Shown here: in pieces, positions 1 to 64,000 of the stretch
Layout: every line of letters starts with the position of its first letter
Numbering within the stretch: position 1 is the first letter of the stretch
Origin: an uncultured bacterium
GTDB taxonomy: Bacteria > Oederibacteriota > PGYV01 > CAWJRG01
Length of the DNA stretch: 64,000 nt
Assembly (NCBI GenBank): GCA_963845185.1
Contig: CAWJRG010000001.1
Location: forward strand, 32,001 to 96,000
Direction: 5' to 3'
The notes under the pieces: model-generated
Told to the model about the DNA's origin: nothing
What the model saw: the letters and a program-made list of their open reading frames with translations, nothing else
The model's database searches: none
Made by a program: the position numbers and the translations under genes

Positions 1-1421
1 AGGACCTCGCCCCTTGTGTCGTCTATTGCCGCGTTCGTCCTCGGATCCTCTTTTGCCAGGCCTTTATACACCTGGGCTGCCTGCTGGGAGGAAAGGTCAA
101 AACCCTCTTTCGCCTGCTGGTTTAAATGTTTGAAAGTGTATGTCCTTGCAGCGACTGCCTGAGCGCGAATGGCGTCAGGAGGCCAGGAAGAAATAATTTC
201 CGCAGGCACAACTCCGTACAAGTATTCCTCTACGTTTATAAGATTAATCAGCGCCAGCCCGTCTTTGGAATATTTTACAAGAAAATCGCCCCTGTATGTT
301 GTGTCCGTGCTTTCGGAAAAGAAAAAGCCCTCGCCGTACCTTACGTTATAAATATTTGTTGTGGCACTGTCTGATTTTCTTATAATGTAAATACTGCCCT
401 TAAATAAAATTTTATTTGTAATTTTATCGCCGGAGCTTTCACCGATAAACGCACTTTTTTTATCACTGCCGACTATGTATTCCTTTAATCCCTCCCCACT
501 AAATATTTCCTTGTTGTTCGAGTCGTATGCCGAAAATCCGCTGCCGCATTTAAAATAAATCTCTTTTACATCCTGAAGCAGGCCCACTTTTATTTCTTTC
601 AGGTTTTCCGAGCCGGAAACGCTTTCCTTGTCCGGAGGTATGTACGCTTCTCTGTCTATTTCCTTTTCTTTTTTATATTTGGATATTTTCCCGCGGATTG
701 CAGGGTACATCATGGCGTAGTTCTCCAGCTTGATGGCAAAAGACTTATTTTTGGTGTCTATATCCCCCATCAACGCCCAATACTTAAAAGCCATTACCGA
801 TTTTTTTTCTTTCTCATAAAGTACTGCTAGTTTTTTATATATTTCCACATAGGTCTTATCCCTGTCAAATGCAAACTTATAACTATCTATGGCGTTGTCC
901 AGGTCGCCTTTTTTCTCATAAGTTTCGGCGATTTTTAAATATATAATGTTTTTTCTGTCGTCGTATTTTGCCGCTTCCGCGTATTTGGCGAGTGCATCAT
1001 CGTACTCTCCTTTTTCCAGCAGGATATTCCCCCACCAGAAATACACTTCCCAGCTGGTGCTGTTTTTATCGGCCACCTGGCTTATCTCTTCTTCGGCATA
1101 ATTATACGCACCCAGAAAATAATACATCTTAGCCAGTTCAAAATGCGGTCTGAGCTCTTTGTCGCTGTAAAATACTATGTCCCTGTACACGTCAAACGCT
1201 TTCCTGTTTTCGCCGAATTCCTTGTAAACCGACGCAAGGTTGTAGTAATTTTCTATGTTGTTCCTGTCTTTCTCTATCTCTTTTTCATAATATTCCATGG
1301 ACTTTTTCATGTCATCGCCGTAATAAGGATTGGCGTTTTCAAAAAACAAAAAAGCGCGGATGTTTGAGGTTAAAATAAAAAGTAAAATGAAAAGCTGTAC
1401 TATCCTTGCGGCAGGAATCAT
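1..1421 (-). CDS. TPR-repeat + SpoIID/LytB-domain protein (3' end runs off the window)
   Basis: Not in the ORF track. Its ATG (cat at 1419-1421) overlaps the lptB stop (ATGA). Manual translation gives a signal-like N-terminus (MIPAARIVQLFILLFIL), TPR-like helices, then SpoIID motifs INLINVEEYLYGVVPAEI and AIRAQAVAARTY. Confidence 0.85.
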   Translation of the reverse strand, partial: MIPAARIVQLFILLFILTSNIRAFLFFENANPYYGDDMKKSMEYYEKEIEKDRNNIENYYNLASVYKEFGENRKAFDVYRDIVFYSDKELRPHFELAKMYYFLGAYNYAEEEISQVADKNSTSWEVYFWWGNILLEKGEYDDALAKYAEAAKYDDRKNIIYLKIAETYEKKGDLDNAIDSYKFAFDRDKTYVEIYKKLAVLYEKEKKSVMAFKYWALMGDIDTKNKSFAIKLENYAMMYPAIRGKISKYKKEKEIDREAYIPPDKESVSGSENLKEIKVGLLQDVKEIYFKCGSGFSAYDSNNKEIFSGEGLKEYIVGSDKKSAFIGESSGDKITNKILFKGSIYIIRKSDSATTNIYNVRYGEGFFFSESTDTTYRGDFLVKYSKDGLALINLINVEEYLYGVVPAEIISSWPPDAIRAQAVAARTYTFKHLNQQAKEGFDLSSQQAAQVYKGLAKEDPRTNAAIDDTRGEV

Positions 1422-2152
1422 AAGGTGAATTTCTCTCCCAGGTATATTTCGCGGGCTTTTTTATCGTTAATGAGTTTTTTTGCAGAACCCGAAAGCAGCA
1501 CTTTTCCCTCATAAAGTATATATGCCCTGTCGGTTATCGAAAGGGTTTCCCTTACGTTATGGTCGGTAATCAGCACGCCTATGCCTTTTTTTTTCAATCC
1601 TTTGATGATATTTTGAATGTCAAAAACAGCAATCGGGTCTATTCCAACAAACGGCTCGTCAAGCAGGATGAAATGTGGCGAAAGCACCAGCGAGCGCGCT
1701 ATTTCCACCCGCCTTCTTTCCCCGCCTGATAAAGTGTAAGCCTTTTGTTTAGCGAGATGCGATATCTTAAACTCCTCCAACAGGTGGCCCATCCTTTTCT
1801 CCCTTTCTTTATCCGGCAAGTCCATGAACTCAAGCACCGACATTATGTTTTCCTCCACCGTGAGCCGTCTGAAAATGGAAGGTTCCTGTGACAGGTAGCT
1901 TATGCCCATAAGCGCCCTTTTATACATAGGCATATTGATTATATCCAAATGCTGTTTGCCGTCGTCTATAAAAATATTTCCAGCGTTGGGTTGTATTACC
2001 CCGAGTATCATGTAAAAAGTGGTTGTTTTCCCCGCGCCGTTTGGCCCAAGCAACCCCACTATCTCGCTTTCTTTCACTTCTATATTTACGTCATTTACAA
2101 CTCTTTTCTTGTTGTATATTTTAACGAGGTGATTTGTTCTTAGCCGTCTCAC
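1418..2152 (-). CDS. lptB: LPS export ABC transporter ATP-binding protein
   Basis: Walker A GPNGAGKTT, LSGGERRRVEIAR, LLDEPF, ITDHNVRETL and YLGE motifs; located in a kdsD-kdsC-lptC context. Confidence 0.95.
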   Translation of the reverse strand: MRRLRTNHLVKIYNKKRVVNDVNIEVKESEIVGLLGPNGAGKTTTFYMILGVIQPNAGNIFIDDGKQHLDIINMPMYKRALMGISYLSQEPSIFRRLTVEENIMSVLEFMDLPDKEREKRMGHLLEEFKISHLAKQKAYTLSGGERRRVEIARSLVLSPHFILLDEPFVGIDPIAVFDIQNIIKGLKKKGIGVLITDHNVRETLSITDRAYILYEGKVLLSGSAKKLINDKKAREIYLGEKFTL

Positions 2153-3032
2153 TTTCTACCTCCTTCTGCGTATTTTCAAATTCAGCATAAAAAAGTTTCG
2201 ACCATATATTGCTTTTTAAGCGTATTGATTTTTTTTCCACATCCAGGACAATTATGTCCGCAAGGAACGAACTGCTTTTTTTCCTGACAAAAGGCTTGCC
2301 CTTCATGTAAACTTTATTTTCTTTCTCATTGTAAACCACTTTATCAGCAAATGCCAGAACATCTTTCATTTCCATCTTTACTTTTTTTGTGTTTTTATCG
2401 GCAGTAACTATATTATTGACCGTGTCAAACTGGATTTGGTCGGCGTAAATTGTCAGGGTATTGCCGTCCTCAAGTTTCTTTTCGGCTACGACATTGTCAT
2501 AACCGGTTATCACGTTCATATTGTCCGTATATTTCAGCTTGTCGCATTTCATCCTGACATTTGCTTTTTTATATGTAACCCTGATGTTGCCCTCGGCGTC
2601 CGCGTCTTTCTGGTAATTCTTAGCGCTCAGCGTGTCGCAGTGCATTATAATGTCGCTTGTTACCGCTACTACATGGCCTTTGAATACTGCAGTTTCATCC
2701 TGTTTGTTGTAAGTAAGATTATCCGACGATATGTCTATTTGCCTTATCTTGTTAGCCTGCACCGGCTGGCTTTTCACAGTCGTCGCTGCCGGTGTCGGAG
2801 TCGCTGCTTTCTCCTGCTGCAATATCACTGCTTTCACTGCGGTTTTTTCTATGCCGAATACGGAGGGCGTCGGTGTTTCCGCCTCCTCAAAACCCTGCTG
2901 GCTTATCGCGCCTATCGGCTTTGAAAAACTTTTCAAATACATCTGCTTGTATTTCTGGTCGTCCACATGGTAGCATCCTGCGGCCAGAACCAGGGCAACC
3001 GCCGGAAACAGCAGTTTAAAAAATCTTACCAC
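2121..3032 (-). CDS. lptA: LptA/OstA-like protein, probable lipoprotein
   Basis: Lies between lptC and lptB. OstA-like strands (IDISSDNLTY, AVFKGHVV, ADKVVYNE); lipobox-like LAAGC. Confidence 0.75.
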   Translation of the reverse strand: MVRFFKLLFPAVALVLAAGCYHVDDQKYKQMYLKSFSKPIGAISQQGFEEAETPTPSVFGIEKTAVKAVILQQEKAATPTPAATTVKSQPVQANKIRQIDISSDNLTYNKQDETAVFKGHVVAVTSDIIMHCDTLSAKNYQKDADAEGNIRVTYKKANVRMKCDKLKYTDNMNVITGYDNVVAEKKLEDGNTLTIYADQIQFDTVNNIVTADKNTKKVKMEMKDVLAFADKVVYNEKENKVYMKGKPFVRKKSSSFLADIIVLDVEKKSIRLKSNIWSKLFYAEFENTQKEVESETAKNKSPR

Positions 3033-3612
3033 TTTTAAGGTTCCTTGCTTTTAACTTTACCTTGTTCTTAATCACGACGTTTTTCATCTGCACGTCAGAC
3101 TCAAAACCCACCCCATTTAACGTGCTGCCCTCCTTTATTATCGTCACCTCTTCGTCGCTGTACATTTTCTTGTGCGCGTCGTCCCAGAACAGTTTCTCGG
3201 TCTGCAGCGTTGCGCCGCTTGAATTCTGTAAGTGCACATTGCCCGTCATCTCCATGAAATTGGTATCCGTATCGAGCACTGCCTTGTCCGCAGTGAGCAG
3301 CGAATATTTCTTCGAATCCTCAAAATATTTTATCTCGACATTTTGCGCATAGGCCTTTTTCTTCATCTCAAAAATCTGCGTTGCCTTTGCGTTGAATATC
3401 CATTTAACCGCGCCTTTTTCCGTCGAAGTCAACTTGAAATTTTCCATGACAAAACTCGGTATATTCTCTACATTGCCTCCAACCGGCAGTTTGGGTTTAA
3501 ATCTTGTAGCTTCGTCGCAGCCTGCTAAAAAAAGCAGAACCGGCAGCGACATTAGAACAATTAGTTTTTGCATGTATGCCTCACAATTCGCTTGGTATTC
3601 TTCATTTTTCAT
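3016..3612 (-). CDS. lptC: LPS export protein LptC (true start may be MQKL at 3573)
   Basis: LTADKA, MTGNVHL, LQTEKLFWD and GVGFESD motifs; operon position. Confidence 0.85.
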   Translation of the reverse strand: MKNEEYQANCEAYMQKLIVLMSLPVLLFLAGCDEATRFKPKLPVGGNVENIPSFVMENFKLTSTEKGAVKWIFNAKATQIFEMKKKAYAQNVEIKYFEDSKKYSLLTADKAVLDTDTNFMEMTGNVHLQNSSGATLQTEKLFWDDAHKKMYSDEEVTIIKEGSTLNGVGFESDVQMKNVVIKNKVKLKARNLKSGKIF

Positions 3613-3613
3613 T

Positions 3614-4510
3614 TTAATTAATTGTGCTTTTCCATCTCTCGTGCACCCATACCCACTGGCTGGGATATTTAATTATCATTGCGCTTATGTCATTATTATA
3701 TCTTTCAACTAGTGCCTCTGTCGTTGAATTATCTTTAATATTATAGGGCTTGTTGATTATCAGTTTATAATAACCGTCGTCCCTTCGTATAATAAACAGC
3801 GTGCACAAAGCAATATTTAGCCTTTTAGCCAGCACCGCAGGCGCAGTAGGCGTCTTTGCCGGCTTTCCGAGAAAGGGCGATATTATACTTTCAACCCTTG
3901 TATCCTGGTCCACTAGGATGCCGAGCATAAGGCCGTTATTTTTAAGTTCCCTTATCATTTCCCTGGGGTTGGCATCCCTGTCGAAAACTTTAACGTTTGC
4001 CCTGTGCCTTGTGCCGTTCACAGCTTTGTCTATCCTATCGTCAAAAAGTTTTTTGGCAATAACTCCGACATTAATTCCGTGATACGCGGCGTAAATAGGT
4101 ATCAGCTCCCAGTTTGAAATATGGCATGTTACGCCTATCAGGCTTTTTTTTTCTTGTTTCAGCTTTTCAAAATACTCCCAGCCTTCCGTTTCCTTCACAA
4201 GCGACGCAATTTTTTTCACAGGCCATGTGGAAAATTTTACAAACTCAAAAAATCCTATCCCGTAATTTTTAAAATTCCCCTTCGCGCGATTTGTTTTTTC
4301 CTCAAATGCGAGCTTCCCGTCATATACAATATCCAGGTTTCTGTATATCTTCTCGCGTTCGCTCTTTACAAGGTAAAAGGCAGCAGTTCCAAGAGCAGCC
4401 CCGGTTTTCGCGCATAACTTCCACGGCATAAGGAAAACAATTCCCCGCAGGGCTTGTATTATAATATAAAATAAAAAATTCCTTGCCTTTTTAATCGTCC
4501 GGTTTTTCAT
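3614..4510 (-). CDS. Lipid A late acyltransferase (LpxL/HtrB family)
   Basis: HxxNWE motif, LVDQD, FLGKPAKTP and PSQWVWVHERWK. Confidence 0.9.
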   Translation of the reverse strand: MKNRTIKKARNFLFYIIIQALRGIVFLMPWKLCAKTGAALGTAAFYLVKSEREKIYRNLDIVYDGKLAFEEKTNRAKGNFKNYGIGFFEFVKFSTWPVKKIASLVKETEGWEYFEKLKQEKKSLIGVTCHISNWELIPIYAAYHGINVGVIAKKLFDDRIDKAVNGTRHRANVKVFDRDANPREMIRELKNNGLMLGILVDQDTRVESIISPFLGKPAKTPTAPAVLAKRLNIALCTLFIIRRDDGYYKLIINKPYNIKDNSTTEALVERYNNDISAMIIKYPSQWVWVHERWKSTIN

Positions 4511-5045
4511 ACCTCAAATACCTTTTCAATGCCCTGTCCCACAGCCCCTGCTTTTTAAGTACAAGTTCCATAACTTCTCTCACGCAGCCGTCCCCGCCGG
4601 CTTTTTCGCAGGTATAATCAGCCGCTTTTTTCACCTCGCGCACAGCGTCGTCCGGTGCTGCCGAAAATCCGCATTTTTCCATGATGGGTATATCTATTAC
4701 ATCGTCGCCCACAAAACATATATTTTCATCTTGCAATTTAAATTTATCCTTTATATCCTCGTATACCTTTATTTTCTCCATTGCATCCTGGTAAACAATG
4801 TCTATCATAAGTTCTTTTGCCCTTATGTCTATTACCTTCGAGTACCGGCCGCTTATTATCGCGAATTTAAGCCCTGCGTAATGGCCAAGCGTTATTCCCG
4901 TGCCGTCTTTTACCTGGAAGGTTTTATATTCGTTTCCGTCGCCGCCCAGTATAATCCCGCCGCCGGTCATGACACCGTCCACATCGAGGGCTATAAGTTT
5001 TATTTTTTTTATTTTATCAGAAACACTTTTCTTCAAATCAGACAA
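4491..5045 (-). CDS. kdsC: KDO 8-phosphate phosphatase
   Basis: HAD motifs DVDGVMT, VKDG and GDDVID, plus GGDGCVRE; next to kdsD. Confidence 0.92.
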   Translation of the reverse strand: MSDLKKSVSDKIKKIKLIALDVDGVMTGGGIILGGDGNEYKTFQVKDGTGITLGHYAGLKFAIISGRYSKVIDIRAKELMIDIVYQDAMEKIKVYEDIKDKFKLQDENICFVGDDVIDIPIMEKCGFSAAPDDAVREVKKAADYTCEKAGGDGCVREVMELVLKKQGLWDRALKRYLRYEKPDD

Positions 5046-6033
5046 CTCCTGATTTTAAAATATCATGCAGGTGAACTATGCCTTCCATCCCGCCTTTTTT
5101 GCCCGCGGCAAGCAGCACTGTTATTGAGTATTTTTCCATCACTTCAAGCGCTTGTATCACAAGTGTGTTTTTTGACGCTGTTCTTGGGTTTCTCGACATT
5201 ATGTATTTCATTTTTGTGGAAAACGGGTTTTCGGATTTTTCAAGAAGCCGGCGCAAATCGCCGTCGGTAAATATTCCCTTTATTTCCCCTTTTTTCCCCA
5301 ACACGGCTGTACAACCCAGCCTCTTATTTGTCATCTCAAGCAGGCCGCGTTTGAGCGTGGCATTTTCATCAACCGCTGGTATTTCCCTGCCGGTGTGCAT
5401 GATATCCTTAACTTTTAAAGTAAGCCTCTTGCCGAGAGCGCCTCCGGGATGCAGAAGTGCAAAATCCTTTTTATCAAATCCGCGTAGTTTCAATAGCGCC
5501 ACCGCAAGCGCGTCTCCTATGGCGAGCTGGACCGCGGTTGAAGCCGTAGGAGCGAGGTCCAGAGGGCACGCCTCCTGTTTTACCGAAGAATCAAGAACGC
5601 AGTCGCTGTTTTTGGCTAGTGTTGAATTTTTATTGCCTGTTATGGCTATTAGTGGGATTTTAAGCCGTCTTAAGGAAGGTATTATGCCTATTATTTCATC
5701 CGTCTCTCCGCTTTGCGATATTACAATGGCAACATCCCCTTTTGTCAGCACGCCTATGTCGCCGTGAGCAGCTTCTGCCGCATGCAGGGAAATCGCCGGC
5801 GTGCCGGTTGAGGAAAACGTTGCGGCAATTTTCTGTCCGGCCAGCCCGGATTTGCCCATGCCCGATATGATTATCTTGCCCCTGCAGTTGAAAATAACTT
5901 TTACCGCTTTTTCAAAATTGTTGTTTATTCTTTTTTTAACAGCCTCAATGGCGCTTGCCTCTATGGACAAAACACGCTTTATCTCCTGCCTTATATTCAT
6001 TTTACCGCGCCTTCTTTTTCCTCGAAATACCAT
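5038..6033 (-). CDS. kdsD: Arabinose-5-phosphate isomerase, SIS + CBS domains (start may be at 6000)
   Basis: GMGKSG, EAAHGDIG, SQSGET, EACPLDLAPTAST, HPGGALG and FTDGDLRR. Confidence 0.95.
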   Translation of the reverse strand: MVFRGKRRRGKMNIRQEIKRVLSIEASAIEAVKKRINNNFEKAVKVIFNCRGKIIISGMGKSGLAGQKIAATFSSTGTPAISLHAAEAAHGDIGVLTKGDVAIVISQSGETDEIIGIIPSLRRLKIPLIAITGNKNSTLAKNSDCVLDSSVKQEACPLDLAPTASTAVQLAIGDALAVALLKLRGFDKKDFALLHPGGALGKRLTLKVKDIMHTGREIPAVDENATLKRGLLEMTNKRLGCTAVLGKKGEIKGIFTDGDLRRLLEKSENPFSTKMKYIMSRNPRTASKNTLVIQALEVMEKYSITVLLAAGKKGGMEGIVHLHDILKSGVV

Positions 6034-6749
6034 ATTCTAGCGCAGTTCTCGCAGATATATATGTTGTTCTTTTTCTTGACTTCTATCACTGCCTGCGGCC
6101 TTACCCTGAATTTACACCCTCCGCATATGCCTTCGCCCCTTTCATCCGCGGTAACCGGTGCGAGCGCGAGGCCGTTCTTATTTCTTCTTATTTTTTCATA
6201 CCTTTCGTACCAGTTTCTGTCCACCTGCTTCGCGGCCTCATCACGTTTTATTTTTTCATTGCTTATCAGGGCTTCCCTGTCTTTTATTTCAGCCTCTATC
6301 TTTTTTATTTCGCTGTTTATTGCCTCTTCGTTTTTTTTCAGCAGTTGCTCCTGTTCTTTCAGGAATTTACTGATTTTGTCCTCTTCCTCCATTATCTTCA
6401 GTTCCTCTTCCTCGAGTTTGTATTTTTCCTCTTTATCCTTATTTATTTCATCCTGCAGGGTTTTGTACGCTTCGTTTGTTTTCACCTGGAAGAGTTGGTC
6501 GCTTCTCTTTTGCGAGTCATCGTCTTTTGCTTTTATTTCAAGTTCAATGGATGCTTTCTTTTTCCTTATTTCATCCAGCCGGCTTTTTTTCTTGGTGAAC
6601 TCAAGCCTGTCCGCCTCTATCTTAAGTTTGTATTCGGATATCTTTGATTTTGCCTCGGTATTTTTCAATTCAACTTCCTGTATTGCAGTATCTACCTTTT
6701 GAAGTGCTATCATCCTGTCGAGTATCTCTGCGTAATTTACATTCGCCAT
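5997..6749 (-). CDS. Coiled-coil protein with C-terminal C4 zinc ribbon (CT398/zf-RING_7-like)
   Basis: Long coiled coil followed by CGGC...CENCARI; AGGAGG RBS. Confidence 0.85.
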   Translation of the reverse strand: MANVNYAEILDRMIALQKVDTAIQEVELKNTEAKSKISEYKLKIEADRLEFTKKKSRLDEIRKKKASIELEIKAKDDDSQKRSDQLFQVKTNEAYKTLQDEINKDKEEKYKLEEEELKIMEEEDKISKFLKEQEQLLKKNEEAINSEIKKIEAEIKDREALISNEKIKRDEAAKQVDRNWYERYEKIRRNKNGLALAPVTADERGEGICGGCKFRVRPQAVIEVKKKNNIYICENCARIWYFEEKEGAVK

Positions 6750-6853
6750 GTATCGGAATCCTCCTTAAAATTGTATTAATTAACATTTTTTATTTTAACA
6801 TTTATTCATAATTAGTCAACAGCTTGAAACATCCTTAAAATAACGCCCTCAAG

Positions 6854-7672
6854 TTACGTCGCATATCCTTCGGTCGCGTATACATTCAGTTTACAATATT
6901 GCTTAAAACCAAGTTTTTTGTACATGCCCTCGCCGTGTTTGGTTGCGTGGAGTACAGCCAGTTTTCTGCCTTTTTTAACTGCAAAATCAAGCATTTTAAG
7001 CATCAATTCTCCGGCTATTCCCTTTCCCCTGTATTCCGGCAGGGTTGCCGCAAAATATATGCCGGCCGACTCAGAACCGAGATATAAAGCTCCGGTCGAG
7101 CACTGTACATTATTATATAATGCTGTAAACTTTATGAAATCCTTGTCTTTCCCTGCTTTTGCCGAGTCAGCCAATATTGAATATATTCCCTGCCTGTCGT
7201 CCTCGCCCCAGCCGTTAAACGACTTCACTATTATATCAATCCATTTTTTCAGCATTTCGTCATCTTTTGTATCCACTTGTTTTATTGTAAGTCCCTCCAA
7301 AGGGGCCTGTTTTTTTACAGGCTGCCCCATTTCAAGCGCCATGCCTGTCCATTGTTCCGTGAATTTAAGGCCGTGTTTCTCAAGGTAATCGCCAAGGTCG
7401 TAAGGTTTTGTCGAAGGCCCGCATATCCACTCCACAGGTACTCCCCATTCCCTGAACCTTTTCAGCGTATTGTATATTTTTGATTCAATGTCAGCCGCTT
7501 TAAACAGCGCTCCAAGAATCTGGTTCATGGTTTTCGTCGCCGTGTAAGACCATATTATGTCTTCGCCTTCGAAAAATTTTCCCCCATGGCCGCTTGCCCA
7601 TAAGGATGCTGCTTCAAACAGGTTGTTTTCTATCTCGTATATAATATTTTCTTTTGTTAATTTGGCCATCAA
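6854..7672 (-). CDS. GNAT family N-acetyltransferase
   Basis: TLPEYRGKGIAG acetyl-CoA motif and GMYKKLGF. Confidence 0.85.
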   Translation of the reverse strand: MMAKLTKENIIYEIENNLFEAASLWASGHGGKFFEGEDIIWSYTATKTMNQILGALFKAADIESKIYNTLKRFREWGVPVEWICGPSTKPYDLGDYLEKHGLKFTEQWTGMALEMGQPVKKQAPLEGLTIKQVDTKDDEMLKKWIDIIVKSFNGWGEDDRQGIYSILADSAKAGKDKDFIKFTALYNNVQCSTGALYLGSESAGIYFAATLPEYRGKGIAGELMLKMLDFAVKKGRKLAVLHATKHGEGMYKKLGFKQYCKLNVYATEGYAT

Positions 7673-7701
7673 TCAGGTTTCCTTTCAATAACATTATAAA
7701 G

Positions 7702-7729
7702 AAAAAGCGGGCGTAATAAACGCCCGCTC
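7702..7729 (-). terminator. Intrinsic terminator upstream of the GNAT gene
   Basis: Stem agcgggcgt/acgcccgct with a U-tract on the minus strand. Confidence 0.7.
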
Positions 7730-7843
7730 CTATAATATCGTTTGTTTTGTCAAGCTTCCCAGCGCAGACAAAACATTACGATATCTTGCACCAGTTCAAG
7801 TCCCGAACTTGTAAGAGTTAAATAGTCTGGTAGACTATTTAAC
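7726..7843 (-). ncRNA. Candidate structured RNA motif, copy A (family not recognised)
   Basis: Colinear with 24542-24631, with conserved loops and compensatory stems. Strand is inferred from the downstream genes. Confidence 0.55.
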
Positions 7844-7925
7844 GGATAGTTTCCATGAAATTATTATATAACATAAAACTACCCCATAGCGGTGCCATGA
7901 TATCGTTTCTTCTTGATTTAAAAAT

Positions 7926-9104
7926 CTACCAGCTGCACTCCACTGTTATTGTCCCGAACTTTTTTATGCCGTCAAACCCGCCTTTGATAAAAGAAAAGTT
8001 GGTCATGTATCTTATCTTCGCCCATTTAAAAAATTTTGTTTTCGGGTTTAACTTTGTCATAGGCCAGAAATATTTTATCGCGAACAAAATACCGAGCCCA
8101 AGAAGTATCAGCGTTCCCGGCGCTGCTGATAATATATGCGGTACACCGCCCTTAAAAAGATCAACTACCACTTTAATTATCGCAAGGACCGGGAAAAGTT
8201 GCATCAGGTGGAAATCACCGATATAAATAACGCCTTTCATAAAACCCGGCACAGGTACAGGTATTGAGATGCCCTTGAAATACTGTATGAATATTTCCAG
8301 CACGTTTTTTGCGTGCGTTTTTACGAGCAGCGGGTGCCCGAACCCATAACCCCAGAGCTGCTTGTAAAACTGCTGCGGCGTTGCCCTGTGCATGTGGTCA
8401 ACTATTGCTTTCGGGTCAAAAAACAGCTTATATCCCTTTTGCATTATCCGCAGGGAAAAGTCAACATCTTCGGCGGTTATTTCATCCCAGAACACCCTGC
8501 CTATTGCGTCAGCCGCTGCTTTTGAGACCGCAGCATTTGCCGTGGCAAAAAACGGGCATGACTGCGAGCCGTTTACTTCGCTCGGCAGTAATTTTACAGG
8601 AACGGGATAATAACCCCCGTCCTTTTTAGACACCCTGTCTCCTATCGAAAGGAATTTCACCTGCTCGCAGTATGATTCGGTGTCGTTATTCGGGTCTGTC
8701 CTTAAGGTAAATACTTCGCCTCCCACCATGCCTATTGATGAATCTTTTGAAAAAGGGTCGAGCATTCTGTCAATCCAGTCTTTGTGGGGTGCGCAGTCCG
8801 CGTCCGTAAAAAGTATATAATCGCCTTTCGCTATTTTTAAAGCCTCGTTTCTGGCGTGTCCCGGTGATTTCGAGTTCGGAACCTCCACCAGTTTGATAAA
8901 GCCGTATTGCTGTTTCCATTTATTTATGATCGCTATGGTCCCGTCCGTAGATCCTCCGTCCGCAAGCACAATTTCCATTTTATCGCGCGGGTAATCCACA
9001 TTTAAAAGATACTGCATGGTCGTGTCCATTGTCCTTTCCGCGTTGCGGACCGGGCAGATAATGCTTACAAAAGATTTTTCATCCATTTCTTTTCCTCCGA
9101 GCAA
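7926..9104 (-). CDS. Glycosyltransferase family 2 with C-terminal membrane segments (start probably 9086)
   Basis: VSIICPVRN, DGGSTDGT, ARNEAL, FTDADC and EDVDF. Confidence 0.9.
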   Translation of the reverse strand: MLGGKEMDEKSFVSIICPVRNAERTMDTTMQYLLNVDYPRDKMEIVLADGGSTDGTIAIINKWKQQYGFIKLVEVPNSKSPGHARNEALKIAKGDYILFTDADCAPHKDWIDRMLDPFSKDSSIGMVGGEVFTLRTDPNNDTESYCEQVKFLSIGDRVSKKDGGYYPVPVKLLPSEVNGSQSCPFFATANAAVSKAAADAIGRVFWDEITAEDVDFSLRIMQKGYKLFFDPKAIVDHMHRATPQQFYKQLWGYGFGHPLLVKTHAKNVLEIFIQYFKGISIPVPVPGFMKGVIYIGDFHLMQLFPVLAIIKVVVDLFKGGVPHILSAAPGTLILLGLGILFAIKYFWPMTKLNPKTKFFKWAKIRYMTNFSFIKGGFDGIKKFGTITVECSW

Positions 9105-9260
9105 AAGTTTATTTTAGCCAAAGTGTTGTTTTTTTCAAACACAGGCAATGATTATAAATAATAAAATTTTATTTTGCAAGGGTAATTTTTATTTTGTGCT
9201 TGCATGCATGAATGGATAACTTTTCTTATCACGTACAACCCCCACTTACCACTTTCCCGC

Positions 9261-10232
9261 CTATTGCGCCCACCATACATCGTTTTTATAACTGCCGTCA
9301 AATCCTGCAATCACCCACATTTTGCCATTGAATAAAGCGCTTGTATGCCAGAATCTCGGGCTGAAAGCCGCGTTTCCAGTTGCCTCTGTCCAGTTTGCCC
9401 CGTCAGTTGAATACCATATATCATTATAATATGTATTGCTGCTGTCTATTCCGCCTATTACCCAAATCGCGTTATTATATGCCACGCTTGTATGCGCATG
9501 CCTCGGGCTGAAAGCCGCGTTTCCAGTTGCCTCTGTCCAGTTTTGCCCATCAGTTGAATGCCAAACATCATTTAACATTCCGTTGCTGCCGTTGCCTGCA
9601 ATTACCCATATTGCGTTGTTATATATAACGCTTGAATGGCTGTCCCTCGGGCTGAATGCCGCGTTTGTCGTTGCCTCTATCCAATCTATGCCGTCAATAG
9701 AATGCCAAACGTCATTTAACTCTCCGTTACTGCCGTTACCTGCAATTACCCACATCATATTATTATAAACCACGCTGCTGTGCCCGCCTCTTCCGCTGAA
9801 TCCGGCAGTACCTGTTGCCTGCGTCCATATTATCCCGTCGCTTGTATTCCACGCATCGTTGAAATAAATGCTGCTGTCCATATTAATACCGGCAATTACC
9901 CACATTGTGTTATTATATACCACGCTCGAATGGCTGTCCCTTGGGCTGAATTCCGCGTTTCCCGTTGCCTCTGCCCAGTCTATACCGTTGGATGAATACC
10001 ATGCGTCATTAAAATAATTACCGTTATTGACGCCTGCTATTACCCAAATGGAATTATTATATACAACGCTTGCATGGACATACCTCGCGCCGAAAGCAGC
10101 GTTTCCCGTTGCCTCTGTCCATTTGGGGCCAGTAACAATGCCGGGTGACGGCGAAACAGAATTGTTTTTCTTCTTCGAGCAGGCAAAAAATACTAAAACA
10201 AAAACACTCAAAAGGATTATTGCTTTTTTCAT
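9261..10232 (-). CDS. Kelch-like beta-propeller lipoprotein
   Basis: Lipobox-like FFAC; six ~49-aa repeats of WTEATGNAAFSPRxxHxSVVYNNxxWVIAG. Confidence 0.8.
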   Translation of the reverse strand: MKKAIILLSVFVLVFFACSKKKNNSVSPSPGIVTGPKWTEATGNAAFGARYVHASVVYNNSIWVIAGVNNGNYFNDAWYSSNGIDWAEATGNAEFSPRDSHSSVVYNNTMWVIAGINMDSSIYFNDAWNTSDGIIWTQATGTAGFSGRGGHSSVVYNNMMWVIAGNGSNGELNDVWHSIDGIDWIEATTNAAFSPRDSHSSVIYNNAIWVIAGNGSNGMLNDVWHSTDGQNWTEATGNAAFSPRHAHTSVAYNNAIWVIGGIDSSNTYYNDIWYSTDGANWTEATGNAAFSPRFWHTSALFNGKMWVIAGFDGSYKNDVWWAQ

Positions 10233-10273
10233 TTATTGTCACTCCCTGTATTTCGTTTAAATATCCCGGTTAC

Positions 10274-13200
10274 TTACGGCACAGGAGTCTTTACCAATTT
10301 AGGCGTCCAGGTAAATGCCGCTGTATTTCCGCTCGGGTATATATTTACCGCGTCGCCCGGATATATGTCAAAATTCGTCCCGCCCCATGCGCTCATGCTC
10401 GGCCTGTAACCGTAAACTATAAAAGCCTGGTATATAGGATCCCACTTCAAAACCATGTCTATCTTGGTATTTGTTCCTGCTCCTGTTCCTCCTTCTATAT
10501 CAGCAACAATATCCGAGGCTTTTTTGTAAATACTGGTATATGGCAGGCTTCTTTTATTCGAATTTGGCAACGTACTATTGTAACTGAATATCAGGCCTAT
10601 GCTGTTATCCGTGCCTGCAGCTATCCAGTCAAAAGCTGATATGGCATACATATATATTGCGTTGGATGATGAAGTTCCCGCGTCAACAGCCCAGTTGGTA
10701 CCTATCCATTTTCCGAAACCCGCGCTGTATCCGTAAGAGATTGAAGCCTGGTAATGAGGATCCCATAAATGAAATTGGTTTATTTTGGTTGATGTTGTAA
10801 GGTTGCCTTCTATTTCCGTGACAAAATCAGAGGCATGTGTGTATTTGCTTTGGTAAGGAATTGCAAGCCTGTATATATTTGTTTTCCCGCTATTATAATT
10901 AAAATACATTATCACCTTTGACCCCATGGTCGATGGGGTTCCCTCGCTTGTACCGTTTACGCCTGTTACGAGATAAAAAGTATACTGGCTTCCGGACGTG
11001 TCGGTATATGTATACGATGACGATACTCCCGGTGTTGGCAACACGGTCGCTGTCACCTGCCACCCTGCCGGGAACGGGTTGAATTTACCGTAAGCGCCGG
11101 TTGCTACATAAATATTGAAGTAATCCGTCATTGCCGTGTTTCCCCACTGTAAAGTCGTGCTCGCGCCGTTTTGCGTGACCGACAACCCGTTGGGCGGCAT
11201 TGGCGTGCCAAGCGGAGTATTTGTAAATGTCGGAGTCACGGTCTGCGTGTTTGTGAGAGTCCATGTCGGCGTTGCCGTGGATGTGGACGTTATCGTAACA
11301 GTAGGTGTCCATGTGGACGTCGATGTAAATGTCGGCGTCGGTGCTATTACATTTACATTTGGGCTTTGCATTATGGGATATGGCGTGCCACCAAGCGGCG
11401 CAGATTGCACCAGGAACTGCGCTGTTCCGGTTCCCGGCTGAGAAGTCGCCCCCGGCCCTCCTCCAGACGTGTCTCCGTAAGTAATTGTTATTTTGCCCGT
11501 ATTGGCCGTAAGGCCCGCAACCCAAAGTGTTATTACCTGTCCGCTTGCCATTGTGAGTATGGAAGTTCCTCCTGTAACACTAACAGAAAAATATCCAGGA
11601 TCATTTATCGGCACTGCGCTGTATTTTGGCTGGCTCCATCCGTTTGGTATTGTCAGGCTTAACACTCCGTAAGGAGAAGACGTCCATGTTATTGACCCAG
11701 CAGTATAAATTATTTTCATTGTATTGCCCGGTACTCCCGCCGCTACCTGTATCGGCGATATGCTTGCCGTGCCATCACCTATTATCGGTGTGTTTGTAAC
11801 TGTTATTGTCGGCGTAGGTGCTATTACATTTACCTGCGGGCTGCTGCCTATTGGCTGGATGTTTGAACCATTTATGCTTGTTGAAATAAGGAATGTCTGC
11901 AAACCTGCGTTTGAGGACGCCGTCGCGTTAGAATATGTAACAGTTATAGTGCCTGTTGTACCTGGCAAACTGGATACATCAATAAATATAGTCTGACTTA
12001 AAGCTCCCTGCCCTATAACCGCAGTTGATGATGTGCCCGAATAAGTTACGCTGAAATACCCGGGCTGGCCTGGATTTGAATCCTGTGGCTGCGTCCAGCC
12101 GGCCGGTATTGATATTTCCAGCGTGCCGAAGCCCGGCGAACCGGCCCATGTATCATTGCCTGCGTAGTACGTTATCACCATGGTATTCCCGGTGGAACCG
12201 CCTGTCACCTGTATCGGCGATATTGTGGCACTCCCTTCGCCCTGCGGCGTCGGCGTAACTGTAGGTGAATTCGTGGAAGTAGAAGTTATAGTATAAGTCG
12301 GCGTATAAGTTATTGTGGTTGTATTGGTCGGTGTCCATGTTGGCGTGCCTGTAAATGTTGCTGTATCTGTTAATGTATTTGTAGTTGTATATGTCGGTGT
12401 CCATGTCGGTGTAAAGGTTGGTGTTCCAGTGTTTGTATTGGTCGGTGTCCATGTTGGGGTATCTGTCGGCGTGCTTGTAGGTGTATATGTCGGCGTCCAT
12501 GTTGGGGTTGAGGTTGGTGTATTTGTAATTGTACTCGTAGGTGTCCATGTCGGTGTAACTGTAATAGTTGATGTCGGCGTTGCTGTCGGTGTAATTGTAT
12601 ATGTCGGTGATATTGTCGATGTTTGTGTCTGTGCCATCATATTCACCTGTGGCGAATTCCCTATAGGCACAGGATTTACACCTGTCGGGTCGCTTGATAC
12701 TGCAAATACTACCATGCCTACATCACTTGCTATACCTGCTGTCGCCCCAGGCCCTCCTCCTGACTTAGCCCCATATGTCACTGTTATTGTCCCTGGCGTC
12801 GCTCCTCCCGGAAGGTTCCTTACCTGTATATCTATATTCTGGCCGTCTGCCAATGTTTGATATAACGTCCCTCCTGATACGCTTACCGTAAAATATCCCG
12901 GGTCTGTCCCTGTAAGGCTCGGCGCGCTCCAGTCTGCTGGTATTGTTATAATCAATTCCCCGTAACCAGGCGAGCCTGACCATGTTGTCGCTCCTGCTGT
13001 GTATGTTATCACCATTGTATTTCCTGTCGAACCAGCTGTCACCTGCGTCGGCGTTATTACTGCATTTCCCTGTCCTATTGGTGTAGCTGTAACTGTTTCA
13101 GTCCATGTTGGGGTCCATGTTGGCGTCGGTGTGGATGTAGATGTCGCTGTAGCTGCTATCATATTCACCTGCGGCGAATTCGCTATAGGCACAGGATTTA

Positions 13201-16200
13201 TACCTGTCGGGTCGCTTGATACTGTAAATACTACCATGCCTACATCACTTGCTATGCCTGCTGTCGCCCCAGGCCCTCCTCCTGACTTAGCCCCATATGT
13301 CACTGTTATTGTCCCTGGCGTCGCTCCTCCCGGAAGGTTCCTTACCTTTACCACTATATTCTGGCCATTAGCCACTGTTGAATATAACGTCCCTCCTGAT
13401 ACACTTACCGTGAAATATCCCGGGTCTGTCCCTGTAAAGCTCGGCGCGCTCCAGTCTGCTGGTATTGTTATAATCAATTCCCCGTAACCAGGCGAGCCTG
13501 ACCATGTTGTCGCTCCTGCTGTGTATGTTATCACCATTGTATTCCCTGTCGAACCAGATGTCACCTGCGTAGGTGTTATTATTGCATTTCCTTCGCCAAA
13601 AGGCGTATTTGTTACTGTCGGTGTCACTGTATATGTTGGCGTCCATGTTGGTGTCGAGGTTGATGTTGGACTCCACGTAGGTGTATCTGTAGGAGTATTT
13701 GTTGGTGTCCATGTCGGTGTGAATGTCGACGAAATTGTACCTGTCTGTGTATCTGTCGGCGTATTTGTTGGCGTCGTTGTTGGGCTGTCTGTTGGTGTAC
13801 TTGTTGGTGTACTTGTCGGCGTATCTGTCGGTGTACCTGTCGGTGTACCTGTCGGCGTCCATGTCGGTGTCCATGTCGGCGATTCTGTTGGTGTACCTGT
13901 TGGAGAATCCGTTGATGTATCTGTCGGTGTATTTGTTGGTGTCCATGTCGGTGTATTTGTTGGTGTCCATGTCGGTGTATTTGTAGCCGTTGTTGTCGGT
14001 GTCCATGTTGGTGTCGAGGTTGGAGTATTAGTTGGTGTCCATGTAGGCGTATATGTAGCCGTTGTTGTTGGGGTCCACGTCAGTGTCCATGTCGGTGTTA
14101 TCGTCGAAGTCTGTGTCTGTGCCATCATATTCACCTGTGGCGAATTCCCTATTGGCACAGGATTTACACCTGTCGGGTCGCTTGATACTGCAAATACTAC
14201 CATGCCTACATCACTTGCTATGCCTGCTGTCGCCCCAGGCCCTCCTCCTGACTTAGCCCCATATGTCACTGTTATTGTCCCTGGCGTCGCTCCTCCCGGA
14301 AGGTTCCTTACCTGTATATCTATATTTTGGCCGTCTGCCAATGTTTGATATAACGTCCCTCCTGATATGCTTACCGTAAAATATCCAGAGTCTGTCCCTG
14401 TAAGGCTCGGCGCACTCCAGTCTGCTGGTATTGTTATAATCAATTCCCCGTAACCAGGCGAGCCTGACCATGTTGTCGCTCCTGCTGTGTATGTTATCAC
14501 CATTGTATTCCCTGTCGAACCAGCTGTCACCTGCGTCGGCGTTATTACTGCATTTCCCTGTCCTGCAGGCGTAGCTGTCGCTGTTTCAGTCCATGTCGGG
14601 GTCCATGTCGACGTCGGTGTGGATGTAGATGTCGCTGTAGCTGCTATCATATTCACCTGTGGCGAATTCGCTATAGGCACAGGATTTATACCTGTCGGGT
14701 CGCTTGATACTGTAAATACTACCATGCCTACATCACTTGCTATACCTGCTGTCGCCCCAGGCCCTCCTCCTGACTTAGCCCCATATGTCACTGTTATTGT
14801 CCCTGGCGTCGCTCCTCCCGGAAGGTTCCTTACCTTTACCACTATATTCTGGCCATTAGCCACTGTTGAATATAACGTCCCTCCTGATACGCTTACCGTA
14901 AAATATCCAGGGTCTGTCCCTGTAAGGCTCGGCGCGCTCCAGTCTGCTGGTATTGTAATAATCAATTGCCCGTAACCAGGCGAACCTGACCATGTTGTTG
15001 CTCCTGCTGTGTATGTTATCACCATTGTATTCCCTGTCGAACCAGCTGTCACCTGCGTCGGTGTTATTATTGCATTTCCTTCGCCCAAAGGCGTATTTGT
15101 TACTGTCGGTGTCACTGTATATGTCGGCGTCCACGTCGGTGTGTTTGTTGTGGTCCATGTCGGTGTACTTGTTTGTGTCCACGTCGGTGTAAATGTTGGC
15201 GAAACTGTGTCTGTTGGTGAACTCGTCGGTGTATTTGTTGGAGTGCTGGTTGGAGTTCCAGTTGGAGTATTTGTAGGCGTCCATGTTGGTGTATTTGTTG
15301 GTGTCCCAGTTGGAGTATTTGTTGGTGTATTTGTTGGTGTCCCAGTTGGAGTATTTGTAGGTGTGCTAGTTGGTGTATCTGTTGGCGTTGATGTCGGAGT
15401 ATTTGTTAGCGTATATGTCGATGTATCCGTCGGTGAAGATGTTGGCGTATTTGTAAATGTATAAGTAGGAGTATAAGTTGGCGTATTTGTTGGTGTTGAT
15501 GTAGGTGTACTCGTTGGCGAATCCGTTGGTGTTGATGTAGGTGTCCATGTTGGCGTGCTTGTTGACGAATCCGTTAGCGTAGAGGTAGGTGAATCTGTAG
15601 GTGTCCATGTAGGTGTGTCTGTTGGCGAATCCGTTGGTGTAGATGTTGGTGTATTAGTTGGTGTTCCAGTTGGTGTATCTGTTGGCGTATAGGTTGGCGT
15701 CCATGTATATGTAGGTGTATCTGTTGGGGTCGATGTAGGTGTATCTGTTGGGGTATCAGTTGGTGTATCTGTTGGGGTATTCGTAGGTGTTTCCGTTGGT
15801 GTCCATGTCGGTGTGTTTGTTGGTGTATTAGTCGGCGTATTGGTCGGTGTATCTGTCGGTGTATTCGTAGGCGTATCTGTTGGGGTATCAGTAGGAGTAT
15901 CTGTCGGGGTATTTGTCGGCGTATCCGTTGGTGTTTCTGTAGGCGTATCCGTTGATGTCGATGTTGGTGTATCCGTTGGTGTCCAGGTATATGTTGATGT
16001 ATTCGTCAGCGTATCTGTTGGGGTATTCGTAGGTGTTCCCGTTGGTGTCCATGTCGGAGTGTCCGTCGGTGTATTAGTCGGCGTATTGGTCGGTGTATCT
16101 GTTGGGGTATCAGTAGGAGTATCTGTTGGCGTATTCGTAGGCGTATCCGTTGGTGTCCAGGTATATGTTGATGTATTCGTCGGCGTATCTGTCGGTGTGT

Positions 16201-19045
16201 CAGTAGGAGTATCTGTTGGGGTATTCGTAGGTGTTTCCGTTGGTGTCCATGTCGGAGTGTCCGTCGGTGTATTAGTTGGCGTATTGGTCGGTGTATCTGT
16301 CGGTGTGTCCGTTGGTGTTTCTGTAGACGTATCCGTTGGCGTCCAAGTCGGTGTATCTGTCGGTGTTGATGTAGGAGTATCTGTCGGGGTATTCGTAGGT
16401 GTTCCCGTTGGTGTCCATGTCGGAGTGTCCGTTGGTGTATTAGTCGGCGTATTGGTCGGTGTATCTGTTGGGGTATCAGTAGGAGTATCTGTCGGGGTAT
16501 TTGTCGGCGTATCCGTTGGTGTTTCTGTAGGCGTATCCGTTGGTGTCCAGGTTGGTGTATCCGTTGGTGTCCAGGTATATGTTGATGTATTCGTCAGCGT
16601 ATCTGTTGGTGTCCATGTTGGCGTGCTAGTTGGAGTATCCATCGGGGTATTTGTTGGTGTCCATGTTGGCGTGCTAGTTGGAGTATCCGTCGGGGTATTT
16701 GTTGGTGTATCTGTCGGTGTGTCAGTAGGAGTATCTGTTGGCGTATTCGTAGGCGTATCCGTTGGTGTCCAGGTTGGTGTATCCGTTGGTGTCCAGGTAT
16801 ATGTTGATGTATTCGTCGGCGTATCTGTCGGTGTGTCAGTAGGAGTATCTGTTGGGGTATTCGTAGGTGTTTCCGTTGGTGTCCATGTCGGAGTGTCCGT
16901 CGGTGTATTAGTTGGCGTATTGGTCGGTGTATCTGTCGGTGTGTCCGTTGGTGTTTCTGTAGGCGTATCCGTTGGTGTATCCGTTGGCGTCCAAGTCGGT
17001 GTATCTGTCGGTGTTGATGTAGGAGTATCTGTCGGGGTATTCGTAGGTGTTCCCGTTGGTGTCCATGTCGGAGTGTCCGTTGGTGTATTAGTCGGCGTAT
17101 TGGTCGGTGTATCTGTTGGTGTATCAGTAGGAGTATCTGTCGGCGTATTCGTAGGCGTATCCGTTGGTGTCCAGGTTGGTGTATCCGTTGGTGTCCAGGT
17201 ATATGTTGATGTATTCGTCGGCGTATCTGTCGGTGTGTCAGTAGGAGTATCTGTTGGGGTATTCGTAGGTGTTTCCGTTGGTGTCCATGTCGGAGTGTCC
17301 GTCGGTGTATTAGTCGGTGTATTAGTCGGCGTATTGGTCGGTGTATCTGTTGGGGTATCAGTAGGAGTATCTGTCGGCGTATTCGTAGGCGTATCCGTTG
17401 GTGTCCAGGTTGGTGTATCCGTTGGTGTCCAGGTATATGTTGATGTATTCGTCGGCGTATCTGTCGGTGTGTCAGTAGGAGTATCTGTTGGGGTATTCGT
17501 AGGTGTTTCCGTTGGTGTCCATGTCGGAGTGTCCGTCGGTGTATTAGTTGGCGTATTGGTCGGTGTATCTGTCGGTGTGTCCGTTGGTGTTTCTGTAGGC
17601 GTATCCGTTGGCGTCCAAGTCGGTGTATCTGTCGGTGTTGATGTAGATGTATCTGTCGGGGTATCAGTAGGAGTATCTGTTGGCGTATTCGTAGGCGTGT
17701 CCGTTGGTGTCCAGGTATATGTTGATGTATTCGTCGGCGTATCTGTCGGTGTGTCCGTTGGTGTCCATGTTGGCGTGTCTGTCGGTGTGTCAGTCAGTGT
17801 CCCTGTCGGAGTGTCCGTCGGTGTGTCTGTAGGCGTATCCGTCGGCGTACTCGTCGGTGTGTCCGTTGGTGTCCATGTTGGCGTGTCTGTCGGTGTGTCA
17901 GTCAGTGTCCCTGTCGGAGTGTCCGTTGGTGAATCTGTCGCCGTGTCTGTTGGCGTATCCGTCGGTGTGTCAGTCGATGTCCATGTAGGTGTATTTGTCG
18001 GCGTCCAAGTCGGCGATGGCGCTATTACCGTAACCTGTGGCTGATTACTTATAGGTGCAGTAGTATCTCCTGATGTTGTGCTCTCTACTGTAAAAGTTAT
18101 TGTACCTTCACTGCTTTGCGCTTGTGCCGCCCCCGATGGTGAATCTGATTGATCCCCATAATTTACTATTATTTGCCCGGTTGCAGGAAGGGAATAAACC
18201 TGAATAATTATATCCTGTGAGCTTATATTGATACTTTTAAGAGTTCCGGAAAGTATATTAACTGTCACATATCCTGCCGCACTTGAATCACCTGCTTGTG
18301 GCGTTGTCCAGTTTGTTGGAATTGATATTTTTAAGGTTCCATATGAAGGAGAATCATCCCATGCTGTATTTCCATTAGTGTATGTTATTACCATTGTATT
18401 ATTGCTTCCGGCGATAACTACAGTCGGGCTTATTATCGCTGAGCCTGGGCCTATCAATGGTGTGTTTGTTGGTGTGAATGTTGGCGTAAAAGTCGGTGTT
18501 GGATCGTTTACACTTATGCTTGGTGGAACCAATATTGGTAATGGATTACTGCCATCAGGGGCGGTGTAAATATTGAATACAGCAGTTCCCGTACTGTTTT
18601 GAGCAGTAGCGCCCGAGCCACCTCTTGATGTATCCCCATAAGTGACAGTTATTGTATCTCCACTTGTCAAAGTACTATCATTAATACTTACAGTTATATT
18701 CTGCCCTGCTACTGCAATGCTTGGGCTTCCATGTCCACTTGTTGAAGTTACAGTAACAAAACCAGGGTCACTGTCTGCTAAACTCGGCGCACTCCAACCC
18801 CCAGATGGTACTGCTATTTCCAAAATGCCGCCACTTACCCAACTATTTGAAACTACATTATATGTAATTGTTACTGTATTTCCTATGCTTGAAGTTAAAA
18901 TATTGGTTGGAGAAATTGAGGCATTACCTTCGCCTGAGGCGGCAATAATAAATATGGCTGCTACTAAAATTGCAACCGCTAAGAATAATATTATCTTCCA
19001 ATCAGCTCTTAATCTTTTTTTTACAAAAAGATTTTTAGCTATCAT
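10274..19045 (-). CDS. Giant secreted Thr/Pro-rich protein (2923 aa) with eight ~140-aa beta-sandwich-like modules
   Basis: N-terminal hydrophobic segment; ~1000-aa [12 protein letters not shown] stalk; repeated G[E/Q/D/P]Gx(A)xIxP...ITY...IPxxWSxP...PGYFxVxV modules; FN3-like segment and a twin repeat at the C-terminus. Confidence 0.9.
12640..15110. repeat. Near-identical tandem duplication of a module pair (1488-bp period)
   Basis: Matching text recurs at 12999/14487 and at 13521/15009. Confidence 0.9.
15130..18020. repeat. 12-bp-period coding minisatellite (TPTx) with higher-order blocks
   Basis: Recurrent gtatctgtcggt/gtatccgttggt units. Confidence 0.9.
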
Positions 19046-19431
19046 TTTATTTCCTTCTTCATCCTATTAAGCTCTTTTGCAGCTCTTTTGTAGCTTTTTT
19101 TGTAAATTTTATATTTAAAAATAAAATACTAACTCTTATTTAAAAGACCAAATTCAATCTTGCTTCATATATACAATTCTTTCTTTGTCTCTTATAATCT
19201 ATTCTAATTAAATATAGTCCTGTTGTTTTAATTATACTCAAATAAAGCTATTTTGTCAAATATTAAAAATTATATGCCTTATTTAATGCATTAATTGCAA
19301 CATCAATATTAATACAATAAAATAAGCTTGTTTTTTCCCTATTATTTATATATAATTCATATCAAATGGCGCAACTACATGGCGCCATAAGTCAACATAA
19401 TATTGCATGTAAAATCAAAGGAGATTGATAT

Positions 19432-20088
19432 ATGAAACCAAAATTAACTCAGCGTATTAGTGCCGGTATTCGAGCACAGTTCTTTGCCGGTCTGCTGGTA
19501 CTCTTACCTTTAACCATGACCGCAATTATTATTATTTTTCTTTTCGAAAAGCTTGATTCGATTCTGGGGACTTACCTGCACACATACCTCGGTAAACATT
19601 ATGTGCACGGCCTGGGTTTGGTAATACTTGTCTTATTAATATGGCTCGTGGGCGTATTGACGACCAATTATTTTGGCAGCAGGATTGTCAGGGCTTATGA
19701 ATTTGTCATCCGAAAAACTCCGATTCTAAGCAATATTTTTACCGGTCTGAAGCAGATAAGCGACAGCCTTTTTTCTACAGGCAACACTTCATTCAAGCAG
19801 GTTGTGCTTGTCCATTCACCGCTTTATAATGTTTACTCCATTGGTTTTCTTACCTCCGCTGAATTAAGCAAATTAAAAATGAAAAAAAGGTCTTTTGACA
19901 TGCTTAATGTTTTCATCCCCTTTTCCCCTCCTACTTCCGGTTTTATGACGCTTTCTCATGTTAAAGACATCATCCCGCTTACTATGAGCGTGGAAGACGG
20001 CTTAAAATTAATAGTCTCAATAGGCGTAATACATCCAAAAGAATACGTGATGAAAAACCTTTTAGCACCCGGAAAAAAAAGGAAATAA
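19432..20088 (+). CDS. DUF502 family membrane protein
   Basis: FFAGLLVLLPL, GLGL, RKTPILSNIF, FKQVVLV, VFIP..PPTSGF and MSVEDGLKLIVSIG. Confidence 0.85.
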   Translation: MKPKLTQRISAGIRAQFFAGLLVLLPLTMTAIIIIFLFEKLDSILGTYLHTYLGKHYVHGLGLVILVLLIWLVGVLTTNYFGSRIVRAYEFVIRKTPILSNIFTGLKQISDSLFSTGNTSFKQVVLVHSPLYNVYSIGFLTSAELSKLKMKKRSFDMLNVFIPFSPPTSGFMTLSHVKDIIPLTMSVEDGLKLIVSIGVIHPKEYVMKNLLAPGKKRK

Positions 20089-20091
20089 TTT

Positions 20092-20529
20092 ATGGAAACG
20101 CAGAAAGGCTGGCTCGAACGCAGGCAGTTCGAAAGGGTCCGCGATGTTCTGAAGGTTTTTCTTTATCCCATCAAGCAAACGGCAGCAGAGGTCCTCAATT
20201 CCGACGATTATAAAGATACAACTCCGGAAAAACTCCTCAAGGATAAGTCGAAAAACCCTTATATACAGTCAATGACCGAGGATGTGAGCCAGGGCGGTAT
20301 GTCGATATTGACCGAAATACAGTTAAATGCCGGACAGCTGGTCATAATAGACCTGTATTTACCCAAGATATTGAAACCAATAAAACTGCTTGCCGAAGTC
20401 AGGCACGTGGAAAACATAAAGGGGTCGACATCAAACCGGGCAGGTGTGAAAATACTTTCCGTAAATAAAACCGACTTAAAAAGAATTGAAAATTATATTT
20501 TTATGTTAAAAATGCAAAAAGGAGGATGA
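20092..20529 (+). CDS. PilZ-domain protein (c-di-GMP receptor)
   Basis: RRQFER (RxxxR) and DVSQGG (DxSxxG) motifs. Confidence 0.85.
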   Translation: METQKGWLERRQFERVRDVLKVFLYPIKQTAAEVLNSDDYKDTTPEKLLKDKSKNPYIQSMTEDVSQGGMSILTEIQLNAGQLVIIDLYLPKILKPIKLLAEVRHVENIKGSTSNRAGVKILSVNKTDLKRIENYIFMLKMQKGG

Positions 20530-20843
20530 ATTTTATGAACCGCTACAAACCATTATCCGGCAACCTTTATTTCGACACTGTTGAACGGGTTATTGTAAAA
20601 AATCTGGGGAACCGTTTTGTCTTTATCAGGCATGACAGAAGGTCCGGCAAACCCGGTGCAAACGAACAGCGCAGGCTGGAGGACGTAGATTTAAAGACCT
20701 GCATTTACCTCGGGAATAATTTGTATTTTGACAAAAAAGAAAAAGCGCTTTATAAAAAAATGTCTTCGGGTTTTGTTTTATACTCTTCCGACCGCAGAAA
20801 GCAAAGGAAACCAGTGCCGCACGAAAGAAGAAAAACCAGCTAA
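20526..20843 (+). CDS. Small hypothetical protein with two internal repeats ending in DRR
   Basis: AGGAGG RBS; overlaps the PilZ stop; internal duplication. Confidence 0.75.
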   Translation: MNFMNRYKPLSGNLYFDTVERVIVKNLGNRFVFIRHDRRSGKPGANEQRRLEDVDLKTCIYLGNNLYFDKKEKALYKKMSSGFVLYSSDRRKQRKPVPHERRKTS

Positions 20844-20927
20844 TTTATATATAACTTTCTTTGTATTGCCGCGTTTTATGTTATTGTTTTTTAGCATTAA
20901 TAAATTTTTGTTTCCCATAAGTGCTGT

Positions 20928-23027
20928 TTAACGGATTACTGCTATTTTTTTTGTTATAACCCTGTCCTTTAATATTAGTTTTAATATGTAAACTCCATTT
21001 GAAACTTCCCTCCCCGTATCGTTTACGCCCTGCCATTTAATATGATTTATGCACGCTGTTGTATCAAAACTTGTTAATTCCTTTTCCCATACCATCCTGC
21101 CTGAAGCATCGCTTATGGTTATCATGACATTCTGCGGCTCAGTCAACGGAAACCTTATTGTTGTAGTTCCATTGCAGGGGTTCGGATAATTATAAACATT
21201 CTTCTCATCAGGCTGGGTTAATATTGCTTCTGGCATTGTTTTGTTTATCACTTCGGATTCTTTCAATAATTCGCGCACCGGTGTTGCAATACATGCATGT
21301 GTAACAATACATGTAGGTGTTGCATATGTAGGTTCTTCATCCTGAATAGGATATCCATCGACATATATGGATATTTTTTCTTGACCTTTACATGAATTGC
21401 AGCCAGCCACAGGATGACCGCTTGGCTGTCCATGCATATTGTCGCCTTTTATTTCCATAAACACTATCAGTGTTATTTCTTCACCTTGCTTTATTTCTCC
21501 CGCGCATTGTTTAAATATTATTTCAAACATCTCTGTATTGCTGTTAATTTTTGCAATACTTGTTTTTATGCATTCTTTGATACTATCTTCATCTTTATCT
21601 TTAAATTCAAATTTCTTATCATTTCTCTTTTTGATATTTCCCCAATCATTATTTTCACTAATTCTATTCGATTTAATGCCTTTAATAGATACCGTTATTT
21701 CCTCCCCGGGATAATTACCTGAGTCACAACAATATCTTAATGATACCCTGCTCAAATCAATATCTTTCTTTGAACAGTTTGTCAAAATTATTTGCCCGTT
21801 AACGCCATTTTCTTTGCGTTTATCATTTTCATCAATGTATTTTGCTATTAAGCATAAATTTGGCTGTTCTGTATTTACAGGCGTTATTGTCGGCGTGAAA
21901 ATAGCTATTTTTGTAGCTGTAGCGCTAACAGTATCCGTGATTGTAAACGAAGGAGACCCTGTTAAAGTCCATATAGGTGTATTTGTTTGGGTTGCAGTAA
22001 ACGTAGGTACCTCTGTCAAAGTATTTGTTGTTGCCGCTGTCGTAGTTGCCGAAACCGTATACGTTGGCGTCTCTGAATCTGTTAAGGTCCATGTAGGCGT
22101 ATTTGTTTGGGTTGCAGTAAATGTAGGCGCCTCTGTTAATGTATTTGTTGGTGTCGCTGTCGTAGTTGCCGAAGCCGTATATGTTAGCGTCTCCGAATCT
22201 GTTAAAGTCCATGTAGGCGTATTTGTTTGAGTTGCAGTAAATGTAAGTGCCTCTGTTAATATATTTGTTGGTGTCACTGTCGCAGTTACCGAAGGCGTAT
22301 GCGTTGATGTCTCTGAATCTGTCAAAGTCCATGTAGGGGTATTTGTAGGTGTTCCTGTTAATGTGCCTGATATTGAGCTTGTAGGAGTAGGCGATTCAAT
22401 GTCTGTAGAAGTGCAAGTCGGTGTAGTAGTCTGGGTAATAATTACTAAATTAGGTGAATATGCCCCACCGTGTGTTTTCCCATCATTCCAGTAGGCATAA
22501 AATTGATAGTTGGCATTTGCCGTGCTTGTAATTTTATAATAAAAATCAAGTTGCCCGTTTATGTTGTTTATAAGAGTATCCGGAGGCCCGACATTCCACG
22601 CTATGTAAGGCTGTTGTACATTAAATATATCTAAAGGCGTGGGAACTGGCGTTCCTATTAAATATCCTGATTTATTTGCAGCATTGTTTATTGTGTAAAT
22701 ATTTAAGTAAGCGTTTGGAATATAGTAAGTTCCTATTAAAGAATAATATATTGTAAAGTGCACTGTGTCGCCAAGTGCTGCGGAACCGGACTTGTCGTTA
22801 GTTATTGTAATAATAAACTGTGGAGTGCTTGTAAGCGTAGCCGTGGGCGTATTTGATAAAATCGGTGTTTCAGTAGCCGTCGCTGTTTGTATTATTGTGG
22901 TATCATCTATTATCGTAGGCGTTACTGATTGCTGGGATTGTTGATCGTCAGAGAAAGCGCTTGAATTGAGTAAAATAAATATAAACAAAAAGACAGGTAA
23001 AAAAATCTTTTTACCTGTCTTCCTCAA
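20928..23027 (-). CDS. Secreted Thr-rich protein with degenerate CBM3-like region and T9SS-type-A/FlgD-like CTD
   Basis: Start moved to an in-frame TTG at 23027 (gives the signal peptide MRKTGKKIFLPVFLFIFILLNSSAFS) because a promoter lies inside the longer ORF. CTD reads YNYPNP...GVYILKL...KKIAVIR. Confidence 0.75.
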   Translation of the reverse strand: MRKTGKKIFLPVFLFIFILLNSSAFSDDQQSQQSVTPTIIDDTTIIQTATATETPILSNTPTATLTSTPQFIITITNDKSGSAALGDTVHFTIYYSLIGTYYIPNAYLNIYTINNAANKSGYLIGTPVPTPLDIFNVQQPYIAWNVGPPDTLINNINGQLDFYYKITSTANANYQFYAYWNDGKTHGGAYSPNLVIITQTTTPTCTSTDIESPTPTSSISGTLTGTPTNTPTWTLTDSETSTHTPSVTATVTPTNILTEALTFTATQTNTPTWTLTDSETLTYTASATTTATPTNTLTEAPTFTATQTNTPTWTLTDSETPTYTVSATTTAATTNTLTEVPTFTATQTNTPIWTLTGSPSFTITDTVSATATKIAIFTPTITPVNTEQPNLCLIAKYIDENDKRKENGVNGQIILTNCSKKDIDLSRVSLRYCCDSGNYPGEEITVSIKGIKSNRISENNDWGNIKKRNDKKFEFKDKDEDSIKECIKTSIAKINSNTEMFEIIFKQCAGEIKQGEEITLIVFMEIKGDNMHGQPSGHPVAGCNSCKGQEKISIYVDGYPIQDEEPTYATPTCIVTHACIATPVRELLKESEVINKTMPEAILTQPDEKNVYNYPNPCNGTTTIRFPLTEPQNVMITISDASGRMVWEKELTSFDTTACINHIKWQGVNDTGREVSNGVYILKLILKDRVITKKIAVIR
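21961..22345. repeat. About three tandem 120-bp (40-aa) coding repeats
   Basis: gttaaagtccat-like text at 21961, 22081, 22201 and 22321. Confidence 0.85.
22985..23021 (-). terminator. Terminator-like hairpin overlapping the predicted signal-peptide codons
   Basis: 14-bp stem aagacaggtaaaaa/tttttacctgtctt followed by U residues on the minus strand. Confidence 0.55.
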
Positions 23028-23195
23028 AGCCTTTTCTTCTTCTCGCGGGCTTTCAGATTTTATTAACTGCTCAGTTATCAACCTTCCTTTCATTGGCTCT
23101 TTCATGGTACCCACCTCCCCGCTTTTCGGGGAACCCGGCTCCAAGCTTTCGGGTACTTCGAAAGGCTCAGCGTCTTTGCTTTTCTTTCTCTTTCC
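23026..23195 (-). ncRNA. Candidate structured 5' leader or sRNA
   Basis: GC-rich nested stems between a consensus promoter and a terminator-like hairpin. Confidence 0.45.
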
Positions 23196-23201
23196 GCTAT
23201 A

Positions 23202-23230
23202 AATATACCATATAATTCTGTTTTTGTCAA
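23202..23230 (-). promoter_or_regulatory. Sigma70-type promoter
   Basis: Minus strand TTGACA-N17-TATATT, with TG upstream of the -10. Confidence 0.7.
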
Positions 23231-23315
23231 GTATTTTTGTAAATATTATTAAATCTAACAATATAGTAATAAAATAAATTTATTAAATTCCCCTATTTAA
23301 TTTATTGTAATTTTA

Positions 23316-24536
23316 TTATTCTAGGACTGGTGAGTAATTTACTGCATTTGATATTTTTATTTTAATCTCGTCTGACTTTAAGACTGTTCCGTTTTCGTCA
23401 GTAACCGTAATTTTCGCAGTATAAATACCCTCGGCATGCGGCATGCCGTCGTCCCTCATTCCGTCCCACACAACGTTGTCAAAAGGTTTTTCCGAGCCTT
23501 CCCATGTTTTTATTATTTTTTCATCACTGTCTTTTATTTCAACCGTCCACTTATATATGTCGTATTTCGTTTCTGATTTTATTCTGATATAGCATTTGTT
23601 GTTTGAAGTCAAAGGTGAAAATATTGGCGGGTCTGCCTTCAAAGAAAGTTCATATCCGCCGAACTTGTAACTTAAAGCCACCTTGTTTGATGTTACTAAC
23701 CCGTTAATGTCAATTCCATAATCAAATGTAAAATCATTAAACGTGATTCCAAACCCTCCTGTAATGTCACCTGGGTTATTGTTGTAACCCACCCTTAGAT
23801 ATAAAGGCGCGATCAGGTTATATTCAATCCCGGTAAAAATCAGCGGTGCCAGACTGTTAAAATCTTTTTCAGCATCAACCGCTATCTTTACAGTTTCGTC
23901 CATCAGCTTGATTGCCACGCCCAGCCTGGCAGACGGGATCAGTTTTTCCTCGTCGTTTGCGTATTGTATCGGCAGCGGCAGTATATTTCTGAAGCTCAAA
24001 GCCGCGTCCACATATTTATCGAAAGACCTCGCTAAACTTACATCGGCATTTACTCCGTAAAAACTGTCGTTTCCCAGCAGCCTCACTATCGGCTTTATGT
24101 TTATTCCGCCCTTTATGTTATAAAAAAGGCTTCTGCCGTAGCCCATCGTAATAAAGAGGTCGCTTGCTGATTGGCTTCCTTGCACTGTGCCGTCAGTGTT
24201 TACTACATCATAACTGCCGTAACTCATGTAAGATATCGCCAATCCTGCGCCGCCATATCTGCTCATGGGAAGTGCGTATGCTATGTTGTCAAAGTGAGAG
24301 CTTCCGTAAAATTGCTCAAACGACGCGGATATCTCATGCTTGGCGACATCTTCGAGATAAGCAGGGTTCCAGAAAACAGCCGTTGCGTCGTTCACGTCGG
24401 CTATTCCTGCCCCGCCCATGCTCATATTCCTCACGCCAAAACCTTTATATAACACCTCTAAAGGTATGCCCGCGTTATCAGCATATAAGGCGGCTGCACT
24501 TAGTATAAGCAGTACAAACAACAAAATTTTTTTCAC
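23316..24536 (-). CDS. PorV/PorQ-family outer-membrane barrel with C-terminal FlgD-Ig-like domain
   Basis: GVRNMSMGGA...DATAVFWNPA signature; barrel strands (LYLRVGY, FDYG); tail with FSP...VVWDG...EGIYT. Confidence 0.8.
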   Translation of the reverse strand: MKKILLFVLLILSAAALYADNAGIPLEVLYKGFGVRNMSMGGAGIADVNDATAVFWNPAYLEDVAKHEISASFEQFYGSSHFDNIAYALPMSRYGGAGLAISYMSYGSYDVVNTDGTVQGSQSASDLFITMGYGRSLFYNIKGGINIKPIVRLLGNDSFYGVNADVSLARSFDKYVDAALSFRNILPLPIQYANDEEKLIPSARLGVAIKLMDETVKIAVDAEKDFNSLAPLIFTGIEYNLIAPLYLRVGYNNNPGDITGGFGITFNDFTFDYGIDINGLVTSNKVALSYKFGGYELSLKADPPIFSPLTSNNKCYIRIKSETKYDIYKWTVEIKDSDEKIIKTWEGSEKPFDNVVWDGMRDDGMPHAEGIYTAKITVTDENGTVLKSDEIKIKISNAVNYSPVLE

Positions 24537-24541
24537 ATTTT

Positions 24542-24631
24542 GCTCCTAAGCAAGAGTTTATTTTACAAACCCTCAGGGTGCAGCAAAAATATTACTCTTG
24601 CTTACACCCGATTAAGTCCCAATCTTACGGG
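24542..24631 (-). ncRNA. Candidate structured RNA motif, copy B, ending in the RBS of the PorV-like gene
   Basis: Aligns with 7726-7816; 11-bp stem taagcaagagt/actcttgctta abuts AGGAG. Confidence 0.55.
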
Positions 24632-24653
24632 AACGAGAGGTGTCAGATATCTT

Positions 24654-26108
24654 TTATTTTAGCTTCGGCAGGCTTTCCAGCCCTTTGTCTATGCTTGACT
24701 GCTGAAGCGGTACATCCTCCAATTTGCCGTGCATATAAAGCTCATAAGCGCCTAGGTCAAAATTGCCGTGCCCGCTCAAGTTGAATAAAATTACCCTTTT
24801 CTGGTCTTTTTTCTTGGCGTCAAGCGCCTCGTCAATTGCGCATTTTATGGCATGCGCGCTTTCAGGCGCAGGGATAATCCCCTCTGTCCTTGAGAATAAC
24901 ATTGCCGCTTCAAAAACCGGGTTCTGGTCATAGGCCACCGCATCAATTATTCCCTGCTCATGCAGCAAGCTGATTATCGGCGACGCGCCGTGATACCGCA
25001 GCCCGCCGGCATGTATGCTTTCCGGCACGAATTTATGGCCCAGAGTATACATCTTTACGAGAGGCGTCATTTCGCCTGTGTCGCCAAAGTCATACGCGAA
25101 TTTTCCCTTTGTAAGCGACGGGCACGCGCTCGGCTCTGCAGCCACTGTCCTGAGCTTGGCAGCTTTGCCTGTCAGCCTGTCGTAAATAAAAGGCAGGGCC
25201 ATGCCTCCCAGGTTACTGCCTCCGCCATGGCACGCTATGACCACATCAGGATATTCCCCGGCCAACTCCATTTGTTTTTTCGCTTCCAGCCCAACTACGG
25301 TCTGGTGCAAAAGCACGTGGTTTAAAACGCTGCCCAACGAATATTTTGTATCCGGATTTTTTACTGCCATTTCGACTGCCTCAGATATGGCTATTCCGAG
25401 TGATCCCGGGGAATCAGGGTTTTCAGCTAGTATTTTTTTGCCTACTTCTGTCCTGTCCGAAGGCGAAGGATACACGTTTGCTCCCCATGTATGCATCATG
25501 AGTTTCCTGTACGGTTTCTGGTGAAAGCTGACTTTAACCATATAAATTTCTACCTCAAGCCCCATAAGGGTTCCAGCGAGCGCCAGAGCCGACCCCCACT
25601 GTCCTGCTCCTGTTTCTGTAGATAATCTTTTAACGCCTTGCTTCTTATTATAATAAGCCTGCGCAATGGCAGTATTTGGTTTATGGCTTCCTGCTGGCGA
25701 CACTCCCTCGTATTTATAGTATATTTTGGCCGGGGTACCCAAGGCTTTCTCAAGCTTAAATGCCCTCATCAGTGGAGAAGGCCTCCAGAGCTTATATATG
25801 TCAATAACTTCTCCCGGTATATCTATCCATCTTTTTGGCGACATTTCCTGCTCGATTAATGCCATTGGGAATAGTGGCGCTAAATCAGCTGGGCCAAGCG
25901 GCTTTCCCGTACCGGGATGCAAAGGTGGGGCGAGCGGTACAGGCAGGTCCGGAAGTATATTGTACCACGCATTTGGTATTTCTTTTTCCCCCAGGATGAA
26001 TTTCGTAAATGCGCCGGCTTTGATATTTACGATTTTTGCAGCTGCTTTTACTTTGGTTTTCGGGGACTTTTTAGCTTTTTTTACCTGTTTCTTTTTTCCC
26101 TTTTTCAT
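24654..26108 (-). CDS. trpB2: TrpB2-type tryptophan synthase beta-like PLP enzyme
   Basis: [43 protein letters not shown] and NLSGHG; stand-alone (no trpA nearby). Confidence 0.92.
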
Positions 26109-26258
26109 TTTAACACCTCCTGATTTTTTAATAAAATCCGGCAGTTAATATAACATTTTTTTTAATATAAGTCCATAATTTTTTAGAATGGGTATAAATC
26201 AATGAATTGAATTGTTTGACAGGAGTTTTACAACAATTAATTATATTTATTTGTGTAT

Positions 26259-29200
26259 TTAGTTACTATAACTAATTATTGCCGATATTTTTACTATCTT
26301 CCTCACTTTGTTGCCTGTAGTATCCACGCCTTCCATCACGCATATATAAGTCCCGCCCGATACTGTCTGCCCGCTTACGCTCTTTAAATCCCAGTTTATG
26401 CCGGCCGCGGCAAGATCGCCAATCAGCGTCCTTACAAGCTCCCCTGCTATGTTATATATCTTTATCTTTATTGTCCCGTTTGCGCCTGCCAGCCATGTGA
26501 ATTTCAGCTGTGTTTTACCGGTACCTATATAAGGGTTCGGCAAAGTCTTTACAACTCCCAGAACGTCTGCTGTACCTTTGTTAAATACCGTAATTGACTT
26601 ACTGGCTGTCACGCTTATTCCCTGATTTGTCTTTACCACAAGCTGTATCTCATATACTCCGCTCTGCACATAATCTCCCTGCGCGTTTTTCCCGTCCCAT
26701 GTAATATAGCTCACACCTGAGGTTGTATAAACTATTCCTATAGGCAGCGCTCCATTGCCCACAGCCACCACATTATTAACCTTTAATTCCATCTGGTCCC
26801 CTGTGGGATTCGGCTCTGATATTGTCTGTACAAGCTCTCCCGCGCTGTTGAATATATTCACCTGCACGTACTGGTCTTCGTTAATCGCGGTTATCTGCTT
26901 TGTTATTATATCCGTATGCCCGTACGGGTCTGTTGTCGTTTCCTTTATGTAATATGTCCCGTTCGCCACATTCTGGCCCGCGCTGTTTGTCCCGTCCCAT
27001 GTTAAAGCTCGCGTACCCGTTTTTCTGCTGGTCAGGCGTCTCCAGGCCCGGCACCTTTATTGTCAGCGGAGTCCCTGAACCGGGCGACATCACTGCTGTC
27101 TGGCTGCCGTTCAGCAGCAGCTGCACCTGCTGCGCCTCCTGCGATGTCGTAGTACTTACTATCGTTTTCACAAGCTCTCCTGCCTCGTTATACACGCCTA
27201 TGCTCATCACGTACGGGAACGGCACAGGCGTTATAGTTATTGTCACTGTCTGCGTGTTTGTGGACGTGTATGTTATTGTGGCGCTTAGCGTGTTTGTCGC
27301 CGTGTTTGTTGTAGTCAATGTTCTTGTGTTTGTGTCCGTCGTTGTTGCTGTTATTGTGTCCGTGTAAGTGTATGTCTGCGTAAGTGTGCTGGTATATGTA
27401 GGTGTCGCCGTAAAAGTGTATGTCGCCGTATTAACAGGCGTATTTGTGTATGTTGACGTCAGTGTGTATGTGTATGTCAGCGTAAGCGTGCTGCTTGAAG
27501 TCACGCTTACAGTCGGCGTGAATGTCGGCGTGTCTGTCGGCGTATCCGTGTTTGTCGGTGTATCTGTCGGCGTGCTGCTCGGCGTCGGGCTTACAGTCGG
27601 CGTATCCGTCGGCGTATCCACCGGAGAATTTGTATATGTAGGTGTCGCTGTATCTGTCGGTGTCCACGTCGGTGTGTTTGTATACGTCGATGTCGGCGTG
27701 CCCGTATCAGTTTCTGTACTTGTATAAGTGTATGTCGGCGTATCTGACGGGGTATCAGTTTGCGTATATGTCAGGGTCGTTGTTTTTGTCACAGTATATG
27801 TCGGCGTGAACGTCGCAGACAATATCACCACCGTAAATGTCATTGTTATCGTGTATGTCGGCGTATCTGTATCAGTATATGTCGGTGATGCCGTACTTGT
27901 GCATGTTGGCGTTGCTGTTAATGTATCCGTCTGCGTGTCCGTGTATGTATATGTCGGCAATAACGTATTTGTGTACGTTGGTGTTGCTGTCGGAGTATCT
28001 GTTTGCGTGTCTGTCACTGTTTGCGTGTACGTGGATGTAGGCGATGTAGTGTTTGTGTATGTTGGTGTTGGTGTCGCCGTCGGCGTATCCGACTGTGTAT
28101 CTGTCACGGTTATTGTCCTTGTTGCCGTGTATGTCGGCGTAAATGTCGCGGACAGTATCACCACCGTGAATGTCATTGTTATCGTGTATGTAGGCGTTAC
28201 TGTATTTGTATATGACGCCGTATTCGTGCTTGTGTATGTTACTGTCTGCGTATATGTAGGTGTAGGCGATGTCGTGTTTGTGTATGTTGGTGTCGCCGTC
28301 GGCGTATCTGTCTGCGTATATGTCACGGTTATTGTCCTCGTTGCCGTGTATGTTGGCGTAAATGTAGCCGATAGTATTACCACCGTGAATGTCATTGTTA
28401 TCGTGTATGTCGGTGATACCGTATCCGTATATGTCGCAGTATTCGTGCTTGTGTACGTCACTGTCCGCGTGTATGTTGGCGTGGGTGACATTGTATCTGT
28501 GAATGTCGGCGTTGCCGTCATTGTAACCGTCTGCGTGTCTGTCAGGGTTATTGTATCTGTCGGCGTATTTGTCCTGGTTATCGTGTATGTTGGCGTATAT
28601 GTCGCGGATAGTATAACGACAGTGAATGTCATTGTTATTGTATATGTCGGAGTCACTGTATTTGTCACTGACGGCGTATTCGTCATTGTGTCTGTGTATG
28701 TATATGTATACGTCACTGTCCTCGTGTATGTTGGCGTCGGCGACATCGTATCTGTGTATGTGGGCGTCGCTGTCGGCGTCACTGTCTGCGTATCTGTCAG
28801 CGTTATTGTATACGTCGGTGTATTTGTCCTGGTTATCGTGTACGTCGGCGTATATGTCGCGGACAGTATCACGACAGTGAATGTCATTGTTATCGTATAT
28901 GTCGGCGTTATTGTAGACGTATCAGTAGGCGTTACCGTAACGGTATCCGTATATGTATATGTGTATGTGACTGTGCGGGTGTATGTCGGCGTCGGTGATG
29001 CGGTGTTTGTGTATGTCGGCGTAGGCGTCAGCGTGTCCGTCAGAGTGAATGTCGGCGTATATGTCCTGGTAAATGTTACCGATACTGTAATTGTCACTGT
29101 TGAAGTAAATGTCGGTGTATCAGTCACCGTAACAGTATTTGTATATGTATATGTCACTGTCTGAGTGTATGTAGGCGTAGGCGATTGCGTGTCTGTAAAT

Positions 29201-31509
29201 GTCGGTGTCGTTGTAGGCGTGTACGTCCGGGTAAATGTGGGCGTCTGCGTGTATGTATATGTAGGCGACAACGTGTTTGTGTACGTCGGCGTAGGGGTTG
29301 GCGTGTCTGACTGCGTGTATGTCGGCGTATTTGTCCTTGTGAATGTCATTGACATTGTATTTGTCAGGGTTGGAGTGTCAGTCCGCGTTGCCGTAAGCGT
29401 GACAGTATTTGTATATGTATATGTCACTGTCTGTGTGTATGTAGGCGTCGGCGACGCCGTGTTTGTGTACGTCGGCGTAGCAGTCAGCGTGTCTGTCAAT
29501 GTATATGTGAATGTTATCGTCCTTGTGAATGTTACTGACACTGTATTTGTTGCGGTCAAAGTATCAGTCTGTGTCGGCGTCTTTGTGGCAGTGTATGTGT
29601 ATGTATATGTCACTGTCTGTGTGTACGTGGGCGTCGGCGATGCTGTGTTTGTGTTTGTCGAAGTTGCTGTCGGAGTGTCCGTCAGTGTGTATGTGGGCGT
29701 TATTGTCCTGGTGAATGTCACGGTGACTGTATTTGTCATTGTCGCAGTGTCAGTCAGTGTCGGTGTCTTTGTGGACGTATATGTGTAAGTGTATGTCTGT
29801 GTTTGCGTGTATGTAGGTGTCATGGTCCGCGTGGATGTATATGTCGGCGTACTTGTAGATGTGTATGTAGGCGTGTATGAAGGAGTCGACGCCAGACACT
29901 GGTCCGCCATATTTACCGTGGATACAGGCGATGCAGCATATCCAGGGAAGGACAGTGAAGCGTTATTATGCCAGGAACAATTTGCGGGACAGCAGTTATA
30001 CATGGTTAAATACACTGGCAAATCATAGCACCCTGTAAACCCCGGCGCTGCAGGGACAATTACGAATGTGGCCATGTTTGTGCCTCCAGAGCCACTTATG
30101 GATGAAATTCCAGCTGCAGGCGAACCCAAATAATACGGCCCGTTAAACGCCCAGCTGTCTGCCGGCGCAGCAGACGACCAGTCGTCAATAACCGTGATAT
30201 CCTGCGTCACATAGCCGCCGTTATTGCAGATTGCCAGGGTAAATGTAAGGTTTTGTGTTGTTATATTTGTCGTTTGGCTAGCGGATTTTGCCAGGGTAAA
30301 TTGCGGCGGCATTGGCGTCACTGTCGGCGACGGGCAGAAATCCGACAGTTTTACGCTGCTGCTTGACGCACCCATTGTCACAGTGTTGTACCACACCGTG
30401 CACTCGTCGCCTACAGGAAAATAATAATTCTCAAGCACATACGTGAAAGACATGCACGGCTGCGTGCACCCGGTACAGGTAACGCCGGGAAATCCTTCCT
30501 CAAAATAAACCTGGTTGTTTTGGGTACCAGATGAGATTGAAATGTCCCCGAAATAAACTCCACCGGAATAAATACCCATAATGCCGCTCGTCGGCGACAC
30601 ATATGACCAGTCAGTGGCCGTCCATTGGTCGCTTGTAAAAACCGTGCTTGTGGTGCCGCCTCCGGAATTGCATATAGTATAGGAAAAAGTCAGCTCTCCG
30701 CTCCCGTCTATGAACGTTCCTCCTATGCCGGTGGTCTGGCCCGCTGATTTTGTTATTTTCAGATTCGGCGGCATGGGAGTCGGGATTTCACTCAGGTTAA
30801 ACCCCTGCCTGAAAAATATTTGCTGGCATCCGGTAGTTGTTTCGGCAGTAGAAGCGTCTCCGTAACCCAGAGGCTCCAGCACGTTGTGCGTTTCAAGGGA
30901 AATTTCTTTCGCACCCCATTCCTGTCCCAGATAAAGTATGCTGGAAGCTGACGCCCATGTCGAATTGCTTGCCTGGTTGTAATTCTGGCTGTACCATGTA
31001 TATGTCCCGTCGTACGGCCCCGCATCGCACGATTGCGATCCATTGCAGCATACGTTTGTATCCGTAATATAACTGATGCCTGTGCCGCTGTCGCTGTCCA
31101 CAAAAGCGTACCCGCCGTTCGTGCAGGTTATTTCCATGGACCATGTCGCCCACATTTCGCAGCATTCCGTGTTCTGGTTCCTCACAGCTATGACATTGCC
31201 CGTCGACTGAAGGTTGAAAGAGGTAACTTGTGCTGCGCTCAGGGCGATACACGGGGTAGTGCCTCCCATGCCGACATATCCAAAAGTCGTGACATAAACT
31301 CCGTTTACATAAATGTCGGCAATATCATCGGTTGCGCCGCAAAGCTCAGCTGTTTGAGGCGTGCAGACAGCTGCCGCTGCATGCAGGCTGAAATTTAATG
31401 AAATAAAAAATATAAAAACGATTAAAATTATTTTCAGATTGGTATCAAACCCCCTTTTGACGTCTAAGGACAACTTTGAATCCCTGCACTTGATTTTTCC
31501 GGCACTCAT
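26259..31509 (-). pseudogene. Giant Thr-rich secreted protein with FlgD/T9SS-like C-terminal block, split by a 1-nt insertion (or sequencing error)
   Basis: ORFs 26881-31509 and 26259-26969 join into ~1749 aa if one T at 27002-27003 is removed (catgttaaagc here, catgtaaagc in the paralog at 32321). Confidence 0.85.
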
Positions 31510-31581
31510 TGTTCATGCCTCCGCATTTATAAAGACTGCGTCAGCGGAGGACATCGGCGGATTAGGTTCAACTCATGGATT

Positions 31582-34500
31582 TTACTGACCCGCTTGAATT
31601 ATCGCTGACATTTTTACTATCTTCCTCACTTTGTTGCCTGTAGTATCCACGCCTTCCACCACGCATATATAAGTCCCGCTCGATACTGTCTGCCCGCTTA
31701 CGCTCTTTAAATCCCAGTTTATGCCGGCCGCGGCAAGATCGCCAATCAGCGTCCTTACAAGCTCCCCTGCTATGTTATATATCTTTATCTTTATTGTCCC
31801 GTTTGCGCCTGCCAGCCATGTGAATTTCAGCTGTGTTTTACCGGTACCTATATAAGGGTTCGGCAAAGTCTTTACAACTCCCAGAACGTCTGCTGTACCT
31901 TTGTTAAATACCGTAATTGACTTGCTGGCTGTCACGCTTATTCCCTGGTTTGTCTTTACCACAAGCTGTATCTCATATACTCCGCTCTCTACATAATCTC
32001 CCTGCGCGTTTTTCCCGTCCCATGTAATATAGCTCACGCCTGAGGTTGTATAAACTATTCCTATAGGCAGCGCTCCATTGCCCACAGCCACCACATTATT
32101 AACCTTTAATTCCATCTGGCCTCCTGTGGGATTCGGCTCTGATATTGTCTGTACAAGCTCTCCCGCGCTGTTGAATATATTCACCTGCACGTACTGGTCT
32201 TCGTTAATCGCGGTTATCTGCTTTGTTATTATATCTGAATGCCCGTACGGGTCTATTGTCGTTTCTTTTATGTAATACACACCGTCCGCCACATTCTGGC
32301 CCGCGCTGTTTGTCCCGTCCCATGTAAAGCTCGCGTACCCGTTTTTCTGCTGGTCAGGCGTCTCCAGGCCCGGCACCTTTATTGTCAGCGGTGTCCCTGA
32401 ACCGGGCGACACCACTGTTGCCTGATTGCCGTTCAGCAGCAGCTGCACCTGCTGCGCCTCCTGCGATGTCGTAGTACTTACTATTGTTTTCACAAGCTCG
32501 CCTGCTTCGTTATACACGCTTATGTTCATTACATACGGGAACGGCACAGGCGTTATAGTTATTGTCACTGTCTGCGTGTTTGTGGATGTGTATGTTATTG
32601 TCGCGCTTAGCGTGTTTGTCGCCGTGTTTGTTGTAGTCAATGTTCTTGTGTTTGTCCACGTCATTGTTGCTGTTATTGTGTCCGTGTATGTGTATGTCTG
32701 CGTAAGTGTGCTGGTATATGTCGGTGTCGACGTTGACGTGTATGTAGGAGTATCCACCGGCGTATCTGTGTATGTCGATGTCAATGTGTATGTGTATGTC
32801 AGTGTAAGCGTGCTGCTTGAAGTAATGCTTACAGTAGGCGTGAACGTAGGCGTGTCTGTCGGCGTATCCGTGTTTGTCGGTGTATCTGTCGGCGTGCTGC
32901 TAGGTGTCGGGCTTACAGTCGGCGTATCCGTCGGCGTATCTATTGGCGAATTCGTATATGTAGGTGTCGCTGTATCTGTCGGTGTCCACGTCGGTGTGTT
33001 TGTATACGTCGATGTCGGCGTACCCGTATCAGTTTCTGTACTTGTGTATGTATATGTCGGCGTATCTGACGGGGTATCAGTTTGCGTATATGTCAGGGTC
33101 GTTGTTTTTGTCACAGTATATGTAGGCGTGAACGTCGCTGACAGTATCACAACCGTGAATGTCATTGTTATCGTGTATGTCGGCGTATCTGTATTTGTAT
33201 ATGTAGGCGTCGACGTGCTTGTGTCAGTCACTGTCTGCGTGTATGTATATGTAGGTGATGTCGTGTTTGTGTACGTTGGTGTTGCCGTCGGTGTATCTGT
33301 CTGCGTGTCTGTCACGGTTATTGTCCTTGTTGCCGTGTATGTTGGCGTATATGTCGCGGACAGTATTACAACCGTGAATGTCATTGTTATAGTGTATGTC
33401 GGCGATACCGTATCCGTATATGTCCCTGTCGCCGTACTTGTGTCTGTTACTGTTTGCGTGTACGTGGATGTAGGCGATGTCGTGTTTGTGTATGTTGGTG
33501 TCGCCGTCGGCGTATCCGACTGCGTATCTGTCACGGTTATTGTCCTTGTTGCCGTGTATGTCGGCGTAAATGTCGCGGACAGTATCACCACCGTGAATGT
33601 CATTGTTATCGTGTATGTAGGCGTTACTGTATTTGTATATGACGCCGTATTCGTGCTTGTGTATGTTACTGTCTGCGTATATGTAGGTGTAGGCGATGTC
33701 GTGTTTGTGTATGTCGGTGTCGTAGTCGGCGTATCTGTCTGCGTATATGTCACGGTTATTGTCCTCGTTGCCGTGTATGTTGGCGTGAACGTAGCCGATA
33801 GTATTACAACCGTGAATGTCATTGTTATCGTGTATGTAGGTGATACCGTATCCGTATATGTCGCAGTATTCGTGCTTGTGTACGTCACTGTCCGCGTGTA
33901 TGTTGGCGTGGGTGACATTGTATCTGTGAATGTCGGCGTTGCCGTCATTGTAACCGTCTGCGTGTCTGTCAGGGTTATTGTATCTGTAGGCGTATTTGTC
34001 CTGGTTATCGTGTATGTTGGCGTATATGTCGCGGATAATATAACGACAGTGAATGTCATTGTTATCGTATATGTCGGCGTCACTGTATTTGTAACTGACG
34101 GCGTATTCGTCATTGTGTCTGTGTATGTGTATGTATATGTCACTGTCCTCGTGTATGTCGGCGTCGGCGACATCGTATCCGTGTATGTAGGCGTCGCTGT
34201 CGGCGTCACTGTCTGCGTATCTGTAAGCGTTATTGTATACGTCGGTGTATTTGTCCTGGTTATCGTAAATGTCGGCGTATATGTCGCGGACAGTATCACT
34301 ACAGTGAATGTCATTGTTATCGTGTATGTCGGCGTTATTGTAGACGTATCAGTAGGCGTTACCGTAACGGTATCCGTATATGTATATGTGTATGTGACTG
34401 TGCGGGTGTATGTCGGCGTCGGTGATGCCGTGTTTGTGAATGTCGGCGTAGGGGTCGGTGTATCAGTCAGAGTGAATGTCGGAGTATATGTCCTGGTAAA

Positions 34501-37323
34501 TGTCACTGATACTGTAATTGTCACTGTTGAAGTATAAGTCGGCGTCGCTGTCACCGTAACAGTATTTGTATATGTGTATGTCACTGTCTGAGTGTATGTA
34601 GGCGTATACGTCCTGGTAAATGTAACTGACACTGTATCTGTCACAGTTAAAGTGTCGGTCGGCGTAGGCGTCACTGTAATTGTATCTGTGTATGTATACG
34701 TCACTGTCCGCGTGTATGTGGGCGTCGGCGATAGCGTGTTTGTGAATGTCGGCGTCGGTGTCGGCGTATCAGTCTGCGTGTATGTCGGCGTATCTGTCCT
34801 TGTGAATGTAACTGACACTGTATTTGTCACTGTTAAAGTAAACGTAGGCGTCGGCGTTATGGTGACGGTATCCGTGTATGTATATGTAACTGTCTGGGTG
34901 TATGTGGCCGTCGGCGTATTTGTCCTTGTAAATGTCGGTGTGGGTGTTGATGTATTTGTATATGTAGGTGTATATGTATTCGTGTATGTCGGCGTCTGCG
35001 TAGGCGTATTTGTCCTTGTCGCTGAAGGCGTATAAGTATTTGTATAAGTGTAAGTATATGTGTAAGTGTATGTTACTGTGTTTGTATAAGTATCTGTCGG
35101 CGTCGGGGTCCTTGTAAATGTCGGCGACGGCGTATTTGTATAAGTATACGTGCTTGTCGGCGTATCTGTCCTGGTAAATGTATATGTTGGAGTAAATGTT
35201 GGCGTGGGTGATGCATTTGGGTTAACAGTAGGTGTAGGTGTCATTGTAGGTGTTACAGTGAAAGTCGGGGATACGCACGAAACGCTGAATACCACAGGAT
35301 TTGAAAATTCTGAGACTATGCCTGTCGCGCCTATGCCTCCGACATTTGTAAAAGTCACGGCGCACGCTGATGTTGTTGCCCACCACGTGTATGAGCCGCT
35401 CTGGTCGCTTATATTGCCCATGCTCCAGTTTAGCAAGCCGCCTGTATCTGTCCCGACCGGATTTGAATTTACATAAGTCAACCCTGTCGGTATCGTGTCA
35501 AACAATGTCGCGTTTGCTGCTACTCTTGGGATAAGTGTAGTAAAGTTATTATATGAATCCTGCACACTGCCATCCTGGTCGCCTCCCTGCTCGTTCACGC
35601 CGGGCCTCCAGTCAGTGTATGTAGCGCCTGTACCACAGTTAAAATCAGTAGTAGCCGCGCCAGTGTCTGTCCATGTTATCTGGTATGCTGTCGGCTCAGG
35701 CTGGCCCACTAACCAAATCTTTGACTGGAACACATAATCATTGCCGTTTTGCGTCATCCATGTCTTTGTATGGTACCATGTATTCGCTGTTATTGTCAAA
35801 GTTGTGCCGCCAGTCTGCGCCGGCGAATATATACATGAACCCGATCCTGTACCCAAGCATTTCTGGTATGCTATATAAGCATTTGCCGGAGCCGTATCTA
35901 TTGATAAAAGCAGGTTATAAGTACGCAGGTTCGTATCTGTGTACCCATTTGCCCTTAAAATTATCAGGGCATCCGCGCCCGGGTAATCCCCGGGATTAAT
36001 CATTGCATCTGCTTCAACTATACCTGTGCACATCTGAACATTGGCAGGTGTCGGGTCGTCTAATAGCAATCCCGGATACTGGGCAGCTGCCGAAACACTG
36101 CCTGTCATTATCCTGTCGCCGGTACCACACGGGTCTGATATTGTCCACGTGCCGTTATATGTTCCGCCAAAAGGCAAAAACTTCCATCCCGAAGGCGGCA
36201 AGCCTGAATAAGCCCCTGTTGTAGTATCGTCAAATGACCTGTATGCCTTGAGCTGGTCCCCGTTTACCTGGTAATTGAGATAATATGTTATTGTAATTGA
36301 AGCGCCTGTAGTTTTTATAAAACTTGTCTGGCTCTCTATTTTTTGCACTGATATTGCTGCCTGGCCAACAGTCAGCGTCGCTGATGAACTGGTGTTATTT
36401 GTGTTAGCTGTGCCGTTTGCTGTATTTACCACCTGCGTGCCTGATGCCATTGCCGTGGTCATCCTCAATAGCATCCATACTGTCCCCGATTTTGTATAAG
36501 TTGAGGTTGGGAACGTCCATGTTACTGTGCCTGAAGTAGAACCTACCGCAGGCGAGCTCACTGTTCCTCCTGTTATTGAAGCAGGCCCTACTGACACGAG
36601 CGCCAGGCTGCCTCCGCCTGGTATAGCGTCTGTTATTGTAAGCGGCCCATTGCCGTATGTGTAATCTACGGAAAACAAAACCAGGTCCCCTACATTTTGC
36701 AAAACACCTTCTACCCTTTTATTTAATGCAAGTGAATTCGCGGGCGGCGCAGGTACGGTCCATGATACTACGTTCATTTCACAGCCGGTTAAAGCAGGCC
36801 AGCCTCCCGATGAACCTTCAAGGTCGTACTCTGCCGTACCTACAAGTAAATAAAGCGTGCTTGCGTTTCCGTTGCATGCTGACGCACCCAGGTCGCTTGC
36901 GACCGGCATGGTAAGGTTGTATGTCAATGTGCGTAGTCCGCCGTTGGAACCGCTGCAATCAGTGCAGGTGTCTTCATTATACGCTACATTTGACACTGCT
37001 TCGTACCCAAGTTCACCGCCCTGCCATAGATTCTGGTATGTATTTTTTACATTTACGCCGTTAACGCCTACCAGAAAAATCTGCTTTCCTGAACCTGGGG
37101 TTGATGGTGTATTTTGTGTACTTATTGCGACTCCTATATATGCCCCTCCGCTGTCCTCATCGCATATTTGCATGGTCAAAACAAAAGCCTGTCCCCATCC
37201 TGGGTTTGCAGGAGACATTGAAATAGACTCAACTTTCGGTCCCGCAGCATATAGGAGAGTACCTAATAAGGAAACAAGTGCTGTTAATATAAAAACCTTT
37301 TTTAACATTCTTAAGTTAAACAA
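31582..37323 (-). CDS. Giant Thr-rich secreted protein (1913 aa) with DUF11-like Ig segments and triple FlgD-like C-terminus
   Basis: Signal peptide; Cys-containing head; T-x stalk; three xIY/FNxAGELV...WD units ending in a TLPNPY...GTYI...KIVK domain. Confidence 0.9.
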   Translation of the reverse strand: MFNLRMLKKVFILTALVSLLGTLLYAAGPKVESISMSPANPGWGQAFVLTMQICDEDSGGAYIGVAISTQNTPSTPGSGKQIFLVGVNGVNVKNTYQNLWQGGELGYEAVSNVAYNEDTCTDCSGSNGGLRTLTYNLTMPVASDLGASACNGNASTLYLLVGTAEYDLEGSSGGWPALTGCEMNVVSWTVPAPPANSLALNKRVEGVLQNVGDLVLFSVDYTYGNGPLTITDAIPGGGSLALVSVGPASITGGTVSSPAVGSTSGTVTWTFPTSTYTKSGTVWMLLRMTTAMASGTQVVNTANGTANTNNTSSSATLTVGQAAISVQKIESQTSFIKTTGASITITYYLNYQVNGDQLKAYRSFDDTTTGAYSGLPPSGWKFLPFGGTYNGTWTISDPCGTGDRIMTGSVSAAAQYPGLLLDDPTPANVQMCTGIVEADAMINPGDYPGADALIILRANGYTDTNLRTYNLLLSIDTAPANAYIAYQKCLGTGSGSCIYSPAQTGGTTLTITANTWYHTKTWMTQNGNDYVFQSKIWLVGQPEPTAYQITWTDTGAATTDFNCGTGATYTDWRPGVNEQGGDQDGSVQDSYNNFTTLIPRVAANATLFDTIPTGLTYVNSNPVGTDTGGLLNWSMGNISDQSGSYTWWATTSACAVTFTNVGGIGATGIVSEFSNPVVFSVSCVSPTFTVTPTMTPTPTVNPNASPTPTFTPTYTFTRTDTPTSTYTYTNTPSPTFTRTPTPTDTYTNTVTYTYTYTYTYTNTYTPSATRTNTPTQTPTYTNTYTPTYTNTSTPTPTFTRTNTPTATYTQTVTYTYTDTVTITPTPTFTLTVTNTVSVTFTRTDTPTYTQTDTPTPTPTFTNTLSPTPTYTRTVTYTYTDTITVTPTPTDTLTVTDTVSVTFTRTYTPTYTQTVTYTYTNTVTVTATPTYTSTVTITVSVTFTRTYTPTFTLTDTPTPTPTFTNTASPTPTYTRTVTYTYTYTDTVTVTPTDTSTITPTYTITMTFTVVILSATYTPTFTITRTNTPTYTITLTDTQTVTPTATPTYTDTMSPTPTYTRTVTYTYTYTDTMTNTPSVTNTVTPTYTITMTFTVVILSATYTPTYTITRTNTPTDTITLTDTQTVTMTATPTFTDTMSPTPTYTRTVTYTSTNTATYTDTVSPTYTITMTFTVVILSATFTPTYTATRTITVTYTQTDTPTTTPTYTNTTSPTPTYTQTVTYTSTNTASYTNTVTPTYTITMTFTVVILSATFTPTYTATRTITVTDTQSDTPTATPTYTNTTSPTSTYTQTVTDTSTATGTYTDTVSPTYTITMTFTVVILSATYTPTYTATRTITVTDTQTDTPTATPTYTNTTSPTYTYTQTVTDTSTSTPTYTNTDTPTYTITMTFTVVILSATFTPTYTVTKTTTLTYTQTDTPSDTPTYTYTSTETDTGTPTSTYTNTPTWTPTDTATPTYTNSPIDTPTDTPTVSPTPSSTPTDTPTNTDTPTDTPTFTPTVSITSSSTLTLTYTYTLTSTYTDTPVDTPTYTSTSTPTYTSTLTQTYTYTDTITATMTWTNTRTLTTTNTATNTLSATITYTSTNTQTVTITITPVPFPYVMNISVYNEAGELVKTIVSTTTSQEAQQVQLLLNGNQATVVSPGSGTPLTIKVPGLETPDQQKNGYASFTWDGTNSAGQNVADGVYYIKETTIDPYGHSDIITKQITAINEDQYVQVNIFNSAGELVQTISEPNPTGGQMELKVNNVVAVGNGALPIGIVYTTSGVSYITWDGKNAQGDYVESGVYEIQLVVKTNQGISVTASKSITVFNKGTADVLGVVKTLPNPYIGTGKTQLKFTWLAGANGTIKIKIYNIAGELVRTLIGDLAAAGINWDLKSVSGQTVSSGTYICVVEGVDTTGNKVRKIVKMSAIIQAGQ

Positions 37324-37348
37324 GTATCGTCTCCATTGTTCAATAGAG

Positions 37349-37384
37349 TGTCATTGCGAGAAGCGTAGCGACGAAGCAATCTCG
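37349..37384. repeat. REP-like palindromic element
   Basis: tgtcattgcgagaagcgtagcgacgaagcaatctc resembles a widespread intergenic palindromic repeat; attgc/gcaat stem. Confidence 0.55.
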
Positions 37385-37470
37385 CCTTTAGAGGACCACG
37401 CTCCCTTTAATTGCCCGCAATCACAAAAACATTAGTTTTTCATTAATATTTTAAAGGTTAATACTAAGTT

Positions 37471-37499
37471 TTAGACAACAAAAAAGCGTTTTAGTTTCG
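37471..37499 (-). promoter_or_regulatory. ECF-sigma-type promoter CGAAAC-N17-GTCTAA
   Basis: Same boxes and spacing recur at 45607-45635. Confidence 0.7.
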
Positions 37500-37758
37500 G
37501 TGTATTTTTATCTATTTTTTACTATATTTTATTGGCTAGTGGAGCTACTTTAAAAACCACCGGAGGTTTATCATAAGCTCCCTCCGGAAAGATATAATTC
37601 AATCCCCCAAACCCGGTTGGGGGATTGCTTTCTGGATTTATAGCACATTTTATGCATTTTATCAATTATAAAAGTAATCTTTTGTTTGTTTTATACCTAA
37701 TTTTCGGCTGATTTGTAAATGTTTTGTCCTATAAATCGTCTAAAAAATCAAACCAATT

Positions 37759-40197
37759 TTAATCACCTTGAATTTTCTTGATCATATCATATGCTTGCTT
37801 AAGTCCCAATTCTCCGGCCTTATTTAAATCTTCAATTGCTCCTTGTTTATCTCCTAAATTATTTTTAACAATTCCCCTGTTATAATAAGAAACCGCATAT
37901 CTTTGATTAAGTTCTATTGCTTTATTTAAATCCTTTAATGCGCCCTGCTTATCACCTAAATGATATCTAGCAACTCCGCGGTTACAATAAGTTTCCGCAT
38001 ACTTTGGATCAATCTCAATTGCCCTATTATAGTCTTCAATAGCTTCTTTATAATCACCTGAGCTGTTTTCGGCATCTCCCGACTGCAGATATTTACCCGC
38101 TTTATTATTATCAGAACTAACTAATTCAAGAACCTTGCTGTCATGGCTGCCATAATTTTTTGCATTTTCAAACATTTCCTTTGCCATTTTCAAATTTCCA
38201 TCCTTAAAATAAACAATCCCAAGTTCCTGATAAGCCTGCCAATAATCATGTTTCAACCCTATAGCCTTATTTAAATATTTTATTTGGTTGTCTTTGTCAT
38301 TTAAATCTTTATAAATATAAGATAATTTATAATAAAAAATAGGTTTATTTTCTTTCATTTCGCCTTCATAAGGAAAAAGCATAGCTTTTTTATAAAGTTT
38401 TAGTGCTCCGGCCGGATTTCCATCATGTAAAAGGTCCTCGCCCTGCAGCATCATGCAATAAAGATAAAATACAACGAGGTCTAAAGTTTGTTTGCTATAT
38501 TCAATGTATTTATCATATAATCCTCGATTATAAGAATAAAGCTCAAATATTTTAGGAGACATTGGTTTATCGTTTTTTAAATATTCCTGCAATAAACCAA
38601 TTTGTTTGAAATTATACCCTTTTAAATTATCCAGGAGTGGTGAATTTGTACTTTTAAATATTTTGATATTATTATTGCTGTAGTAAGTAATAATATTGCT
38701 TAAATTGTACGATGGATCTTTTTCTTTTAGTGGGATATTCCCGTATTTTTTAACAAAATTATCTATTCCCCATTTAAAGAATAAAGGAAATACGGATGCA
38801 AGTTTTACATCTTGTCTTTGTTTTTCAATTATTTGAATATAATAAAGCGGTATAAAATTAAAGTCGTCTTCGCAAAAATATAAACTATCCTTGTCTAAGG
38901 TTTTTAAAATATTATTACCGAAATCATATGCCTGATAATTATACCTGCTGTTGTTTTTTTTAAAATTTTTGTATCCAATAAATAATATAAATAAAAAAAT
39001 TACGGCCAAAAAAATATATTTAAAAGTTTTTTGTTTAAAAAATCCTAAAATAAAATGCATTCCTGCGGTAAGAAATAACAACAAAATATATTGGAACGGC
39101 ATAAGAAAAATACTGATAACCCATAGCAACCTTTCTTCGCTGTGGTTGTAGAAAACGACTGCAAAAATGATTATTAGAACTGCACTTAAATAAAAATAAA
39201 AAAGGTTTTTACTCTTTTTATTTATTGTATAACCGCCTGCAAACATTAAAATCCAAAGAATAGAATAATTGTTGAATAAAAGCGTAAAAAATTCTTTTAT
39301 TTGGTTTTCATATAGCTGTAAAGTTGGAGGCGTAGGATTACCATACGCAGTTCTTAATACTGTCCACCAAAAATATTCCCACGTGTTTGGTCTTGCCATA
39401 AAAACAAAAATGCCGTCTGTGCCGGCTCTTACAGGCAGGTAAAGATACGGGCTTAAACCGGCAAGCAGAAGCAAAATTATTGTAATAGTGTTTTTCTGAT
39501 TTATTTTTTGTCTGTATATAAAGAATATATATCCAAAAACCGGCAAAAGTATTATCATGCTGGGCCAGTGATTGCAAAGTGAAAGCCCGTAAATAAACGA
39601 CATAAGATAAAGATATTTAATAGCGGAGCTACCCGCTTTCATAGGCTCCTCAATATGCTCCCTCCCCGAAGCACTATCAATCCCAGCCTCTACAGCAGGC
39701 TGGGATTTTCGCGAAGCGGGATTAAACCCTTTAAATAATTTTATGCTTAGATATATCAATATTGCAAGAAACAAAAGATTCAGTATATATATGCCGCCTT
39801 TTGCCTCAATAGCCTGATTCCAGAAAATATAGGAAAAAGCCAGTATGAAAACGCCAAAAAAATCTATTATTTTATTTTCATAATTTAAAATATTAAAAGT
39901 AATTTGTTTGATAATATAATAACTTAATAACAGAACCAATATGGCAAGAAATATGGCAAATGAATTAATCCTGAAAGCTGGCGAGCCAATTGGCAATAAC
40001 GAAAACACTTTTCCAGCCATTGTGAAAAGCGGGTATCCGGGCGGGTGGCTTATTCCGAGGGTATATGCGGATGCTATTGTTTCAGGCGAGTCGTCATTGT
40101 TGAACGCAGGAAACATGGTATAAAGATACAATTGGGATATGGCTATTAAAGAAACCATTAGTATTATAATTTCTTTGTATTTTTTAATCATTTTCAC
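37759..40197 (-). CDS. DUF2723/TMEM260-like membrane glycosyltransferase with C-terminal TPRs
   Basis: DDSPE...LGISHPPGYPLF signature, FWNQAIEA, NHW, YLYLPVR; multiple TM helices; TPR tail. Confidence 0.88.
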   Translation of the reverse strand: MKMIKKYKEIIILMVSLIAISQLYLYTMFPAFNNDDSPETIASAYTLGISHPPGYPLFTMAGKVFSLLPIGSPAFRINSFAIFLAILVLLLSYYIIKQITFNILNYENKIIDFFGVFILAFSYIFWNQAIEAKGGIYILNLLFLAILIYLSIKLFKGFNPASRKSQPAVEAGIDSASGREHIEEPMKAGSSAIKYLYLMSFIYGLSLCNHWPSMIILLPVFGYIFFIYRQKINQKNTITIILLLLAGLSPYLYLPVRAGTDGIFVFMARPNTWEYFWWTVLRTAYGNPTPPTLQLYENQIKEFFTLLFNNYSILWILMFAGGYTINKKSKNLFYFYLSAVLIIIFAVVFYNHSEERLLWVISIFLMPFQYILLLFLTAGMHFILGFFKQKTFKYIFLAVIFLFILFIGYKNFKKNNSRYNYQAYDFGNNILKTLDKDSLYFCEDDFNFIPLYYIQIIEKQRQDVKLASVFPLFFKWGIDNFVKKYGNIPLKEKDPSYNLSNIITYYSNNNIKIFKSTNSPLLDNLKGYNFKQIGLLQEYLKNDKPMSPKIFELYSYNRGLYDKYIEYSKQTLDLVVFYLYCMMLQGEDLLHDGNPAGALKLYKKAMLFPYEGEMKENKPIFYYKLSYIYKDLNDKDNQIKYLNKAIGLKHDYWQAYQELGIVYFKDGNLKMAKEMFENAKNYGSHDSKVLELVSSDNNKAGKYLQSGDAENSSGDYKEAIEDYNRAIEIDPKYAETYCNRGVARYHLGDKQGALKDLNKAIELNQRYAVSYYNRGIVKNNLGDKQGAIEDLNKAGELGLKQAYDMIKKIQGD
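39622..39720. repeat. 99-bp in-frame palindromic insertion inside the DUF2723 gene
   Basis: 33 extra residues relative to the paralog; hairpin aatcccagcct/aggctgggatt. Confidence 0.8.
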
Positions 40198-40280
40198 CCT
40201 TGCAATTGTTTTTTATATTGCTCCCCATTAATTTACCACAAAGAAATATTTTTTCTATCAAAAGTCGTACTTATTTAAAC

Positions 40281-40307
40281 AAAAAAGGCGGCTTTTGCCG
40301 CCTTTTT
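40281..40307. terminator. Intrinsic terminator after the 1723-aa gene
   Basis: aaaaaggcggc-tttt-gccgccttttt. Confidence 0.8.
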
Positions 40308-40326
40308 AACAACTTATTGCCAAATA

Positions 40327-43300
40327 TTACTGCTGAATAAACCTTATGCGCGCTGAGAATTTCACTATCTTTCTCTCCTTATTGCCGGTGTTATCTGTGC
40401 CTTCCACCACGCATATATATGTTCCGCTCGATACAATATTCCCTGCCACGCTTCTAAAATCCCAGTTTATATTTGCCGCAGCCAGGTCGCCGGTTAATGT
40501 CCTTACCAGTTCGCCTGCTATATTATATATCTTAAACTTAATTGTACCGCCTGCGTTCGGCTGCCATGTAAACTTCATTGGAGTTGACGTGTCCCCGTCA
40601 TACGGATTCGGTAACGCCTTCACAGTGCCGAGCACGCTTGCATTGCCTTCGTTCAATATCGTTACTGTCTTGCTCGCCTTGACGCTGTAACCCTGGTTTG
40701 TTTTCACGCCTACCTGTATTTCATATGTCCCGCTCTGCACATAATCGCCCTGCGGATTTTTTCCGTCCCATGTCACGCTCGCGTTTACCGTGTAATTTAT
40801 GATTATCGGGGGAGTGCCATTGCCTACGGCCAGCACATCCTTTACTCCCAGGGATATCGGTTCGCCGCTCGGGTTCGGCTCCAGTATAGTCTGCACAAGC
40901 TCGCCCGCGCTGTTGAAAATATTTACCTGCACATACTGGTTTTCGCCGATTATTGTTATCGGCTTTGATATCAGGTTAGTATGCCCGTATGGGTCTGTTA
41001 TGGTTGTCTTTATGTAATAAATCCCGTCTAATATCTGCTGGCCAGCGCTGTTTGTACCGTCCCAGGTAAATGACGAGCCGGTAGTTTTCTGCTGGTCCGG
41101 TGTCTCCACATTGGGCACCATTACAGTCAGCGGCGTGCCTGACCCAGGAGACATTACAGATGTCTGGTTGCCGTTCAGCAGCAAAAGCACCTGCTGGGGT
41201 TCCGCTGACGACGGCGTACTGACTATTACTTTTACCAGTTCCCCTGCCTCGTTATACACGCTTATGTTCATTATATATGGGAAAGCCACCGGAGTAATCG
41301 TAATGGTAGCCGTCTGTGTGCACGTGTATGTAAATGTTATTGACGGCGTCATGGTAATGGAAGCGGTATATGTTATCGTCATTGTGGCCGTATTAGACGC
41401 GGTCCCGGTATAAGTCCTTGTGGCTGACGCTGTGTCTGTGGTTGTCAAAGTAAGTGTTTCCGTATATGTCGGTGTCGGCGTGTATGTGAAGGTTGATGTC
41501 CTCGTATCTGTAAACGTATATGTCGGTGTCGCTGTGTTTGTGATTGTGCGTGTAGCCGTGAATGTCATTGTCGCTGTTATTGTTGGAGTGGCAGTGAAAG
41601 TGTCTGTCGGCGTCCATGTCGGGGTATATGTCGGCGTGACAGTCCAGGTATTCGTCTCGGTCGCAGTCGGCGTAGCAGTATATGTGCTTGTCGCAGTCGG
41701 CGTAAATGTGAGGGTACTTGTCTCGGTGAATGTCGCTGTTGCGGTCTTTGTGTCTGAAGCCGTAGGCGTTGCCGTAAATGTATCTGTCTCAGTCGCTGTC
41801 GGCGTGGCCGTGTATGTGAATGTTGGCGTCAGTGTGTCTGTAAACGTGCTGGTAGCGGTAAATGTGGAAGTATCCGTGCGCGTATTTGTCTGCGTCGCCG
41901 TTACAGTCCCGGTATTGGACGGCGTGGCTGTGTTTGTCACTGTCGGCGTATTTGTAAATGTGCTTGTAGCGGTAAATGTTGATGTATCAGTACGCGTATA
42001 CGTCAATGTTAGCGTATCTGTCTGTGTCGCTGTTATAGTCCCCGTATCTGACGGCGTGATTGTGTTTGTCGCTGTAGGTGAATCTGTAAATGTGCTTGTC
42101 GATGTAAATGTTGCTGTATCTGTCTTCGTGTCTGTCTGCGTGGCGCTTTGAGTCGGCGTAAAAGTGAATGTCGCTATAAAAGGCGTTCCTGTCAGTGTCA
42201 ATGTGGATGACTGTGTATATGTGGACGTGGATGTACTGGTAAGCGTATATGTCCTTGTTGCCGTATATGTCGGCGTATCTGTTGCTGTATTTGTTGCAGT
42301 AAATGTCGGTGAAGCTGTATAAGTCGGCGTATCTGTTGCAGACAGTATCACAGGCGTGTATGTCATTGTTATTGTGTATGTGGACGTCACGGTGTTTGTG
42401 GATGTAAGCGTATACGTTACGGTATATGTATACGTGAGCGTCTCGGTCCTTGTTGCCGTGAATGTCGGCGTATATGTCGCGGACAGTACCACAACTGTGA
42501 ATGTCATTGTTATTGTGTATGTCGGCGTCACTGTATCCGTGTAAGTAGCTGTGTTTGTTGATGTATAAGTAACTGTCAGCGTGCTTGTCGCTGTTATTGT
42601 TTTTGTTACCGTGTATGTCGGGGTGAAAGTCGCTGATAATATTACCACTGTATATGTCATCGTTATCGTGTAGGTTGGAGTTATTGTATTAGTATATGTC
42701 GCTGTATTCGTGCTTGTGTATGTAACTGTCTGAGTGTACGTGGATGTCGGCGATGATGTGTCTGTGCGTGTCGGCGTTGCCGTATATGTCGGTGTAAATG
42801 TCGCCGATAAAATAACCTGCGTAAAAGTCATTGTTATTGTATATGTCGGCGTTGTTGTGGTAGTAACCGTACGGGTTACAGTGGCTGTGTCAGTGAATGT
42901 AAAAGTATATGTAACCGTCTGCGTGTATGTAGGCGTCGGTGACTGCGTGACCGTGTACGTTGGCGTTGCTGTGGGTGTTGATGTCTTTGTGCTGGTTAAC
43001 GTCATTGTATATGTCGGCGTCGTTGTCAGTGTTATTGTATATGTCGGGGTAAATGTTGCCGATAAAATAACCTGAGTGAAAGTCATTGTTATTGTATATG
43101 TCGGCGTTGTTGTCATAGTAACCGTGCGTGTTACTGTGGCTGTGTCAGTGAATGTAAAAGTATATGTAACCGTCTGCGTGTATGTAGGTGTCGGTGACTG
43201 CGTGACCGTGTATGTTGGCGTTGCTGTGGGTGTTGATGTCTTTGTATCGGTCAACGTCACTGTGTATGTCGGTGTATTTGTCGTAGTTATAGTATATGTG

Positions 43301-45498
43301 GGCGTAAACGTGGCTGATAATATTACTACGGTAAAAGTCATTGTTATTGTATAAGTCGGAGTTATGGTTGCAGTAACCGTGCGTGTAACTGTAGCCGTGT
43401 CCGTGTATGTAAATGTATATGTCACTGTCTGTGTGTATGTAGGTGTCGGTGAAGCCGTGTTTGTGTATGTCGGCGTGTTTGTCCTGGTGGCTGTATATGT
43501 GAACGTTGAGGTTACAGTGTTCGTAAAAGTCACACTGGTAGTTATTGTCACTGTCGGCGTATATGTCCTTGTATCTGTGGCCGTGGCAGTGTATGTGAAG
43601 GTATATGTCACTGTCTGTGTGTAGGTAGGTGTCGGTGACTGCGTATTTGTGTATGTGGGCGTGTTTGTCCTGGTGGCAGTGTATGTCGGCGTTGTCGGTA
43701 TCGTGCTTGTAAAAGTTACGCTTGGTGTTATCGTCACCGAAGGCGTGTATGTCTTTGTGAACGTAACTGTATCGGTAAATGTATACGTATATGTCACTGT
43801 CTGCGTGTATGTATAGGTATTTGTTACTGTAACAGTATAAGTTGGCGTATTTGTCCTGGTGTCAGTGGATGTAGGTGTTGATGGTTTCGGGGTAAATGTC
43901 GGACTCGGTGTAAAGGTAAAAGTATATGTAGGTGTCGGGGTAAGCGTTGGGGTAAAAGTGTATGTGTTTGTTGGGGTAAAACTCGGAGTTGGTGTATAAG
44001 TAGGAGTATTTGTTTTCGTCGGGGTATTTGTCAAAGTATTTGTAAATGTGTTTGTCGGGGTCAACGTAAAGGTATTAGTGAATGTGTTCGTCGGGGTAAA
44101 AGTAGGAGTATTTGTTTTTGTCGGGGTACTTGTCAAAGTATTAGTGAATGTGTTAGTTGGGCTCAGAGTAAAGGTATTGGTGAATGTGTGCGTTGGGGTC
44201 AGAGTTGGAGTATTAGTAAATGTATTCGTCGGAGTGAAACTCGGTGTTGGGGTAAAGGTATTGGTATACGTGTTCGTCGGAGTATTCGTTTTAGTCGCGG
44301 TATTTGTAAAAGTATTTGTGAATGTTTTCGTCGGGCTCGGCGTCGGCGAAGGAGTATATGTATAAGTGTTGGTAAATGTGAACGTCGGTGTAAATGTATT
44401 GGTAGGGCATACATGACTGACGTTTACCGTATTCGAATTATTGGAACCGCCTGTATATGAAATGCTGGCCATATTAGGCCATGTCATGCACCAGTATTGG
44501 GACCCAAGGTAATAATTCTCGACTGTATATGTAAAATCATTGCAGGTATTACTGGCATAACCATCTGGCCATGTAAGGGCAAAATTATAAGAGCCGTTTG
44601 ATTCGTTTGGCCCCATGCTTCCATTGGATGCGCCGTATGGCCCCGAAAACTGGTCATCGGTCGAGCTGTAGCTACTCCAGTCATCCGTCAATATAACCTG
44701 GTTAGCAGTATATCCTCCTGTGTTGCATATATGCAGGACAAAAGTTACTATATCTGCCGCGTTTATTACCCCCATGTATGCGCTGCCAATCGCTGTTTTT
44801 GTTATTGTAAATTTCGGCGGCCCTGGTGTATTCACAGGATTCAAATTAAACCCCTGGCTGAAAAACATGAACTGGCATGCATCGCTCGATGCGCCGGTCG
44901 AGCTGAAAGATATTGGCATAATTCTCTGGCCCGTGGCAGGGTTCCATATATATTTACCCCACATGGAACCCGTGTCTGATATGGCACTGCCCCATGAACT
45001 TGCGCCTGTATAATTCGGGCTCCACCATGTATAACCATTTGAGTCGTTGGGAGGTACAGTAGCAGGTGAATTTGTTGATCCGCAATTGCCTGTAGTATTA
45101 TACAGCTTTGCCGTTGTGTCGCTGGCTGTATAAGCATGCTGGCCGTTGCTGCAGGTCGCGTCTACCAGCCATGTGCCCCATGTTTCGTTTGGAGCTGTGT
45201 TTTGAACCTGTACGGATATAACATTGCCTGATTCCTTTAAGAAAGAAGGGCTGAAGCTTATGCAATTGACCGAGCTTCCCGAGTCCCAGTTCACATAATC
45301 AATCACGCCTATATAATTGCCGTTTATCCATACAGTCGCTATATCATCGCTTTCTGAGCAAATCTGGGCTGCAGTGGCATTACATGCGGCATTTGCGATT
45401 GAAGGAAATAAAAAAATTGACAGGATGATAAAAAATGAAAAAAAGAATATAATACGGGAAAGGGTTGATTTAAGTAATTTCCCATCCCTGTTTTGCAT
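40327..45498 (-). CDS. Giant Thr-rich secreted protein (1723 aa) with triple FlgD-like C-terminus
   Basis: Signal peptide; head homologous to that of the 31509 gene; T-x stalk; CTD ALPNPY...GTYI...KIVK. Confidence 0.9.
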
Positions 45499-45606
45499 TA
45501 AATTTCACCGCCGTTAAATTTGTTAACTACCCGCCTTAATTTCGTTTCTTCTTTCAACGCACTCTGCATTATTATCATCTATTATATATGGTATTTCTTA
45601 ATTATA

Positions 45607-45635
45607 TTAGACAACTAAAGACTCATTTAGTTTCG
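45607..45635 (-). promoter_or_regulatory. ECF-sigma-type promoter CGAAAC-N17-GTCTAA
   Basis: Matches 37471-37499. Confidence 0.7.
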
Positions 45636-46083
45636 CACTATTTTCATTTAATTTTGTTTGATTTTATTAATAATATTATAATTTATATTTGAATAATTAT
45701 CAAGTTTTTATATGGTGAAACTATATTTTGATTATACTAGAGCCCCACGGGCAAACAGACTGTGTCATAATGTTTTTGTAGTCTGAAACGATATTTGACA
45801 GATAAAAAATGGTATAATGTCTCCAGAAAACACATCAGAAAAGGAGACAAAAATGGCATACCGATATGGAGACCGAAGTCAGTTGACAATGTTTCCGCAG
45901 AGCATAGAAGAATATGTAGGGGAAGATGATCCTGTAAGGGCGTACGACGCGTTCGTAAAGGCGTTGAAAATGGAAGAACTTGGGATAGTAATAGATGAAA
46001 CGCAAATGGGAAATTCGGAATACGACCCTGAGGCTATGATAAAATTGCTGGCGGAGTTTTTCAGCTTAATTGACCTCAAACCG

Positions 46084-47085
46084 TCACCCAATCACTACTT
46101 GAAGCTTGGAAGCCCTGAAAGCCTCCAACCTTATAATGTTTGCAGTGATCAGGTTGTTCTTTCTCTGGCTTAAAATCACCTCCATTTTTCCCGCGAACGC
46201 CTCAGCCGGTGTAACATAATGTAGCGAGCTATGAGGATCGTTGTTATGCAGTGGTTTAAATTTTTCTAACCAGTCCAGTACATCTGAAACCGTTGGAAAG
46301 ACAGCCGGCACATCCCTGTGATACTTCGAGTTTTTATTCAGGGCCTCAATCCATGGTTCGTCATCCGGCGTGTTTGGGCGTCCGTAGCGTACAGGAATTT
46401 TTAGCACATCTTCCAGGAAGGCAACAGTCTTTTTGGCTTTCATAGCAGATCCGCGGTCTGAAAAAGCCACTATGTTGTCAGGAAAGTCATCCGGCAGTTC
46501 AAGTATGGCTTGAGCAACGGCATCCCGTAAATCCGCTGAACTGACGCCGCGTAAACTGTGTCCGATATGCAGCAGATACCTGTAAGGCAGAAGCAGAACC
46601 GGTATGGACCAAACAGTTACGCCGGACTCGGTTTTGAAGCATGAACCGTCATAGGTCAAAAGGGAAAATCCAGCATCCAAAAGATCGTGAGCCGAAACAT
46701 GATTAGATTTCCGTTTTTTGGGTTCGAATGGTTTTACGAGATCTTCGGCTTTTAGATACCTGTATACAGTCGATAGAGAAGCATGAAAAGCGCCTGAATT
46801 ATGGCCATATACGTAAATATGGCTCAATGGCTTGCCTATATTTTCAGGTCTAAAGGCAGAGTCAATAATCGATGTCTTTTCAAACGGCAACAGTTTGTTA
46901 CATGCCGTTCTTGGCGTTCTCTTTTTTAGTTTAGCCCAGCGTCTGAATTTTCTGGCGTCTATGTCAAAGATCAAACAAGCTCTTTTCTGCGTGAAACCGG
47001 ATAGTACGGCTTCGTTTATAGTGATAACAACTATCTGCCTAACTTGGGCCGGATAGTGCCCCTTCAAAGGACCCTTGAGACTCAA
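46084..47085 (-). CDS. DDE integrase-core transposase OrfB
   Basis: TYDGS...SDRGSAM...GRPNTPDDEPWIEALNK...PHSSLHYVTP. Confidence 0.85.
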   Translation of the reverse strand: MSLKGPLKGHYPAQVRQIVVITINEAVLSGFTQKRACLIFDIDARKFRRWAKLKKRTPRTACNKLLPFEKTSIIDSAFRPENIGKPLSHIYVYGHNSGAFHASLSTVYRYLKAEDLVKPFEPKKRKSNHVSAHDLLDAGFSLLTYDGSCFKTESGVTVWSIPVLLLPYRYLLHIGHSLRGVSSADLRDAVAQAILELPDDFPDNIVAFSDRGSAMKAKKTVAFLEDVLKIPVRYGRPNTPDDEPWIEALNKNSKYHRDVPAVFPTVSDVLDWLEKFKPLHNNDPHSSLHYVTPAEAFAGKMEVILSQRKNNLITANIIRLEAFRASKLQVVIG

Positions 47086-47414
47086 CTCATCTTTTTTTTT
47101 AACAACGCAAGCTCATGCCCGACAGCAGCCAGCGCGTCCTTTGTTTGAGAAAGTTCCTTATCCACTTGAGCAAGGCTTTCTACGGGAACCATGGACTTCT
47201 TTCTGCCGGATTTTGCCGGATTCGATAGTTCTGACAGGGCAGCTTGCTTGATTCTCTTACGCAAGGCAATAAGATGCCACGGTTTAAGCCCGCACCGTTC
47301 CAGGATGGCTTTTACTGGCGCGTTGGGTAAGGAACATTCCTGATAAATATCAAAAAGTTGTTCTGGGGTTAACTTTGGTTTCTTCAATCCGTTATTCTGT
47401 TGGTTGTCAGTCAT
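47082..47414 (-). CDS. Transposase OrfA (HTH-like + coiled coil)
   Basis: GAGGAG RBS; ends at an A9G slippery site overlapping OrfB. Confidence 0.8.
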   Translation of the reverse strand: MTDNQQNNGLKKPKLTPEQLFDIYQECSLPNAPVKAILERCGLKPWHLIALRKRIKQAALSELSNPAKSGRKKSMVPVESLAQVDKELSQTKDALAAVGHELALLKKKMS

Positions 47415-49819
47415 TTGTCACTCTCCTCGATGAAAGTATACATAAAAATTTGCTTTATGCAAACCCTTACGTTTGGTACAATTAATTAACTGATACAAGT
47501 AGTCAATTCTTTTTGAGTTTGAGGACACTATCGCTGAAAAACGCGGCTGGTATACGGATATTCATACGGGACACGAAGTTCGAGAAAACTGGAAAGAGCG
47601 ACGCATCATAATGTGTCTTTTATGTGGCTGCTGGGAGGATTGAAGCCGGATCATAAAACAATAGCAAGGTTTCGAAAAGACAACCGGGAAATGTTGAAAA
47701 ACGTGATGAAACAAAGCGCAAAGATGTGTATGAAACTGGGATTGATAGAAGGAAACACGCTATTTGTAGACGGGAGCAAGATAAGGGCGAACGCGTCGAT
47801 AAATAACACATGGACAATGGAGCGGTGTGAAAAAAGGATAAAGAAGATAGAAGAAAACATAGAAGCGATAATAAAGGAGAGCGAAAAGATAGACGAGGAA
47901 GAAAGCGGCGCTGAATCACTGGTAAAGATGAAGGAAAAATTAAGAGGCAAAGAGAAATTAAAAGCAAAGATAAAAGAGGTAATGGAAGAAATAAGGAACG
48001 AGGGGAAAAAGTCGATAAATACGACAGACAAGGAATGCGTGAAAGTAAAAGGGCGTCAGGGAACGCATGCGGGATATAACGGGCAGATAGTGGTAGATGA
48101 AAGACACGGACTGATAGTGCATAGCGACGTAGTAAACGAAAGCAATGACCGCAAGCAATTCGGGAGTCAGATTGAAGAAGCGGCGAAAACAGTTGAAAAC
48201 AAATGCAAAAATGCGTGTGGGGATGCCGGATATGCCAGCATAGAAGAAATGAAAAAGATACACGACAAAGACATAAATGTAATAGTACCTTCTCAGGAAC
48301 AGGTAGAGAAAAAAGACATCGGGCCGTTTGGGAAAGATAAATTCCAATACGATTCAGAGAAAGATACCTACACTTGTCCCGAAGGACAGATATTGACATG
48401 GCATAGTTTTGATAAAAAAAAGAATCTTGAAGTATATAGGTCTACTGAAGAAAAGGCTTGTATAGAATGTAAAAACTTTGGAGTATGCACCCGGTCTCCG
48501 AAGGGCAGAATGATAAAGAGGCTAAAAAACGAAGAACTAAAAATATTGCTTGAAGAAAAATATAAAACAAAAGAATCGCAGGATATTTTCAAGTTGAGAA
48601 AAGAGAAAGCAGAGTTGCCGTTCGGACATATTAAAAGAAATCTTGGAGTAAGCGGGTTTCTGCTGCGAGGGCTTGAAGGAGCAAGAGCTGAGATGGCGTT
48701 GTTCACAAGTTGTTTCAATATGGCTCGAATGATAAGCATTGTAGGTGTCAGGGAGTTGATTGCGCAGCTTGGATAGCAAGAAACATCGGGCCACGCAGGT
48801 TTTTTGTATAAAACAGGATATTTTGTAGATTTTTTAATTTACCTACGGCAATCAGCTGTGGACGGAGACTTATGACACAGTCTGTTTGCCCGTGGTACCA
48901 GTTAACAACACACGGCTCGACATCGTCTCGCCGTGAAGTACTAACTAAATACACTGTTGCTCTCAAATACATATAATATGCGACGTCCGCCGAAGCAGAA
49001 CGCATTCAACCACGTGCATAGCACGTAGTGTTCTGCGCAGGTGGATAAACCCGAAAATTCCGGCAATGCTAAATTATATAATTTACTCTTTGAAAACACA
49101 GGTTATTTCCTTTTTATGCCTTGAAAATTTATTTATATTTATGTAAACTTTTATCAAGGTAGTTTACGTCTAAATTTACAGTATTAATAAGCAAAAATCT
49201 TTTTTGTGTATGAAAAAATATAAATTCAACACGGAGGTTGAAAATGAAAAGAATTGTTTTAATTTGTCTTTTTATGGCTTTTGCGTCTGCTTCCCTGCTT
49301 TATGCTGGCGGTTACTACACCACGCTCGTTGGCGGCTACACCACGGCTTCAATGTCGCAGGTTAATTCGGATATTATCGGCAATGGATCCGGCCCTGGTG
49401 TCACGAACATACAGCTTGGCAGCGGTATGTATTTTGGTGTTGACGGAATGTTGATGTCTCAGGAAGGGCTCGGCTTGCACTTGAGAGCAGAATATGTTTA
49501 CATCTCCCCGGGCGAAATAAAATATGCAAATGGCACTCCTGACGGTAATTATCAATACGCTGATGCGCAGGTTTCGCCTTATATGATACCTCTCCTGCTT
49601 GGGCTTTCATACACATTTCACAGCAAGGGTGACAGGTTTTCGTTAACAGCAGGCATTTACGGCGGTATCACCGACGCTTATCTTGATTATTATCAGCACA
49701 CCATTGACTCATCAGGAAACGACTCCATGTACGATCTGCTCTTTGAGAGCTGGGGTTTCTGCGCCGAAGGCGCAGTTAGTTTAAATTACTGGTTTACTCA
49801 ACATTTTTCCTTCGGCCTT

Positions 49820-51449
49820 CAGACTGTGTCATAAGTCTCCGTCCACAGCTGATTGCCGTAGGTAAATTAAAAAATCTACAAAATATCCTGTTTTATACAA
49901 AAAACCTGCGTGGCCCGATGTTTCTTGCTATCCAAGCTGCGCAATCAACTCCCTGACACCTACAATGCTTATCATTCGAGCCATATTGAAACAACTTGTG
50001 AACAACGCCATCTCAGCTCTTGCTCCTTCAAGCCCTCGCAGCAGAAACCCGCTTACTCCAAGATTTCTTTTAATATGTCCGAACGGCAACTCTGCTTTCT
50101 CTTTTCTCAACTTGAAAATATCCTGCGATTCTTTTGTTTTATATTTTTCTTCAAGCAATATTTTTAGTTCTTCGTTTTTTAGCCTCTTTATCATTCTGCC
50201 CTTCGGAGACCGGGTGCATACTCCAAAGTTTTTACATTCTATACAAGCCTTTTCTTCAGTAGACCTATATACTTCAAGATTCTTTTTTTTATCAAAACTA
50301 TGCCATGTCAATATCTGTCCTTCGGGACAAGTGTAGGTATCTTTCTCTGAATCGTATTGGAATTTATTTTTCCCAAACGGCCCGATGTCTTTTTTCTCTA
50401 CCTGTTCCTGAGAAGGTACTATTACATTTATGTCTTTGTCGTGTATCTTTTTCATTTCTTCTATGCTGGCATATCCGGCATCCCCACACGCATTTTTGCA
50501 TTTGTTTTCAACTGTTTTCGCCGCTTCTTCAATCTGACTCCCGAATTGCTTGCGGTCATTGCTTTCGTTTACTACGTCGCTATGCACTATCAGTCCGTGT
50601 CTTTCATCTACCACTATCTGCCCGTTATATCCCGCATGCGTTCCCTGACGCCCTTTTACTTTCACGCATTCCTTGTCTGTCGTATTTATCGACTTTTTCC
50701 CCTCGTTCCTTATTTCTTCCATTACCTCTTTTATCTTTGCTTTTAATTTCTCTTTGCCTCTTAATTTTTCCTTCATCTTTACCAGTGATTCAGCGCCGCT
50801 TTCTTCCTCGTCTATCTTTTCGCTCTCCTTTATTATCGCTTCTATGTTTTCTTCTATCTTCTTTATCCTTTTTTCACACCGCTCCATTGTCCATGTGTTA
50901 TTTATCGACGCGTTCGCCCTTATCTTGCTCCCGTCTACAAATAGCGTGTTTCCTTCTATCAATCCCAGTTTCATACACATCTTTGCGCTTTGTTTCATCA
51001 CGTTTTTCAACATTTCCCGGTTGTCTTTTCGAAACCTTGCTATTGTTTTATGATCCGGCTTCAATCCTCCCAGCAGCCACATAAAAGACACATTATGATG
51101 CGTCGCTCTTTCCAGTTTTCTCGAACTTCGTGTCCCGTATGAATATCCGTATACCAGCAATTTTATCATAGCCTCAGGGTCGTATTCCGAATTTCCCATT
51201 TGCGTTTCATCTATTACTATCCCAAGTTCTTCCATTTTCAACGCCTTTACGAACGCGTCGTACGCCCTTACAGGATCATCTTCCCCTACATATTCTTCTA
51301 TGCTCTGCGGAAACATTGTCAACTGACTTCGGTCTCCATATCGGTATGCCATTTTTGTCTCCTTTTCTGATGTGTTTTCTGGAGACATTATACCATTTTT
51401 TATCTGTCAAATATCGTTTCAGACTACAAAAACATTATGACACAGTCTG
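49820..51449 (-). mobile_element. IS1182-family element, copy 2 (intact, 1630 bp)
   Basis: Same 15-bp IRs; 3-bp target duplication CTT. Confidence 0.95.
49928..51352 (-). CDS. IS1182-family transposase
   Basis: YDPEAMIKLLVYGY, SSRKLE, PDHKTIARFR, VDGSKIRANAS, GDAGY and ELPFGHIKR. Confidence 0.93.
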   Translation of the reverse strand: MAYRYGDRSQLTMFPQSIEEYVGEDDPVRAYDAFVKALKMEELGIVIDETQMGNSEYDPEAMIKLLVYGYSYGTRSSRKLERATHHNVSFMWLLGGLKPDHKTIARFRKDNREMLKNVMKQSAKMCMKLGLIEGNTLFVDGSKIRANASINNTWTMERCEKRIKKIEENIEAIIKESEKIDEEESGAESLVKMKEKLRGKEKLKAKIKEVMEEIRNEGKKSINTTDKECVKVKGRQGTHAGYNGQIVVDERHGLIVHSDVVNESNDRKQFGSQIEEAAKTVENKCKNACGDAGYASIEEMKKIHDKDINVIVPSQEQVEKKDIGPFGKNKFQYDSEKDTYTCPEGQILTWHSFDKKKNLEVYRSTEEKACIECKNFGVCTRSPKGRMIKRLKNEELKILLEEKYKTKESQDIFKLRKEKAELPFGHIKRNLGVSGFLLRGLEGARAEMALFTSCFNMARMISIVGVRELIAQLG

Positions 51450-51700
51450 CTTGATTTGGGTTACAGGTTTGCCAATATATCAAGGGTGACGTCTGTTGCC
51501 ACTGTTTACGATAGTCAAAATAATTTTGTGGTTGACCAGGGCGCCGGGACGGATAGTATTTCGATCTCCGGGGGTAATGTCCCTGTTGATTTTTCCGGCT
51601 TGACAATCGGGATTAATTTCGTTTATCACTTCCGTGGTTTGGCGGTAGAAGAATAATAAAAACGCAGGCCCGTTTCTGGCCCCTGACGGTTTGCTAAACA

Positions 51701-51737
51701 AATAAAAAAGCGAGGACTAAATCCTCGCTTTTTTATT
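51701..51737. terminator. Bidirectional intrinsic terminator
   Basis: aataaaaaagcgagga-ctaaa-tcctcgcttttttatt between convergent genes. Confidence 0.85.
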
Positions 51738-51973
51738 TTATGGCGGGCTGACAAGGACAAGACACAAAACCTTTTGGAGCAGTTAATTGAGTGGCTCAAA
51801 ACCGATGAACCTCTTATACTTTTTGATGAAATAAAATATTATAATTTGATTACTTATTAATAAATATATATTTGGATTTGACCGGATGTCGCTCTTCACC
51901 ATTATTTTGTTTTCTTTCCCGCCTGCTGAATCTGATTGTACAAATTTACAGGCTGCGGATTGTTGCCGTTGAT

Positions 51974-52807
51974 TTATTTTTGAATCATTTTTGAATAAAC
52001 TCTTTTTACACAATCATATGCTTCTTTTATTCCGAGTTCCCCTGCAGCGTTATAATCCTTTATAGCATCTTGATTTTTTCCCATTTTTTCTTCAACTAAC
52101 GCACGGTTATAATACGCATCTGCGTCTTTGGGATTGAGTTCTATTGCCTTGCTGTAATCTTTAATTGCGCTCGAATGGTTTCCCGAATCGTCCTCAGCAT
52201 TTCCCCGGTTAATATAAGCAATAATTAATTTAGGATTAAGTTCTATTGTTTTACTAAAATCCTTAATAGTTGCATCATAGTCTTTAAGAGAGTATTCTGC
52301 AAGGCCACGATCATAATAAGATGTTTCATTTTTCGGGTCAAATTCAATGGCTTTGTCAAAATCCTTAATCGCGCCGGTATAGTCACCAATAGTATATTTC
52401 ACAGTTCCCCTGTTATTATAAACCTTTGCATATTTGGGATTAATAGCAATAGCTTTGTCAAAATCTTTAATCGCGCCTGCATGGTTGCCGAGACTATTTT
52501 TTGCTGTTCCCCGGTTAAAGTAAGCTTCAGCAAGTTTTGGGTCAAGTTCTATTGCTTTAGTATAATCCTTTATTGCACCATTAAAGTCTCCAAGATACGT
52601 CTTGGCAAGACCGCGATTATTATATGAACCTGCAAATTTAGGATTGAGTTCTATAGCTTTATCATAATCTTTAATGGCACCATTAAAGTCGCCATTTTTG
52701 ACTTTTGATTGCCCGCTATTATAAGGCGATTCCGCTTTGTTATCTCGAGAATAAATTTTTACAACTAATAATATAAAACATATAAAAAAACAAAATTTCC
52801 TTTTCAT
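51974..52807 (-). CDS. Secreted TPR-repeat protein
   Basis: Signal peptide followed by ~7 TPRs (YNNRG...AIKDYxKAIELxP). Confidence 0.9.
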   Translation of the reverse strand: MKRKFCFFICFILLVVKIYSRDNKAESPYNSGQSKVKNGDFNGAIKDYDKAIELNPKFAGSYNNRGLAKTYLGDFNGAIKDYTKAIELDPKLAEAYFNRGTAKNSLGNHAGAIKDFDKAIAINPKYAKVYNNRGTVKYTIGDYTGAIKDFDKAIEFDPKNETSYYDRGLAEYSLKDYDATIKDFSKTIELNPKLIIAYINRGNAEDDSGNHSSAIKDYSKAIELNPKDADAYYNRALVEEKMGKNQDAIKDYNAAGELGIKEAYDCVKRVYSKMIQK

Positions 52808-52844
52808 TTAGGTACTCCTTTCATTTCAGTTTTCTACACTTATT

Positions 52845-55187
52845 TTATTTCAATCCTTCTGCCTGTTCTATCTGATTGTATAAATTTTCAAGTCGTGGAT
52901 CATTACCAAATATTTGCATTGCTTCTCTTAAAGTATTCAATGCCTTGCCGGCTTGTCCCAATTTATAATATGTATAAGCGATATATGAGTAAATCGCAGC
53001 GTTCTTATCCCGTTCTTTTGCTTTTTGAAAATATTTTAGAGCTTCGTTAAAATTGTTTGTTTGAAAATTATATACACCTATATTTTTGTATATATCTACT
53101 GTTCTATAATAATTTTTATTCAAAAGGAATTCATAAATGTCCATAGCATTATCATATTCTCCTTTGGATAATAAACTTGTTGCCTGGTTAAACATGACCT
53201 CGTATTGAGTTGTTGCATCGCCATTTCTTATTGCGTTAATGTATGTTTGAAGTAATTCTTTTTTATCACTACCGTATTGTACTGCCTTTTCAAACATTTC
53301 TTCTGCCATAGGCAAAATTTTTTCATTGTAATAAATCATACCCAGTGCCGCGTATGCTTGCCAGTCGTCATTTTTCATCGCTATGGATTTTTTCAGGCAT
53401 TTCATTGATTCTCCTTCATAGCCCATTTCGTTATATCCCCAAGCTATATTAAAATACATGTGCTCTTCATCGCTTTTTTCTGCATATATAAGAGCTTTAT
53501 CATATAGTTTCTTCGCCTCAATGAAATTCTTTTCTTTTAAAAAATCCTTTGCCTGCATTGCCATCCTTTCGCCATACAATGACGCAATCAACTTATCATA
53601 ATAACTTTTCACATCATAAATATTCCTGTATGAATAAATTTTAAAAATATACGATGGCATGTGATCTTTTTCAACTGATACTTTATAAAGCAATCCTTTT
53701 GCTTTTAAAACGTAGTTTGAATTACTTCCCAAAATGTCGTTTGGATAACTGAAATAAAAATTGCCTTTAGATATAAAATTAATAATAATATTGCGTGTGT
53801 TATTCGTAAGCTCATGTTCTTTTAAATTAGAATATCCATATTTTTTTATAAAATCTTTTATTCCCCATTTAGTCTGTAAAGAATTAAAATTTACATAATT
53901 AAAATCGTTTCCACGATGTTCTATGTTCCGATAATATCCAAGTGGAATTTCATAAAAATCACTCGCAGGAATATATAAACTACCCGGATCAATTGTTTTA
54001 ATTTCATTACTTCCAAAATCATATGAAAGATAATTATATCTTTCATCATTTATTTTAAAATGCAAAAACAAGACATATAATAATATTACTATTAGAATTC
54101 CCAAAAAAATATTTTTGTGGATTTTTTTAATGAATACACCGGCTACAGTATATATTCCGTTTATTGAAAAACTCGCCAATAAATACAGAGAAGGCATTAA
54201 AAAAGTGCCTACTGACCATTCAAATTGCTCGGTCAAATGTACGGAAAAAGTTACTATAAACAGATTCAATGCTAATATGCTCAAATAAAGAAATGAAATT
54301 TCCTTTTTTACCCGTCGTAGTGAATAAAACCCAAAAATAGCAAATATCAAAAATAAGTATATATTTATAAAAAATAAATTCAGCATTTCTTTTATATGAT
54401 AATTCTTGACATGTATAGTCGGAAAACCGGCATGCCCATAATCACGCAAGAAAATCATCCGGAACAAATTCTCTAAATTATCAGGTTTAATCATAAGGAC
54501 AAAAATATTTTCAGTTCTAGATCTTATCAGAAGATAAAGGTATACGCTCAAACCTACAAATAAAAACAACAAACAAATAATGTAATTTTGTAAATTTAAT
54601 TTTTCCCTGTATTTATAAAAAAAATAACTAAGAAAAGGTAAAAAAATTATGACACTTGGCCAGTGATTTGTAAGCGAAAGTCCAAAAATATAGATTATAA
54701 AGTATAAATATTTAATATCGAAAGCATCTAACAAACGCAAACTTAGAAACATTAAAGCAGATAAGAATAAAAGGTTTAAAATATATATTCCGCCTTTTGC
54801 CTCAATTGCCTGGTTCCAGTACATATAGGAAGACGCAAGAAGAAAAACACCTAAAAAATTAATAATTTTGTTCTCATAATTAAAAATTTTAAAAATAATA
54901 CTTTTAGTAAGATAATAAAACAATAACAGCACTATTATAGCAAGAAATATGGCAAATAAATTCACCCTAAAAGCGGGAGAGCCAAGCGGCAAATACGAAA
55001 ATACTTTTCCCACAATTGTATAAAGCGGGTATCCGGGAGGATGGCTTATTCCGAGTGTATATGCGGATGTTATTGTTTCAGCCGAGTCGTCACTTTTAAA
55101 TGCCGGAAACGTTGTATAAAGATACAATTGATATATAGCAATTAAACATACTAATAATATTATAAAGTCTTTGTATTTTTTAAGCAC
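52845..55187 (-). CDS. DUF2723/TMEM260-like membrane glycosyltransferase with TPRs (second paralog)
   Basis: DDSAE...LGISHPPGYPLY, YWNQAIEA and NHW. Confidence 0.88.
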   Translation of the reverse strand: MLKKYKDFIILLVCLIAIYQLYLYTTFPAFKSDDSAETITSAYTLGISHPPGYPLYTIVGKVFSYLPLGSPAFRVNLFAIFLAIIVLLLFYYLTKSIIFKIFNYENKIINFLGVFLLASSYMYWNQAIEAKGGIYILNLLFLSALMFLSLRLLDAFDIKYLYFIIYIFGLSLTNHWPSVIIFLPFLSYFFYKYREKLNLQNYIICLLFLFVGLSVYLYLLIRSRTENIFVLMIKPDNLENLFRMIFLRDYGHAGFPTIHVKNYHIKEMLNLFFINIYLFLIFAIFGFYSLRRVKKEISFLYLSILALNLFIVTFSVHLTEQFEWSVGTFLMPSLYLLASFSINGIYTVAGVFIKKIHKNIFLGILIVILLYVLFLHFKINDERYNYLSYDFGSNEIKTIDPGSLYIPASDFYEIPLGYYRNIEHRGNDFNYVNFNSLQTKWGIKDFIKKYGYSNLKEHELTNNTRNIIINFISKGNFYFSYPNDILGSNSNYVLKAKGLLYKVSVEKDHMPSYIFKIYSYRNIYDVKSYYDKLIASLYGERMAMQAKDFLKEKNFIEAKKLYDKALIYAEKSDEEHMYFNIAWGYNEMGYEGESMKCLKKSIAMKNDDWQAYAALGMIYYNEKILPMAEEMFEKAVQYGSDKKELLQTYINAIRNGDATTQYEVMFNQATSLLSKGEYDNAMDIYEFLLNKNYYRTVDIYKNIGVYNFQTNNFNEALKYFQKAKERDKNAAIYSYIAYTYYKLGQAGKALNTLREAMQIFGNDPRLENLYNQIEQAEGLK

Positions 55188-55291
55188 TTGTCACCTTTTT
55201 AATTGTTCTTATATGGTACTACCTTTAACTTATCACAAATAAAGAGCCATTTCATTAAAAATTTTAGTAGTTATTTGCTGCTGAATATTAA

Positions 55292-55324
55292 TAGAAAGAG
55301 CGGATTTTTGAATCCGCTCTTTCT
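55292..55324 (-). terminator. Intrinsic terminator
   Basis: agaaagagcggatt/aatccgctctttct stem. Confidence 0.7.
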
Positions 55325-55446
55325 CGAAAAAACTAACATTATGTGTTATAAACTTATATTATTTAAAAACCTTATGATGTTTTTCTGTGTTTCATCTTTT
55401 ACTTACCATTTATATCTATCGTTATTATTATTTTGCTATTACTTCG

Positions 55447-55767
55447 TTACTGGTGTCTTTGCATAACTGGCGATACGACAGTTGCAACTTTTTTTAGCCT
55501 TTGGGCTTTTTTGGCTTTTAAAGAAGCTTCTAACATTTCTTTTGGTGATACTGCTGTATTTTCCATAGCTGCCGTTTTCATTGCTGGTGTCGTTGCCGCA
55601 ACAGGCGATGAAATAGCTACAACTGTTTTCGGCCTTTTCGCCTTTTTGGCTTTTAGCATGACTATTTTTTCCAATGCTGTTCCCGTTGTATTTCCCGGGG
55701 CTGTCGTTGCAGCGAAAATCGATACTGCAAACAGCAAAGCTGCCGCTGTTACGATTAACTTTCTCAT
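55447..55767 (-). CDS. Small basic secreted protein with a twofold internal repeat
   Basis: AGGAGG RBS; signal peptide ending IFA; LKAKKA...SPV occurs twice. Confidence 0.75.
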   Translation of the reverse strand: MRKLIVTAAALLFAVSIFAATTAPGNTTGTALEKIVMLKAKKAKRPKTVVAISSPVAATTPAMKTAAMENTAVSPKEMLEASLKAKKAQRLKKVATVVSPVMQRHQ

Positions 55768-55792
55768 GATATTACCTCCTGAATTTTATATG

Positions 55793-58700
55793 TCACTTTA
55801 TGACCGCTATTTTTTTCCTTACAACCTTTCCTTCCGCCTGAATCGTGAGTAAATATACGCCGTTTGCCACTTCAACGCCAGCGTCATTCCGCAAATTCCA
55901 TATAACATAGTTTACTCCTCTGTTAACCGAAGCTGCATTTAAACTCTTGCCCCATACCTTACGGCCGTTTATGTCATATATCCCGATATTGACGTCCGTA
56001 GGCGCGGATAATGAGAATCTTATAGTTGTCGGGCCATTGCACGGATTCGGGAAATTATACGTATTGTTTGCCGACATTGCCTCCGGCGTAGGCGTAGTTA
56101 CATTTTTTACTATACTATTAGCCTTTGCTGCCTTGATGACATTACCTGTCACCCCTGGACAGTTATATTCCATTACTGAAGCTCCTAAATAAGAAGTTGA
56201 AAAATCCTGAAATGCCACATAAGGCGTTCCGTTAGAAATATATAAGGATGGATAGTCGACCTGCTCTGACGTGAAATCCTGACTTCCTACGTAATACCAA
56301 CCAAATACACTATTTTCCGTTGTATATTCTTCTACTGAGAGTTTTTCTGCTCCAACTGCTGAATCATCCACATAAGCCACATATGGAGTTCCGTTAGAGA
56401 TATATAAAGATTCTCCGTATGCATTCCCTGGCGAGAACCCTTCATTTCCTACATAGTACCAACCAAGTACACTATTTTCCGTAGTGTATTCTTCTACTGT
56501 TGCTGGACCGTTGCTACCATCTTCATACGCCAGATACGGTATGACAGTTGTTCCGTTATTATAGACATACAAAGATTCAGAGTATGCCGCACTTGCCGAG
56601 AACGCAGCTTTTCCTACTGTGTACCAGCCAAGTACACTATTTTGTGTAGTATATTCCATCACTGTCGCGCCAGACGAATTCTGAACATCCTGATATGCTA
56701 CATACGGTATCCCGTTAGAAACATATAAAGATTCATAATATGCAGCACCTGCCGAGAATCCCTCGGTTCCTACGTAATTCCAGCCAAGTACACCATCTAC
56801 CGTAGTATAGTTCATCACGGTTGCTGCACCATTTTTATTACTATCCGAGAATGCCACATACGGTATAGGCGTTGCTGTGCTATCATCTATAAATAGGGAC
56901 ACATCCTGTGCTGACCAAATCGAGAACCCTTCATTTCCTACGTAGTACCAACCAAGTCCGTTTTTTCCCGTATAATATTCCATTACTGTTACCGCACCGT
57001 TTTTATTACTATCCGAAAACGCCACATATGGATTCCCCGAGCTATTATCTATAAATAGAGATGTATAGGATGCCGCACCTGGTGAGAATCCTTCGTTTCC
57101 TACGAAGTACCATCCCAGTGTATCACCTATCATAGTATATTCCATTACTGTTGCTGCCTGGCTTTTATTATAATCCGAAAATGCCACATAGGGCGTATCT
57201 CCATAAAAATATAAAGATTCATATGTTGCCTGCTGCACACCTCCAGAGAACCCCTGCGTACCCACATTCTGCCAGCTCATGGCGCATGTCGCCGTACTTG
57301 TCGGTGTTCCAGTATATGTCGGCGTTGCTGTCGGCGTCCATGTCGGTGTGAATGTGCGTGTAGATGTTGGCGGCAATGATTTGGTTGAAGTGACTGTATA
57401 TGTTACGCTTCTTGTTTTTGTCGGTGTATTTGTAGGCGTCCATGTCGGCGTATTTGTCCGTGTTGCTGTGCGTGTACCTGTCTTTGTTGCTGTAGGTGTA
57501 GCCGTATATGTCACGCTTCTTGTTTTTGTCGGCGTATTAGTCGGTGTATAAGTGTGTGATACTGTGGCTGTTCGCGTGCCTGTTTTTGTAATTGTCGGCG
57601 TGAATGTACGTGATACTGTAACTGTTCGCGTGCTAGTTCTTGTGTTTGTTGGTGTCCATGTAGGCGTGTTTGTACGTGTTGCTGTCTGAGTAAATGTGTA
57701 AGTGGCAGTTATGGTATATGTGAATGTCGGCGTCTGTGTGATGGTATTTGTCGCACTTGGGCATTTACCGAATTCCTGGATTCTGTCATTACCAGTATCT
57801 GCAACGTAGATGTCTCCGCTGCTGTTTGCTGCCATTCCCCACGAATCATTAAACTGCCCGTTATTGCTCCCGGGAGTACCCCATTGCGTTATAAAGCACC
57901 CTACATTGTTAAATTCTTCGATTCTATTATTGTTCCTGTCGTCAACATAAACGTTTCCGCTGCCGTCTACTGCCAATTCAAAAGGACCGTTAAACTGACC
58001 ATTGCCGCTTCCCATATTACCCCATTGCAGTATGTATGCGCCTGTATTGCTGAATTTTTCGATTCTGCTATTACCAGTATCTAAAACATAAATGTTTTCG
58101 TTGCTGTCTATTGCGATTCCTTCGGGACTATTAAACTGCCCGTTGCCGGTTCCATTACTGCCCCATTGTGTTACATATATGCCTGTACTGGTGAATCTTT
58201 GGATATTTTGAATCCCATTATCTGCAACAAAAACGTCTCCATTACTGCTTCCACCGCTATTGTCTACTGCCAGTTCCCAAGGATACACAAACTGCCCGTT
58301 GCCGCTTCCATAACTACCCCATTGTAGTATGTAATTACCTAAGCTGTCAAATTTTTGAATCCTAAAATTACCCTGGTCCGCAACATACACATTGCCACTG
58401 CTGTCTACTGCCACTCCAATAGGACTAGAAAACTGCCCAGTGCCATTACCTCCACTACCCCATTGCAGTATGAAATTACCTGAGCTATCAAACTTTTGGA
58501 TATTATTATTAGTATAATCTGAAACATATACGTTCCCGTTGTTATCAACAGCTATTCCAAAAGGATTATTAAACTGGCCGTTGCCGGTTCCGGGAGTGCC
58601 CCATGCTGTAATAAAACACGGAGTCGGTTCCGGTGATGCTATGCAAATAGTAGCCGTTGGTGTATATGTCGGCGTCGGTGTACTGGTATAGGTTGGGCTA

Positions 58701-61700
58701 GCGCATGTACCGAATTTTTCGACTCTGCTGTTATTCGTGTCCGCGACATAAACATCCCCGCTGCTGTCTGTCGCCACTCCAAAAGGCATATTAAACAGCG
58801 CACTGCTGCCCAATTGCATTATATAGCATCCCGCGCTGTTGAATTCCTGGATTCTGTTATTATCCGTATCCGCAACATAAACATCCCCGCTACTGTCTAC
58901 GGTTATTCCATAAGGATTCTCAAACATTCCTGCGCCATTTCCAGCATAACCCCATTGTTCCAGAAGTGTTGTTCCCGTACTGTTAAATTCTTCAATTCTG
59001 TCATTACCGTAGTCTATGACATAAACATCTCCGCTGCCGTTTACTGCAACTCCCGAAGGGCCATTTAACAGCCCATTCATGGTTCCGGAACCATTCCATT
59101 GCCTTATATATCCTCCCGAATTATTGAATTCTATGATTCTATTATTACCATAGTCCGCGACATACACTCCGTTGCTGTCTACTGCTATTCCAAAAGGAAA
59201 ATTAAAGTTCCCGTTGCCGCTTCCGGAACTGCCCCATTGCGCTAAAAGTGTCGTCCCCGAGCTGTTGAATTTTTCGATTCTGTTATTCAACATGTCTACA
59301 ACATAAACGTTCCCGCTGCTGTCTAAGGCTATTCCAGCAGGACCATCAAACTGCCCGTTGCCGCTCCCGGTACTACCCCATTGTGCCAAAAGGGTTCCTG
59401 ACGAGTCTAATTCATCAACTACGTCATTGCCAAAGTCTGCAAAATATACGTCCTCGCTGCTGTTTACTGCTATTCCCCATGGACTTTCAAACAGCCCATT
59501 ATCAATCCCTCCACTACCCCATGTTGAAAGTAAACACGGGGTCGGTTCCGGTGATGCTATACAAATAGTAGCCGTCGAAGTATATGTCGGCGTAATTGTC
59601 ATTGTGCTCGTTGGCTGTGTGCTTGTACATGTCGGTGTCTGTGTGAACGTGTATGTCCCTGTTGATGTAAATGTTACATCCAGAGTATTGGTCGGTGTGG
59701 TGCAGGCACATGTGTTTTTAAACTTGTATATCGTCATGCCAGGCCCCGCGACGAATATGCTTTGCGTTGAATTTTCAAGCGCCATGCACTCTGTGTAATT
59801 TCCGGTATTAACACTGCCGCCGTTGAACGTAGTGTCAGGGTAGCCATTCCCCAAAAAGGCCCAAAGTCCCCCGTTAGGGCCGCTAGGACATCCATATCCT
59901 TGTACTATTATTCTGTTGCAATAATCAAATCCCACTGTCCACGCCAAGGAAGGTCCATAAACAAAATTATTATCTACATAGAATCCATTTCCGTTAAAAC
60001 TCAAGTCCGGGTTTCCTGTGCTGCTGCTTAATCTCCCGACAAACATTGCCTCTTCTATGGCACTGCTTGTAATGCCCGTTATAACTATATTCCCAGAGCT
60101 GTCTATTTTTATATCATATCCTCCTACAGAACTAGGGTTTAGTCCACCCGATGCAGAAGACATTGTTCCCGGTATCGGGTAATAAATCCCCGCTCCGCCG
60201 AGACTGCCAAAAGTACCTACAGGAATACCAGATGAATTTAATTTCCATACAACTACTTCAGGGCCTGCACCTGCCGGATATTCGGCACCGGCAACATAAA
60301 CATTGTCCGAACTATCTAATGTAATGCCCCAACCAACAGAATTTGATGTTAATGTATCAATATAATAGCCTGTCTGGCTACCAGGGCTGCCCGAACCGAA
60401 ATTTTGGTCAAGAGTCCCATCTGGCAGATATCTTGCGACAAACATGGTTGAATTGCTATAATTTGAAATGCTAAACCCTGTAACATATATCCTATTGGAA
60501 GAATCTACCACAACTTTCCACGCAATACTTACACCGTTACCCGTAAATAATTGAACATAACCCGTGCCTGCAAAAGTTGTATCAAGGCTTCCATCCTGGT
60601 TATATCGCCACACCATAGCAGACCCTGTACCCCCCCCAAAGTATGGGTTGGCACATCCATATCCAGACGCAACAATTTTATCCTGATAATTCCCGCCAAC
60701 TAGCATCCTGCTTATTGCTACACCATATGCCCATGTAGTTGTATTAGGCAAGGTACTAAAAACCGTAAATCCCTGACCGCCATAATTAAGGTCCAAAGTC
60801 CCGTTGGGAGTATATCTCCATATTACCATGTAATTTAAAAAATTTATATCGTTATAACTTTCACCAACTGTTATAACATTATTACTTGAGTCAAGCGCGA
60901 TGCCATATGCAAAGTCATTTCCATATGGGGTGCCTGCTGAATAATTCTTGGTCACCTGGCCTGTGCCGCCAAAACTTTTGTCAGGGACTACACATGTTGA
61001 GCTGACAAGCGGCCCCATAGACATGGGTCCGGCACCACCTCCCGGAGCAGTACCCAAAATTGGAACCCCGCTTAAATATGCTGGTATTTGGGTATTATTG
61101 ACAAAATCCGTCGTATTAATATAGCTCCAGTCATTTGACTGGTTATAATCGCTCCAGTCGCTCTTATGGACGTTGACTTGCACCTCTATGTATTGTCCCG
61201 GCAAAAGAAAACCGGTTTGTATATCAAAACTGATTTCTATGAATGAATCCTGGGTGCCTTGTGTTTGCTTGACAATGTATGCTCTGGTGTGTCCCGAAAT
61301 ATCAGTTCCCTGCGGCATTATTTTTGATGATACCATCTGCAGGATTTCAGGCTGGCTTGACCCCTCATCTTTCCAGTAACGTATTTCGGTCATGCCAATC
61401 AGCATTGGCGCATAGTAGTAGTTATAAAGCCTGATTATGGGATTTATTACATTCGGCATTATTGCGGCTGGCCTGTAAGTTAAATTCAAAGCGGATGGCG
61501 GCGGGGTTGGTGTTGTTGTCGGAGTACTCGTCAATGTTGAAGTGGCTGTGGCTGTTACCAGAAATATCTGTACCGTTTCATTGCCGCTGTTGTCCCCGCA
61601 ATAACCGCCGTAAACATCATCCGTGGTAAAATATAAATAATTTTTTGTTGCCGTTATTACCACCGGATTATATGGCTGATAAAAACCGAGAATTTGCGCG

Positions 61701-62260
61701 TCGCTGCAGTTATAAAATACCGGGCCGTTATTATATGCGCCGTACCCTACTGTCGAATATGAACTGGTAAGGTTTGTGCCGTTTGTATCCGCTGCCTGCC
61801 TTATCCTCAGCCGTGTTCCATACAAATTATTGTCTGTGTTGTCGGTTCCGTACGATATGCACCCGCTCAACAGGTTCACTTCGTATAAATTTCCCGGTGT
61901 CACCTGCACCTGGACCGCCGCTGCTGCCTCTGTAACGGGATAAGGCTCTTGGGGACAATTTAAAAGGCCATTCACTGTTATAGTTTGGCCAGAACCTGAC
62001 TGCATGGAAGACATGCTGCTCCCTGTAGTCTGGGCCTGTGCGGCCGTATTTACGGTAAGACTGCTCGAACCGGATGATTGTATTATTTGGGGCGTCGGTC
62101 CTGGCGGTACAGGCGTAGGCTGGCCTGCATATAATATTGAATTTAAAATGAAAAATAACAAAATAACAAAATAAGAAATTTTTTTCGATTTATTTGATTG
62201 TTCCCTTGCCCTCGCATCCATAAAGCACCCCTTTTCATGTTTTTTATTTTTATAGTTCAT
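55793..62260 (-). CDS. Multi-propeller secreted protein (2155 aa): CBM3-like, delta-60-type repeats, two NHL propellers, Thr stalk, further repeat propeller, T9SS-type-A-like CTD
   Basis: HKSDWSDYNQSNDWSY (CBM3-like); RYxxDGTLDxxF repeats; GQFxxPxGIAVDSSGNVYVAD repeats; YNFPNP...GVYLL...KKIAVIK. Confidence 0.9.
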   Translation of the reverse strand: MNYKNKKHEKGCFMDARAREQSNKSKKISYFVILLFFILNSILYAGQPTPVPPGPTPQIIQSSGSSSLTVNTAAQAQTTGSSMSSMQSGSGQTITVNGLLNCPQEPYPVTEAAAAVQVQVTPGNLYEVNLLSGCISYGTDNTDNNLYGTRLRIRQAADTNGTNLTSSYSTVGYGAYNNGPVFYNCSDAQILGFYQPYNPVVITATKNYLYFTTDDVYGGYCGDNSGNETVQIFLVTATATSTLTSTPTTTPTPPPSALNLTYRPAAIMPNVINPIIRLYNYYYAPMLIGMTEIRYWKDEGSSQPEILQMVSSKIMPQGTDISGHTRAYIVKQTQGTQDSFIEISFDIQTGFLLPGQYIEVQVNVHKSDWSDYNQSNDWSYINTTDFVNNTQIPAYLSGVPILGTAPGGGAGPMSMGPLVSSTCVVPDKSFGGTGQVTKNYSAGTPYGNDFAYGIALDSSNNVITVGESYNDINFLNYMVIWRYTPNGTLDLNYGGQGFTVFSTLPNTTTWAYGVAISRMLVGGNYQDKIVASGYGCANPYFGGGTGSAMVWRYNQDGSLDTTFAGTGYVQLFTGNGVSIAWKVVVDSSNRIYVTGFSISNYSNSTMFVARYLPDGTLDQNFGSGSPGSQTGYYIDTLTSNSVGWGITLDSSDNVYVAGAEYPAGAGPEVVVWKLNSSGIPVGTFGSLGGAGIYYPIPGTMSSASGGLNPSSVGGYDIKIDSSGNIVITGITSSAIEEAMFVGRLSSSTGNPDLSFNGNGFYVDNNFVYGPSLAWTVGFDYCNRIIVQGYGCPSGPNGGLWAFLGNGYPDTTFNGGSVNTGNYTECMALENSTQSIFVAGPGMTIYKFKNTCACTTPTNTLDVTFTSTGTYTFTQTPTCTSTQPTSTMTITPTYTSTATICIASPEPTPCLLSTWGSGGIDNGLFESPWGIAVNSSEDVYFADFGNDVVDELDSSGTLLAQWGSTGSGNGQFDGPAGIALDSSGNVYVVDMLNNRIEKFNSSGTTLLAQWGSSGSGNGNFNFPFGIAVDSNGVYVADYGNNRIIEFNNSGGYIRQWNGSGTMNGLLNGPSGVAVNGSGDVYVIDYGNDRIEEFNSTGTTLLEQWGYAGNGAGMFENPYGITVDSSGDVYVADTDNNRIQEFNSAGCYIMQLGSSALFNMPFGVATDSSGDVYVADTNNSRVEKFGTCASPTYTSTPTPTYTPTATICIASPEPTPCFITAWGTPGTGNGQFNNPFGIAVDNNGNVYVSDYTNNNIQKFDSSGNFILQWGSGGNGTGQFSSPIGVAVDSSGNVYVADQGNFRIQKFDSLGNYILQWGSYGSGNGQFVYPWELAVDNSGGSSNGDVFVADNGIQNIQRFTSTGIYVTQWGSNGTGNGQFNSPEGIAIDSNENIYVLDTGNSRIEKFSNTGAYILQWGNMGSGNGQFNGPFELAVDGSGNVYVDDRNNNRIEEFNNVGCFITQWGTPGSNNGQFNDSWGMAANSSGDIYVADTGNDRIQEFGKCPSATNTITQTPTFTYTITATYTFTQTATRTNTPTWTPTNTRTSTRTVTVSRTFTPTITKTGTRTATVSHTYTPTNTPTKTRSVTYTATPTATKTGTRTATRTNTPTWTPTNTPTKTRSVTYTVTSTKSLPPTSTRTFTPTWTPTATPTYTGTPTSTATCAMSWQNVGTQGFSGGVQQATYESLYFYGDTPYVAFSDYNKSQAATVMEYTMIGDTLGWYFVGNEGFSPGAASYTSLFIDNSSGNPYVAFSDSNKNGAVTVMEYYTGKNGLGWYYVGNEGFSIWSAQDVSLFIDDSTATPIPYVAFSDSNKNGAATVMNYTTVDGVLGWNYVGTEGFSAGAAYYESLYVSNGIPYVAYQDVQNSSGATVMEYTTQNSVLGWYTVGKAAFSASAAYSESLYVYNNGTTVIPYLAYEDGSNGPATVEEYTTENSVLGWYYVGNEGFSPGNAYGESLYISNGTPYVAYVDDSAVGAEKLSVEEYTTENSVFGWYYVGSQDFTSEQVDYPSLYISNGTPYVAFQDFSTSYLGASVMEYNCPGVTGNVIKAAKANSIVKNVTTPTPEAMSANNTYNFPNPCNGPTTIRFSLSAPTDVNIGIYDINGRKVWGKSLNAASVNRGVNYVIWNLRNDAGVEVANGVYLLTIQAEGKVVRKKIAVIK

Positions 62261-62955
62261 AATTCTTAAAAATATTATTACAGATTAAGTTTACAAATTT
62301 ATTCATAATTTGTCAAAAAGTTGTGTGTTCATTTTGAACAAAATATTTTTATATCCCCCGATAAGATTTGATTTATGAAAGTTCACTTTTTTTAGCTATA
62401 ATCCTTCTTACAGTCATTATAGATGTATCTGCTTTTTTTGCTAGTTCATTGTAAATCACCATTGTTTTGTAATTCGGATGCGCTTTTTTGATTTTTTTGT
62501 AGCAATATATAGATCATCTTTTTATGATTTTTTATAATTTCAAGTATTTCATCAATATCAAGTAATCCATAAAATGACTTTTTAATTTTGCTTTGGATAT
62601 GTTTTTCAGTGATTGAGGAAAAATTTGGATTTGTAATCATACGCAACCTTCCGAAATCTTCCCCTGTGCTTCTTTTAACGGAAAAAATAAAACCATAAAA
62701 TCACTTCCCATTTGCAGTGTCTATGCGTTATTTTTTCGCAAGGCGCGTGATATTACCCCAAAATTTTACTTCATTTGTATTCCCTTAAAGTCTATTAAGG
62801 TATACAATAAAAAATCCGTTTTGTAAAGGAAATTCCTAAATATTTGATTTTTTATTTAACGGGGGTTTGTAACGGACTTTTATTTAATATCTCAAATGTT
62901 ATTAACAATAATGTTTATAGCAGATTAAGAATTAAAAACTGTCCGCGCATGTCTT

Positions 62956-63140
62956 ATGCGAGCCCCTGACTACTCTCTGTAAAAACAAAAAATGCAAGGA
63001 ATAAATCCCCGCTTAACGGGACTAGGTCACCTCGCCGCTACCCGCGGCTCCTCGACCCCGGGTAATCGCTTTCGTTCGCCTCAGTCTCACTTTTCCTCCT
63101 GTTCGTCGGCGCGATTACCCTTCGAGTCCCTGACTACTCA
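62956..63140 (-). repeat. tRNA-Asp 3'-fragment-associated structured repeat
   Basis: ccctgactactc occurs twice; acgggact T-arm fragment is closed by ttcgagtccc. Confidence 0.6.
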
Positions 63141-63142
63141 TT

Positions 63143-63189
63143 ATAAATGCAAAAGCCCTCAGGGATAAACCCTAAAGGCTTTGCATTTA

Positions 63190-63190
<1 letters not shown>
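63143..63190 (-). terminator. Hairpin immediately 3' of tRNA-Asp
   Basis: ataaatgcaaa(a)gcc...ggctttgcatttat. Confidence 0.55.
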
Positions 63191-63268
<78 letters not shown>

Positions 63269-63346
63269 AATATAATTTCTATTACCTTGCTCTACTATTC
63301 AACTTTCTACTATCAACTTTCTCCAAAATTTTGCTCTGCAAAATTT

Positions 63347-63475
63347 TGGAGTGGGAGACGGGGCTTGACTACTCCGCCCTTACTTCAGGGCTGCGCAGTC
63401 CCACCTCGCTCACTTCCACTCGGCTCCGCCTCGTTCTTCCTCGCTTTTCGCTCGGCGTTCGTTCGCTTCAAGCCC
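63347..63475 (-). repeat. tRNA-Gly 3'-fragment with inserted structured sequence
   Basis: tggagtgggagacggggcttga matches the tRNA-Gly 3' end; closed by ttcaagccc. Confidence 0.7.
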
Positions 63476-63497
63476 TAAAATCATATTATAATTTCTC

Positions 63498-63572
63498 TGG
63501 AGCGGGAGACGGGGCTTGAACCCGCGGCATCCAGCTTGGAAGGCTAGCGCTCTACCACTGAGCTACTCCCGC
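63498..63572 (-). tRNA. tRNA-Gly(TCC)
   Basis: Cloverleaf, anticodon loop ctTCCaa, encoded CCA. Confidence 0.95.
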
Positions 63573-63618
63573 TTGTTTATTTTACAATATCCATTATTAA
63601 AATCTTTTTAAAGACCAA

Positions 63619-63893
63619 TGCGCGAGACGGGGCTTGGTCACCTCGCGCCTACCCGGCGCTCCTCGACCCCCTCGCCTGCCTTTCGCTCGCTCCTGCTCGC
63701 TTTTCATCCACAGGATGCGGCAGGCTCGCATTAGGCTAAATACAGCCTAATCCCGCGGCATCCAGCTTGGAAGGCTAGTGCTCTGAGATGTTGTGCGAGT
63801 ATTACGAGCACTCGAAAATCAATGCTTATCGTCATCTCATCTTGTCCGCCGCAGCTCAAAGAGCTATGGCGGACTCCACTGAGCTACACCCGC
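63619..63893 (-). pseudogene. tRNA-Gly(TCC) copy with insertions in the T-loop and D-loop
   Basis: Three colinear tRNA pieces at 63619-63636, 63749-63784 and 63876-63893. Confidence 0.8.
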
Positions 63894-63944
63894 CCGCAAT
63901 AAATTATTTCCCAATTCTTTTTAATTGTCAATGAAAATGAGTCC

Positions 63945-64000
63945 TGGAGCTGGCGAGTGGACTCGAACCACCGACCGTCCGCTTACAAGGCGGATGCTCC
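63945..64000 (-). tRNA. tRNA-Thr(TGT), 5' part outside the window
   Basis: Anticodon loop ctTGTaa, T-arm, CCA. Confidence 0.9.

Follow-up and report, generated by a model that had tools for sequence, protein, structure and literature searches.

The locus

The window (the whole 64,000-nucleotide stretch that was analysed) carries the following genes and features, all on the minus strand.

7926..9104, minus: GT2 glycosyltransferase, MftF-like in a profile search, below cut-off
10274..19045, minus: 2923-aa secreted giant; eight copies of a ~145-aa beta-rich domain, stalk, FN3-like domain, C-terminal tandem domain; without a type-A CTD
10277..10921, minus: ~215-aa tandem tail domain "X" at the C-terminus of the 2923-aa giant, ending FTWTPKLxxxPVP
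20928..23261, minus: secreted protein, 166-aa stalk and type-A CTD (TIGR04183 40 bits, cut-off 23; PF18962 32.1, cut-off 27)
23316..24536, minus: PorV/PorQ-family 14-stranded barrel with fused C-terminal Ig (FlgD-like) domain (NF033709 94.4 bits, cut-off 90)
26259..26969, minus: tail of a broken giant, Ig domains and terminal CTD, as a separate ORF (FlgD_ig match)
26881..31509, minus: 1542-aa giant, 896-aa stalk, frame lost near 27002
31582..37323, minus: 1913-aa giant with a 911-aa stalk and three Ig domains in tandem, of which the final one has the type-A CTD fold (model pLDDT 87.2)
37759..40197, minus: TMEM260-like GT-C with TPRs (PF11028 96 bits, cut-off 24.2)
40282..40307, minus: terminator-like hairpin with U-run (-17.4 kcal/mol), between the 1723-aa giant and the preceding entry
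40327..45498, minus: 1723-aa giant, 1043-aa stalk, triple-Ig tail with CTD
52845..55187, minus: second TMEM260-like GT-C with TPRs, DSxE kept (PF11028 90.7 bits, cut-off 24.2)
55293..55324, minus: 14-bp hairpin upstream of the second TMEM260-like gene
55447..55767, minus: 106-aa Ala/Lys-rich exported protein, between the 2155-aa giant and the second TMEM260-like gene
55793..62260, minus: 2155-aa giant with beta-propellers of the delta-60 and NHL kinds, stalks that are short (228 aa) and a type-A CTD (TIGR04183 33.6, PF18962 32.6, both above cut-off)

Six minus-strand ORFs combine signal-peptide-like N-termini with Thr-rich stalks, which bears out the count of secreted stalk proteins in an earlier note on this DNA. 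That note took five of them to end in a CTD: four do so as read, but the fifth (26881..31509) reaches its CTD only across a frameshift near 27002, where it has one extra A relative to its paralogue, its tail being the separate ORF 26259..26969 (94% identical to the tail of 31582..37323); the frame break, at a site that the sequencing reads do not reach, may be real or an assembly error. The true start of 20928..23261 is probably near codon 53-57. "Thr-rich giants" is apt as regards the stalks but not for the 2155-aa protein, which is only 11.6% Thr and mostly NHL and delta-60 propellers. The GT2 gene exists too, but outside the range that the note had assigned to its system, and nothing was found tying it to display.

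In the 2923-aa giant the (T-X)n stalk takes up 1446 aa; Pfam and NCBIfam profile searches gave no match, and its ~145-aa domain and tail domain are without a family name. Domain X has 199 cluster representatives and lies no more than 10 aa from the C-terminus in 137 of 147 matched proteins; profile comparison with the CTD revealed no likeness. X is a candidate docking or sorting module.

The genome and its lineage

The 3.5-Mb genome encodes 156 type-A-like CTD proteins and 165 Thr-rich stalk ORFs, with 119 ORFs having both (cargo amounts to about 210,000 aa of the proteome), 37 PorV-family barrel loci (29 above cut-off) and 53 GT-C genes, 25 TMEM260-like and 28 of other PMT_2 type. The bacterium appears, on this sequence census, to be coated with about 150 tagged surface proteins, many of them on long Thr stalks, by way of a motor-less type IX-like export. 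The nearest named loci, with synteny, are those of FCPU426/Goldbacteria: neighbouring genes are 56% identical, as against 46% for Firestonebacteria and 43% for Elusimicrobia (58% for same-order genomes), and the host appears to be a Goldbacteria/FCPU426-type diderm. Comparisons covered 81 genomes of the phylum (63 stalk-rich; 18 stalk-less and TMEM260-rich), 20 of the order and, for gene neighbourhoods, five same-order relatives; kin genomes are not independent, so the cross-genome p values are all overstated.

Barrels, sorting domains and the export route

A T9SS-related exit, as the earlier note proposed, is well supported by a SprA-like gene, PorV-fold barrels, the type-A CTD fold and a modelled barrel-CTD complex. 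The SprA-like gene is single and encodes 2145 aa (TIGR04189 E 3.6e-54; 183.7 bits against a cut-off of 200), and a CTD gene comes next; matches extend to 77 of the 81 phylum genomes, above cut-off in only seven. PorV-family genes are found in all 81, with at least 10 matches each. The window's own PorV/PorQ-like gene was correctly recognized: the model of its product (pLDDT 91.6) has the PorV fold, with 8GL6_F as best Foldseek match (E 5e-11). Its closest paralogue is the barrel of an ExbB-ExbD-ExbD-TonB operon. A CTD gene follows it downstream; in four relatives its orthologues stand behind a gene for 453-478 aa, with no adjoining giant, and the TrpB-like gene ahead of the window's barrel is of that same size. 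In the window, two proteins exceed the cut-offs of both type-A CTD profiles, while a third family is recognized by fold only: the last Ig domain of the 31582..37323 model matches the CTDs of PorU (Z 12.0, rmsd 2.4, 95 aligned) and PorZ (Z 11.8), the Ig-like sorting fold that the note had asked about.

Directly behind a co-oriented cargo gene stand 24 of this genome's 37 barrels, as against 50 of 1760 background genes (p 2e-26); 12 barrels have no upstream cargo. The order recurs in relatives (18/27 in G050, 17/26 in G012), and for 12 of the 18 G050 pairs the best-matching CTD and the best-matching barrel in this genome adjoin, with cargo lengths that differ. Orthologous pairs are explicable by operon inheritance alone, and over 24 pairs barrel and CTD distances show no overall correlation (Mantel r 0.08, p 0.18). 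Modelled as a complex, a conserved barrel-CTD pair scores 0.91 against 0.05 for the best of three controls, a mark reached by 116 of 157 solved pairs and 2 of 215 mismatched ones, but a similar complex has already been solved, so that this pass may merely reproduce a known structure; repeat runs share at least 93% of contacts, partner pLDDT is at least 87, and in the model the Lys of the last CTD strand is in contact with the barrel. Of 154 CTDs, only 70 group with a founder at a 50% threshold and 117 at 42%. The CTDs of 20928..23261 and 55793..62260 are 55% and 56% identical, respectively, to one barrel-paired founder CTD (G000:C5:272588); the window's triple-Ig CTD family has no founder at the 50% threshold. 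The pairing that is conserved is cargo-then-barrel and not cargo-then-transferase.

The sequence shows cargo to be built of four parts: signal peptide of Sec type, head, (Thr-X)n stalk and type-A-like CTD. Very probably, a PorV-family barrel would catch the CTD and the cargo would cross the single SprA-like pore. In Bacteroidota a single PorV is in use. Here, dozens of barrels would be kept, each encoded just behind a founder cargo; later duplicates, such as the window giants, would reuse a founder-type tag, and the cargo would remain on its barrel. We think this rather likely, and propose the last step because a conserved PorU sortase was not found: the PorU model matched only CTD regions and one short piece, the C25 domain turned up in 2 of 20 genomes of the order (this genome has it twice, within large ORFs that resemble cargo), and a PorU sortase for A-LPS attachment is, by sequence, not conserved in the order.

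What would power such an export? According to an excerpt of PMC10994853, release of cargo from SprA requires the motor in F. johnsoniae. Profile searches found GldM and GldN in 0 of 81 phylum genomes each (the models had no positive-control genome, and very diverged forms could escape); PorP (TIGR03519) had no match, and the GldK model had only partial ones, in regions of sulfatase-modifying type and far below cut-off. A PorV-TPR-ExbB-ExbD-ExbD-TonB operon is conserved: of 10 regions retrieved from relatives, 7 have its genes in the same order. Its ExbB-ExbD-ExbD-TonB motor, whose operon also codes for a PorV-Ig barrel and a TPR protein, might replace GldLM; this is a tentative lead. Alternatively, barrels and CTDs might provide anchoring independent of SprA and of any motor, through BAM-assisted or lipoprotein-like delivery, with the Ton operon an ancestral Agl-Glt-like core that has another job. 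The missing Gld and PorP matches favor this, as do a PorV fold common to FadL transporters and an operon TPR protein that matches YbgF better than SprE; the full-length SprA-like gene that most of the phylum keeps, followed here by a CTD gene, speaks against it, and we consider it quite improbable.

Stalks, transferases and candidate glycosylation

The stalks far exceed chance: the genome has 2621 occurrences of the motif TxTxTPTxTxT and only 8 of its reversed control. Stalks are a (Thr-X)n alternation (P(Thr at +2)=0.72-0.96, P(Thr at +1)=0.01-0.10) with 5-8% Ser, 6-12% Y, F and W, and 8-20% Pro; long stretches stay in register (151 switches across 38,267 aa, none in 25 of 70 segments). A mucin-like PTS domain is a Ser/Thr/Pro-rich tract with clustered Ser and Thr. 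With adjacent TT rare and Ser scarce, the stalks are not PTS tracts, and the label "mucin-like" has to be given up; they may still function as a glycosylated spacer, and their glycosylation is plausible. We judge it reasonably probable that periplasmic GT-C enzymes O-glycosylate them from a lipid-linked sugar, the stalks being protease-resistant spacers. In C. bescii, secreted enzymes whose linkers alternate Thr and Pro are glycosylated by a GT39 (PMC6151902, excerpt). Four GT2s of 229-237 aa, resembling polyprenyl-phosphate sugar synthases but all below cut-off, are candidate synthases of a lipid-phosphate donor such as TMEM260-type O-mannosyl transfer would use.

The assignment of DUF2723 to the family of TMEM260 is confirmed by homology (37759..40197 against 9RQL: E 3e-22, residues 18-485) and by the catalytic Asp, D36 aligning to human D52. 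This protein belongs to a genome-specific expansion; the Asp (DSxE) is present in all 25 paralogues, and the order set has DSxE in 62 of 69 and DDGE in 7. No bacterial TMEM260 homologue with known activity was found in the literature searched.

Is each transferase the private partner of the giant upstream of it? So the earlier note had it, from two DUF2723-TPR genes lying co-oriented just downstream of giants. The genes are real, but terminator-like hairpins split both pairs, and the 605 bp between the 2155-aa giant and 52845..55187 also contain the 106-aa gene. Within this genome the model has some backing: 6 of the 25 copies lie directly downstream of cargo, against 68 of 1772 (p 4e-4), and 8 of 16 extra copies lie within 1 kb of cargo, as do 33 of 185 other duplicated genes but none of the 9 core copies (p 0.006, with the core/extra split set after tree inspection); in its order, no other genome equals this one in number of copies or of stalk motifs. 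Co-localisation across genomes, which the note had named as its own test, failed: 1 of 46 copies in the five relatives is cargo-adjacent (in the clade of this genome's expansion) and, among public loci, 1 of 80. The distances among transferases do not mirror those among cargo (Mantel r 0.02 over 7 pairs), and in 18 of 63 stalk-rich genomes TMEM260-like matches number one weak hit or none; for these reasons cognate pairing is not supported. G071, G041 and G019 (98-99% complete, 156-992 stalk motifs) lack a match even to the lineage TMEM260 profile, and the lone copies of G012 and G036 are without the catalytic Asp. Cargo-adjacent copies do not, moreover, group together on the tree (6 changes, a number that 124 of 500 shuffles equal or undercut), terminator-like hairpins stand at 4 of 7 junctions against 5 of 25 cargo-barrel junctions, GC is 0.29-0.31 in the transferase genes and 0.44-0.46 in the giants, 17 of 25 copies lie beside housekeeping or envelope genes, and 25 enzymes face 165 stalk proteins. 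One dedicated enzyme per giant is thus very unlikely; the neighbouring enzymes look shared. A looser link survives, in the local enrichment here and in a within-order correlation of TMEM260 count with stalk load (rho 0.81; 0.72 per Mb; 0.68 when this genome is left out) that per-Mb controls do not share (PMT_2 0.16, PorV 0.11). Within the order, TMEM260-like enzymes acting as a common pool may well contribute, beside the 28 other PMT_2-type GT-Cs, although we put this at somewhat short of even.

Two further readings bear on the acceptors. The targets of human TMEM260 are IPT-domain sequons and not low-complexity stalks (PMC10214176; 10.64898/2026.09.21.753134; both in excerpt), and the enzymes here could likewise modify folded Ig/IPT-type strands or other envelope targets, leaving the stalks to PMT_2/GT39-type enzymes or unmodified. 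TIG/IPT domains occur in 17 of the 18 stalk-less TMEM260-rich genomes against 13 of the 63 stalk-rich ones; phylum-wide, PMT_2 count tracks stalks (rho 0.63; family medians 0.46; at most 39 candidates scored) and TMEM260 does not (rho 0.02); and core copies adjoin YfhO, Wzy_C-TPR, GT1 and lipid A genes. On the other side, this genome has its 25 copies despite a single weak TIG match and no strict human-type sequon (Px6Px3Px2GGx3T) in cargo or other proteins, and within the order it is TMEM260 rather than PMT_2 that tracks stalks; we give this reading a substantial minority share. The stalks might, instead, be unglycosylated structural elements, alternating Thr lining up every hydroxyl along a single face of an extended strand, which would self-associate or bind cellulose. 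The alternation of Thr with aromatic and aliphatic residues, the long register and the cellulose capture of Goldbacteria (PMC7031533, excerpt) are consistent with that; but Pro at these levels disrupts regular beta structure, alternating Thr-Pro linkers are present in glycosylated enzymes elsewhere (PMC6151902), and 53 GT-C genes in one genome require acceptors. This we regard as unlikely.

Significance

The T9SS has been described as an FCB system dependent on the GldLM motor and on one PorV for all type A tags. The explanation preferred here (T9SS-derived display, barrel-paired tags, glycosylated stalks and the Ton lead) is, as a whole, somewhat probable, and by it the window would be a hot spot where cargo genes have been duplicated, within a surface-display system that derives from the T9SS and spans the genome. 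One can go further, doubtful though we think it, to a non-FCB phylum whose T9SS is ancestral or an alternative form, with a single SprA-like pore, dozens of PorV-family carriers that read a CTD tag code, ExbB-ExbD-ExbD-TonB power, X-tailed tag-less giants docked on tagged partners, and the first bacterial TMEM260-type O-glycosylation of (Thr-X)n stalks into a glycocalyx. If true, a motor-less SprA-PorV-CTD set with many tag-paired carriers would show the minimal machine and a possible earlier power source. A conserved 160-230-aa stalk-and-CTD protein and its barrel make a small, expressible test pair, and the genome supplies 25 bacterial TMEM260 homologues with catalytic Asp together with many candidate acceptors.

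Comparison with known systems

The system shares with the type A route of the Bacteroidota T9SS (PMC10994853, excerpt; PDB 8GL6, 6H3I) a SprA-like pore gene, PorV-fold barrels, Sec signal peptides and a seven-stranded Ig CTD with Lys in its last strand. It differs in that GldM, GldN and PorP have no match here and PorU is not conserved, in having 37 PorV-family genes where the Bacteroidota have one general carrier, and in its host: a 2024 review, in the part consulted, assigns the T9SS to the FCB superphylum (PMC11205867), outside which this lineage lies. The carrier gene directly downstream of its cargo recalls type B CTDs with their cognate PorP/SprF shuttle (SprB-SprF; PMC12618676, excerpt; see also PMC9143113), and so do the possible sharing of a carrier by orphan cargos and the carrier's second role as surface anchor (PMC12618676); here, however, tags are type-A-like and barrels of the PorV/PorQ family, with no TIGR03519 match. 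Human TMEM260 (GT117, PF11028, PDB 9RQL) has the same GT-C module with TPRs, and its D52 is kept in 25 of 25 copies; unlike it, the enzymes here are bacterial and multi-copy, in a proteome from which the IPT sequon is absent. With the C. bescii GT39 system (PMC6151902, excerpt) the common features are secreted proteins whose linkers alternate Thr with X, a locus that includes a GT-C gene, and proteolysis protection; there, one GT39 serves all substrates of a monoderm, on short linkers, whereas here stalks extend to as much as 2600 aa, with TMEM260-like or PMT_2 proteins as the candidate enzymes.

A sample of a genome-wide system

The window, G000:C1:32001-96000 of the analysed genome (G000; 3.5 Mb, 99% complete), is a sample of a genome-wide system. 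The ORF calls of this genome yield 165 stalk ORFs and 156 proteins with the C-terminal sorting domain (CTD, or tag), 119 being both: ~211,000 of 1,080,000 aa. To these are added 37 PorV-family loci (40 rows minus three second fragments, which were merged), 25 TMEM260-like genes, 28 further PMT_2 genes and one SprA-like gene. Across 81 genomes of the phylum (this one included) SprA-like proteins are found in 77, PorV-family barrels in 81, TMEM260-like proteins in 75, and a stalk motif count of at least 30 in 63.

The host is a diderm with an LPS-containing outer membrane, since Lpt/Kds/LpxL genes occupy window positions 3-6033. Among named TMEM260-like loci, those nearest to the ones here carry FCPU426 or Goldbacteria labels or, for a few bins, a Spirochaetia label; several show synteny with a locus of the analysed genome. 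Mean identity of neighbouring genes is 56% for Goldbacteria/FCPU426 labels (one and the same group according to the available text of PMC7031533), falling to 46% with Firestonebacteria and 43% with Elusimicrobia.

The earlier note listed six secreted Thr-stalk proteins, five of them ending in a CTD. All six are minus-strand ORFs with signal-peptide-like starts and stalks in which Thr alternates with another residue and Ser is scarce, but only four, as read, end in a CTD: the 2923-aa giant closes with another domain, and the 1542-aa ORF, which near 27002 carries one A more than its paralogue, has its tail in a separate ORF. Reads from a small share of one DNA run gave no coverage of this site. 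Both DUF2723-TPR genes do match PF11028 and TPRs, and there is indeed one match to the PorV/PorQ family; the GT2 exists, but just outside the range assigned to it. (As a donor synthase it is unsupported: its best match is MftF-like.) Insertion elements split the giant array at 45817-51388: an intact and an interrupted copy of IS1182, and an IS3-like element. The array is flanked by tRNA-Asp and tRNA-Gly genes at 63190-63572. Frame breaks, likely assembly indels, divide some ten stalk genes, together with a barrel, a TPR and an ExbB gene, on several contigs of the genome.

Cargo and barrel are often neighbours

The strongest genomic signal is the placement of a barrel gene directly after a cargo gene (a secreted protein with tag, stalk or both): 24 of 37 barrels, against a background of 50/1760, mostly with gaps of <130 bp. 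Two relatives repeat it, with 18/27 barrels in G050 and 17/26 in G012 (27 of 39 and 26 of 44 rows scored; 20 regions per genome). Of the 18 G050 pairs, 12 find their best tag match and their best barrel match in genes that are likewise neighbours in the analysed genome. At C5:272588 lies a barrel-paired cargo, or founder, whose CTD shares 55-56% identity with two window CTDs; the triple-Ig giant family has no close founder.

A complex model of one conserved barrel-CTD pair scores 0.91, against 0.05 for the best control (the mark adopted is reached by 116/157 solved pairs and 2/215 mismatched ones), with contact agreement of at least 93% and partner pLDDT of at least 87. Because a like complex has already been solved, the model shows likeness only. 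It places the last-strand Lys of the CTD on the barrel, much as RemZ K1110 binds PorV (available text of PMC10994853). Does each barrel then read its own tag? Barrel and CTD distances over the 24 pairs are not significantly correlated (mirror tree), and 12 barrels have no upstream cargo; both observations speak against a strict code.

A minimal cargo, consisting of signal peptide, stalk and CTD, lies with its barrel at C9:973313-979485 (L019) and measures 158-226 aa in relatives (L025-L030, L108, L114, L126, L132, L139). This locus is convergent on a sigma-54 regulator and a TMEM260-like gene, the latter being the origin of a 14-copy expansion in the genome.

A probable type IX variant

The T9SS-related exit route proposed in the earlier note is supported by the SprA-like gene, barrels of PorV fold, a PorU/PorZ-like CTD fold and the cargo-barrel order. 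The window barrel is predicted to have 14 strands and an Ig domain, with PorV of 8GL6 as best structural match, followed by FadL; a PDB sequence search with it returned chance matches only. The Ig-like sorting fold is likewise borne out in prediction: the model of the 1913-aa giant's tail has three Ig domains, and the final one most resembles the CTDs of PorU and PorZ. The proposed check for SprA and PorKLMN gave a divided answer: SprA-like proteins are widespread, but GldM and GldN each gave 0/81 in searches that had no positive control genome. PorP, also searched with no positive control, gave no match, and the C25 domain (looked at as PorU sortase domain) was found in 2/20 genomes of the order. 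Being T9SS-like, yet departing from T9SS in motor, ring and sortase, the system is a T9SS variant.

Named genomes scanned with the SprA-like protein gave no match. A literature search outside subscription papers and supplements found no report of T9SS in this lineage, of T9SS together with SprA in Elusimicrobia, or of PorV with FCPU426; in the available part of one Goldbacteria paper, type IX occurs only within a reference title.

Transferases and their clients

The TMEM260-like proteins have kept the Asp aligned with human D52 (D36 in the window copy at 37759-40197) in 25/25 copies; D52 is required for activity of the human enzyme (PMC10214176, in its available text). The same literature search found no study of bacterial TMEM260/GT117 activity. 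One copy, at C5:466250-469905, is broken by an IS3-type element.

Pairing of each transferase with the giant beside it, as the earlier note had it, is rejected as unsupported: the linkage is not conserved, the distances among transferases show no agreement with those among cargo proteins, and hairpins (-17.4 and -21.6 kcal/mol) stand between giant and transferase at both window junctions. The genes are neighbours, but a 106-aa gene intervenes next to the 2155-aa giant. Within the genome 6/25 TMEM260-like genes directly follow cargo (p 4e-4), and cargo is no more than 1 kb away from 8; co-localisation across genomes fails, with 1/46 in five relatives (52 copies, 47 of them obtained, one fragment dropped) and 1 among the best 80 public loci of the matches listed, many on short contigs. 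In a tree of this genome and the five relatives, core orthogroups keep fixed envelope or housekeeping contexts and both window copies fall in a genome-specific expansion. Extra copies lie near cargo in 8/16 cases, other duplicated genes in 33/185 (a post hoc split).

Within the order, copy number follows stalk load (rho 0.81; 0.72 per Mb); in family f15 (0.01) and across the phylum (0.02) it does not. In 18 genomes stalks coexist with no more than one TMEM260-like match, while another 18 have two or more copies and no stalks. A lineage profile found no match in 3/5 stalk-rich genomes tested; stalks thus do not require this family. The lone TMEM260-like proteins of G036 and G012 (L191, L192), its hits in the other two, are probably inactive, since GGQAE replaces GDSxE and the catalytic Asp is gone.

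TIG/IPT domains, the client fold of human TMEM260 (available text of 10.64898/2026.09.21.753134), occur in 17/18 of the stalk-less, TMEM260-rich genomes (families f10, f11, f17, f19, f21) and are almost missing from the analysed genome, whose cargo has zero human IPT sequons. This distribution, with the decoupling of stalks from transferases, suggests that the clients of this family may differ from one lineage to another. Judged from coordinates, a ~510-600-aa PMT_2 gene is divergent to the SprA-like gene in families f13 and f16, for instance at G041:C1:67784-72007.

The tail of the CTD-less giant

The ~215-aa tandem domain (X tail) that ends the 2923-aa giant is C-terminal in 137/147 homologues.

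Window 10277-10921, minus strand: X tail of the 2923-aa giant, with no adjoining partner
G000:C9:454680-497798: X-tail giants of the analysed genome
L193-L202: X-tail giants at further loci

As a remote CTD it fails (HHalign probability 0.4%). Its profile matched only FN3 domains in the PDB, through the flanking region; in Atlas searches, the X region and the head repeat led to clusters that are either unnamed or FN3, and one match to BslB at 0.85 is a lead only. A stalk-and-CTD gene directly follows the X-tail giant in 2/3 cases here and in 5/10 relative regions, and these partners have one N-terminal domain in common. The C-terminal position and the tagged gene usually next to it suggest that X-tail giants might dock onto tagged partners.

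Proposed mechanism and known systems

Parts, folds and gene order are shown, and the following mechanism is proposed from them. Cargo would most likely cross the inner membrane via Sec; its tag would then, most likely, be caught by a PorV-family barrel within the SprA-like pore, and the cargo most likely be retained on that barrel, the stalk keeping the head clear of LPS. Stalks would probably be glycosylated by a shared GT-C pool, by analogy with the glycosylated Thr-Pro linker enzymes of C. bescii (available text of PMC6151902). A putative glycocalyx is plausible.

Release from SprA requires energy in F. johnsoniae (PMC10994853, same portion), and another motor was therefore sought. One candidate is a conserved operon encoding a large CTD cargo, a barrel-Ig protein, a ~1030-aa TPR protein, ExbB/TolQ, two ExbD and TonB_C.

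G000:C9:131000-145500 (L213): Ton-type operon, several genes in pieces
L203-L209, L212: further loci of this operon

The barrel-to-ExbD order recurs in 7/10 relative regions (of the rest, a contig end truncates one, and two are other ExbBD loci), and the barrel of this operon is the closest paralogue (25-30%) of the window barrel. Its involvement in export is put forward as a lead only. Among described systems, type B cargo with its SprF-like shuttles (available text of PMC12618676) has a similar layout, whereas the tags here are type-A-like.
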